A stretch of DNA of 64,000 nt, taken from positions 5,879,992 to 5,943,991 of the forward strand of contig CM119267.1 in assembly GCA_051294375.1 (NCBI GenBank), read 5' to 3'. How positions within the stretch are numbered: the stretch's first letter is position 1; the number at the start of each line of letters is the position of its first letter. Of this stretch, positions 1 through 64,000 are shown one piece after another. The translations under genes and the position numbers were made by a program. The notes under the pieces are model-generated. The model ran no database searches, was not told the DNA's origin, and worked only from the letters and a program-made list of their open reading frames with translations. Origin of the DNA: Paraspadella gotoi. Taxonomy: Eukaryota; Animalia; Chaetognatha.

Positions 1-1811
1 TTTTCTCCGACATCGAAATCGCGAAGGTCTGTCAGGCCCCACGTCCGCTGCGGTTCCTTCTGGGGCAAGCACGTCTCCCTAATGGGAACAATTCAAAAGC
101 GAAATTACCCAATAAAAAAAGGAAATAGCCTAACCAGTTTAAGAAACTTTTTCTTCCCGCCCCCTTTGCAGTGACACTGACCCGAACGAGAGGCCAGATC
201 CCTCGGAAGCCCCGGAATCGGAAAGGAATATGTCGAAGAGCTTATCGCCGCCGATGGCGGGGCTGCGCGCCGGGCGTCCGACTTCTTCCTCCTCATCCGA
301 AGTCAGGTTGAACAGGTCCGAGTAAGAAGTGGTGGCGGCGTCGTGCCAAAATCCGTCGTCCTCGTCGTCGTCGTCGTCCTCGGCAAAGATGTTGGACTTT
401 TCGCGGTAAATTGATGACGCGTTTGAGCCGAGGACGGACGGGGCGTTCGCCGGGCAGCGGTTCGCCGCTAAACTTGAATGCGTCGAGGCGCTCAGCGAAC
501 GTTCGTCTAGGGGAGGAAATATTAATATCGATAATATTGATTCAATATTTTTTCTGAAAATAGCAAATTATTTTTTAAAATGTTTTTTTTTTTTTTTGCA
601 CCAACGCAATTGTCAAATTATCCGACCTGCTGTGAAAAAATGATCAGATTCCTCGGAGCATCTTGCAGAATCATTGACTGTCTGGGCTGTTTGCCTGGAT
701 TCGGTCTCCGCGAGAAAGCAGAAGCAGCAGGGAACCGGCGTCCCGAAAGGTCCAGTCGGTTGATCGTTGTTGGGATGTCGAGGCTACGGGTGTAGAAAGG
801 TCAAGGAAATCCCGACTGGCAAAACCAATTTGACTTTTTTCTTAGCAAAGGACGAATTCGATTTTCAAGTCTTCATCAGCGTTTTACAGTTTGCATGCAA
901 AAGAGAGAGAGAGATATATATATATATATAATATTGTTTTAAAAAAATCACTACTAATCAGTTGTTTTTTTTTATTCTGTCTCACCACTTTGTTGGGAAA
1001 CTTTCATTTTCATTATTACACTTATGACTTTTCTCTTTTAACAAATACAATCGATGACTCGCCTTGCGGTATTTCCTTATCGCTCCCGCGTGATTCTGGT
1101 GTCGCACTCGATTCCACAGTACCGACGGGAGCACGCTCATGATCTCGTCGCAAGTGGCCTTGCTGCAGAGGGCGCGGAAGTTCATCCGCTTCCAGAGGGC
1201 GTCACGAGCCTGAAGGAAATTGGGATAGGTCCGGCGCCAATCCTCGCCGAGGCACCAGGGAAAGAGTTCGAACTTGAACTCCTCCTCATCGTCCTCCATG
1301 TCGAGGGCGAGGTAGAGGGCGACGAAGAAGTTTTCGGGGGTGTACTCTTTGACGGCAAAGTCGGCCCTGATGAAGTAAATAAAGACCATCGAGAGAGCGT
1401 AGTTGTCCGAAACTTTGAAGCATTTATCGCAGCGCAGGAAGTCGCGAATCAGCTTGGACTCGGTGAGGGAGAAGAAGGCGAGCAGCTGCTTGGTCCATGT
1501 GTGGAAGGGGTTCAGTTGCTGAGGGATCTCCACTACCTCCACAGCGGCCGACTCGGTAGCGCCCGCTTCGGAGGCGACGTTGGAATTTTTGTGCCGCTTA
1601 CATTGGAGTTGGTCACGGAACATGCCGTAGTATTGGGTGTTCTGAAAATGGAAAAGTTTATTTATTACATTACTCTGCCTACTCATAGAGTAGTTAAAAA
1701 CGAATGTATGAGGTACGAAAATACTTCGCTTGCCTGAGTATAGGAGTGACCAAAGTCCACAACAGGATCGGATAAGACAGGGACCGGAGGGTGACGCATT
1801 ACGGAGAGCAT
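1..1811 (-). CDS. SPDYA: Speedy/RINGO CDK activator (multi-exon; 3' end runs off the window)
   Basis: Spy1 domain in ORF 982..1890 (DFLRCDKCFKVSDNYALSMVFIYFIRA, FFVALYLALDMEDDEEEFKFELFPW, LWKRMNFRALCSKATCDEIM, WNRVRHQNHAGAIR). Splicing 1063->783 through a GC donor gives PTGPFGTPVPCCFC, matching the remembered Speedy PRGPSATPVDCSLC motif. Further exons are 783-627 and 506-~182. Start ATG at 1811 is tentative. Confidence 0.85.
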
Positions 1812-2048
1812 GATTCAAGTTAATTACAGGAAAGATTGAACTAAATAATGAGAGCGCGTGCACGAATTCGTGTGAGTGTAATAAAAACATTTACTCAAAA
1901 CTTTTGCGATGCAGATATATGCATAAAATAGTTAGAACAAGCGCAATGAAATATAATGAAAAGAAGCGACTAGCATCATAGGAATACTAAAATTATAAAT
2001 AAGTGAATCACTAAAACTTAAAAAAAATTTAAAAAAATTCTTCTTCAG

Positions 2049-3872
2049 CTAGTGTTCTTGCTGATGCTTTTGTTTGATTTTAAGCGATTCGGCTTCCCTG
2101 ATCTCGCGAAACACTTTCCTGTAAATCGAGGGAAAATGATCGGTGATAAAGTTTTCAAGAACTTCGATGCCTCCGCGTTCGATGTCGGCGGGTTCGCAAA
2201 GTTCGCAGGTGGAAGCCGCGAGATTCTCTGTGTGATCCCTGTTGATCCAGATCACCCTCCCAACGAGATAGAGACACGGAAAATCCGACTCAAACACCGC
2301 GCTCGTTGCCGATTCGACGTGAGTCTCGAGGATGTCGAGACTTTCCTCGTCTCCTTTGCTGCATTTTACGATGAGCTCGAGTCTTTGTTTGAAAGAGAGA
2401 TCGCAACCGTCGACGGCGAGTATGTCGCGAAGCAGACGGCAGACGGAGGCGAGGGAGAGTCTGGGAACGACGTCAGCGCCGTTCACGAAGGTGTAAATGC
2501 ATTGGCGCCATCGCTGGGGAACCGCGTCCACAGGGGCAAAGGTCGGAGGAGGGGCGTAGGCATAGCATGAGATTTCAGTCTCGCACAGCGGCGACGGAAG
2601 TTTGCCGGCGTCCTGTCGATGAAGAAAAACCATCGTGGTCAAAGTGGCCGCTCCAGCGCCAAGACTGTGACCGCAAACGACGAGGTCGTAGCCAGGGTTC
2701 TCCTCGAGTATCGAGTTAAGAAAGTTTTGGGTCTCATCGGCGAGCCTTACGGCGCAGAGACCCATGCCGCGGTGCGAGATTCCGAGGCCCAGGAAAGAGA
2801 CGCAATCCGCGCAGGCGTCCGTCAGAATGTCCGAGAGGGACATTGTGCCGCGAATGCAGAGGACCACGGCGAATCTGGCATCGTCGATGGCGACGAAGTA
2901 GCGCGGGAGGAGCGCCTTCTCGCCCTCGAGTTCCATGACGACGATGGCGTTGTCGTCGAGTCCCGTCATCTCGCGGATAATACGTCGGCTGACTCTGCTA
3001 CCTCTCTCGCTCCAATTTGACGTCTTTCTTGACCTTTTCTTAGAACTTTTGCCCGAGGAAAGATTGGACGCAATCGAGACTTTCTTCGATACATTTCCGC
3101 TGTCGTCGTCGATATTTTTGTCTTGCTCATCTTTAGCCGGAATCGTATTCATCGTTTCCTCTACATCCGCATCCTCAACATCATTTTTTGGGTATTTATA
3201 TTCTTCCTCTTTTTCGTCGGTCGCTTCCTCTACTTCTTCCCCAACGGGCTCGTCGCCGAAGAACGTCGTCGGATGATAGACCGTCGTTATGACGTGCGTG
3301 TTCAAGGGCGTCCCAAAGGCGGAGCTGGCGTACTGGAGAAATCCTTCCGACCTGTCGTCCAGGATGATGGGAACCCGATCTCGATCTTCCTTCGCCATCG
3401 CAAGTCGTTTGCGAGTTTGAAAAAGTTTCAACAGCATCAAATTGAGGAACAAGGGATATTTGGATTCGCGATAGTCCGCCTGTAGTTTAGAACTCATTGT
3501 TTTCAAGATAGTCTTTAGATTCTCAACGCATTCTTCGAACAAAGGAGTCATAAAACTGGGTTTGTCCCCCGCGGAGAGGCGAATGAGAAGAACGACTGCG
3601 CCGGTAACAACGGAACCGCCGACGCCGACGAGAAAACTTTTTCGACCGGTGAACCAGTAGACGAGAGCGCCACCGAGTAGGCTAAGGAGAGGTGTCGTCC
3701 ATCCAGGAAGCGACCGGATCGTCGCCGATAGTTCGGAACCGAAGGAGACGAGGGGTTTTGTCGAAAAAGATCGGTGGACGACTTGTTGCTGTGAGGGCGC
3801 AACTGAAGGAGGCTTTGGTGACGTCGGAGGAGCCTCTGAGCCCCGTCGTCGGAGAGTAGAGTCGTCAGACAT
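2049..3872 (-). CDS. Class-3 lipase / DAG-lipase-like alpha/beta hydrolase with two N-terminal hydrophobic segments, single exon
   Basis: Motifs CIRGTMSLSDILTD, HRGM, GHSLGAG (nucleophile elbow), YAYAPPP, FVNGADVVPRLSL, DHFP. Likely start is MSDDST at 3872; the ORF track extends to 3962 through AT-rich sequence. Confidence 0.8.
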   Translation of the reverse strand: MSDDSTLRRRGSEAPPTSPKPPSVAPSQQQVVHRSFSTKPLVSFGSELSATIRSLPGWTTPLLSLLGGALVYWFTGRKSFLVGVGGSVVTGAVVLLIRLSAGDKPSFMTPLFEECVENLKTILKTMSSKLQADYRESKYPLFLNLMLLKLFQTRKRLAMAKEDRDRVPIILDDRSEGFLQYASSAFGTPLNTHVITTVYHPTTFFGDEPVGEEVEEATDEKEEEYKYPKNDVEDADVEETMNTIPAKDEQDKNIDDDSGNVSKKVSIASNLSSGKSSKKRSRKTSNWSERGSRVSRRIIREMTGLDDNAIVVMELEGEKALLPRYFVAIDDARFAVVLCIRGTMSLSDILTDACADCVSFLGLGISHRGMGLCAVRLADETQNFLNSILEENPGYDLVVCGHSLGAGAATLTTMVFLHRQDAGKLPSPLCETEISCYAYAPPPTFAPVDAVPQRWRQCIYTFVNGADVVPRLSLASVCRLLRDILAVDGCDLSFKQRLELIVKCSKGDEESLDILETHVESATSAVFESDFPCLYLVGRVIWINRDHTENLAASTCELCEPADIERGGIEVLENFITDHFPSIYRKVFREIREAESLKIKQKHQQEH

Positions 3873-4305
3873 GACGGCTTTTTTAAAAGAGGCATGGCGA
3901 ACTAGAATATCGTCTAAAGTATATCGACGCCAAATATTGTTTAGTTTCAAAAATCTTTTCATTATTTAGAGTTGCTGCACTCATTTTACTTTTATATTAA
4001 TTTTTTTTTTACATTAATTTTTTCTAAAAGCGGGTCACGAATCCTATGAATTATCCGATCTAATATCACTGTTACAAATTTACGGCATTTATGGCATTCT
4101 GATGTTAATTCTGAAAAATTAAAAACTTCATAGACCTCTCCTTATCAAAAATTTCCGTAATGGCGTAGAGCATAATTACATAACTAGTTGGGGTTTTGGA
4201 ATTAAAAACATCTGCTTCAAAGAAATAAGAAAATATAATTGTTATGCGCACTCACAATAATACAACGAGGAAAAGAGAGAGATTATCAGAACCAGAACTT
4301 CAATA

Positions 4306-5952
4306 TCAGGAGAAAGACTGAACTTTAGTCCTTCCCTTGATAGAAAAAGTGGCGGCTATGGGGTAATGATCGGAACCCTCTTGGGAATTTGGCATCTTGG
4401 GTGCAGTGCCGGCGCGAGGTACGGAGCTTCTTCTGATCACTCGAAAGTCGGGCCCTGGATTAAAAAATATAAAGTCGACGCAGGAAGAGGCGCGATCATG
4501 ATTGGTCGTCATGATGTTCCCTGGCGACGAGTCCTCGCCGTCCCACGCGTGGTAAACTGAGCGAAACTTAAAATCGTGAGACAAAACGCCGGCGGCGACT
4601 CTGGCCGCGTTTTGCTCGTTTGTGGCGTCCATTTTCTTGCAGGAGGAAGAAATTCCGAGAAAAGGCGGAAGAAAATGGTCGCGGAATAAGTGCCCCTGCT
4701 TTGGCGGCGAACTCGGCGCACCCTCAGTCCCGGCCACGCGACGCTGGTCGAGGCCGGCGTAGCGGAGCATGCCCTTGACCACAAAGTCGAACAGCGGAAA
4801 ATGGGGCTCGAAATTCATGTCGCCGCAAAAGACGATGGGGACGTAGCCGAGAGTCTGCGGCGGATCGAGGTCGTTGCGGTATCGAGGATCCACCTTTCGA
4901 GCCACGAGATCCAATTCAGAGAAAAGAACTGCCAGTTGGGCTAGCTTGATGTCGCCCCGTCTAGGGTTGAAGAGAAGGTGAGCGGTGGCCACGCAGATGG
5001 GATCCAGAGAGCAGTATGTCAGCCCGTTTCCGTCGGGGGCGGCTGCCGCTGGAACGATTGGCTCGAAAAGCGCCACGACCCCGACGTTGTCGCGATCCAA
5101 CACCCGCACGCCCTTATTCATCTCGACTGGGTGGAACTTGACAAGTTGTAATCGACGGCGGCGATAGAAAATAGCCAGCCCGTCAGAGGGACCGTTGGTG
5201 CGTTTCTTGAAGCGGCCGTCGTATCCGTGTTCGGTGAGAACGGGGAAGAAAAAGTCGTGAAAATGACTCTGCTCCACCTCTTGCAGGCAAATTACGTCGG
5301 CGTCGTGAGCGAGAATTCGCGCCAGGATTAGTCGACGCCGCGACTCCCATTCCAGATCGCGCGATGGAATTTGAGAGTAGAGGTCGCTTCGGTGCGTTTC
5401 GACGTGCGACTGAGCGAGGACGTTGAAAGACAAAACGGTGAAGGCAAACTCTTCGTCGTCGCTTTCGCCGTCGGTTCGGTCGATCGCCGATCGCGATTCG
5501 TGACGCGGTCCAACGGACGGGCCACTCGAGAAAGTCTCGCCGCCCAACGCCGTCGAGCTTCTCTGGAAGAGCCTCAAGCGGTGATCCTCGAAAGTCGTCG
5601 TCGTCGAAGGAGGAGACGGAAGCGAGGGAGAAAAATCTCGAGACTCGACGGGAGTAAAGGCGCCTAAATTTTGCGGCAGCCGACCGTCAGCGTCGTTGAG
5701 GTAATAAACGTAAGGAATCGGACTCGCGGGGGGAAATGAGAATTGAGAGGGAGAGGAAAGTTGATCGTTTAAGTTAAACGGCGAGATCAAGGGCGGCGTC
5801 TCAGGAACCCGAAAGGCGGCATCGTAGAGGGCGGAGAGTCCGGATGAAGTCGTCGCCGATGATCCGGATCGAGAGTGAAACGCGAAGAGGCCGTGCTTCA
5901 TTTTAGATTCGGACTGTAATGGCTTTAAATGACGAAACAGAGTCGAGCGCAT
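4306..5952 (-). CDS. ANGEL2: Angel homolog (CCR4/EEP-family 2',3'-cyclic phosphatase), single exon
   Basis: EEP motifs VLSFNVLAQ, ICLQEVE, DGLAIFY, RDNVG, ATAHLLFNPRRGDIKLAQL (Angel-typical), CGDMN, VDFIFF, GSDHYPI. Start is ATG 5952 or 5901. The ORF-track start at 6012 is non-ATG and overlaps the GEMIN7 stop. Confidence 0.88.
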   Translation of the reverse strand: MRSTLFRHLKPLQSESKMKHGLFAFHSRSGSSATTSSGLSALYDAAFRVPETPPLISPFNLNDQLSSPSQFSFPPASPIPYVYYLNDADGRLPQNLGAFTPVESRDFSPSLPSPPSTTTTFEDHRLRLFQRSSTALGGETFSSGPSVGPRHESRSAIDRTDGESDDEEFAFTVLSFNVLAQSHVETHRSDLYSQIPSRDLEWESRRRLILARILAHDADVICLQEVEQSHFHDFFFPVLTEHGYDGRFKKRTNGPSDGLAIFYRRRRLQLVKFHPVEMNKGVRVLDRDNVGVVALFEPIVPAAAAPDGNGLTYCSLDPICVATAHLLFNPRRGDIKLAQLAVLFSELDLVARKVDPRYRNDLDPPQTLGYVPIVFCGDMNFEPHFPLFDFVVKGMLRYAGLDQRRVAGTEGAPSSPPKQGHLFRDHFLPPFLGISSSCKKMDATNEQNAARVAAGVLSHDFKFRSVYHAWDGEDSSPGNIMTTNHDRASSCVDFIFFNPGPDFRVIRRSSVPRAGTAPKMPNSQEGSDHYPIAATFSIKGRTKVQSFS

Positions 5953-6008
5953 TTCAAGGGAATCAAAGCGAAGTAAAAGATCTCGCCCTCGTGACAATCT
6001 TAAGACTT

Positions 6009-6393
6009 TCAATCGTCGACGCGGAAAGAGATGGAACGGATGTCGGTCGCTCGCAGGGTAGCGTGAGGGTAGGTTCCGTAAGGGGTTTTCAGCGAAGAGA
6101 CGTGAATGCGGCGAAATTCGAGGTCGACGGCCTTTAACTTGGCGGTCACTTGGTTGCCTGAATTCGAAAAAAAAAAAAATTTAAACACAACAAAAAATAA
6201 AACAATTTCGAAATCACATACTTTCGTGGAGTGTTATAGTAGCCGGACACCCCTCTTCTTGCAGCACGGTTTTCTGTAGCAAGTTTAAAAACCTGCGTCG
6301 CAGAAAAGCTCTTTCTTCTTGGTGTTTTTTAAGAATATCCAATTCGCACTTTACTTCGTTTCTCTTCTCTTTTTCGTCACTAACGGAAGTCAT
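6009..6393 (-). CDS. GEMIN7: Gem-associated protein 7 (Sm-like fold, SMN complex), 2 exons, 106 aa; absent from the ORF track
   Basis: Exons 6393-6222 and 6157-6009 joined by a phase-1 GT-AG intron translate to ...QEERAFLRRRFLNLL...ATITLHESNQVTAKLKAVDLEFRRIHVSSLKTPYGTYPHATLRATDIRSISF. This parallels remembered human Gemin7 RAALRERYLRSL...FTLHE...ATDLD...VSQLQTPIG...ALLRCSDIISYTF. Confidence 0.85.
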
Positions 6394-6799
6394 ATTTCTC
6401 GAAAGTCCAAGCCTATGGAAGAAATGCGATGATGGGGTGATATAGGCGTTTAAATAGGATTTAAGATTTTACACATAAATATGCATAGTTAGGAATAAGA
6501 CGAAAACAAAAGAGAAGAATATCTATAATAATGACGAGACAAAGAAAAATTGAACAAAATAGTTTGCAGAATCTCAGTGCGCGATACAGAATATTTTGAG
6601 GGGGGTTACGTATATAATTTCTACTTTAAATATACCAGAGAGGTCAAAAATCGAAATTGCATCATGCAGAAATTCATTTGTCGTTTTTGTCGATTTCCTA
6701 GAATCATAAGATTCGTCGAGGGGAAAGAGGAGGGACTGGAGGGGGCCAGAAAAGAAACGAAAATGGGGGGGGGGAAGATCAGACGTCTGATTATCAAGA

Positions 6800-8233
6800 T
6801 TAACTGGCGGCTTCGGCGATCATCTTGTCGTGATTTTCGGGAACCAAAGATGGTTCGACGCCCAACTCTATTCTGCCCGTTTTGCATAGGTACGCGTAGC
6901 GGAGACGCAAGGTGAATCGATTCCTCCCGTATTGGAAATAACTGCGGTACTTTTCTAAAATTTGCTTCCAATGCCCCTTGCCGAACTCTCGAACGCCGCT
7001 GAGCAGCCAGCTGTCCTCCAGCTCGGTCCATTTGAGGCAGTCTTTCTTTTTCATTGATTTGGAGACTTCATCGACTGATTGCTGCTGCTGATGATGCGTG
7101 AGTTCGTCTGAGCCCCCGCTGTCCGACTTGTCCTTAGGGCGGCGACCCTTTTCGCGATTTATCAAAGGAGCTGGGTGATTTTGCGCCAAACAGTGACGCA
7201 TGAGGTTGGAGTAACGCGTGAATGGGACGCTGCAGGTAGTACACACGAAAGAATCCGAGCGATTTGAGTTGGAGTCGTGAAGAACTAAGTGTTTGTCCAG
7301 TTTGTCCTGGGTGCTAAATGCACGGTTGCACTTGTTACATTTAAAGGGTTTATTTTGGTTGTGATTGGTAATGTGCTTGTTTAGAACGGTCGCCGAAGCG
7401 AAGGCCTTCCCGCACAAGTGACACTGATACGGCTTTTCTCCAGTGTGAATCATCATGTGTTTCTTAAGATCTTTCTTATGAAAAAAGGAGAAACCGCAGA
7501 CTCTGCAATCCAAACTGTTGTAGGAAGACTTCATGGGCTGCATCTCCCAAACCTTTGGCCTTCCAGCGTCGGCTTGATGAGCGTCGACCTCCATGACGCA
7601 ATTGGGCGTCAACTGCGCCCGTTGCTCCACTTTGCTCCTCTGCTCCTCTCCCATCGGCAAGATTTCGTGACCGTTTCTCTCTTGAAGCTCCTTCTCTCCC
7701 CTTGCTCGTCCCATCTGATGATGATTCTGCGACTGTTGGTGGGAATGATGCGTCTGCTGCTGCTTCATCAAAATTTGCTGATCTCGCCGCTCTTTGGCGA
7801 GAAAATCGCAGACGGCGGGATTGTCGCAGGGGCCTTCGTGAAACTGGCAGCGTCGAGGATCGTGATCGAGGTAGCCGCCCTTGTTGAGCATTTGCTTGTT
7901 TTGATCGCGCTGCTCGACAGAATGGACGACGAGATGATTGGCAAAGTCCGAAGCCCCTTTGCAGTTAAATGGACATTCCGTACACTGGAAATATTTCTCC
8001 GACGTAACGCCGAGGTGAGGGTGGGGCAAAGGCCGGTCGCGGTGTTGGGTGAAGTCCTGCGGGACCGACAAGAAGGGCTGAGGGGGCGAGTAGTCGTGGA
8101 GAGCTTTTTGATCGGGCAACAAATAGATGACGATCCGTCGTTGGGCGCGCTCTTTGGCGATTTCGATCTTTGACAAGAGATTCTCCCGGGCGAAGAAGGA
8201 TTTGACCTTCTCGTAAAGAAAGTCTACGTCCAT
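6800..8233 (-). CDS. C2H2 zinc-finger protein with C-terminal TRF/telobox-like Myb domain
   Basis: One isolated C2H2 finger (CTECPFNC...HLVVH), then four tandem fingers including a TGEKPY linker, then KWTELEDSWLLSGVREFGKGHWKQILEKY...GRN...L (Myb/SANT pattern). Likely start is MDVDFL at 8233. Confidence 0.8.
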   Translation of the reverse strand: MDVDFLYEKVKSFFARENLLSKIEIAKERAQRRIVIYLLPDQKALHDYSPPQPFLSVPQDFTQHRDRPLPHPHLGVTSEKYFQCTECPFNCKGASDFANHLVVHSVEQRDQNKQMLNKGGYLDHDPRRCQFHEGPCDNPAVCDFLAKERRDQQILMKQQQTHHSHQQSQNHHQMGRARGEKELQERNGHEILPMGEEQRSKVEQRAQLTPNCVMEVDAHQADAGRPKVWEMQPMKSSYNSLDCRVCGFSFFHKKDLKKHMMIHTGEKPYQCHLCGKAFASATVLNKHITNHNQNKPFKCNKCNRAFSTQDKLDKHLVLHDSNSNRSDSFVCTTCSVPFTRYSNLMRHCLAQNHPAPLINREKGRRPKDKSDSGGSDELTHHQQQQSVDEVSKSMKKKDCLKWTELEDSWLLSGVREFGKGHWKQILEKYRSYFQYGRNRFTLRLRYAYLCKTGRIELGVEPSLVPENHDKMIAEAAS

Positions 8234-8433
8234 TCCGATTCCGAGTTTAAAAATCGAAATGGCTAAGATAGAAATACTGGAGTCCGAGTCATTAGGGTCT
8301 ATATCTACCGTCGCATAGATTAAGATATATCTATTACGAAACAGCATGAAAACCAAATAGTATTAATCGTTAAGATAATTAAATTGACAAATCAAGATTG
8401 GAATGGTGAGGGTGAGAAGGAAAAATTAAAGTC

Positions 8434-8913
8434 CTATGGTCGTCCCTTTGGTAGAACAAAGGACAAATCATCACCGAACTCTCCCCATTGAACGCGATGT
8501 GTTTGATAAACGACGATCCAAGCGACGATAGCAATGAACCATATTGTGCACCCGATCTGCAGGAAAAGCAAGGGTGTCAAATAAAAATAAAAATAATTCA
8601 AAATTTTACGAACAAGCATCGATATTTTATCAAACCTCCTTAACTACATAGATAATTGCAATGACTCAATGTATTTTCATATTTTCGCCAAGGTGCCAGG
8701 GCGCGTAAAATAACTCAAAACGCTCACCATCGATTTCAGGACGTATCCTCTGATAGCTCTTTGCTGTTCATAGGCTGGTTTTCGGCAAAAAGCCTCCCGA
8801 AAAAACCAGAGAGAGTTGACGCACCACAAAAAGGGAAGAAACGCGAATCCTCCATAAAAGTATTTTCGAGTCAAGGCGAGTTTGTCCTCGTCCTTGAAGC
8901 GGCTTAGATCCAT
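8434..8913 (-). CDS. PSENEN: Gamma-secretase subunit PEN-2, 2 exons, 102 aa
   Basis: Exons 8913-8728 and 8556-8434 (GT-AG): MDLSRFKDEDKLALTRKYFYGGFAFLPFLWCVNSLWFFREAF...GDDLSFVLPKGRP, the typical PEN-2 sequence and length. Confidence 0.95.
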
Positions 8914-9185
8914 TCTCGCTGACTATTTAAGTTTCTTTTATTTCTTGTTTTTCTTTTTTTTTTTTTACGGGTTTTTCAAAATAGTGAGTTTCTGTCAAAA
9001 TATTTACGTAGGTAAAGTTGTAAATGACTACTACATTTTCGATAATGGTTAGTTCGTGATTGGCAACTCAATTAAAAAATAATTGCATGCTATACGCCTG
9101 TTTCGACGATGGAAACAAAAAAATCGAAAGTTCATGGGCGCGAATCGCGAATAAATTATTATTAAAAAAGGAAACCAAAACGAGA

Positions 9186-9216
<31 letters not shown>

Positions 9217-9362
9217 GAAGCTACACATAAAAGAAGCGAATTTGATTGCTGATAAGAAATTTTTATTTTGCGTTTGATTTCTTCATGGCACACATTCGAT
9301 TTCTTGAAAACTAAACTAAAGCCTTTAGGCAAAAGATTATCCATGTCCTCGTTTGAAAAAAT

Positions 9363-12300
9363 TCAACTCCGCAAAACATCACGAACGAAATTTATGCCTT
9401 CGTCGTCGTCCGTTGTCGACATCAACGATTCTTTCAACGACCGGGACAGTTCGAGGTGACTCGACGGTGGTAAAGGAGCGGGAAGAACCTTCAAATCTCG
9501 ACCGGGAGTCTCCCGCACGTAAGAATGATAATGGTCTCTGGTTCGCTGTGCCTCTGCGTATCCCTCATTAAGGGTAGGAGGCGGTGGCGCCGCTGACGCC
9601 GGCCTTGGAGTCGACGAGATCCCTTCAGGATGCCGTCGATAATAAGCTTCTCGCGGGGAATAGTAGGGGGGGCGGGGCGAGGACGACCTGGCTCGATCGT
9701 CACGTCCTCCGGAATAACGACTACTCGAGAAGCTGGACGTGGAAGAGTCCAAACGAGTTGCGTATGAGAGATTTCTGGGACGAGCAGAGGCCGCATGCAG
9801 CCGTCCAGTTTCTTCGTAGACGTGGCGCGAGTCGTAATAATAATCTCGGCTAGAATCGCGCGAATTTGACCGGGAATTTACAAAATGCCTATCGTCGTGA
9901 TAGTGATTCGAGGGAACCGGTCGGGAGTCGCGGTGCGCCTCCACAGGCGGAGGTCGGCCGTACGGTTCCCCCGGATCAGGTCGAGAGTCGCGCGACGAAG
10001 ATCGATATTCCTCGTCCCGACGTCGCGACACGGCTAGGGGCTTCTCGCGATAATAAGGATCACGATCTCGAGAATACATATCCGTTTCCGATCGATCCCG
10101 CGTCGCCCCCCTCTCCGAGTCGTAATCTCTTTCCCTCGATCTTTGCGCAAGACGATAATCAGACTCCCTCTCTTGGTACAAGTCTCTGTCTCTGGAAACA
10201 CTCGCCGATGCCTCTTCGCGACGTTGACGAAACTCTTCCTCCGGACGAGGTTGTCTCTCGTCGTGCGGCCGAGATTCTTGATGAGAAAGGTCGCGAGAGC
10301 GTTGATCCTCTGGTGCTGGATCGTTTCGTCTGCCGTAACCGTCGTCGTATTCGCGCCGTCGCAAGCGTTCATCCTCGTATGCATCGGCGATCGGCCGTTC
10401 TCGTTCTCTTCGTCGATTCTCGTACGATTCTCGACGCCGGGGATCATCTTCCCAGCCTCGACTCTCTGGAGGATGCTTCGCTCCACTGGATCTTTCTTCC
10501 CCTTCTCTCATTCTCCTCTTATCATTGTTGACGCTTTCCCAATTGTCTCTCTCTGCCCGGCGGAAAGGTTCTTCAGTGGAGGAGCTGTCCCGTTCTCTGA
10601 TTCGTAACGTTTCGTCGTCACGGTGTCTTACCTCCGCAGCCGTATGACTAGAATCTAAAGAGGAGCGAGAAACGGAGACGGCTCGTGGCAGAGCTTGTGG
10701 CGGATTTGGCGTCGACGATGCATTCGCGGGCTGCTTCACATCGTCTTCTTCGTCCAACAATTCTCCTTCTTCAGGTTCTTCTTCAATCAGTTTTGTATCA
10801 GAGATTTTCGGTGCCGAACAAGAATTCTCGAGACAGGAAGGACCTTCACGAGGAACCGAAGAAGACGTCTGTGCGACGGTGGTTGCCATTTGAACATTCG
10901 ATTGAAGCTGAGGATCGGAAGGAGACTTACAATCGAGTTCGTTGTCCGAAACATCCTCAACACCACCGATTGCGGAAGAACTTTGTTCATCTCTGATAGG
11001 AGATAAGGCTCGAGTATCCGAAAGCAGCCTCTTCGGAGTAGGGGATGTTCGGTCCGCGTTCGAACCTTGACGACCGAATGAGTCATGGCGACGATTAGGC
11101 AATCTCTCAGTCGATGACCTTTCGTATTGCGACCAATCTGAAGAATGTCTAGTAAAGTTACGACGATTGTCAGGATGGTATTCGGAAAGATATCGTTCGG
11201 CCGAAGGGCGATCAGCTTGTCGATCGAGAGAATGGCGTTCAGTTGAACGGCGATCATCATATTGACGATTGGTACGGACGTCATAAGCGTAGCGGCGATG
11301 TTCTTCACGGTCGTAGATATCATGGTAATCTCTGGCATATCGATCAGAGCGGCGATTATGCTCCATCGGGAAACGATCAAACTTATGGCTTTTATCTTGG
11401 CTGCTGTTAGACTGGTCCTCATTGATAGACGGCTTCACATCGGCTGAGTGTCGTGCATTGATTAAATAGCTTTCTTCTAATTGCTGATCGATCTTTCGGC
11501 TTAATGAATGCTGAGAATTAGTTGCAGAGTCGCTGTCGTTGCGAACATCTTCCCTTGGATTTTTAGTGGACCGAAGTTCAGATTCAGAACTTGGGCTATG
11601 CTCAACCATCTCCCCTCGGGACATCGAGCTTGAGACTCTTTCGATCGAGGAACCCGGTCGTTCAGAGGCCTCTCTTCTGACTCTCTCTTTTTGTAGGCTG
11701 GCATCGGGCGACGGTCGATCGAAGGTGGGCACTACTTCTGAACGAGGACTTTGCGAAGAAGAGATTGCAATCTCGTCGAGATTCGAGTTTCCGAAGCCTT
11801 CTCGATCTGCGGAGCGCGGTCGATCTTCCCTCGATATTTTCTCAAAGTACCGTCCTCTCTCCGTCTTGTCCTTGGCCCAATTCCTTTTGCCAGTTTCCTG
11901 GGGGATTCGATACTGCATGGGTTTGAGGCCATCAGAGATCGACTCGTCCACGCCGCGCGCATAGGGATCCACGAAACCTTTAGCCAAGTCTTCGTCACGA
12001 TTTCGCTTGTCCAACTTTTCCAGCAGCACCTTAAGTTTGTTTTCCTTTTCCCGATTCCAATCCTCCTCGCGGCGATCGTGGATCTTCGCGCCGACCGGAC
12101 CGACGGAGGCGAGACCTTTGCCGTCCTTGTAAAAATGATATTTTTTCTCGATAACGCGCTTCTGGTGTTCCAACTGCGGAAAAAGGCTGCGGCACTCTTC
12201 CAAGGCGTTCCCGGCGGCGTCCATTTCTGCCTGTTGTATGGAATGGCCTTGGCCCTTGGCGAGGCGGACGCCGCGAAAATAGACGGCGACGGTGTAAGTC

Positions 12301-15300
12301 CGAGTGTTGGTGGGACCTTTGCTCTCGACCACCTTGTACACTGGAATGTCCGGCTCGCCCTCTTCCAAAGATCGCAGGGTGAGGCAGCATTGCTGAAGCT
12401 GACTCTTCGGATCGTTCCACTCTTGATTAAGGATGAAGCTCTCGAGTCGAGGAAAAAAGCAGACGTTGCAGAGAACTTTGCAGTATTCGAGATCTTTGTC
12501 GACGTAAAGGGCTCCGAGGAGAGCCTCGAGAACGTCGGCACGCTCCTTGGTCTTCATGTCGAACTTGGCTTTGCGGTCGTTGGCATGGATGACGAATTGC
12601 TCCATGCCCAACTCGTCGAAGACTTGGGCCTGGGTGCGGTTGTTCACCAAAGAAGAACGGAGAAGAGAAAGGTGACCCTCGTGATGCTCGGGAAAATGTC
12701 GATAGAGATAATCAGAGGCGATTAACTGAAGAATCGTGTCACCTGCGAGCGGGGAAAAAAAAATTAATGTTAAAAAATAAAATACCCTTTCGTTCGAATA
12801 AGCAATAAAAGAACCATATCCATATATCGATTACATTAAAGTTTGTATGTAAATGAAGTCTTGTCATTAAAAAACCCTTTTTCCCCCTTCTAGAATTCGC
12901 CTCCTAAAAAAAACTCGCCTAAAAACTCCATCCGTTGGTTGTGACCCAGACAAAGATTGTTGTATCCAACGGATCTAAGGGTGAAGGCGCGCGCCAGCAA
13001 CCGGATGTGAGTGAACTCGACCCCGATATCCATCTCGAATTTGGTGAGTTTCTCCAAAGCCTTAACTCGCTTGATCCAATGTCGGTCGCCCGTTTCTTCT
13101 TGCTCCTGCAGAGGATGTCGAGGAAGATTCATCCAGATGTTGTAAAGGTGTTCCTCGGGAAAGAGGCAGCTGGCGAGAATGCGGTCGGCTTGCTGGATGC
13201 CCGAGTCCAAGTAAACTGCGCCCATGAGCGCCTCGTAGCAATTGGCCATGGCGTGCTTGAGGTCGGAATCGTGGCAGAGATCGGGCCCGTGGGCGTAGAG
13301 CATGAAGTCCTGGAGGCGGAGTTTCTTCGCTAGGACGGCTAGGTGCTGGTTCTGAACGATAGCGGCGCGATAGGTGGAGAGGCCTCCTTCCTCCAAGTCG
13401 GGAAACATGAAGAACAAGTGAATGCTGGTGAGAAATTCCACGACGGCGTCGCCAAGATACTCTAGTCGCTCGTTGTGAAGGATGTCGGAGAGCTTCTCTT
13501 GCTTTTGTCCCATTTTTGACATGATGTAGATGAGGGTGTTGATACCGCGTTTTCGGGAATTGACAAAGTGAATACTGCGGTCTCCGTAGGACGGTTGTCG
13601 GATGCCGCAGTTGGACAGAGAGTTGCGCGCGTGATCGGGATTCGTTCCATAGTTTACGCGGTATGACGGGTGAGTCAGCGCAAGCTGAGGAGAAAAAGAA
13701 TAAAAAGAAATTTGAAAATATTCTGTAGGAGGGAAATCATAAAAAAAATTTAAAACTTTTAAGTAACCTGCAACAACCGTCGATCTTTGAACTGATAACC
13801 AATGATTGTCTCCAACTCTTTCAGGCAACGATGGAAACGAATGTGAGATGTCAGCACGGGAATAATGAGAGCGTGTTGAGTCACGTCGGAACGAAGACCA
13901 GTGCGCATCCAACCTTCGCTTGACATAGCGACGGTCACCTTTTATAATTTTAAAAATCAAATTTGGTTAAAATTGGTTAAATTATTAACAAAAAAAAATA
14001 TATACAAAAACATACCTCCCGTTTCATGCTCGATTTAGTGCGAATGTCCTGCAGTTGCTCCAGCTTGGATTCCAGCTTTTCACGGTCGCTGTCAGTAATC
14101 TTCGGCTTGTTGTAAAGCAGGTGCTTGAGCTTAACGTACTGTTTCCACGCCTTTTGATATTTAGGATCTCCAGCGTAGCTAAGTTGCGCTGGCCGAATAC
14201 CAAAATGAACTAGTTCCGGGTAGACGACGCTCCCAGTCAGCCTGTTTTTGTCGACCTCTCTATCCAGCTGGTCGACCCGGATGGAACTGGGAAGACTCCC
14301 TGGTCGCGTGACGATGGTGCCGCGAACTTCACCGACAAACGACTTCCACTCCGATTCGGTCATAAAAGGAATTCGTTCCAAATCTTTGTCACTGACGAGC
14401 GGTTTGGCACTTTTGATCAGGTATAGTAAAACCTGGCAACATAATTGTTAATTAGTTTACTGTATAATAGTGTATATGAAGACGTTTGTTGTGCACATGT
14501 TTTATACTCGAGTAGTCACGGGATATTAGTACACACAATGCACACACAATGCACACACAAAAGTCATAGCGGCGCAATACAGGGAGGTCCAGGTCTTTTC
14601 GGAAAAAGTATAAATACAGCTCGAGAGCGGTTTTAGAAAAAAAAAACTCAAAATTATATCAGGAAACTAAACGCTTTTCTCTTTTAATCGATACCCAATT
14701 TGACCCAAGTCTTAATTTACTCTTTTCCCAATCTTATGTTTAATATTTCCGCGCCCTTCCTCAACAAAATTTTAAAATTAAAAAAAAAATTGAAAGAAAA
14801 ACAAAGATACCGAAAATATCGCCCAATATTCTAGTGACTGTCATCCCCTAGACTTTTAAGAATCGGAGGTGCTCAAGACAAACGTCAAACACGTCTCCTG
14901 AATAACCGTTCACTTTCTAAAAGCAGTTATAGCGGTAAGAATAGTCGCAAAAGCTTGCTAAGCCTTCTGTGGTTGCTCGCAAAGAGTTTTTGCTCCAAGA
15001 TTGGGAGAAAGAAAAATACTATCCTCCACTCTAACTATTTTTCGCATTTGTACAAATTATTATTCAATTACAGTGATATTTGTTGGACTCAAACTTTTGC
15101 GAAATGTCGGATTGGAAGTAGCTCATTTCGTCCGTGTTTAATCAATAAAACCTTACATATGATTATGATTAATTATCATCAATCATCATCTGTTATTTTT
15201 GTATTAAACCTTTTCTTTCTCATACAGATCACGTGATATGATTATCGATTAGCCAGTGTCGGGGTTTTCAAACAAATTTTTAAATATTTTCCGAAAAGAC

Positions 15301-18300
15301 CTAGACCTCCCTGTAAATGGAACTGGGAATCTTGGAACTTTTTAATTTTTGTTTATTATTTTTATTTAATTTAATTTATTGGTAATAACCTTTCCTTTCG
15401 TTGTTCTGTGTATTGAGGCAAAATGGTTTTTGTTTTACAACGAATTTTTTTCTATGAAAAATAAAAAAATTCGTTGTAAAACAAAAACCATTTTGCCTTA
15501 ATTTAATTTAAATCTTTTTCAATTAACGGAATAATGCCGCTGTGCGACGACAGATCATTGGATCAACGTTGAGATCTATCACCTGGTTCATGGATAAGAG
15601 TTCCTTCCCGTTATCGGGCAAATCTCTACCGAATCTCGGCATGAGGTGAAAGAGAGGACATTTCATTGAGCGCCCCACGTCGTCGTCTTCGGACGCGATG
15701 CCGACGTCAAACTCGTCGAAAAGTTTGTACTGTGTCTTAAGCGCCCAGTCCAGATCCATCAGCTCGAGAACCTCTTCGTAGACGAAGTACTTGAATAGTT
15801 CCAACTCTCCCACCGTGAAGTTGTCCGGAAGCTTTTCTTCCTGCAGCACGATGGTGTATTCTATGTTGAAGCGAATGACCCGACAGTCGGGTATGTCGGC
15901 GACGGGGTGGTGGGTGAGAATTGAGAATCCCTCGAAGATGTAATCATGGCCGTCGTGTTCGACGATGGTGGGATTTTTCAGCAGAAAGTTGGTGTGAGGC
16001 GAGATGAGGATCCGATAGTGATGAAGCTTGTCACCGTTGTTAGTACCCCAGAGGCACTTTTCCACCTCAACCTTATCCTCGCCAGGGTAGACGATATGAC
16101 GAATGCCCGATTTGCGAGCGCGTAGGCTACACCGGCAGATGGGCCCGTCGTTGAGTTGAGCGGGTTCGTTGAACCAGAGTTCGGTATGGGCGCGACGGGG
16201 GTGGACCTTTTTTCGTTCCAACTCGTCCATCCAGTCGAAAGTTGAATCGGCATCGTCCTCGTCCTCGTCTTCGCTGGAGGATGTAGACGATTCCTCTTCT
16301 TCGTTCTTCTTGTGGTTGTGTTGATGGCGATGTTGGTGGTGGTCCTCCTCCTCCTCCTTTTGTTTCTTTCTGCCGCAGCAGCTGTGGCGATGAACGTGTT
16401 GGAGAGCAACCTACACCGACGTTTAAAATGTTTAGCATATTAATAATTCCTAAATTTTTTTTTAAAGAATATTTGCGTCTCCGATTATACCCTTCTTGAT
16501 GGTGGATCGTATTTAGCGGCACCGCGGAGCGACACCTCTCCTCGACTCAAAATGTCGCCCTTGAATTTTTCGACGAGCACCTCGATCCTGGTGGTGCCGT
16601 TCATCACGCGTGGATTGCAGAGATCTCGTTGATAGAAGACGTCCGCCGGGGAAGATCGCGTCCAAGCCGGAGTCTGGGTAGTGAAAAAAAAAAAAGAAAA
16701 AAAAAGAAAAAGAAATGCTCAGGATCGCTTTTTAGACCGAAAAAAAGCTTGACCAACCAACAACGTTTTAAGAATACCACACCAAACTAAACTTTATTCT
16801 AAAGTCTAAAAAATTAGGAAAATAGAAAAATTAAAAAACCTGATTCGTGAGTGGCGCAAAGAGTAGTTCCTCAAGGTCGGGTGACGGCTCCCTCGACGTC
16901 GCCTCCCGTTTAACCTCGCCCATGTACTCGGAGTGGCCCTCGTCATGGTAACTCTGGCGCTGATTGGCTCGATAATGGACGAGCCTGTTGAGAGGGTCTT
17001 GATGCTGACTTGATTCAGCTGTCAAGTCCGGAGACGACTCGTGTTTCAAGGCTAGAAGGTTGTTCGGATTAAAGAACAGCAATGAAACCTAAAATTATAA
17101 AACCGCCCAGTTCGATGTTAGGACAAACCTTGGTTCCAGTGTTGCGCTTTTCTTCGATCTTTCCCGTTTTCCCGCGAATTCATGGTCTTCAGGTTACGTC
17201 GTATGTAGCGCATTCCCAATGAAGTTTCGCGACGCGCTTCTTTGCGTCTTTTTGCGACTTCGATCTGAATTTAAAATATGGAGTCAAATTTGAAATGAAA
17301 AGTTTATTTTCACGACGAATTTTTTTTTTAATGAAAAATCACATATTTAGGTCTTAGCTTTAGACCTTTATCAGTGTGAATTAAATCCAAAATGAAAAAG
17401 AAGTATCAAAGAAGCATCAACGGAATGGAGCTATAGACGGACTTGGTTGGCCTAGTGATGTGATTGCTCGTCTCCTTCACGAATAATCAGCATGATCGAC
17501 GGTCGAAATTGCTCCTTAACGTCCAAACTCAAGAAAGAACCCTTCTTCAAATAATTATTGAACCGTTAAATATTGTCAACACCTTTGTCGTAACCTTTGT
17601 AATCGTGTCATTATTACCTTTGTCATCACCTTAATCATTGTCCGTCATTAATAAAACTATTCCAAATACTTTGCCACTTATTATTTACTCTCGTTATTTG
17701 ACGAAACGTCACCGGAAGAAAAGACTAAAGAACTGCGAAAGAAAAGTATAAAAAATTAACCATGAATCCTCAACCGCTAATCATGACACTAAACACAACT
17801 CAAAAAGTAAAAATCTTAAAAGCAATAGGATCGTCGCAATAGCATAAGAAAAATCTGGATTGACGACAAATTTTGATACTAAAAAAAATCAAATTTGAGA
17901 AAAGAAAATTAATTTATAAACAGAAAGAAAAAGAAGAAAAGAATAAATATAAAGAAAAAATAGAAAAGAAAGAAAGAATAAAAAGGAAAGAAAGAATAAA
18001 AAGGAAAGAAGGAATAGAAAGGAAAGAACAAAAAAAAATTTTCATTGTCAAAGAGAAGCCAAATCGTTTTCGGACGAATCAGCAGCGCAGCAGAAGCAGC
18101 CATAAAAAAAAGAAATAAATCAAAAGGCAGAAGCAGCAGAAGAAAAGAGAGAAAAAGAAAGAGCCCCTGCAGACTCATTTTTTTCCCGATGAATCAGCAC
18201 TGGGGAAAAGTGAGAGAGATAGCTACATATAATTAAAAGAGAAAAGAGAGAGAGAAAGAGACATAAAAATAAAATAGAGGATATTGGTTTGTTTTGATAA

Positions 18301-20066
18301 AACGTAAACAAAACATATTTAATAACTGTCCTTACTCAATTTTAAGGACATCGATGATGAGAAGCTGTATATAAATTTTCAGCTTCAAACACCCAAATTT
18401 AATCATCAAAAAGGCGATCTATAATTTGGAACGCCGACAACGACGCCACTTATGTGCAAAACCACCACAAAATCGTCGCAAACGCAAAGCGATTGCGACG
18501 ATAAAAAGACTCAAGAGTCAAGAGCCTTGCTACCCATCACCTTATTGACCCCTGCGGCGTCTTTCGGTTCCGCGCCGTCGCCGGGGAAACCTCTCCTATC
18601 CGGCCGCTTTTTCGACGACGCCGCCGGAGAATCGTCCGGCAACCTCCTCTTAACGGGCATGCTTGCGGTTCGTTGGGCATCTTCTCGCGACGCCGCGCCG
18701 ACGCTTCTGTTTCTCGGATGAGGCTGCGCCTCCCGCTTGACTTCAGGATGATGTGGATGGTGACGATCGAGGTCGGGCCGACGAGAGTGAGACGGAGGGC
18801 GGCCTCCCCGCCATTCCCAGCCGGAGGACGAAGACCTTCCCCGCCCCTCTTCGTTGTAAGCGTCGCTCCCGGCTCTTTGATCAAAATCGCGAGGCCGCGA
18901 GGCATCGTGGTAAGAGTTTTGCTCGTTTTGGAAAAAAGAAAGCGAATCGTTAGAGTCCGTTCGTCGCTGCTTGTAGTCGTTGAGGCTGATCCGTTTTCGT
19001 TTGGCGTCGGATTCGCATTCCTCGGGCGTCGCACGAGAGGATCGGACGACCGGGGAAATCTTTGTTTTAGAGACGCCTTGGAAGGGAAGCGGGATTGTCA
19101 AAGTGATAAATTAGCCTATAAAAAAGCCTCAACAAAAATCTCTTGAGATAACAAAGAATTTTTGGGTCTGTAATTTAATGGAGATCCTCTTCTTCCCCCC
19201 CCCCTTTAGTTCTCACCATTGTATCGATCGTGTGGCCTGGAAGATTCCGTCGGTGATCTCCTGACGAGACGCGGCGCAGGAGGGAGATCCATATAATGAG
19301 AAAATTCCTCTCGATATTCGCCCAGCGCCTTTTTTATATTTTCCTTAAAAAATAATATATTTTTATGAATTGTTTTCAAATTTTTCGTCGCCTTAAATAC
19401 CTGTTCCTCCCCGCCCTCTTTTTTCATGGGCGGAGAAAAGAGGGAAGCGACGTCGGATTCTGTCTCCACCTCAAATGCGTCATCAACGGCCGCCGTCCGC
19501 GCCGCCGCCTTTCGCCGCTCCTCGGCCAATCGTCTCTGTTCGGCGATTGGATCGCTGGAGGCGGACGGCGAATGCTTGAAGACGGCCTCGGCGCCCGACG
19601 GATCGACGCCGTTGACCGGCGTCGCTTCGTCGTCCTCGTCGCGTATCGGGCTGAATTGTCCGCAGTCGTCGTCGTCGATGCTGTCCGGATGTGGATGAAG
19701 CACGCTGGCCCGCTGCGTCGGCAGCGCGTCAGGGGCTTGGGCCGAGTCGGCGCCCGAGGGAGCGGCGGAAATTGCAGTTGCGACTTCGCTTCCTTTATTT
19801 AGTTCGAGTTGCTCGGCGCCGGTGGAATTCTCGTCTTTGACTTCCCTTTCTCGATGATGCTGAGGATGACGAAAGCCCGGCGGGGGAAGGCGATGACGCA
19901 TCGGTGTCATACCAGAGTGAGGGGGACGTCGAGAGGGTTGAAAGGGCGCCTGAGGATAGCGCGGGGGACGTGGCACTCCACGGACAGGGTAAGTGAGGGG
20001 AAGACGAGAACCGTGCGAGATGACCGGGCGAGAGCGCGGGGGGCCCCGCGGCGGGAGTCCCGACAT
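9363..20066 (-). CDS. DROSHA: Ribonuclease III Drosha, 11 exons, ~2470 aa
   Basis: Exon model 20066-19401, 19343-19217, 19076-18550, 17264-17129, 17051-16840, 16673-16491, 16410-15583, 14432-14016, 13938-13768, 13684-12919, 12742-9363 sums to 7413 nt and stays in frame. It contains a Pro-rich N-terminus, central domain (ELWFNEPAQLNDGPICRCS), RIIIDa (NERLEYLGDAVVE), RIIIDb (NQRMEFLGDTILQ...ADVLEALLGALY) and dsRBD (DPKSQLQQCC). The 5' exon boundaries are less certain. Confidence 0.95.
14580..15313. mobile_element. Non-autonomous TIR element (MITE), Tc1/mariner-like, in a Drosha intron
   Basis: 27-bp TIRs CAGGGAGGTC(C/T)AGGTCTTTTCGGAAAA with one mismatch, flanked by TA at 14578-14579 and 15314-15315. 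No transposase ORF is visible. Confidence 0.8.
15416..15498. repeat. Perfect 36-bp inverted repeat with 11-nt spacer (hairpin) in a Drosha intron
   Basis: 15416-15451 AGGCAAAATGGTTTTTGTTTTACAACGAATTTTTTT is the exact reverse complement of 15463-15498; the loop is 15452-15462. Confidence 0.95.
17814..18502 (-). mobile_element. Helentron-associated interspersed element (HINE/DINE-1-like), copy 1, in a Drosha intron
   Basis: Highly similar to 54538-55378. Subterminal inverted repeat ATCGTCGCAAT(A/C)GC at 17830-17843 pairs with GCGATTGCGACGAT at 18489-18502. There is a terminal hairpin at 18472-18502, an internal 18-bp tandem repeat (AAAGAAAGAATAAAAAGG) and flanking A-runs. The repeat is seen directly; the Helentron class is inferred from structure. 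Confidence 0.7.
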
Positions 20067-20958
20067 GACAATAGGCGCGGGGGGAGTGTCTCTCGAACAG
20101 AGAGCAGAGTCCGCGGTCAGTCATTCATAGTTTCGGGCCGAAAAATAGGCAGAAACTAAAGGCGGAAATAAAAAACTCGATAAAGTCAACTCTGAGCGAT
20201 AATACGATATTTTTTAAGACAAAGTAATACGGTGAAAAAAAAAATGTTGCGCTTATTTAATAAGTGCGGTAGAATCATCTGGTATAAAAGTTGACAGGCG
20301 ATTTCTATTTCCCGAAAACCAAAATAAAAACAGTAACAAACAAAATATGTAAATAGACTAGAGGCAGGGTTTGAGTAAAAAACACCTAAGGCGAAATCAA
20401 GTGTAGCACAGAAAAAAGTAATTTCATCGAGTTTCTAATTACGATAAAAAGTAAAACGGAGTTCAAACAAGACGAATAAAACATCGATGACCAACCCATG
20501 AAGTACGAACTAGTAGAATTCTACATTTAAATCAATTTCATATTTTCATTCAAAATAATTAAAAATCATTTCACTAATTGTTAAATAACCGATTTCTATA
20601 ATGTCCATATCGTATATAATTTCAACGCTGTTACATACAAAGCAATATAAATTCAAACGACATTAATTATTAAATGTTTTTTGGTACATGTTTTACAAAC
20701 TTACAAATTCAAAAACGTATTTCATTTGTGATTTGAATATATAACAAAACTTTACTTTACGATTATCGAACATAATATAAATTTGTATTAACATTTCTCT
20801 AGTTACGTGATATACATCAGAAGAGAAATGTTAATGAAATGAAGATAAGTTTTAATCATTTTGAATGATCAGTACGTACAAGTTTATATTTTTAACATAC
20901 ATACAAATATCAGTTGCCAACTAGGATCTTTCCACTTGAAGAAAAGAATTTGGTTCGT

Positions 20959-24225
<3,267 letters not shown>

Positions 24226-24713
24226 CTTGGGCGTCGCTAACGGACGAAGGCGGGAAGTGAAAAAAAAAAAACTTTGTGCAGGGTGGTTGGTTTTTTAATG
24301 CTATTTATAAATGTAAATAAAGATATAAGTGAAAAAATATTTCGAGATCCAATTATGTAAATGTATATAATGGAATAAAACTGAAAACATACGTACAAAT
24401 AAACACGATCATCGTAAGGAAAATTTATAATTAAAACAATGTTATCCTCTTGGTTGACTAGCCATCACTCTTTGTAAATTTACAGCGAGGAAATATAAAA
24501 TTGATGTCAAGCAATGAGATTCAAAATAAGAAGTGCACTTTGATAGTAAACCACTAATGAATTATTATTCATTCAATCCTAAAATAGCTATTCAAAAACG
24601 TACAATAGAGCAAAGTCATTCAAACTTAAAATTGATTTTTATAGGTAAATAAATTAAAGACTTGCTAAAATAAACGAAACATGTATTCAAAAATATCTTA
24701 AGTAAACAATGGC

Positions 24714-26807
24714 CTACGATTTAATAAAAGTGTACTTTCTGGAGCCAAGGCAAGTTGTTTTTAGGACAACGGTCCATGATATGTAATCGCAAAGGCGTTT
24801 TCTCGATTTTCTAGAATTAAATATCATTTCTATTCGTTCCGAGCGAGGAAACGCTGAAGCTAGGTGTTTTTCTATCACATCCTCAAAACGGGTCTCTTTA
24901 TCGAGATTATTCCACCACTCGAGGTCGCCATTGGTATCAGCCCCTTGTCGACCGGAGGCGCTCGCCGATTTGTCGCTTGATTGCTCTTTTGTAGTGAGAT
25001 CCAAATCAAAAAAGACTACGGCCTTCACCAAACGGTGGAACTCTTTCAAAAATACTGGAACGTTTTCTCTCGCCGCAAGACCAGCGGATTCTCCGAAATA
25101 CAATTCCGTCAAACTGCAGAGAGTGGCCGAGGCCAAATCCGCCAAATCGGTTTTGTTAAAGTGCAAATTCGGCGCATGAAGGATTTTAAGAGACGTTCTA
25201 CCCTCGAGCATCTTGATCACCTTATCGCCGTTGACTGACGTTGGCAACCGGAGGTCGACGACGTTTGGAAAAGCGGGAAGCAGCGCAAATACCGAGTGGA
25301 ATAATCGCATGGAATCTAATTTAATAAAGTCAAAAACGTGGGCAGTGTGATTAGGAAATCGATTGCCTTCCAACGAACTGTTAGAGAAGCGACGAAGACG
25401 CCTCGCGGCAGATACGATTGCGCGAAGTTGCTTCCAACTCTGTCGAGAGTCGGGCGAAGCGAAGCCCAAGAGGAGATCGACAAGTTTGGACGAGACGCCC
25501 GGAAAGGCGTCTATGGCGGCGGAAAGATGCGCCACGTCAAAGCTGGTCAACGACAGTCGCGGTAAGGGGAGCGCGGAGGCGGAGGCAGCAATGTCTAACG
25601 CGATGCGCTCGCCGACACCGAACTCGTAAAGTATGCTTCCACGTAGCCAAACGAAAGAAAAATCTTGCAACGTTCTTGAAATGTTATCGAATGGGTTCTC
25701 GTTTTCCACTGCGAATTAAAAAAAAATAATTCAAACTTGTTCGGTAAATCAGACCCGTGTCCCGTAATCGTTATCAGTGTAATTACTTATGAGTCGCGAA
25801 GATGAATTGTCCTTGTATTGATATTGGATTCTCGCCGACAGAAGCTTAGCACATCCTTTGAACAAGACTCCGAGCATCGAATACTGTCCCGTCAGAGTAA
25901 TATCCAAAAATGTCAAATTCGCAGACGCAGATTCGCTTCCGATAAAGTATCGAGGGACGAAAGCATTCCCTAGATCGCCCACCTCGATGGTCAACCGATC
26001 GAGATTCGGATAAAATTCCAAATTGAACGAGTAAGAGAAAAGTGTGTAGAGGCTAGGCAACACCAAAGAGCGTACATTATTCCATCGAAGAAGCTCGGCG
26101 TCGACGACGCGCCAGAGTCGAAATACTTCTTCGGGTTCTTCCTTCTCCACGGTGAGCACCAGAGAAACGGAGGACCAAGCGGCGGCGATTCGGGCGCAAC
26201 GCGGCTTCGAGCGAAAGTAAGACAGAAAGTGGACGGCGAAGTTGAGGCCGAGGGGCAGAGTCAGAGATTCGAGACTAGAACAGAGGCAAAGGATTTCGGC
26301 GAGATCGCCGGCGAGTTCGGACGAGCTACGGGACGACGGTAACTCGTATGGTATTTCTAGGCCGGCGTAGAATTCTGAAAAGCCCATTCTGGATTTGGAT
26401 CCGCATTTCTGAGAAAAATCGTGAAAGTCGCAAGGACTTTCTTCCGCGATAAAATCGACGGCGCCGAAATCGATGGAGACGATGGAAGAGGAAGCGGCGT
26501 TGACGAGTTTTTTCAAACCGGAAATGAGGCAATTGAGGCAGATTCGTTGTTGGTTTAAGGCCGAGACCTTTATGTGACACGCGCCATAAAACTGAATCGC
26601 AAGCTTGGCGCCGAGAAAAGTCTCGGCAAAGTCGATCCAGTCCAGATGAGCGCCAAAATCTACGCGGCGCCATAAAAAAACGTCGTTTGCCAGTTTGTTC
26701 CAACGCCGGTCGACGCCGGCCAACGAGCGGCACCAATCAACGGGCGAAAGTTTAGCGAAGATCTGCAATAGCAGTTCGTCCGGAAGGCAAGAGATTGGAA
26801 ACGCCAT
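24714..26807 (-). CDS. F-box protein with probable degenerate LRR-like C-terminal region, 2 exons
   Basis: N-terminal F-box ISCLPDELLLQIFAKLSPVDWCRSLAGVDRRWNKLANDVFLWRRVDF. Exons 26807-25787 and 25708-24714 are joined by a phase-1 GT-AG intron. LxxLxL-like motifs recur (LESLTL, VRSLVL, LDRLTI, LTELYF). Confidence 0.75.
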
Positions 26808-26861
26808 GAATATTAGTTATGCTCTATAAAAAATAGAATTTTTTAGAAATTTAAAGTATAG

Positions 26862-27039
26862 TTATCTCGCCAGCCAAAGTACTATGTATTAAAATGAATT
26901 CTTGAAAAAAGGGTTCAGGGTTAAGATTGAGCTATATTAATCAATCACTTTTATAAAAGAGCGTGATACACGAACGTCACTACAAAGCTCAACAATAACA
27001 TTTTATCGCCCAAGCCTGAAAGGCTGGCGAGATAAAAAA
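26862..27039 (-). mobile_element. Short HINE-like element (second family) between ASPM and the F-box gene
   Basis: TTATCTCGCCAGCC (26862-26875) is the reverse complement of GGCTGGCGAGATAA (27022-27035). The latter is also the right arm of an imperfect hairpin at 27001-27037 followed by an A-run, the same layout as the larger HINE. Single copy in this window. Confidence 0.45.
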
Positions 27040-27261
27040 TAAAAATAACCAGAAAATCATTTATGTATAAAAACAACCCAGGAGAGGAAAACCTCTTCAA
27101 AAAAACGTAACGTATTCGGGGTCGTAAAAAGTGTTTTCGTTAAAAAAAAATATCACTTTTTTTTACCAAATTCTACACCATGACAAACTGACTCAATGGC
27201 ACAACTAAAAAATAAAAAACTATCGACGATAACAACAAAACTCCAAAAGGCCGAAAGCGAT

Positions 27262-30200
27262 TTATTTGACAGATTTTCTGGTTTTGGTAACCTTGGCCTT
27301 GCCCTGGAGTCTGCAACCCGAACCCCCGGCGCTGTTTCTCTGCAGCTGTTGCTGCTGCTGCTGCTGTGGGGGGAGCGGCCTGCGCTTCGAAGCTTCGTCG
27401 ACACTCGGGTTCGCGACGGAGTCGAGGAGCTCGAGAATAAAGGCGACCATCTGCACGGGCTCCTTGAGAGCTTGGTCATGCTTTTTGTCCGACAGAAATT
27501 CCGGACGAATCAGGGCACGACGGTTCGAGTACGAAAAGCAGCTGCGGTCAAAAGTAGGGAATGCGGGGTAGAAAAACAGATTAAAAAAATGATTTTTTTC
27601 TGCTTTGTGGACGACCTGAAATCAGAGCACACAAAAGTTTTTGTATGTCTTAAAAAAATTTCACGTTCTAAAATTATCGACATAAATAGATCAGTAACAG
27701 TAACCTGGCTTGGTTGGTTGAAAAAGATTTATGATGCTGCAGCCTCTGCTTTTGTGCCAGGTGCTGCTGCTTTAAATTGACACGACGCGCAACCTCCGAG
27801 TGGATTTTATGAAGACGTTGCACAAGATCTTGTCGGCTCTTGAAAGATAGGGCCAAATTTTGATGTTGCACCAAGGCGGCGAGCAAATTGCAAAATCCGG
27901 TAAATAAATCCTGGAAACGGATTTAGATTTATTACGTGAGATTGAGCTCATTAATCATATTTGCATATTGTCGCCTTTCCTAAATGTTTTTTTTTTCACT
28001 CAAAGAAAATGTAAAGAGTTAATAAGCACTCCTAACTTCCCCACCACTAACCTTGTGCCTGTAGGTCCAGATAAGGTTGATCAAATTGTCCCAAACGAAA
28101 TGGGCGCAAACGACGGCAGGAGCAGAGCCGGCGTGCTTGGCCAGGTTCAGGAGAACGTCGACGCAGCAGCGCCGCACTTCGTTGCAGGGCTCGGACTGGT
28201 TGCACCGTTCCATCAGCGACCAGATGATACCGGGTGCCCCTTGAGTGGCCAGGTGTTCGCAACACTCGGGCGAGAGGCTGGTGGTCCGCGTGAGACGAAT
28301 CAGCGCATAGCGGATAGCGGGGATACTGGCGCCGCGAATGATTTCCTCCAGAGATTGCATGGTGATGTTGCCGAGTCGATTCTCGTTCTTTGCCTAAGAA
28401 ATTGAGAGGGAAGGAGATGGGGGAGCGGGTGAGAGAATTTTAGACCCCTTCGCCTAAAATCTTTTCTCAGACGAGAATCTCAACAGATGTTTGTTTGTTC
28501 ACCTGTTTATTGGCAGTTTCGAGTCTTTGGCGAATTAGACTGAGCCTCTCGTGAAGTTCCGCATTGTCGGACGGCGGCCGAATACGAAGATCTGCAATTC
28601 GCCCAGGAACAAATTGGTTTTCCTTGAAAACGTCTGGATGAATCCTGGTGGCCGCATCCACCCCAGCTGCTGCTGCTGCTTCTCCAACTGCTCCAACGGC
28701 TCGATCCTCCTCTGCCGCTTCCGCGACATTAGAGACAATCGTTGGTTTGCCCTGACGGACCCGCGTGCCTCGCCACCAAGACTGAAACGTAAAATCAAGT
28801 TAACATAAATTTTAATCAATGATAAAACCTTAAGTGGTGTTGTCGTACTTGAATGAAAATCAAGGCTTTTCGTCTCTTTTCTTCATCGTTTTCCAACTCT
28901 GGCGCTTGCTCCCCCCCAATCGCTCCCCTCTCCTCCTCTTCTTCCTCCGAATCTACTTCCGAAATGGAACTAAACGAGTTGAGCATTTCGTCCTCGGCGG
29001 ATTCCGAGGCCGCGGAGGAGATACGACTGTTGTCCCTGAAGCCGGCGGAGACGACGGAAATATCGCCTAGAGTTTCGCCGAGGGAAAAGGTTGTACAGCC
29101 AAAGAGATTGTCTCGCTTACGAGAGACACTTCGCCACCACCGCTGGATCAGCACGACGGCGTAGCGGATGGCGAGAAAGTTTTCCCGCACGAGAGCCGCT
29201 TTACGAGTGGCGCGCCATCGGTATTGGATCGTCTTCGCTGCCACCTCTTTACGACGGCGCTCGTCCTTGGCCGCTCCCGCTGCCGTAGCGGCATTTATCA
29301 GGCCTCTGACCAACAATCGCATTCGGTACCAGGATTGTATGGCGACTGCGGCGTTCTTCATGGCCTTGAATCGCCGTTTCCTTTCGATCATAAGGAGATA
29401 AGCTTTAAATCTTCTTTGGATGACCATCGCCGCCTCTTTTTTCAACAAATACTCGTCCCTGATGATCCACATTTTTATGGTCTCGCGCCAACGCGACTGA
29501 AGCAAAAAAACCGCATCGCGTTTCTCCACAAACCTCGCCCTTTGGTCTTTCATCGCCTGAAGGCTTCGAAATCGAGTCTGAATGACGAGGGCCGCTTCTT
29601 TGAGGCGTAAGAACTTTTGCCTCTCGACGAGCATCTTCCAAGTCGCCCGAATTTTCTGTTGAATCACAACGGCGGCATTTTTCTGAGCTATGAACCATAG
29701 TCTCCGCAAGAAAGCTCGCCAGTTTTTCTGCAAAACAATAGCCGCGAACTTTTGCCTCAAAAACTCGGTTCGAGCGACTTTTCTCGCGAAGTTAGCTCGC
29801 ACGTGACGTTGCAAACATATTGCGGCGTCTTTTTGTATCAAAAACGCATTTCTATCCCGTTCCATCAACTTGTAATTGAAATAAAAGTTTTCTATTACGA
29901 TAGTTGCGAATTTCTTGCGAAAAAAATCCTTTCGGGCTTCCCTCATTTCGATCGATGCCCTCCATCGTCTCTGAAGCGTAACCACCGCGGCTTTCTTTGC
30001 GGCGAAAGACCTCTTGCAAGACAATGTTAATTGACAAGAGCGCCAAAATGATTTAATAAGAAGAGCCGCCTCTCTTTTCTTCATGTATTCTCGACGAATT
30101 TGCCGAGAAACGACCCAAGCTGAATAAAATCGCTCTATTTTGAGTGCACTATCTTTCATCAATAAAAAGTTATCGCGCTCCTTCTTTGCCAACCGCATCG

Positions 30201-33200
30201 CTCTGAACCTGCCCTGAATGAAAATCGCTGCTTCCTTCATTGCCAAAAATCTTGCTCTTTCTTTGTTTCGTTGTAGAGTGGCGCGCCAACGTCGCTGAAT
30301 CAAGAGTGCCGCCATTCGCAAATTTGAAAATTGCTGCTTGTGAAGAAGAGCGGCTTTCATGTTTTTATACCACATTTTAATCTTGATGGTCGCGTCTCTG
30401 ATTTTAAGAAACTCTTTTCTGCTTTCCGTCATCGTCCGGTACGAGTGCCAAAAATATTGAATAACAAGAGCTGCCTCTCTTTTCTTCATATATTCTAAAC
30501 GAATTTGCTTAGAAATGACCCAAGCTGAATAATATCGCTCTATTTTGAGTGCACTATCCTTCATCAATAGAAAGTTATTGCGCTGCTCCTTTGACAATCG
30601 CATCGCTCTGAACCTGCCCTGAATGCAAATCACTGCTTCCTTCATTGCCAAGAATCTCGCTCTTTCTTTGTTTCGTTGTAGAGTGGCTCGCCAACGTCGC
30701 TGAATCATGAATGCCGCCATTCGCAAATTGAAAAATTGCTGCTTGTAAAGAAGAGCGGCTTTCTTGTTTTTATACCACATTTGAATTTTGATTGTCGCGT
30801 CTCTGATTTTAAGAAACTCTTTTCTGCTTTCCGTCATCGTCCGGTATGAGCGCCAAAACGCCTGAATAACTCGAGCAGCACTTTTCTTGCGAAGAAATTC
30901 TTCGCGACATTTGTTCGCTACAACATTTTCTCTGTAAATTCTTTGCATCGATACAACGCTTTCTCTGAGGCGAAGGTATTCGATTCTTTTGTCTCGCCCA
31001 AGTTTATTTGCTCTGAATCTGTACTGTAAAAGACAAACCGTATGGCGCGTTGCGAGAAAGTCGGCCCTTTCCTTATTTCGCATATCTGTCGCGCGCCACC
31101 ACCTTTGAATCAAGATTGCGGCGTTTTTCAACTTCGTATATTTTCGTCTTTGAGAAGTAGCGAGTCGGAAATTTCTGTAAGCGAGTTGAATTACTGAAGC
31201 TGCTTTTTTAATTTCCAGATACTTCCATCGAGCCAGCCTCATTTCACGCAAAGCTAAATATCGAGCCTCGATTATCAAACAAGCTCTCTTTTTCTGTAGA
31301 AATGCATTTCGCTGAGACTTCATTAAGAGGTAAGCTCTGAATCGAATCTGTATCAAAATAGCAGCATTCTTCGTCGCCAAATACGACACTCGTTGGCATT
31401 CCATGGCGCGTTGGGCTCTAAAACTTTGCTGCAGACAAATAACTGACGATTTTAATCGTATAAACTCTGCTCTTAATCTTCTGGTCAATAAAAGGCTCCG
31501 ATAAAATTTCTGTACCGTAATCACCGCAGCTCTCGATGTCTCAAAAAGAGCCCGCTCCTTTCGCATGACGACCAAGGCTCTCCACCTTCTCTGCAGCGTC
31601 TCCGCCGCCCATTTCCTTCGAAGATACATGTCGCGGTCCGCCTTCATTCTTTTAACGGATCTGAACCAGGTTTGAATGGCTATCGCGACCCTTCGCTGAC
31701 GAAGGAAGTTTTCCCTCTCCACCAGATTTCTTTTAGCTCTTACGTCCCGATACCAGGCCTGAATTCTGAGAACAGCGCTCCGTTTCTTTCTCCATTGGGC
31801 TAATTTAAAATATCGGAAGACGGTGTTGGCAACGACAATCGCTGCCCGCCGCTTCTTCGCCTCTTCGCGTGCCTTCATGACCGCCCACCAACGTAGCACG
31901 CAGCGACCGATGATTTTTCCCGCGTCGACTTTTACTCGCTGTTCCTCGATCTTTTGCTTAAGGAAGCGACGACGCCACGCCATTTGAATCACGCGCGCAG
32001 CTCGCTCCTCTTTAGCCAGATCCAACAACCTGAATGTATATTATACGTTACAATACAATATACAATGAATAAACTTATTCCCATAAGTCCTCGTTTATAC
32101 TGTCTTATAAGCTACAAATAAGCTATCTTGCCAATAACTTTTAAAAGGCTATGTGGGTCAAGGCCTCTATCCCAAGATAATAATGTAACATATACTAATA
32201 TTTCCCACTGCGTTCATTTCTATAACTATATTCATTTTTTATCTTCATATTCTTTATAACGAGTATTAATAACTTTCACCAACCGAGAACAAAGATGAGC
32301 CGTAAACGCGATGACGACCTCTTCGTTGGGCTGTGTGTTGCAGAAGTCCTTAGCTCTCAGCATCATCGGCACGCCGCCGAGCGTGTCCACATTGTTCATC
32401 ACCAACTTGACGTTGGCCTTTTCGTTATCGAGCCGCTGCTGATAGTCTAGCGGGACCCCGTCTTCGCCAAGCACCGTCGATAAAGAATCGACGGGACTTT
32501 TTGGCTCGCCAGATGACTCCAGGCCGGGCATGTGATCGGAAAGGCGATGAGACTGATAGGTTTGAGTCGTCTCGGAGCGGACCTCGCTTAAAGACACCAT
32601 TTCTGGGCGATAGTGATGCAGCAAGTAGCAGAAGACGCGTCCGTCGGAGAATGGAACGGAAAAGTTGAAGACGGGCACGGGCGAATAATGGGCGGAAACG
32701 AGTTGAGTCCACCTCAGCAGAAGACGGATCTTATCGTCAATGACGCCGTAATCTTTCATGCCCTCCTTCAGGGTCGCCTTTGAGAAGATGTCGTCCAAGG
32801 CGCCGGGGTCGCCGACGATCGCCTTCCAGTCGCCCACTCTCTTCAACGCCCTTTGAATGCGGAGGTTGGCCTCCAAATGGCGAATTTCTTCACTTAACGC
32901 CCGGGCGTTCAGCATGCCGAGAACGCCCGCCGATTCGTCCCCGAGAAAAATTCGCCAGAGGAGCTTGAGCGTTCGCTCCCTGTTGCCGTCGACGACGTCG
33001 GCGGGGGCAAAGGCCTTGGGATCGCGGGCGGTCTTGTCATCAAAAACCTGCACTACCCCGCGGGCTTCTAACCGCTTGAGAGCCAGCTTGACGTTGTGAA
33101 TCTTGTTTAAACGAGAGTCTTGGAGGCGGACTTGGTCCATCAAATCAACATGACCATCGGCGAAATGGGTCGAGACCAATTTGCAAAGGCGGATGCCGTC

Positions 33201-36200
33201 GCGGAGGTCGACGGCGAGATTGCGGACGCCGAACTCGTACTCTTCGATCTTCCGCTGTTCCACCTTCACCGCGTAGCCCATGTATTTGAGATGCTTGGTG
33301 AGATCACCTTCGCTGAGAAACTGCTTGGAGAATTCCAACAAGAGAGCTTTCGTTGATTTATATTCGGACGTGACGAGGAACAAGCAGGGATTTTGAGGGA
33401 TGAGACGATTGGATTTGGCGAAGTCGAGGAAAACGACGATTTTAAGGAAGGCACAAAGAATATGGCCGGCGAGGGCGTCCGAGTAGCTAAAGAAACAACG
33501 GAAGATGATGGGATAAAAAAATTTGGATTTAACCCTTTTTTAAGACCTTCAGAAGTCTGATTCCCAAAAATCTTAATATTTCATACAAAGCAAAAATAAA
33601 ATGGTAAAATGGTAAAATAAAAACACATCCCAACCGGTGGAAACGAACCCGTCTAGATAAAGATGGGGAACAGTCGGGTGAGAAAAGCGCTTTGCAATGA
33701 CGGGGTCGTTTAAAAGTCGAGCGACGATGAACTTTGACATTCCGATGATGTCACTGTTGGAGGAGACCAAAAGAATCTCCCCGAAGACCGTCTCGATCCC
33801 GATTCGAAGCCAGAGAGGGTTGTATGAGAGAAGTAAATTCAAAATTCGCGTTTTCGCTCCTGGAAATAATTCGAGTTAATGAGTAGGGTTCGTACCGGTT
33901 CGTGCGATAAAGAGAGATAAAAATCGGGTCAACTTTTCGACTTTCAAAACTCGCCTAAATCCGCGTGAACGTTTCTGTCCCTCCTCATCATAATCCTCTT
34001 CAGTCCAACCTCCTCTTCTATCTTCCCCACCGCCGTAGCCAGAGCTTCCCACAGACGACAACTCTTTCCACGCAAGCGAAAGAGCTCGTGGCGCTGAGTA
34101 TAGACGCGGATGGACTGCTCTTCTCGAGTCGGCGCCACTCGAACGGCAGAACCTCCGCAGAGAACCTCGCGCAAGGCCGCCTTTAAGGCCGAAGGTTTGA
34201 CGGGCGCGTCGGCGACTTCGTCCTTGACTTCCAAAAGGGAGCAGGCGAAGACGTGATTGAGCATTTGGGTGAAGGCGAACTCTTGCTTCTCCTGCCACTT
34301 GACATCGAAATAGGCATGGCCCCCGGAGGAGGCGAATGGCAGGGCGACCTTCGCGCCGGAGGAGCTCGTCTGCGGAGAGGCCTTCATTAGGATGAGCTTG
34401 GATTTGTGAGGGCGGGAGAAGGTAGCGTTAAAGGTCGTCCTATGAGACATCCTTGACGACTTGGAGTGACCAATAGTTGAATCGCCAAGAGTGGACGATT
34501 CGCAGGAATTATTTTTCGAGGCGATGGTAGCGTCGGTTGATAGATCGACCTCCGATTCATCGCAAGGATTAATTTTAGATTCTTCCTTCGCCACGGACGA
34601 AACCTTCGACGCATCATTGCTCTCAACTTCAGAAGATTTCCGAACTTGGCGCGAATTCTTGGAATCACCCTTTCGTTGATTTGCGAGCTGTCGCTCCTTA
34701 AAACGCTGAGAGACCGAGCGTTTGGGCATGGATGGCTTTAAGAAATTAATGGTATCATCTAAAAGGACGGATTCGTTGGTCGAAGCCAACGTCGACTCGG
34801 CTACCACTTCTTTCTCTTCCGCCGCTGAACGCCCCAGACTCAAATCGGAAGTCGCTCGACTCCGGCGAATGACGGGGACGGACTTTAGATCGACCTTGGC
34901 CATCGACCGGCGCATTCGTCGCATGTCTCCAGGACTGCGAGATTCGAACCCTTCGAAGGCCACGGGAGGCACGTGATGATCGGGTTTATCCGCATCGAGG
35001 ACGGCGGGCGTGCTTGTGAACATCCCTTTCTCCGACCAATCGATGGTCGACGTGTCGAACGTGTCCTCGTGGAGTGGAATCTTGACGGTAGCGTTGCAGT
35101 CGACGGGGGGATCGGAAGCGCTGCCAGTGTCAATGCAAAATCGTAATGGTGGTCTGGGAGCCCGAAAACACGGAACGACATCGTTTGCCGTCGAATTTTG
35201 AGACGGCACAGCAGGCGCCGCCGCCTCGGTAGGAGAAACGTCATTGAAGACCGCATCAGCATCGATACCAAATGATTCCACGGCGGTTACAAACAAGGAT
35301 TCGGTATTTTCGCAGTCGATGGGTAGATCAGAAGCGCTGCCACTCTCAAGGCAAAATCGTGGCGGCGGTCTTAGAGGTTGAGAACGCGGAACATCGTTTG
35401 CGGTCAAATTCTTAAATGGCACTGCCGCCGCCTCAGCAGGAGAATTGTCATCGATGGCATCAATCCCCAATGCGTCCACGCCGTTTTTGGTCTTCTCGCT
35501 GGATAGAGGGACATCCGCGGATGTTGGGGCGAGCGTGGCGCCACTGCGGCCGACGGATGTTTTTTCCCTCGGTAGCGCAGCGTAGGTCAAACGGCGACTA
35601 ACCTCCTCGACGGCGTCGCTCCAAAACTCTGAATCTGAATCAGGAAGTTGAGAACGGGAAACTGGAAGAAAAAAACAACGAAATATAATACAAAATATAA
35701 TCAAAAAGAGCAAACCGCAAGGAGAAGATTTTCACGGACCCAAATCTGGCGAGGGTTGGGGCGTGCTCGTGATGATATCTTTTTCGGGTGCCGTTTCCTG
35801 CCCGACGGGGCCCAGGCAACGAGTCTCGTTAGACCACAATTTTTCGGCGTCGCTCGACGCCATCACCTCCACACGCTCTTGATCGTCTCGTACTATCGGG
35901 CGAACGATCGGGTAAACGATCGGATGAACAATCGTGTTGCCAGCGGAGTTGGCGTCTTTATAGTTGAGGGAATTTGGCGCGTTCGATTCGATCGCTTGAA
36001 GAACCTGAGAAGTGAACAGCGACGCACGTACTATTAGCCTGATCATAATACTATTTATCAAAGTTATTACAAAGAATTTGAAAACCCTTCCTAAAAAAAT
36101 ATTGAATAAAAGTCTCAGCAACGACTAACTTGACGCTTGGCGACAGTGACGGTCTGTCGTCTGGGCGAGGAGATGGAATCGGAAGGCATTTCGTCAAAGC

Positions 36201-37720
36201 GGCGTCGATCAGCGGACGAAAGGGCGTCGAATTCTCTCTGCAAATAACATCAATGAAATGAATCTACAGACGTACTCGTGCTAAACAATGACCAACGGAG
36301 ACAGACCAATGGGTGGACGGCCGGGATTTACGATCAACATTCTATCTCCTAACTATTTTAAATTTTAACAGAATAATTACTGAACATTGTCTCCTTAAGA
36401 CAAAATCGCTTTCAAAAAGCAAAAAAAATTAACCTGCAGATCTTGATTGTGCCGGAAAATTGAGCCATGAGTTGCCTTTGTCACTGTGGCGCTGTTAACC
36501 GCCGCGTGCGCGACAGTTTTGACGGCAGGAGTTTGGAAGGCGCGGCCGGTGCTGTTGGAAATTGCGGTTTCGTCAGATTCTGAGCAGGGGAGCAATGAAA
36601 TCGAAATGTAAGAATGATGGAGCAATAATGGAGGAAAACTACGTATTGTGGCGGTATATTCACACCGCCTCACATCCTCTGCATTGGCAAAGCGAGACCG
36701 TCCTAGGGAAACCGAGCCAGTGACAGGAAGCGTCACTTAGGGTCGGTATCCCCAAAAAGCCAACAGTGAGATACCCCATCCCTACCCGGTTGTTGCCATA
36801 GTATTATCTTTAAAGAGGTAATATTTAGTTAAAAAAAAACAAAAAAAACCGATGGACTCACCTTCTTCGAGGATGACGGTTCGGTTGGCGACGTTTTCCA
36901 CGTCTTCCTCCATCCGCATCGACTTCTTTTGCGTCCTTCGCGACCTGTTGAGCACGCTCCGTCGTTTCGGCTTTGACTCGGCCGTCGGCTTGCAAGTTCC
37001 TGTCAAAGGAATGAAAATTTAAAATCTCCTTTTCGATTAATATATTTTTAAGACAGTTTAATAAAAGTATCAAACACGAGTCACACTTTCCCTAGTGTTC
37101 CATCATACGCACCTATTAGTTTCGCGGATATTCGATAGGCCATGTCGACGTGAAAACTCAGCAGCTGACGAAAGGCGCCGGGTTGCGAAGGGCGCCAGTC
37201 GATGCGAAGCGAGAGTCGCGATTTGGCGGGAACTTTGATTCCGGCGAAGACGGAAGGGTCGGAGAAAGAAAAGCCCGACTTGGCCACTTTCTAAAAAAAA
37301 AAAAGAAGAAATTGGAAGGCGCAAAACGAGAGAAATCGAATTTACTAATTCCTAATTTACCTCAAACTTTTCAACGAGGATAGTCTGAGGAAAATCTTCT
37401 TCGTTGACGACGAGGAGAGTTTGAGAAGTGAAATTGCCCAATACAACCTAAATTGAATAGATTGAGAAAAACGTGAAGCGAAAACTAAAACTTATTTAAA
37501 CTTAAATCGATGAATACTTAGAGTCAACGAGACCGGGGTCTCCTCTAAAACGGACCTCTCCAAAGTCCAAACAGGGGGTGGCGGCGAAGGATTTGAGAAA
37601 GATGGTTTCGATCTCCTTTTCTTTTTCGTCCGAAGCTGGAAAAAAAACTTTCGCCGTAGGAGGGGAAAACTCCATAGCTTCGCCCCCCAAGCGCTTCATC
37701 CGGTTTTGCGCTCGATCCAT
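27262..37720 (-). CDS. ASPM: Abnormal spindle-like microcephaly-associated protein (ASH, CH domains, IQ array, C-terminal ARM-like region), ~14 exons
   Basis: ASH-type LKSFAATPCLDFGE; LLLSYNPLWLRIGIETVFGE; CH domains (LAVDLRDGIRLCKLV, DVVDGNRERTLKLLWRI, FSDGRVFCYLLHHY); long IQxxxR array at 28848-32029; LMERCNQSEP in the C-terminal region. Confidence 0.95.
30044..30853 (-). repeat. Tandem 405-bp (135-aa, five IQ units) duplication inside ASPM
   Basis: MTESRKEFLKIRDATIKI...MKKREAAL occurs twice. The marker CCGTCATCGTCCGGTA is at 30426 and 30831 (offset 405). End points are approximate. Confidence 0.92.
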
Positions 37721-38975
37721 GGTTAAGTAATTAAATTGATTTCATCGCTTTTAATTGGGAATAATAAGGCACACTGTAAAGAGAAAAAATGAAGATTTAT
37801 GAACATTAATCAAAACGACTTTTTATTTTCGTAAATAATAAATTTTATTTGAATTAACAAAATAGTACAGCTGTCGAATGTTTTTTTGGGCTAAAAATTT
37901 AAGGTTTAAGTAAATTTTTTGGAAAAAAACTTGATAAATATGTAGTTCAAAAATAATATTCATTTTAATTTGCTATTGCTAATGCGTCATTTTTGAATGG
38001 AACGCCACTAAAAAAATAAATAAATTGCGTAAAACACTTTTTCTTTTCGTTTCGTTTAAGATTAGAATATAGAATAGTTTGTTTGGCAAAGCTTTTTATT
38101 CAAAAAAAAAAAAAAAAAAACCTAAATGCGGACATATTTCGACTTGTTCAAGCCATCATCAGCGCAAAATTGAAAGTAAGATTTTTTGAGATTTGAGAGA
38201 GAATGAGAAAGTCAGTGGTAAGTAGTAAGAACAGCTGGAGAAAATGACAGGGGAGATTGCCTCTTATTTGTCCCATCGGAATTTGGCCAGCTCATTTTGA
38301 GCTTTTCTTAATTCTTATTTTTTAGTTTTCCCTTCGTCTATTTACTAATTGTTAGATTTTCTTATTTTGAATAAGTTTAAGTCTTTATACTTAACGTGAG
38401 TTCCATAGGAAGTAAGAAGAAGTCGTAGTTATTAATATGTGAACATATATTTTATTTCAAAAAGTCATATTAGTATTGTGAAAGTACTCGCGGAGCATCT
38501 GAAAAATTTCGTGAAAAGACTTTCGTTTTGTTACGTTTAAAATTAATTGTTTGTTGAAAGCTTTCTCTATTTCTCTCTCTCTCTTTATCAATATGTTTGG
38601 CCAATTTTTAAAAAAATTGACATGGCGCTGAAGAAGACTCGAAAAAGAGGAAAAACATGTCTGTTTCAAAATAAAACTCGTTGTTTGTAAACACAACTTT
38701 CATATATTTAAAATTTAAGGTCGAAACATGTACACTATCTGAAAAATAAATCGTTGTTGAATCTATTTCAAACTTTTTCTCAATCTAAAACACAACGAAA
38801 GAAAGGCTTTCACAAAAAATTAAAATTATTAATTTAAGATCACTTTACGATCGTCACTTTACGAACTTCATTCCACTTGATTAGATGGAATATTAAAATT
38901 TTCAACAAGTATACTTTTTTAATAATTGTTAAAAAACTTAACACCAACGACGATAACATTAAAAAAGGTTAACTA

Positions 38976-39432
38976 CCATCTAGGCAAAAAGTATATCACA
39001 TTTTTAGTGAAGGATATCTACTCGAAAACTTAAAAAGATCGTTACTACAAGTAAAAAATCTTACAATTTTTTATAAAGTTATTTAGTTTTTTACCATTTT
39101 TTGTATACAGTTATTAATTTTTATTTTAAATTGAGTTAATCATTTTTAAAATTTTTTTTAATTTGAGAATGCTAACAGTACCGCACCTCTTTCTAGTTTA
39201 TAAAGGTCCCATTACAGCTTTCAGAAAAGACGAGCAATATCGGCGATAGGGCTAAAAAATTTTTCCCTGTCATACATTAATTCGCTGTACAAAAGCACGC
39301 CCAGATGAATACAAGTAGTAATCGATACCAAAAGAGGACATACTAAATATTATCTTAACTATATTTTATATATTTTTTATTTAATAAAAAAAACTTTTTA
39401 ACGATTATGTGATATACTTTTTGCCTAGATGG
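38976..39432. mobile_element. MITE with 26-bp perfect TIRs and TA target duplication (Tc1/mariner superfamily-like)
   Basis: CCATCTAGGCAAAAAGTATATCACAT (38976-39001) and its exact reverse complement (39407-39432), flanked by TA on both sides, with an AT-rich non-coding interior. Confidence 0.82.
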
Positions 39433-39646
39433 TAATACATAATCTCGCCTAAGCCTTGGCCAAGGCCAATACTGCCGACATAATTGTATGATTGTAATAC
39501 GTAAAGGCAAACAGCGAACCCAATTTAAAAAATGTAGGGACTTTAAAGTTAATTTGTTATACAAAATTGAGAAAAATTTATCTATATTTAACTATTTGAC
39601 GGACAACTGCCAAAAATGAAGAGTCAACGTTCAACAATTCTTTTTT

Positions 39647-42287
39647 TTAATACGAGGAAAGCGGTCCAAATCGTCGCATGGGTATTTCAAGTAAAGAGTC
39701 GTCGTCGAAGGTTTCGACTTCGCTTGAACCTGCAACTTCGTCTTTTTTTACGACCGAAGAGAAACAGGATTCGGACGAGGAAAACATAGTTAGCAAAGAT
39801 CCGCGACCGGCACTGCGACCGCCACCGCGACTGCCAGGGCAACCAGTCAGCGGCCCGGAGCCTCGACTGGCACTTGAACCTGGACGGGGACTTTCACCAC
39901 GAACAGAACCACGACCAGCACCTAGAGGAGAGGCTAAGCGCGGGCCAGAGGGGAGATCTAAAGAATCTCTCAGCGTCGATGCATGGCCGAGTTGGGACGA
40001 GGGCGAGGCCGATCCGAGGCCAAAGGGATCGCCCAGAGTAGAGAATGTTTCGGGTTGGACGACGGAACCGGATAAATGCGTCCACCGATTTAAATCCGTA
40101 TTATCATCAACATCTACTCCTCGATTCGACGAAAGAAGCGGTGGACTAGAGGGTGATAATCTTGATAATTTCGCGCCACGAGAAGGAGAGACGGGTGGGC
40201 GAGAGACGGCGAAAGATTTATGAGGCGGTGTTTGAGTGAAAGAGTTTTGATCATTCGCAATTTCCCCGGTTTCGGGGATCCGCTCAGAGATTTCGGCTAT
40301 TTCTTTTTCTCCCCCGCATTCTCGGGGAAACGAGTCGCGACGTCGCAATAAAAGCGAATGAGGCACAGGCTTTGGGGGACCCCGATTTTCGAAGCCTCCG
40401 TGAGGGATCGAGTGATGACTGTTGACGAATGAGCGATGGGAGTGCTCCTGTCGTAAGCTCGTCCACATGCCGTTGGAGTCAACGTCCTTCTCGATAAGCT
40501 CTCGTCGTCTCCGTCTCTCGATAGTAGTTTCTTGTAAAGTGAACTTTTTTCGAGAGAGACGTTCAAAGGTCTGAGGAACACGCTCAGGAAACTAAAAAAA
40601 AATCATACATATCGATCGTCAGATTCGAAAGAACATCAAATAAACCGCGCAAAAGATACGTACTTGAACTTTAAGATTCCATTTTTCATCATAGGATTCG
40701 TCCCTGAGCTCGGAGAGGCAAAAATCGGATGCTCGATGAACGGATGTGAGAATCCTCTCGATCATGTGTTGACGCAACCGCGTCAGGTACATCACGTCCC
40801 TCACCAACACCTCCAACACCTTAAAGTCAGGCGGCCGCTCTAGAAAAACCTTGTCAAAGTGAAAAGTCGTTTCATTTTGTATTTTTACTAATTTTTTTTT
40901 TTTACAATTAAATTTTAAACTCATTTCGGATTTAAAACTCAAATAATTAAAATTTTTAAATGATCAAAATTTCACGAATAAAACATTACCCGTTCGTCCA
41001 GTGAAGGATCTCGATTTCGGACGTAGCTAAAATTGATGGCTTCCTTAGTAATCTTCAGATTTTGACGGTAATCCATCAAGATTGAACTTAAACGTCTCCC
41101 ATATAGAGACCAATAGCCTGGAGACAGATTTCATGAAAATTAAATTATCAAAAAAACGAAGACATTTAATAAAACTCTCACCGAAATTTTCGTCCCCTTC
41201 GATCTTACAGTCGGCGGCGAAAACATCGAAGACGTTGCTTAACTTCACCTTAAATTTTCGCAATAAGACGTCGGAAGGATGTCGACAGTCGTGCACCACT
41301 TTAATGACCTCCAACGATTCAAATAAAGTTTTTAATCCTAAAATTAATTAATAACAATTTTACAATTATTTCGAAAAGGTCTCGCAATCTGTTTTTTTTT
41401 TTACCGTACTCGTACCAACCTTTAAGAAAACCGTCGTGGCCCAGAGAGAGTATGTCAAAGAGAAAGACTGTTCGATCATTGGCTACTTGAATCCACCCCA
41501 ACTTTGCTTCTTGATTAAATGGAGAATCGCCAAAACCTTTTCCTCCAAAACCGACACCGACGACATTCGTCTCGAGGAGATCAGCAACGATCCTATGAAA
41601 GGATTCGTCCACGCGATCGACGATGAAATAGTCCGTGGGAAATCGCTGCGCAGGAAATCTAGGCGGCGAAGGCGAACAATGATTCCCCAAGGGAGAGTCG
41701 ATTGGTAAAGGCGGACAAACTGGCATCGGAGAGCGAAGCGTGTCGTCGGCCGGAATTCCGTCGAGCTCGTTGTGGCCATCGGCGATTGAGCAGTCGTCCG
41801 ATCCACGATCGTGGCTTGGAACGGGTCGCGAGTGAGAGACCTCTAGAAAATCGTCCGACGGTTCTACAGAGTCCGCGACATTATCTGAGCCTTCGGAATT
41901 CCCCTTCGGAGTGTCGTCTTTGACCGCTTTTCCCCCGAGACAAACGGTCTTTAAGTCCAACTCGACTTCCAACCGATGCAAATGCGTTGATCGTTCAAAC
42001 TTCGATTTGCGCTGCGTCAGCCCCGACGCTTCTAAGAGGGAGAGGCGGCGAATCTCCTCACCCCGAAACTCTAGCGGGGCAAAGGAGGGTTGAGATCCGG
42101 GCTCCGGCACGATCTCGCCCGAAATCGAGTCACGAAGGACGCTCTGAGCGCCGTTGATGAGGAGGCGCGTTTCGGGCGTCACGCTACCACCGACATAACC
42201 TTCCAGTCCGAGCACCTCGCCCCTAAGAAGCCCTTCATCCCTGGATTCCAACAAGACGAGTTTTCCATCGAAAGGGGAGACCGCCAT
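39647..42287 (-). CDS. EXD1: piRNA-biogenesis protein EXD1-like (3'-5' exonuclease-fold pseudonuclease), 5 exons
   Basis: Exonuclease-fold motifs LGWIQVANDRTVFLFDILSLG, KVVHDCRHPSDVL, LSNVFDVFAAD, ERPP...DVMYL. The first acidic catalytic motif is replaced (VVGVGFGG). There is a short N-terminal beta-rich segment ending FRGEEIRRLSLLE and a low-complexity C-terminus. Confidence 0.72.
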
Positions 42288-42718
42288 ACGGATGAAAAGC
42301 AGGAAAACAAATTCGATTTTTTTTAAAGCAAATCCATAAAATCTGTAAAGTTGTAAACCTTGCGAAAATGAATCTTTTTTTTTTATAAGCGTCAAAGTGA
42401 AAAAAAAACTAATTTTTAAAAAAATTTTTCTATACGTATATTTTATATATTGAGCGCTAAGATCACAACTAAGTGCCCGACCCCGTCTTTTCAAGGAAAA
42501 AAAAAGAAAATCAATGAATGAATCATAATTAGTAGTACTGTCAATCAAAAATGGCTGATTGAGGACTAGATTGAGAGAGAGAATGGCACAGACACCGTGA
42601 AATGACCTGTAAACGAGAATTTCACAGTTTTTTCCCCACACATTAACAGTTTTAAGGCTTGAGTTCACCGATCACAAAAAAGAAAGCCGCGCGCGCATGA
42701 TTATTACGATTATCATCA

Positions 42719-45700
42719 TTAGCAGAGGGAATCGTCTAGCGTGATGTCTCCGATGCCGTTGGCGACGTGCGTCACGTCCAGTACGACGCCTTCGGGACTG
42801 ACGGCCCCGCCATTTCGACCGCGAATTCGCGTTCCTGGTTTCGGAGGAGTCAACAAGTCGTGAAACTCGATCAAAGCTTCGGACAGAGCGGAAGCGAGTG
42901 TTGCGGAGCCGGAACCGATGCAATTCACCAGCGCGGGGTAGAGCCCGATAACCTAAATAAGCGTTTGGGAAAAGGATTTAACGATTCACAAAAAAAAAAA
43001 AAATTAAATAAAAAATCGAGTAAATAACTCGAACGAAGCACGCCCACCTGTCTCCAAGTCTGCTCGTGGACGGACCCGATGTCGCTGGATTTTAGGGTCG
43101 CTACCAGCAGAGTGACCGCCTTCAGAACCGACGTCAACTCTGCGATTCTGTGGCGGGGTAGCGGACAGTTGCCGCTCAACTGTTCATCACGAACATAGAG
43201 GGTTAACACCTAGCAACACGTGTCAACGAATCAGAGCAGCTATAAACTAAAGCCAAGTTGAACTGAAAGAATAATATGTCTAATAAAAAATTTCGAGTAG
43301 GGGCGAGGAATAAAGGCGTTCTTTCGTCCCGACTCGAAACTTTTCCGCGCACCATAACTGAAACGTTCAAATTAAAAGCAGGAAAACAACTTCTCACCTG
43401 ATGACATCTTTGCAAAAGACTCTCTACCGCCAACCTACTGACGTCCCCCTCCTTAGCGTTGTTGTTGTTCGGGTTGTCGTTTCGTTCCTCGTCGGGGTTC
43501 GCGAAGGAATACTGTAGCAGGGTTTGAAAGCAAGCTTTGGCAAAGTCCTCTCTCAGCTTGCGACTCGAGTCCGGATCGACGAAAGCGCTGGCGGCCGCTT
43601 CGATGTGAATGCTCCCGCTGTTCAACAGCTTCATCACTTCAGCGTCGAAGGTTGGCGGAGGTGGGGAAATGGCCGAGCTCGTCGTCGATGACGATAGAGA
43701 GAGAATCTTGTCTCGAAGGAGATAAACGAGGCGAACGTCGAATTGCTCGTCGTTGCGATGATCCTCCAGAGTCAACGACGCCGGCGCCGCAGAAGGAGAG
43801 AACCAAAACTCGCCCAGCGCGGCGGCGAGTTCCATCCAAAACGAGTCCGCCACGCCGCCACCGCCTCCGGTTCCGTCATTCTTGGATCGAGTGGCGATGG
43901 GCAACGTCGCCTCGACGACGTGAATCAAGGATTCGACGGCCAACTTCCAAGTCGACGTCGAGGGGCAGTCGTACTTAAGGGCGAGAGGTGTGCGCAACAC
44001 CGACACGAAGGAAGTGGCAACGCCCGCCTCGACGACGCAAGGACGAGGGGATGTTGCGACGTAAAAGGCTTTGGCGCTACGCAGAGCGCGTTCGGCGAAC
44101 ACGACGTAGTTCATGGCGACCCAATCGGCGGTCATCACCGTCTTTGGTCGCAGCGCCGTCGAGGGGTGAACCTCCATTGAACCGAAGCGCGGCGGCGATA
44201 CCGAGTACGAGGAGAAGGCGAGGAGGAGGTTGGCAAAGGTCGGCGCCATCGCCTCAATGTCTTGGTGGGTCCCGGAGAGAATCTCTTCCTTAAGACTTTC
44301 CGTGCAGAGCAACACCTTTTCCTGCAAATAGATGGTTTTAAATAGTAGGGATTTACTATTTCTAATTAGATAAGCACTGATAGAAAAAATATTAGAATTA
44401 AAAAATATTATCACCTGCAACGGAGTGAGACACAATTCTGAAAACGAGGGAACTAGAAACGGGGTGGCGTCTCCTTGAACGGGCACCGACAACGAGCCCT
44501 TCAATACGCGCGACAAACGGTCCAGATCATCGGCGTTAAATGTCGACTTAATGTGCGAGAATAAGACGGGAAAAACATTCATCAGCGCCGTGAGGAAAGG
44601 TTGTGAAGGAACATAAACGGACTTGGAGGCTGGGGTGCCTAGAGCGGCGGTGGCGGGAGAAGAAGTCGAAGGGCTCGACTCTGACGACGCCTTCCCTGAG
44701 TCCGCGTCGTTGCTCCGCGGCGTTGTGGCGCTCAGGCCGATGCTCGTCCACACATTCCACACATGATCCCAGAGCTCCTTGTCGACGACGAGACCCGAGG
44801 GAGCCTCGCTCGGCGACGCCTCGACGAAACGTCCCGCAGTCTTCTTCGACGACTTGAATCCCTCTTCCGGCACGATATTAAGTATTTCCTGAAGGCTCTC
44901 AAGCGCCGCAAGCGACACCTCAACGTCAGGACTAAGCGCCGACGTCTCCACGAAATCCAGGAGGCGACGCCAGGCGTCGAGGAAAGACCTGACCCCGTCG
45001 GATCTTACGTCGCCCACTCCTTCTTCGTCGCTCCGCTTTTTCAGACTTTCTTCCAGGACATTTCTTTTGGTGCTAAAGACGCGACCAACGCCGGTAAGGG
45101 TGAGGACTTGTGTCTCGGACCACTGCTTCTTGGCCGTATCTCGCGAGTGGTGGATCAAGATGTTACCCACCTCCGCTTTTTCTGTGGACGCGCTCATCGA
45201 CATGGAACGAACCCGTTCCAGCATCGGGAATAGAACGTGCCACAAGACGCTGCGCCACGACTGGCTCTGCAAAAGGTCACCGTGCGTGGATATCGTCGAG
45301 AAAAGAGTCTGCCCGGCACTTTTTCTGACGGCGGGACGATCGTCGGTGCAGAGATCGCCCAATCTCTCGTAGATGACGAGCCAAAGGGCATCCAAAGGAG
45401 GGAGACGAAGTTTCCCGTCATCGGAGTCACTCTCGACGACCATCTCCGTCTCCAGTTGTTTTCGGATAAAGTCTTGTCGTTGACTGATGAAGTCTGAAAT
45501 GTTCCACATCAGCCCAACAGATGTCAGACTTATGTTCACGTCCTGCGTCTGTAGGCCATATTTCGCAGTGACTTGAACCGAAATTCGGAGACATCTTTTG
45601 GGCATTGTGGGCAGAAAATCTGTAACAACCAACTGCAAGCCTTGAAATCCGGACCGAATGAGGTTCGATTGAGGTGACGATTCGGAAGAAGTCGGCGACG

Positions 45701-48700
45701 CCGCCGGAACTTGCGTCGCGGCGCCGAGAACGCCTAGAACGAGTGGCCAACCATCGCCGAGGGTGTCTCCCTTGGAATTGAGGATCTGAAGTACGCAGTC
45801 CAATTGCTTCTGGCGGGAATCGAAAAAGTTAATGGAACTCATATCTTCGAGAGGCTGCAAAATCAGCGCCTGCAATTCTGGGTTCTGAGTCAAAGGCTTC
45901 GGCAAGTGTTCGTGGGTGAGCGCTGCACGGATTAAGGTGGTCAAAGCTTCGGCGCCCCATTCACGGATTTTTGTCTGCGGATGACGGCTAACTTCTAGGA
46001 GATGATCTGTGACGGGTTTGTAAAAAACTGTGAGGCGGTTAAGGTTTACCAACCCGGTTTCTAAGATTTTGGCAATGGGAAACAAAGACGGCTCTCTGTT
46101 TGAGTAGGCCACTTCCGAGGCTTCCGACGAAAGTTTCCCGAGAGCCTGAATTAGATGCTGCAGGGATTCGTCATCTAATAAATTCGAGCTCTCGAACAAT
46201 CGACTCAGCATCGAGGAGAGAACGGGCAAATCTTGCATGACGGCGTTGGTGAGCACCGTGTTTGAATTGTCGTTCAGTCTCGTACCCGTGGCCTTGAGCG
46301 ACCCGCCGCCTCCGCCAACTGGCTTTAAACCCAGGATCCACACTAGGTGTTGGAGCGTGGTCAAGACCAAGTGCCAGCACCTGGTACCAAGAACGGCGCC
46401 GTGACAATGCGCCATATTCAAGAGTCCCCGCATGCATTGGAGGTTTTTGGCCGTAAGCATGACCGGTCCAGAAGTAGCGGCCGAGGATGAGGACTGATAA
46501 GGAGTTGGCAATGGATTCCCGACGGCCACCACCTGTTGCGTCCTCGGGTCTCCCTCGCTAAGAAGCGCCGATTCGTCGACGGCGTTGGCGCCGGTGGTTG
46601 ACTGATTGGTGGTCGTGACCACCCCGATCTTAGCGCTGGCGGCACCGCCGCTGCCTCCGCTCATTCCGATCTCAAATCCCGACTCTGCGGGGCCGCCGCT
46701 GGGGCTCTTTCCCGACGAGGCTCCGGCGCAAGCCTGACTCAAAATCGTCAGGGCGTAGTGAGGGGGAAGCGAGGCTTTGCAAAGGGAAGTGACAAAGGCA
46801 TCGCGAGGAACGGTCAACTTTAAGCAGCCAGCCATTGAGGCGAAGATCTGCAATGCCTTGAGGATAGATTCGATGACGGTCTCTTCTGTGGATGCGTCCA
46901 AGAGAAACGAGAGCGCGGCCAAAAGTCCGCACCAGGAGGACTGAATCATTTCCTCGTGCATTTTGACCACGTCGACGTCTCCCAGCAACGAAGGCGGGGA
47001 CCTCGGCAGCTTTCTTCTGCCGCCAAGACCCTCACCTCGGGTGTCGCGATTCTCGTTGTTACCTTGGATGGTGAGATGAAGAGTGTTTACCACATCTAAA
47101 AGGCAGGCATAGGCGACGGCAATTCCGTAGCCATCCATCACTCCCGGGTTCTCCGTCTTGTCCATCATCTCGAGATAAACAGCTTTCGTAGATCCCGGGG
47201 TGAACGTCACACAGATGGGCATAATTATTCCGCGGTAGGCGAAGGAGCCTTGTCCGGTGATGGGGTTTCCGTTAGGGCCGCCATTGGCGTTATCAACGCC
47301 TCCCGTTTTGCTCGAGGCGGAGGGGCCGGGGCTGGAGGAAGTCGGCGTCACGAATAGCGATTGAATGAAGGTGCCGATGGCGTTGACGATATCGCGGAAG
47401 ATCTTCGTTGAATGCTGCTTCATGTCGTAGCACTCGACAAACGACTGGACCAAGAGCGGCTGGACGCAGAGTTTGTGAAGAACTTCGATGGCGAGAGCGC
47501 GTTGCCACATGGGCTTGTCGCCGTCCAAAAACTTGACGAGGAGTGAGAGAAAGATCTCGCACTCGGTGATGAGGAGAGAGTAGTAAGTCTTGATCAAAAC
47601 GGCAACGATGCGAAGGAGACGCATGACGATGGGAAAATAAGGCTTGTCTTGGTTGGAGCCGGTGTCTGGAGGGAAACAAAGGTTCATTAGCCAGTAGCTT
47701 AATGTTGTAATATATTTCAAATTCAGGAATTTTAAAAATATATCACTTTTCCAAAAATATACCAATATTTATGTACTCTTAAAAGGTATTTAATTATTTA
47801 ATCAAAATCAATTTTTTTATTACGTACTAGGACTGATGGAGAGTCCCGCGCGATACTTGATTGAAGGCGAAAACAATTTGATGACCAGGGGACAGACACG
47901 TTCTTTGAGCAGGAAGCGGAACTCTTCATGACCAAGTATCACATCCGGGTAGTCGGCCAAAACGGATTCCATGAGCTCCAGGCCGAAGGTCCGAGTCATC
48001 TCCGTCATCCCAAGAAGCCAAAATGGCTGATCCGCGTTCACTAATTGGCAAAGATCCTGACAAAAAGGGAGATAAAATGAAAAAAAAAATTAGCATAAAA
48101 CTATAAATATATATATATATAAATTTAAGTAGATATAACTATAACTAAGTATACAATATTAAACTAACTGATGGGTAGGTACATAATCTCTATCTCTCTA
48201 TGAGTAAAGTCAAAGGAAAAGTGCAAAAAATAGGCAAAAAAAGTATATTCTCTGAGAGAGAGCTCGCGAGCTGAAGTGGAACCCAAGACAGAGCTAAAAT
48301 CTCTCTCTTTGCTCCTTCTGTCGTCGCTCGATGAGGAGGAAGGGAAAGGGAGGAAAAGAGGCGGAAGAGGAAGAAGAAAAGGTGTCTCGAGCGAGAATGG
48401 GGAAGAGAAATGGGGAAATCCAGTGAAATATACTCATCCCTCCATCTGTTAAATCCAATGTAAAATATTAAATCTTTATCAATCTTTATTCAATACTTAA
48501 ATCCAACCATGATAATATGCAAATGAATTTTATGAACTTATATGTACCGAGCTCGAGAGAGAAAAAAAAATATCAAAAGAAAAAATTTTACCTGAAACAA
48601 AAGAAAGGCGTCTTGAGCACATGGATGCAGCGTGGGGGGAGGGTCCTTGCCCCCGAGTTTCAAATTCTCCATATCCGCGTCGGACATGAGTCGAGCCTCA

Positions 48701-49337
48701 ACGGTCGTGTTTTCAACGACGACCCTTTCGAAAACGACGCTGACAAGTTGACGAATGGTGGCCGCAGCCGTGTTCATCGTCGTCGGGTCCTTGGTGAAAT
48801 GAAGGCGGAAGCAGAGCACGAGGGCCTTGGCCATGTCCCCGTGCATTACGTCCTTGGAGGTGTTGAGCAGCAGCACGGCCGTTTGCAGCAGCTTCAGCTC
48901 CTCCAGTCCGGCCTCCATCAGCGACCAGAGAACGTTGATGATGATGGAGCTGCTCTCCTTGGAGACGGCGTTATGAGAAATGAGGCGCTGGACGCCGCTG
49001 AGGCAGATGGGGATGATCTTGGCGTGCTTGGTGTCGCAACCGAGGACGAAAGGTTGAATGAGGTCGGCCGACGCCGCAGTTACTGACGCGATCACATCCC
49101 CGGAGGCTGACTTCGAAGAGATCGTCCGTAGTCGAAGGATGCCGGCCTCCGCGGCTTCCTGAAAACGAGAAAATTCGGTTTTTAACTAATGGGAGCAATA
49201 TGGCGAAGACCCATACCAGGCGCCCGTCGTCCCACCTTGACTGGCGGGAATTTTCTCTTGGCTTCATTGGAGAGAGATCTCAAGTCGCCTTGGAGACTTT
49301 CAACGAACTTTTTCGAGGAGGAACTTTTGGAGGCCAT
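42719..49337 (-). CDS. MON2: Protein MON2 homolog (Arf-GEF-like scaffold), 7 exons
   Basis: [20 protein letters not shown]|[105 protein letters not shown]; GT-AG introns. Confidence 0.95.
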
Positions 49338-50162
49338 TGTTTGTCGTCGTCCGCGATTATCTTTTTCGTGTCATTCCGTCAAGATGTTTGTTCTTTGTTG
49401 CGCACAATCTAAATGTGCCCCGAAAAATCATTTAAAAATAAAATCAATTACTCAATTACGCACTGTAAAAATATATTAAATGGTTATAACAAAAATACTT
49501 TGATGTTTCCACTTATCGTCCTTAAAATCATTTCGCAATAAATGGACATGGACAATCTAAATATGACACAATGAAAAATAACGTGGCGTAACAGTCTCCT
49601 GCTGATTTTGTCCCTTTTAAAGTTGTTTCTGACTCCAATTAATTGGTTGATACTTTTGCTTATGCATGCGTTTTGCACTACTGGATATTACTGCATCTGA
49701 CCTTAACCTTTGACCATCAACAAAAAAGACAACTGGATGAAAAAAGGAAAAAAAGATGAAGCAATATAGCTAAAACGCTTACAAAATTTCAGACCATTCA
49801 GGAGTATTAATGTTATAAAAACGAAACTATAATGAATACTTAATAGTTAACTGAAACCAAGATGGATATTTTTACCCATAGTTTACTCAATTTACATGAA
49901 TCATTAGCTTGTAATTAGTCAATAAATCTGAAAAACAATATGATAAATTCGTTTGCGATCATATTTAAATAACAAAATAATATTTTGTATTGATATTTTT
50001 GATATAAATACATAAAAATAAAACCTTTTACAAAATCAAACCAAATATCATAATATCGAAGAGTGAATTTGTTTTATGCCAGCAACTGTACGTACGTAGC
50101 AAAAACACCAACCGTCCAAAAATTAAAAAAGGAGCATAGGAGGCTATTAGTATCATCAATCC

Positions 50163-51700
50163 CTAAGATTTAGTTATTTCCTTGATGGCTTTGTCTTTGA
50201 ATCGATCCAAATTGATCGAGAAGCATTCCTCGTGCGTCCCAGTGAAGGAGAAGTCAAGAGTATCGATTTGAACCTCCAACTTTGCTCCGCACTTGAACTT
50301 GGTTTTTATATTCTAAAAAAAAAAACCGAATGATCTGACAAACTGCTTTACCGACTTCTAAAAAATAGCAGAAAATAATTTCTAAACCTACCTTGAGATT
50401 CATGCACTTCAAAGTGACGATGATCGTGTTCTGGTTGAAACTCTAAAAATTATATCTAACTCCAAGGAAAAAGGCTTTGGAATAGAACACGCCCAGACTG
50501 TTCCCTCTACTCTAATATGCAATTTTATTCGAATACAATAAGGTTGATTCAGTACAATCATCAACAAACAAACAGACTAAGTCTGTTGAAACGAAAAACA
50601 TAATAAAATAGAGAAAAATAAACTAAAACAGTTAATTAAATAAAATTAATTAATTCTTGTTGTAAAAAACGGAACAAGTTACTGAAGAACAGTATTTTTC
50701 ATTATGTAGATCTTTGAGATAAAGGTTTTCTTACGATTAATAAAAATTGTATATAGGTCGTGGTATCTGAACATACTCCTAAGTTCTCTTACACTTTCCC
50801 ATCGATTATATCCAAAAATCTTTCGGACATTTACAATTTTACAGCTACATTAAGTCTGTTCATATTACTTACGGAAAAGTTTTTAATTCACAGCCATAAA
50901 AGACAGCCGGAACACAGTATAATACAATTTCATCAATAATTCCTCTGAAGGCTTTAACAAGGCATTTATCAAACAGTTACTTGATCTAAAAAAATTCTTT
51001 GCTTGGCTAAAACAAGCCGTCTCTTTCACTACTAAGGTTGAACCCTAGATATAATAATAATAATATAATAGCGGAAGGAAGACACGACGTGGCAGTTGAA
51101 AAGCTCGGCATTGCCGAAGAAAGTCGGGCTGGCAGAAGAAAGTCCTTGTAAAGTAGAAAAAAAGGCTCGGCATTTGAAAAGGACGCAGTATAAGTTTCTA
51201 ACAATTCGGTGGAAGAAGAGGGCAACAATTGATGCGGAGGAGAATCAACCTCAGTGACAAGACTCTGCGGCTTGGGAACATTACAACGGAAAAAGGATCT
51301 CTCTGTTGGCAAGTCCCATAGCGATTCGGGCTTCCATGTAGAATGCCTTCTACCTTTAGAGATGGCAAAGAGATTTAGCTGCATACGAAGCGCAAAGGTG
51401 TACAAGCACAAAAGGAGACAGAGATTGAATAAGTTCAGCGTGAAACGGCGACGATTCAATCAGAACTCGGGTTCAGTATTCCTCCTCTAGAGCTTTGAAA
51501 ACAGCGTCGGGGTCCATCAATTATTCTGAAGGAATTTTTAGGAAAACCTGAAGATCATTGTCCGCTTCATCGCAGGTTGGTCTGCGGCTCTCATCTTGAT
51601 CGGCGCCGAAACGGAATCCATCGGAAAGAAATCGGTCCCTGGCCTCTGGCATCGCCTTCCAAGACCTTCCTTCGTCATGATCAGAACTCGGGAATAACAT
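50163..51700 (-). CDS. Tentative orphan gene, 4 phase-0 exons, ~160 aa
   Basis: Exons 51700-51548, 51378-51250, 50442-50392 and 50312-50163 have GT/AG boundaries, lengths divisible by 3 and join without stops. No recognisable family. Confidence 0.35.
50720..50980 (-). mobile_element. Degenerate non-LTR retrotransposon (LINE) ORF2 C-terminal fragment
   Basis: Frameshifted minus-strand peptides YCVPAVFYGCE (50887-50919), MNRLNVAV and VRKIFGYNRWESVRELRSMF (~50770-50829) resemble the post-RT region of LINE ORF2 proteins. Recognised from memory. Confidence 0.55.
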
Positions 51701-52029
51701 AAAAGCTTCGGAGCACACACTCCAAGCCGATTCCAGCAAATCCTCAACTTTTAAGTTGCAGTAACTTGGGAACGCCCAACCCAGTTTCTTTTCATATTTT
51801 GAAAATAGGTACAAATAAAACTCTAAAAAATGTATAATCATAGTTCAAAAACAAACCAAGCACCACTACATAAACCACTTTTATCTAAACATATCATGTT
51901 AAATTATATTCCCTTACTGACATAAGCGAAAAAAAGAACTACGTAATAACTAGTGATTACCGCAAAAATATAAAATAGTAACAAAAAGTCACAGCCCTAA
52001 TTTTTCACTTTTTTTAATTTGAGCAATTA

Positions 52030-53670
52030 TTAAATTTGGTCGGCCAAAATGATAACCGCTTCGTAGAAGCGAATCATCTTAACAAAAACATTTTTATCTA
52101 ATCTCTCGTTAACCCCATGAAATCGCTTGGAGTCTTTCATAGATTTGTCCAAAACAAAGGGAGCGAATCTGTAAGCACCGCACTTGCTTAGATCGACGAA
52201 GTGTTTGGAATCGGTCCCACCCATGGTCAATGCGGGCGCAACGAGGACATCTCCAAAAACAGCATGAACAGCACCCTTAATCACATGATAGGCGGCATCA
52301 TCAGTGCCATATGGGGCCACCGGTGCTGGCTCATTGGACCACGTCGTGTTTGGTAAATGAACTGTAACATCAAAATCTTGAAGAACTTGCTGGTCCCACT
52401 CCAAAACTAGGCTCATGTTATCACGGGGATGAATTCGGTGATTGACTCGGGCCTTGGCCGATTTTGGCAGGACGTTGTCCTTGACCCCACTAGAGATCAT
52501 GGTAAAGGCAGTAGTGGTTCGTGCTGAGGCTGACATGACTGGCGATCGCTCCATGAAAATCTTGGTGATCCATCCGAATAACCACGAATTCCGCAGAACA
52601 AACTTTTGCACAAATGAAAAGTAGGGGGCCAGAATGTCTATGGTCTTTCTGTTCAAGTCATCGGGATCAAAATGAAATGGCAAGGGGTTATCTCTCAGTG
52701 CAAGGAGCGCCTCGGCCAAATTGGGTATCGCCATCTTTGCCGGTGGGACTGAAGAATGGCCAGCTTCAGACGTGGCCTCTATCTCTACCGAGAGGAAGCC
52801 CTTTTCCGAGACGCCTACGAGAGCAACGTCGTGATTGAGCCCTTTAAAAAAGTTTCTGGTGACTGAAAACCCTTCGTCGAGGATGAACTCAAGGCGTGTT
52901 CCTCGTTTTCTCAACAGGTTGGCCGCAGCGCCAGCGCCTTCCCAGCCCCCAATTTCCTCATCGTGTCCGCAAAAGAAGAGAATGGTTCTTTGAGGCCTCC
53001 ACGACGAATTTAATTTGGTCTCCAAAACGCTGGCGATAGCTATGAGAGAAGCCTTCATGTCCAGAGTGCCGCGACCGTACACAAAGTCTTCCGTCACTTT
53101 ACCTAAGAAGGGATCAAATTCCCACCCATCCGCGGCATCGGCGGGCACCACGTCCATGTGCGCGATGAACAGGTAAGGCTTGAGCGTTTCGTTACTGCCT
53201 TGAATTTCGAATAACATACTAACTTTGCCAATCTTCGTCAGCTCAACGCGAGAGGCATTGTGCAGCTGAGGAAACTTGCGCCGCAGGAACTTAAGGAATC
53301 CGTGCTTGGCGTCCAAATCCTCATCACGACTGTCGCCATAGGAGATGGTACGATGGCGGATGGCTTCAGCCAAAGCCTCGACATTTACTACCTTGTGGTT
53401 CGCGTCGTCAAAAATTGGTAGGCGAAGGTTACGAGCCGTAAAATAAGTATCTCTGTCGATGATATCGTCGGGCGGAAGCAGTGCGAAGACCAGACAGGTA
53501 AGCAAGAGGGCAGCGATCAAAGTGACACCAGGGAGCAAAATACAACCACAGATCCATCTTTTCCCTCTTCGACGAGTCTCTATGCGGGTTTCTAGTCCGT
53601 CTAAACGTTTACCCTTCTTGAGAAAGTCATTCTTTTCGTCTTCTGACTCGGTAACACGGTTGTTCGACAT
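52030..53670 (-). CDS. PM20D1: M20 peptidase, PM20D1 / carboxypeptidase-S-like, with N-terminal signal anchor, single exon
   Basis: Metal-binding motifs AHMDVVP, GRGTLDMK, GHDEEIGG, LDEG, GHSSVPP, GGTDSKHF, RFHGVNER. Hydrophobic segment WICGCILLPGVTLIAALLLTCLVFALL. Confidence 0.88.
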   Translation of the reverse strand: MSNNRVTESEDEKNDFLKKGKRLDGLETRIETRRRGKRWICGCILLPGVTLIAALLLTCLVFALLPPDDIIDRDTYFTARNLRLPIFDDANHKVVNVEALAEAIRHRTISYGDSRDEDLDAKHGFLKFLRRKFPQLHNASRVELTKIGKVSMLFEIQGSNETLKPYLFIAHMDVVPADAADGWEFDPFLGKVTEDFVYGRGTLDMKASLIAIASVLETKLNSSWRPQRTILFFCGHDEEIGGWEGAGAAANLLRKRGTRLEFILDEGFSVTRNFFKGLNHDVALVGVSEKGFLSVEIEATSEAGHSSVPPAKMAIPNLAEALLALRDNPLPFHFDPDDLNRKTIDILAPYFSFVQKFVLRNSWLFGWITKIFMERSPVMSASARTTTAFTMISSGVKDNVLPKSAKARVNHRIHPRDNMSLVLEWDQQVLQDFDVTVHLPNTTWSNEPAPVAPYGTDDAAYHVIKGAVHAVFGDVLVAPALTMGGTDSKHFVDLSKCGAYRFAPFVLDKSMKDSKRFHGVNERLDKNVFVKMIRFYEAVIILADQI

Positions 53671-53786
53671 TTTGAATGCGAAATTGATTGATCACTTTTT
53701 TTTAAAAATTGTATTAAACACAGAATGTTTTGTCTAATTATATTTCGCCGGTAAAAATGACCAAAAAAATATTTCAATCTACAAGG

Positions 53787-55547
53787 TAAAAAATCGTAAT
53801 TTGCAACGTTGTCAAGATTGTTTTAATCTGAAAGATTTTTTCGGTAGTAAAAACTAAAATCATTCATATATCCAAATTTGTGATTGGTTTTGATTTGACT
53901 TGGTAATGAGCGGAGAAAAGTTGCTTTCAAAATCGTCTTTCATTTTAAAACTTGATTTTTCTTTCTTCAATCTGTTTTTCTAACTTTCTAAACATTTTTA
54001 TAAAAAAATATTACATAAAATAGTATCAATATTAATATCTTCTGAAAGCTCTTGAAAATATGAAGAGAATGGAATAATTAAAATTACTGTAATATAAAAA
54101 TTGGCCCATCCAGCTTTAAATCAAAAGGTAATCAAAACTAAATTAATTATTAAATTAATTATGTCCAACATCCTGAAGAGCAGTTTTGGAATAATTATTA
54201 AATTATTGTGAGCTATTTTAATTTAGTTTTTTTCAAGCTTTTTATGATACCTATATAAACAAAAATTGGTTATATCATTATAGTATAATTGGTCAGATAT
54301 TTGAAAAAAATATCTTTTCGGATTTTATTATGAATTTGGTACAATCAATATATATTTCAATTTTGATAACCTTGATTAAACTAAAGCTGGTTAGGCTTAT
54401 TTTTATGTTACAATATTCTTAAATATGTCATTTTTTAAAAATTTCAAAAGCTTTGAGAAGATATTAATATTGATACCCTTTTATATAAAAGTTCTTTAAA
54501 AAATGCTCAGAAAGTTAGACAAAAAGATTGAAAAAAATCTTAAAAGCATAAGGATCGTCGCAATCGCATAAGAAAAATCTGGATTGACGACAAATTTTGA
54601 TACTAAAAAAAATAAAATTTGAGAAAAGAAAATTAATTTATAAACAGAAAGAAAAATTATATTTTGCGATTGTCAATTAAAAAAAATAAAGTACCGAGGA
54701 AAATTAAAGTTACAGTTTCTGGAAAAAAAAAGAAAAAAAAGAAAAACCTTTTTCATTGTCAAAAAATAAACTGATCAGCAGACGCAGCCCCTGAGAAAAA
54801 AAACGAAATAAGAACCCGATGTTTCGATAGCAAAATGATAACATGCACAAATGCGATGCCTAATTTTTCAATCCTAATTCAATTTTTTTTTAATAAAAAC
54901 GCAGAGAGAGAGAGAAGCCAAATCGTTTTCGGACGAATCAGCAGTGGCATCAGCAGAGCAGAAAAAAAGAAAGAAATCAAAAAGCAGTAGCAGAAGAAGC
55001 AGGAGAAAAGAGAGAAAAAGAAAGAGCCCCTGCAGAGCCAGCTGCAGACTCGTTTTTTTTTCTCGATGAATCAGCACTGGGAAAAGAGAGAGAGATAGCT
55101 ACATATAATTAAAAGTGAAAAGAAAGAGAAGAGACATAAAAATAAAATATAGGATATTTGTTTGTTTTGATAAAACGTAAACAAAACATATTTAATAACT
55201 GTCCTGACCCAATTTTAAGGACATCGATGATGAGAAGCTGTATATAAATTTTCAGCTTCATACACCCAAATTTAATCATCAAAAAGGCGATCTATAACTT
55301 GGAACAACGACGACGACGCCGCCACTTAAGTGCAAAACCACAGCAAAATCGTCGCAAACGCAAAGCGATTGCGACAATAAAAAAGTTTTAAAACGAAAGA
55401 CGATTTTTAAAGCAACTTTTTCCCGGTTGTCAAATCATAACCAATCAATATGAAATTTGGATATATAAATCATTTTGGTTTTTACTACAGAAAAAATCTA
55501 TCAGATTCAAAAAATCTTCACAGGTTTGCAAATGGCGATTTTTTTTA
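53787..55547. mobile_element. Foldback/MITE-like element with ~270-bp diverged inverted arms; right arm interrupted by a HINE
   Basis: Left arm ~53787-54060. Its reverse complement is found in two pieces, ~54440-54537 and ~55385-55547, separated by the HINE copy. Outer ends are approximate. Confidence 0.75.
54538..55378 (-). mobile_element. Helentron-associated interspersed element (HINE/DINE-1-like), copy 2
   Basis: Colinear with 17814-18502 except for the variable middle. Sub-TIR ATCGTCGCAATCGC at 54554-54567; terminal hairpin 55348-55378; inserted into an A-run. Confidence 0.72.
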
Positions 55548-56061
55548 TAGCGGCGGGTTGTCGTGTGTCACATTGTATAGCGTGGGCGACGATAGATTTG
55601 ATTTAACTTTTATTTTCTAGGAAAAAAGTATCATTGAAAAATAAAATTTCTAGCAAGACTGCGGTGCAACAGTTACGCTACGCCTTTTTTCATTGTGTCA
55701 TATGCCAACAGTTTTTTGGTTTTTTTTATGTAGAATGTTAATGAAATTGTGGCGCATTTGAGCCGTATCTGTCTATGGAATAAAATCTTTTTTCGTCCCA
55801 AAACTTGCGTTCTGAAAATTATTTTTGAGGAACTAAAAAAAAGGATGTTTTTAAGAAAAATAATAACGAATTAACGATCAAACAAGTACCAGTCCCCCTA
55901 CTATTTCATTGGACTAGTTAGACGTTTATATAGATTTCATCAAACAAAACATGATACAATTAGAAACAACGTAGCTCCCGGCATAAAAGGCACAAAACTA
56001 TTATTATGGCACAACCGCTCAATAATATATGAAACTTAATGAAGTGGCGGGGAAGAGCATT

Positions 56062-59000
56062 TTAATTTTTAGGACGGGATAATGGAGAACTTCTATCAAT
56101 TTTTATCTTTCTCGGAGAACTTCTACGAGGCGTCGTTTGACGCCAGCCTCTCTTCGCGACAGTTTGCTGCTGATGCTGCTGTTGCCGTAGGCTGGACTCA
56201 TTGCACGTCTTTCGCGGAGAGACTCGCCTGGTCGACCGAAAATCAAAATCGTCGTCATCGCCGTCGTCGTTGGGGGAAGTTAGCAACATCCTGGGTCTCG
56301 ATGTTTTCGGGGTTCCAGAAACGGCTTGCGTTTCGTTGTCCATGGATTGATCAGCTTTCGACGTTGGCGACAACCGCACCAATTTCACGCGGCAGGAATT
56401 GACGTCAGCTCCCGCTGTCTCCCTCGAGGACGCTGTCATCGTCCTTCGCCGATCGATCGGGCGATCGGATGGTTGAAAATCGTCCAAGTCATCGTAATCG
56501 GGCGGAAGCGGGGGCGAAATAAGATTGGGGCCTGAGTTTTTGGAGGTGGCGAGCGGGGTGGACGCGGCGAAAGCAGGGGCGGCGGATGGAGGGGTCGACG
56601 TCACGCAGCGAGGAGGCCGGCCGGACGGGGTGGTGGCCGAAAAACGGGACGGATCCCCATGTGAAATTTGAAATGGCGGAGCGGCGATGGAAGTTCCGAA
56701 AAGACGGGAGTTAAGAGTATGGCGAGGGGAGGCAGTGGAAGGTGAAGAAGAATTGCATAAAATAGTAGAATCAGCGTCTTGAATCGAAAAATCGTTTGGT
56801 TTTTTCTTGCGGCGCAACTTGTTAGTTCTGGCAGGAGTCATTACCACATCCGTGGCAGGTGCTGTCGCAATTTTGTTCAACAGATCATCGGCCATGGCGT
56901 CGATAACAGGATTATTAACCACACTTGGTACCGGATTATCCAAACGTCTAAACGACGATGTCAAGTCGATCGGTTTCGTTAGCGGTGGTTCTGATACGTC
57001 GGCTTCCATGTCTTTCGCCATCACCAGCGTTCGACGAGATCTTTTTATGGGCGGAGTCGAAGACGGCGACGCCACAACATGAACCTTATCCAGCGGAGCT
57101 GAAGACGTCGCACCCCGCCGACTTTTGGGCGGTGACCAGAGTTGTTCCGAGATAGAGCACTTGGCGATTTCCTTGCACGTTCGGAGGGAAGCGCGACGCG
57201 TGGGCGTTGATCTCTCTGACGCCCGCCTGGGTCCCTTCACGCTGGGAGAGGGCAAGCGTTTGGGCGTCGATGGTTTAGACACATTTTTTGCGAACGGAGC
57301 GACTTCGACGAGGGTTTCTTCGGATGCTTCGGAAGGCGCGAGGGAATTGGAGGAGTTTCGGCGAACGAGGCGAATACCGAGACGCGCGTTACGAGTAGGC
57401 GTGAGTTCATACTCGGCGTCGCCGACTGGAAAGTGTTTGGGAGCCACATCGCGGGAGTCGGGCTGATGAGGGGGTTGTGATGTAGAGCCTAAAATATATA
57501 AAAAAAGTTTCATATTGCTTAATGCATGAAAAGAAAGAAAGCAGCAAATACCCTGTGAATTTTTATGAACCAAATCGAAATAGAAAAATCGTCGGTGTGA
57601 ATCTTTCACCGAAAATTTTGCTTGGAGATTGTATACAATTTAACGTCAAAGATGGGAGAAAATTTGAATCAGAAGTTCCAGGTACACTTCAATGTGAATC
57701 AGAAGCACTAAGTTCTAGGGATATAAGTTATGCCGCCTTTGATCAAGCGATTTATGAACACAGTTTCAACAAATCCAAGGAACCTTGGTTTCTGAAAAAA
57801 CCTCAGATTTTGAAAATCCACCAGTGTGTGGAAACAAGGTTCAGCCAAAATCACTAGAGACTCCCAACTCCAGATGATGATGGAGCAGGGCTGACCAGTG
57901 ACTGAAAGATGCACCTTTTTAACAACAAATGGAATCAACTTTCTCATCAAAAATAAGTGCAGTATAACTTACCTTTACCCTTTTCTCATGAAGCCAAGAC
58001 ATCTTTTTACTTCATTTTTTGTAATTTAGTAACATTAATTAAATGTGTTTACAAAAACCCACATCGTTAACTGCGCTGAATCAGATTGTAGAAGCAAATA
58101 TGCAGCAGATTACCGGGAAAATTTTTTTTTAAAACCTCGTGAATTTTAGGAATTAAATTTTTTTATCTCTAGAAAGGAGGACATCATGAGCATACACTAA
58201 GTATAAATCTGGTACATTTTAAAAACGTCAAGGACTTTTCTATCAAATGATATATATATAATAAGTTAACTTTTATTGAGTAGTTTCTGGGTAATAAATT
58301 TTTAGTTTGTGCCGGGGTAGATTCAATAGTAACGCTCACTAAAATTAAAAATAAAACTTCACCTTGAGAAGGTGTCCGGCATCTCGAACCGGACGGACTA
58401 GAAGGTCTGGAGATGCTGATCCGAACGCCTTTTCTCGACGGAGTGCAGACGTAGGTAGACGCGCCCAAGTCTGGGTTGGTGGGAATCTCATTTATTAAGG
58501 CATAGTTGGCCCGAAGAGGTCGCGTTCTCCGAGGCGGCGTGTCGTGCGACAGCGAGGAGAGGGCCGCGGCGGCGGCGCCGAGGATGGCGGCGTTAGGATC
58601 GATGGGAGAGAGCGACTTTTCCAAATGATCGTTGAACTTTGAGATGGTGTTCTCCAAAAAATCGTCGGCGATTGGCTGAGCGTGGGTTTCCTCTACACCG
58701 GCGTCGTTCTCTTTCTTTTCCCTCCTCTCCGCCTTTACTTGTTCCTTTGCTAACTTCTTCATTTTCCTCTTCTCTTCCTTCTGCTTTCTCTTCTCCTCCC
58801 TTCGAGCCTCCTTGGCCGTCCGCTCCGACGAGTTCTGCCGACTCAACTCCGGCGTCTTGCCCGTCGTGATCTCCATCATTCCGCGCTGAAAGTTGGACGA
58901 GACATTGGCCGAAGCTTTGACGGCAGACTTTCGAAGACCCAGTAGTTGGGCGAGCTTGGCGCAGACCATGTCCGCGCTCTTGGTCGATGGCGAGGATGCT

Positions 59001-61741
59001 TCTCCGGTTGTCTGAGAGGACTGGTACGGAAGGGTCGAGTCGTTGGCCGACTTATCGGCCTCGGGTGACTCGTCCGCGGGAACATAGTACCAAAACGGTT
59101 TCCGATCCCTTTTCTTGGCTTCTGGACTTCGAGACTCCCGGTTAGTCGCGACAGTTCGGGACGGAGTCGTCTCGATTTTAGGGACAGGCGGAGAACAAAC
59201 GGAAAGAGACTTCCGGGTCAAAGGTCGGCGCCTCTCGGCCGTCGATTGTGTCGACGACGAAGCTGCGGAGAAAGATGGGACGGGGGACGGGGTGCCTGCA
59301 CAATTTCTCGTCCTTTTTTTAGACGGGGAACGAGACGGTGTAGAATCTTTTGAATCTAAAGGTTTTGTCGCTCGTAACTTCATAGTTGAATTAGAGACAT
59401 TCTTCGTTGGTGAATCTTCCTCGTTCCTAACTCTAACTGGAGGAACTGATGAAGCCAACGCTGGAATTGCGATAACTACGGGTGGCTGTGGTTTCGGATT
59501 CTCTTTTAAAATTTCTGTAGCTGAAGAAATTTCTGCCAAAATTGGGGAGGCACTTTGTGTCGGACATTTAGGAGTTGACTCGGTTGAGTTTTCGAACGGG
59601 ACCAAGCCAGAAGTTTGCCCTAGGGTGGTAGCACTTGAATTAGGTTTGAGTAATTCTTTCATAGTCGACAATGTATACTGTGAATTGTGCAAAAGAGTTG
59701 TGGACCGAAATGCTTCTTTTATTTTTATAGATTCGTTAAAAGGCACTTTCTGCGACTGCTGGCTTGAAAATAGAGTCTTATTTAATTCATTCATGTCGAG
59801 AGCGATTTCAACGGATTCCTTTGAATTCATAGAAACATCAGATTTAGGAGCTTCGTCGTATTTAGGGGGATTTTCTGATGAACCAGGAACAGCAGTGTTG
59901 TAATCATTAATCGTTGACGAAGCTGTTGTCGGCGTATAAGTAGGTTTATCCGAGCAAGCAGTAATAACGGTCAGTGCTGACAAGGAAGGAGCACCAATTG
60001 GATGTTCTGGGGTTGTTTCTTTCGTAGTAGTCGTCGACTTAGCGCATTCCTGACTATCCGCCGCTTCAACAATACAAGATAAATCTCTAGAGTCAGCAGC
60101 GGGTGTCGTCGTTGTTAACGTCGTCGAGGCCTCTTTCTTTTTCTTAGCTCCAGATCGATTAAGAGTCGCAATCGCGGCCATTTTTAGCTTTTTGGCCGAA
60201 GGTGAAAAACCGCGATTCGACGACGTCGGCGAGAAAAATCGAGGCGATTGCATCGAACGCCGCAACTTGCTATTACCCTTGCAATGGGCCGAATCGGGCT
60301 TGGGTCGGCACGGCGTTTCGCAGGCGTCGCGCGGGGGCGTAGCCGTAATCGTTTCGGTCGTCGTCGATGACGGAGGCGTTTTTGTCATCTCCGTTTCCAC
60401 GAATTTCGTCAACAAATCGGAGATCGAGGGCAGAGAGGCGATCATCGCGTCGATGGAAGCGAAGTTGGAAGAGTCGGAAACGAAGGCGGCGTGTTTGGCG
60501 GAGAGAACGTGCTCGTCGATCCCCTCGCGATAATACTCTTGGCAACATTCGCAAAAACCAGCCTTCTTCTCGACCTCCTTTCTCTTTAAGGCCTGTTTCA
60601 ATCTATCTTTAAAAGTGTGATCTTTTTTCTCCATGGACTTTCTGTTGACATGGTCAGGAGCCAGGTCTTCGTCGGCAGGAGACGCATCAGCTGCCGCCAC
60701 CTCCGCCGCCTTCTTTCTTTGCTGCCTCGTCGTTGCCCTATTCGGGATATCTCCGACATCGGCTTCAGACTTGTCGTCGCCACGACCACCAATCCCGTTT
60801 TTGACAAATGGGGAAAATGTCGAGGGTCGGCCGTTGAGATAAAGCACCGGCCATTCCCTTAACTCGGCTACGACTGGACGCAGGTTTCCGGAAAGATCTT
60901 CGATCTTGAGAAAGGGAGCCCGGAGCGTCCTCAACTTCGCTTCTTGGAAAACACCGGCATCGGTCGCATCGGAAGGAGCAACGGCGGCGGGTGAATTGTC
61001 TCGCGAAGACAGTTTTTTCTTCCAATTGTCAATGAGTTGAAGAAGAGCGTCCACATGAATGACCTTAATTCCCAAGGCTTTAGCCTTGGCTAAAATTCCC
61101 GACAATTTGACGACACCACCGTCCGAATTTCTCGAGGTTCCTGCCTTCGCAACGTTTTCGGCCGTCGCTTGGATGCTGTTTGTTTGTCGTTTGCCGCTAC
61201 TGCCACGCGCTTTTTCCAGAAGAGCCTGAGCGCGTGAAACTTTAGCGGGCGGCGCCAAAGCGCAACTCGCGGCACCCGGAGATCCGTCAATGGGCGACGG
61301 GGTGTCGGCGGGGGAATCGAGGATGAGCGGCGATCGATAGGGGCTACGAGAATCAGAGTCACGACCGACAGAGTGATGCTTCTTCCAGTAACGCGCTTCC
61401 TCATCATTAGAGACAACGTAAGAAGTGTCTTTGGAAAAGCAGCCATCGACGATGCCTCCCAAAGCCATCACCTCTTCAGCCACGCGTTTGGTCAACGAAG
61501 GCTTTGCGCATTTTAACTCCAAGTAAAAGGATTTGCCCTCGAAGGGCAGCCTCTTGCCCGTCGAGTGTTTTCGCAGCCTCTCGGCGGAATTATCGTTGCG
61601 CGAATTATCCTTGGAGCTGCTGTTCGTGTTAGGAGGTGTTGAGAGGCCGGCTTCAACGCGACTTAAGGACTGAGATGTCGCCAGACCAGAAACGGGCGCG
61701 CTGGCGCCGCGGCTTCCACCGCGGTGACTTCGAAATGACAT
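56062..61741 (-). CDS. DBF4: DBF4/Chiffon (Cdc7 kinase regulatory subunit), 2 exons, ~1601 aa
   Basis: Motif N/BRCT (LPFEGKSFYLEL...LGGIVDGCFSKDTSYVVSN), motif M (LRAPFLKIEDLSGNLRP...WPVL), motif C zinc finger (KKAGFCECCQEYY...HVLSAKHAAF). Exon 61741-58363 joins exon 57488-56062 in phase 1; assignment of exon 2 to this gene is inferred. Confidence 0.88.
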
Positions 61742-61961
61742 GGTTTATCGGCCGCAACAACGGCCATTCATAAAATCAACATGATTAGAATGATTCAATA
61801 ATTTCTGAGGTAAAAAAAGGGGTAATTAACCTTAAAAAAATCAATCGTAAATTTAGTAAATCTAAAAAATCCCAATAGAAATATAACATCTACGCAGAAT
61901 CCAAATTAATTTATAATTTGTCGATTAGACCCAACCCCTCCCAAGATAAACGGTAAAGAAA

Positions 61962-63892
61962 TTAAAATTTTAAATTGAGTAACGTATTTCGCTCTCTTGT
62001 ACTGAAAAGAATTTTGTTGGACTTTGCTTGAGCAAAGACGTCGAGGCATTGAGATAAAATTGTTCTCGTTTCTTCCGGAGCGATAACTCCGTCGATCCAA
62101 CATCGCGACGACGCGTGCAGAGCGGTTCGCTCGTTAGCCAATCGTCCTTCCAGTTTCGATCGGTAGTCTTCAGGAACATCCGGAAAAGCATGGAAAACGG
62201 CGCTGGGCTCCAACAAACCTGTAATAATATTAATAACTTGAGAGGGAAAAAAATTGTGCGAAAATTTTAAAATTAAAAAAAAAGTGTGACAAAAAATATA
62301 AGTTAAATTCGCAACTTTTCCGTTATCGCCCATACCTGGAATAGGCGGCGATGCCTGTGGCCAAGCGAAGTAAAATCGCGGCCCGGAAGCTGGGGGCGCC
62401 GCAACGAAGGCGGATACGTCACTGTTGCACCCCGTTGCCACGGTGACCACGGGAGATCCACTGCAAGCGAAGGCGGTCATGAGTTGAGAGTGCGCTCGGA
62501 TAGTGGGCGTGACTTCGTAAAAATCGGACGCCGAATCCTCCGGAGATAATACAAGATTTGTCACGAAACGAGACATGTTAGATTCTCCTTTGGCCTTTCC
62601 ATCGCAACAAGCCAAAACTATCAATGGAATGTCTCTCTGGGCGCAGATTTGAACAAAGTGGCATCCCTTGATGGCGTCCTGCTTGGCGACGGGACCGCCG
62701 AAGCCGATTATCCCGACCAATCTGCCGTTGAGATGGGCGAATCCCGCTCGAGTCAGTAACGAATCACCGTAATGGGCCCTGAATTCTTGAAATCTGCCGT
62801 CGTCGACGACGGAAATTAGGATTTCGTAAAAATCTGGATCGTTTCTCGAAGCCAAGGCGGACGGAGGACTGGCGGGTGGCAGAGGGTCGAGAGACGGAGG
62901 TGGGAGGGAATCGAGATTTAACGAGGCGACGATTGAGCGAATCATGGAAAAGGCTGAAGAGGAAGTGTTTGGTAAAACCCGTTTTGAATTTTTATCGAGA
63001 TTTCTAGAATTCTATTCACCTTCCTCTTCCGTCTCCGCGTAATGATCAGTGCATCCGCTGACGCGACAATGGAGATCAGCGCCGCCTAATTCTTCCGCTG
63101 AAACGGTCTCCCCCAAAGCGGCTTTGACCAGGGGCGGCCCGCCAAGGAACACGTGGCCAACGGCCTTTACGATAATCGACTCGTCCGACATGGTGGGCAA
63201 GTATGCTGCTCCGGCCGTGCAACTGCCGCATACGAGAGCTAACTATCAGTAAAATGAAACCCAAGAAGTCGGGAGAAAAAGTTTTTAATTTCGTCAACGA
63301 ACTAATCCAACTTTTATATCGACACCTGCGGAATGCCTTTGGCTGACATGACGGCTTGATTGTAAAAGACGCGTCCTCCAGGATTAAAGATTTCCGACTG
63401 AAGCGGGAGAAAGGCGCCGCCAGAGTCGATGACATATACGCAGGGCAAAGAGTTTTGAAGGGCGATTTCCTGCGCACGCAACTGTTTTCTGACGGATATA
63501 GGAAACATTGTTCCGCCCTTGACGGTCGCGTCGTTGGCGGTCACGAGGCAAAGTCGATCGTGAATGGCGCCGATTCCTGCAACCATGCCGGCGGCGGGAA
63601 CGTCGCCGTAGTCCATGCCAAGCCCAGCATGGAGAGAAAGTTCGAGGAAAGGGGAGTCTGGGTCCAATACGCTTGCGACACGATCGCGTGGGAGGACCTT
63701 TTTGTTTTCGCCGACGTGCTTTGAGGCGCCGCGCTTTCCCCCGCCGGCCAGGGCCAAGGAGGTGGCCTTCTCGAAAGCCTCGCGGTCGGGATTAGGCGCG
63801 GCGGCGGGTGCGGTGGCATCCAATTTTAAACGAGGAAATGCGGTAGTGGAGGCACGGCGGAGGGAATGGGAATGGAGGACACGAGGAATCAT
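61962..63892 (-). CDS. Methylcrotonoyl-CoA carboxylase beta-like carboxyltransferase (MCCC2 paralog type), 4 exons
   Basis: [98 protein letters not shown]. The Arg/Ser-rich N-terminus from ATG 63892 resembles a mitochondrial presequence. Confidence 0.85.
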
Positions 63893-64000
63893 TTTGGGAT
63901 TTGCCTGGGAGGAGACAAGGCGTTCCACAAGCGTAAAAGAGATTTTCAGATTAAAAATGGACTTCATTGAGGTGGAAAAAAGACGACAATTAGTAAATAC

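What the first reader, a model, noticed from the sequence alone, without database searches (positions are those of the whole stretch)
1..63892. 64 kb of unidirectional, tightly packed genes: candidate animal operon / polycistronic cluster
Seen: all 15 confident genes (16 with the orphan) are on the minus strand and no credible plus-strand gene exists. Stop-to-next-ATG spacers in transcription order are 220, 2391, 329, 825, 431, 1926, 454, 488, 892, 449, 200, 406, 56-107, 433 and 237 nt; the two longest contain transposon insertions. With independent random orientation, 15 co-oriented genes has probability (1/2)^14. The genes are unrelated, so tandem duplication does not explain it. Known: nematodes, tunicates, flatworms and some other animals resolve operons by spliced-leader (SL) trans-splicing, usually with only a few genes per operon. 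Inference: one or several long operons, possibly approaching a kinetoplastid-like directional gene cluster in an animal genome.
Basis: partly seen in the sequence, partly recalled or inferred. Interest (0 to 1): 0.82.

Follow-up and report, generated by a model that had tools for sequence, protein, structure and literature searches.

The report
One-strand chain of arrow-worm operons
Fifteen unrelated genes lie head to tail on one DNA strand across 64 kb of what is likely an arrow-worm genome, and one spliced RNA assembly runs unbroken through four of them, so the region is likely a chain of operons, likely cut into single messages by leader trans-splicing as already known in arrow worms, with one run of 7-10 genes that would match or exceed the longest operon published for the group.

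Summary
In detail: 15 intact spliced genes, all on the minus strand, spacer lengths as reported; none of 64 plus-strand ORFs reaches a Pfam cut-off. The 16th 'orphan' is unsupported. On the 6.2 kb where RNA could be laid, one spliced contig crosses three spacers (Gemin7-Angel-lipase-Speedy), and its 5' end computes to an unpaired splice acceptor, as leader trans-splicing predicts; no leader sequence was seen. The animal is likely a chaetognath (earlier scan notes; my MON2 tree is compatible), where operons are known: 18% of genes, longest nine (PMC12460157). The quoted (1/2)^14 overstates the surprise: a 21,000-gene genome gives 0.6 such runs at random and 2-3 with published operon rates, and with spacers up to 500 nt linked only four junctions are free. 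A single kinetoplastid-like unit is not shown. It is not excluded either: a 2008 Spadella BAC table lists 14 of 14 host genes on one strand over 120 kb, and the scan noted 9- and 14-gene runs on other DNA of this genome.

The parts
61962..63892 (-). Carboxyl-transferase gene (MCCC2-like; name recalled), 4 exons, 554 aa
   Evidence: Pfam Carboxyl_trans on three exons; open spliced frame
56062..61741 (-). DBF4-like gene (name recalled), 2 exons, 1601 aa
   Evidence: zf-DBF and BRCT; model; the join to exon 2 is inferred from frame and splice signals
53788..55544 (.). Transposon-like insert with inverted ends in the 2391-nt spacer; shares about 600 nt with an insert in Drosha intron 3
52030..53670 (-). 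PM20D1-type M20 peptidase, intronless, 546 aa
50163..51700 (-).
   Evidence: no hits; three-frame reading
42719..49337 (-). MON2, 7 exons, 1822 aa
39647..42287 (-). 3'-5' exonuclease gene (EXD1-like; name recalled), 5 exons, 760 aa
   Evidence: DNA_pol_A_exo1; model
38974..39434 (.). MITE-like element with perfect 28-nt inverted ends in the 1926-nt spacer
27262..37720 (-). ASPM-like gene (name recalled), 15 exons, 2831 aa; first gene of the 10-gene run with spacers under 900 nt
   Evidence: CH and IQ domains; model
24714..26807 (-). F-box gene, 2 exons, 671 aa
20959..24225 (-). Copine with two alternative last exons (554 or 599 aa)
   Evidence: C2 and Copine domains; models
9363..20066 (-). 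Drosha-like gene (name recalled), 11 exons, 2473 aa; first gene of the 7-gene run with spacers under 500 nt
   Evidence: two RNase III domains and dsrm; model
8434..8913 (-). PEN-2, 2 exons, 102 aa
6800..8233 (-). C2H2 zinc-finger plus Myb-like gene, intronless, 477 aa
6412..6432 (-). Unpaired 3' splice acceptor 19 nt before the Gemin7 ATG (exon starts at 6412); likely leader-addition site
   Evidence: 7.8 bits and no donor of 5 bits or more in the 406-nt spacer; the contig's 191 loose letters equal 6222-6412
6009..6393 (-). Gemin7, 2 exons, 106 aa
   Evidence: Pfam Gemin7; splice join seen as the loose end of contig 5
4306..5901 (-). Angel 2 homolog, intronless, 531 aa; starts 107 nt after the Gemin7 stop
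2049..3872 (-). Class 3 lipase, intronless, 607 aa
1..1811 (-). Speedy/Spy1, at least 5 exons and 405 aa, runs off the window
   Evidence: Pfam Spy1; four splice joints in run X1; model
1063..6157 (-). Stretch covered by one spliced 5194-nt contig of run X1 with 0 mismatches, crossing three spacers
   Evidence: tables 5, 7, 8

Best explanation
The 15 genes lie on one strand and one spliced RNA contig runs through four of them; they likely form a chain of a few operons (predicted units of about 2, 1, 2 and 7-10 genes) in a likely arrow-worm genome, each likely transcribed as one precursor and likely cut into single messages by 3'-end formation and spliced-leader addition at unpaired acceptors. 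Shown: orientation, spacers, splicing, and continuous RNA coverage across Gemin7-Angel-lipase-Speedy. The longest unit would be Drosha to Speedy (7 genes, 20 kb, spacers 107-449 nt), extending to ASPM (10 genes, 37.7 kb) if the 892-nt copine-Drosha gap is read through.
For: One 5194-nt contig of run X1 lacks intron 1642-1733 and the Gemin7 intron, has 0 mismatches over 5003 aligned letters and crosses 3 of 3 spacers in the stretch laid. Its remaining 191 letters begin as Gemin7 exon 1, and 191 is exactly the distance from the donor at 6222 to the best acceptor at 6412. As an internal control, the Speedy contig starts at 785, keeping the AG shared by exon and intron, whereas the Gemin7 contig shares no G with its upstream partner; 42 of 50 cis donors here end in G and the published chaetognath leaders end in A. 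X1 holds 0.94 of sampled words of 1001-11000; introns alone predict 0.958 and loss of the three unlaid spacers 0.845, so little of those spacers is missing from the run. Gemin7 to Angel is 107 nt with no AATAAA; 7 of 14 spacers have no donor of 5 bits or more. Chaetognaths trans-splice about half their genes and put 18% in operons (PMC12460157). MON2 is a long branch beside annelids, nemerteans and molluscs (SH-aLRT 91).
Against: No leader sequence was seen: none of the 8 loose ends shown (of 22) is leader-like, and the contig does not break at the 5' ends of Angel, lipase or Speedy. A contig across genes does not show a single transcript; unspliced contigs at depth 9-15 lie in intron 784-1062, so precursor or DNA at about 5-8% could make the bridge, and no silent-stretch control was laid. 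It is one run of one study. The 191-letter argument assumes that letters I could not see are collinear. Acceptor enrichment before ATGs is weak: 6 of 15 against 16 of 138 windows at a post-hoc 7-bit cut, but Mann-Whitney p = 0.15 and shuffle p = 0.07. No named chaetognath protein was hit; the tree row is flagged as unsure and lacks flatworms, rotifers, nematodes and tunicates.
Confidence: 0.6

Rival explanations
1. The whole run is one directional transcription unit of 15 or more genes, as in trypanosomes: one promoter upstream of the window, transposons merely sitting in transcribed spacers.
For: 15 of 15 genes co-oriented and both ends open: contig 1 (3986 nt) runs about 3.4 kb past the left edge. 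T exceeds A on the gene strand in all 14 spacers (0.02-0.26). The repeat in the 2391-nt spacer also sits inside a Drosha intron, so it can be transcribed through. Spadella BAC 35A21 lists 14 of 14 named host genes on + over 120 kb across seven gaps above 1 kb, and its minus-strand rows are transposon entries. Unchecked scan notes report 9- and 14-gene runs elsewhere in this genome.
Against: No RNA was laid on the long spacers. With spacers up to 500 nt (or 1 kb) linked, only 4 (or 3) junctions are free, p = 0.06 (0.13). Simulations give 2.2-3.3 runs of 15 or more per genome from published operon rates alone. The BAC was picked by its authors for co-orientation and its table lists only predictions with a SwissProt match. 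T/A skew falls to about zero or below in parts of the 1926 and 2391 gaps. The contig break at the Gemin7 acceptor also fits a promoter upstream of Gemin7.
Confidence: 0.2
2. Each gene has its own promoter in a compact region; 3' ends overlap or read through into the next gene, which lets the assembler join neighbours, and the shared strand is a tail event.
For: At random orientation a 21,072-gene genome has at least one run of 15 in 46% of 300 simulations. No leader sequence was seen, and contigs can be joined by overlap.
Against: 107 nt between Gemin7 and Angel, 200-237 nt elsewhere, and a run share of 0.94 leave little untranscribed room. A contig end exactly on an unpaired acceptor is not expected from a plain start site. 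Operons are documented in the likely phylum.
Confidence: 0.12
3. Gemin7, Angel, lipase and Speedy stay on one mature polycistronic mRNA that gets a leader only at its first gene, with downstream frames translated by leaky scanning or reinitiation.
For: The contig starts at the Gemin7 acceptor and runs to Speedy without a break or a short loose end in the rows shown; acceptors within 110 nt of the Angel, lipase and Speedy ATGs are weak (4.1, 2.4 and 0.6 bits).
Against: Short leader tips are normally clipped by assemblers (my knowledge, not tested), so an unbroken contig is expected either way; chaetognath downstream genes such as PCNA carry leaders (PMC2481426).
Confidence: 0.08

Closest known systems
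Chaetognath operons resolved by spliced leaders: Paraspadella gotoi (PMC12460157) and Spadella cephaloptera RPS14-PCNA (PMC2481426)
   Same: Unrelated housekeeping and cell-cycle genes head to tail on one strand, short spacers, cis-introns present, likely the same phylum.
   Different: The published maximum is nine genes under a 250-bp gene-to-gene rule; here 7 genes are linked at 500 nt or less and 10 at under 900 nt between coding ends, inside a 15-gene run. The two rules are not the same measure. Leader reads were not seen here.
Spadella BAC 35A21 co-oriented cluster (PMC2481426, Table S5)
   Same: 14 of 14 named host genes on one strand over 120 kb with transposons between them; the authors remark that clustered same-orientation genes could be operonic.
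   Different: Different genes, lower density; only one two-gene operon was confirmed there.
Tunicate operons (Oikopleura dioica, PMC11067885; Ciona, PMC7986045)
   Same: Same-strand genes within 500 bp, loosely related housekeeping and cell-cycle functions; nine genes in a reported Oikopleura operon, up to seven predicted in Ciona.
   Different: Different lineage (likely), single leader, mostly much shorter intercistronic distances.
Kinetoplastid polycistronic transcription units (Leishmania major, PMC11708010)
   Same: A unidirectional array of functionally unrelated genes.
   Different: There all protein genes lie in such units without gene promoters; here 51 cis-introns, transposon-filled gaps of 2-2.7 kb, and no evidence of one initiation site.

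Membership tests
Metazoan operon resolved by spliced-leader trans-splicing | Adjacent unrelated genes on the same strand with short spacers | tested here: met
   15 of 15 on minus; 10 of 14 spacers at or under 500 nt
Metazoan operon resolved by spliced-leader trans-splicing | Continuous RNA across the intercistronic region | tested here: met
Metazoan operon resolved by spliced-leader trans-splicing | Non-genomic leader joined at an unpaired acceptor of downstream genes | tested here: inconclusive
   Contig end computes to the Gemin7 acceptor, but no leader letters among 8 of 22 loose ends shown; acceptor enrichment p = 0.07-0.15
Metazoan operon resolved by spliced-leader trans-splicing | No promoter of their own for downstream genes | not testable with these tools
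   Needs CAGE, PRO-cap or ATAC; contigs cannot show starts
Metazoan operon resolved by spliced-leader trans-splicing | Leader RNA genes in the genome | not testable with these tools
   No genome held; none in the window by Rfam or by a published leader motif
Chaetognath genome | Proteins group with named chaetognath sequences | tested here: inconclusive
   MON2 is 47-51% identical to nearly all of the 120 listed hits, none a named chaetognath; long branch beside annelids, nemerteans and molluscs; the assignment leans on unchecked notes
Kinetoplastid-type directional gene cluster | Long unidirectional array of unrelated genes | tested here: met
   15 genes over 64 kb, both ends open
Kinetoplastid-type directional gene cluster | One initiation region for the array and genome-wide organisation into such arrays | not testable with these tools
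   No genome, no nascent-RNA data; chance concatenation of operons suffices

The most novel reading that the evidence does not exclude
Arrow worms keep their housekeeping genes in trypanosome-like directional clusters: single transcription units of 15 or more genes and 60-120 kb or more, read through transposon-filled gaps and resolved by leader trans-splicing, which the 250-bp operon rule has cut into short operons and so hidden. This window, the 2008 Spadella BAC and two other runs noted in this genome would be four examples.
Probability: 0.25. Interest if true: 0.82.

Novelty: new member of a known kind. Interest (0 to 1): 0.5.

Why it matters
If the 7-10 gene unit is real it equals or exceeds the longest operons I found reported for animals (nine in Paraspadella and Oikopleura, seven in Ciona) and places Drosha, a gamma-secretase subunit, Gemin7 and a CDK activator under one promoter, shifting their control to RNA processing and translation. 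If the whole strand domain is one unit, an intron-rich animal has converged on trypanosome-style transcription. The question is directly testable on existing chaetognath genomes by counting strand run lengths and mapping start sites.

Tried and rejected
No whole genome is held, so genome-wide strand statistics and a leader-gene search were impossible. The run search listed no holder on record as RNA; X1 is a guessed RNA run whose contigs proved spliced; X2 and X3 gave only 31-32 nt matches and were ignored. RNA could be laid only on the first 6.2 kb, which leaves 11 spacers open. The metagenome scan with an Angel alignment read 4 of 64 parts and returned 47 loci at 23-58% identity on their best, often short, segments, none a near-full-length close relative, so gene order in relatives was not tested. 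No look-alike stretch in other scanned genomes. AATAAA is no guide: it occurs in 4 of 14 spacers and 1 of the 11 under 1 kb. The acceptor-before-ATG test was not significant by rank or shuffle. The orphan gene was rejected as unsupported. Supplementary Table 1 of PMC12460157, which would give operon status of orthologs, is too large to read; its readable supplements mention operons once. PMC10282587 held nothing on unidirectional gene runs. Seven literature searches listed no paper describing directional clusters in chaetognaths beyond the 2008 remark; most subscription papers are not searched.
Full report
Observation. I read the whole window, scanned 94 ORFs against Pfam and built gene models by coordinates until each read without an internal stop. 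Fifteen genes result, all on the minus strand: in transcription order a carboxyl transferase, DBF4-like, PM20D1, MON2, an exonuclease, ASPM-like, F-box, copine, Drosha-like, PEN-2, a zinc-finger/Myb gene, Gemin7, Angel, a class 3 lipase and Speedy. MON2, PM20D1 and Angel are named by database hits; PEN-2, Gemin7, copine, Speedy, F-box and lipase by Pfam; the MCCC2, DBF4, EXD1, ASPM and Drosha names are recalled from domain content. Coding exons fill about 66% of the window, with 51 introns. Of 64 plus-strand ORFs none reaches a Pfam cut-off. The orphan between PM20D1 and MON2 has no support, so I treat that gap as 2692 nt and the gene count as 15.

How surprising is it. The figure (1/2)^14 ignores that a genome offers thousands of starting points. 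In 300 simulations of 21,072 genes, random orientation gave 0.64 runs of 15 or more per genome (at least one in 46%); forcing the operon links published for Paraspadella gave 2.2 to 3.3. Linking spacers of up to 500 nt, the rule used for Oikopleura (PMC11067885, passages), gives units of 2, 1, 2, 3 and 7 genes and four free junctions, p = 0.06; at 1 kb the units are 2, 1, 2 and 10, p = 0.13. So the tight packing is the real signal, and the full 15-gene run needs only a few operons and modest luck.

RNA evidence. No holder is on record as RNA, but run X1 holds 0.94 of the sampled words of 1001-11000. Laid on 1-6163, its contigs skip four introns with canonical ends, so it is spliced RNA. One 5194-nt contig covers 1063-1641 and 1734-6157 with no mismatch, crossing the Gemin7-Angel (107 nt), Angel-lipase (433 nt) and lipase-Speedy (237 nt) spacers. 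Its last 191 letters begin as Gemin7 exon 1 (30 letters shown, identical to the window from 6222), and 6222 to 6412 is 191 letters, where 6412 is the first base after the best acceptor in that spacer, which has no donor of 5 bits or more. Assembled contigs stop where two paths meet; the Speedy contig illustrates this by starting at 785, keeping the AG that exon and intron share. The Gemin7 contig keeps no G, although 42 of 50 cis donors here end in G; the chaetognath leaders listed in PMC2481426 end in A (passages). This fits leader addition at 6412 but is an inference from lengths. The share of 0.94 compares with 0.958 if only introns were missing and 0.845 if the three spacers between Drosha and Gemin7 were also missing (binomial error 0.007), so those spacers are mostly in the run too, as UTR or precursor.

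Limits of the RNA evidence. No leader letters appear in the 8 loose ends shown (14 more were not shown). The contig does not break at Angel, lipase or Speedy, which fits clipping of short leader tips but also an uncut polycistronic message. Unspliced contigs at depth 8.7 and 15 lie in intron 784-1062 against 181 for the spliced contig, so low-level precursor or DNA is present, and no silent stretch was laid as control; intron 1642-1733 shows no coverage (106.5 seen, 106.55 expected). Acceptor-like sites within 110 nt of the ATG score 7 bits or more for 6 of 15 genes against 16 of 138 control windows, but the cut was chosen afterwards and the rank test (p = 0.15) and shuffle test (p = 0.07) are not significant.

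Which animal. Earlier notes of this scan call the genome an arrow worm; these are unchecked leads. My own test is compatible but not proof: the large MON2 exon is 47-51% identical to nearly all of the 120 listed hits from arthropods, molluscs, annelids, nemerteans and deuterostomes, with no named chaetognath. In a 36-row tree built from 35 of those 120 hits it is a long branch beside annelids, nemerteans and molluscs (SH-aLRT 91), a placement the tool flags as unsure, and flatworms, rotifers, nematodes and tunicates were absent.

What is known. PMC12460157 (abstract, passages, section 5, three PDF supplements searched) reports trans-splicing of about half the genes of Paraspadella gotoi, 18% of genes in operons defined by gaps under 250 bp, enrichment in germline markers, and a longest operon of nine genes; its gene table could not be read and may already list this cluster's orthologs. 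PMC2481426 (passages and the whole of supplementary file 2) confirms an RPS14-PCNA operon in Spadella and remarks that other BAC genes are clustered in one orientation. Its Table S5 lists 14 named host genes with an orientation, all on +, over 120 kb and across seven gaps above 1 kb (my count; one start coordinate is misprinted and was guessed). I left out one unidentified row without orientation, a tyrosine recombinase row and the transposon rows, which hold all four minus entries; g15 and g16 may be one gene. That BAC was selected for co-orientation, and so was this window, so their probabilities cannot be multiplied. Tunicate operons reach seven (Ciona, PMC7986045, passages) and nine genes (Oikopleura). 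Kinetoplastid units comprise all protein genes, lack gene promoters and begin at strand-switch regions (PMC11708010, passages). Seven searches listed no description of directional gene clusters in chaetognaths beyond the 2008 remark.

Mechanism. Most likely (0.6) a few promoters, probably in the 1.9-2.7 kb gaps and upstream of the window, drive precursors spanning several genes; each gene's 3' end is formed and a leader is spliced onto an unpaired acceptor in front of the next, while cis-introns are removed normally. Transposons have landed in the longer gaps and in Drosha introns. Shown: orientation, spacing, splicing, RNA continuity over four genes. Inferred: taxon, leader addition, unit boundaries. 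Rivals are one unit for the whole domain (0.2), independent promoters with read-through (0.12) and an uncut polycistronic message (0.08).

Verdict. A real and partly RNA-supported example of a mechanism already known in the likely phylum, at or beyond the published size limit; the kinetoplastid-like reading is unproven but has an independent hint in print and is easy to test. New member of a known kind, interest 0.5.

Noticed in passing
window 33954, 12918, 1733, 1062 (minus strand donors): Four of 51 introns are GC-AG, three with the same GCGAGT donor; the two in Speedy are confirmed by RNA joints. That is about 8%, above the roughly 1% I recall for most animals.
   Followed up: partly
window 9363-12200: The Drosha-like frame continues about 940 residues past its dsRNA-binding domain as a low-complexity Arg/Asp/Glu/Ser-rich tail with no Pfam hit; Drosha normally ends soon after this domain (recalled).
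   Followed up: no
window 20959-22093: Copine has two duplicated alternative last exons (21934-22093 and 20959-21253) with a proline/tyrosine-rich frame between them (about 21425-21676) that may be a further exon.
   Followed up: partly
window 4306-6180: Gemin7 exon 2 is overlapped in another frame by the open frame that continues into Angel (624 codons without a stop), with an upstream in-frame ATG 56 nt after the Gemin7 stop.
   Followed up: no
window 784-1062: Speedy has a retained-intron or short form (stop at 982) seen at depth 9-15 beside the spliced form; the spliced contig runs about 3.4 kb past the window's left edge and may hold further genes.
   Followed up: partly
window 17809-18507 and 54533-55383: The same repeat (87-97% identical pieces) sits in Drosha intron 3 and in the DBF4-PM20D1 spacer in the same orientation; further elements with inverted ends at 14578-15315 and 38974-39434.
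   Followed up: partly
window 30038-30888: A 405-nt tandem duplication (about 90% identical) inside the IQ-repeat exon of the ASPM-like gene.
   Followed up: no
window 6800-8233: An intronless protein joining five C2H2 fingers to a C-terminal Myb-like domain.
   Followed up: no
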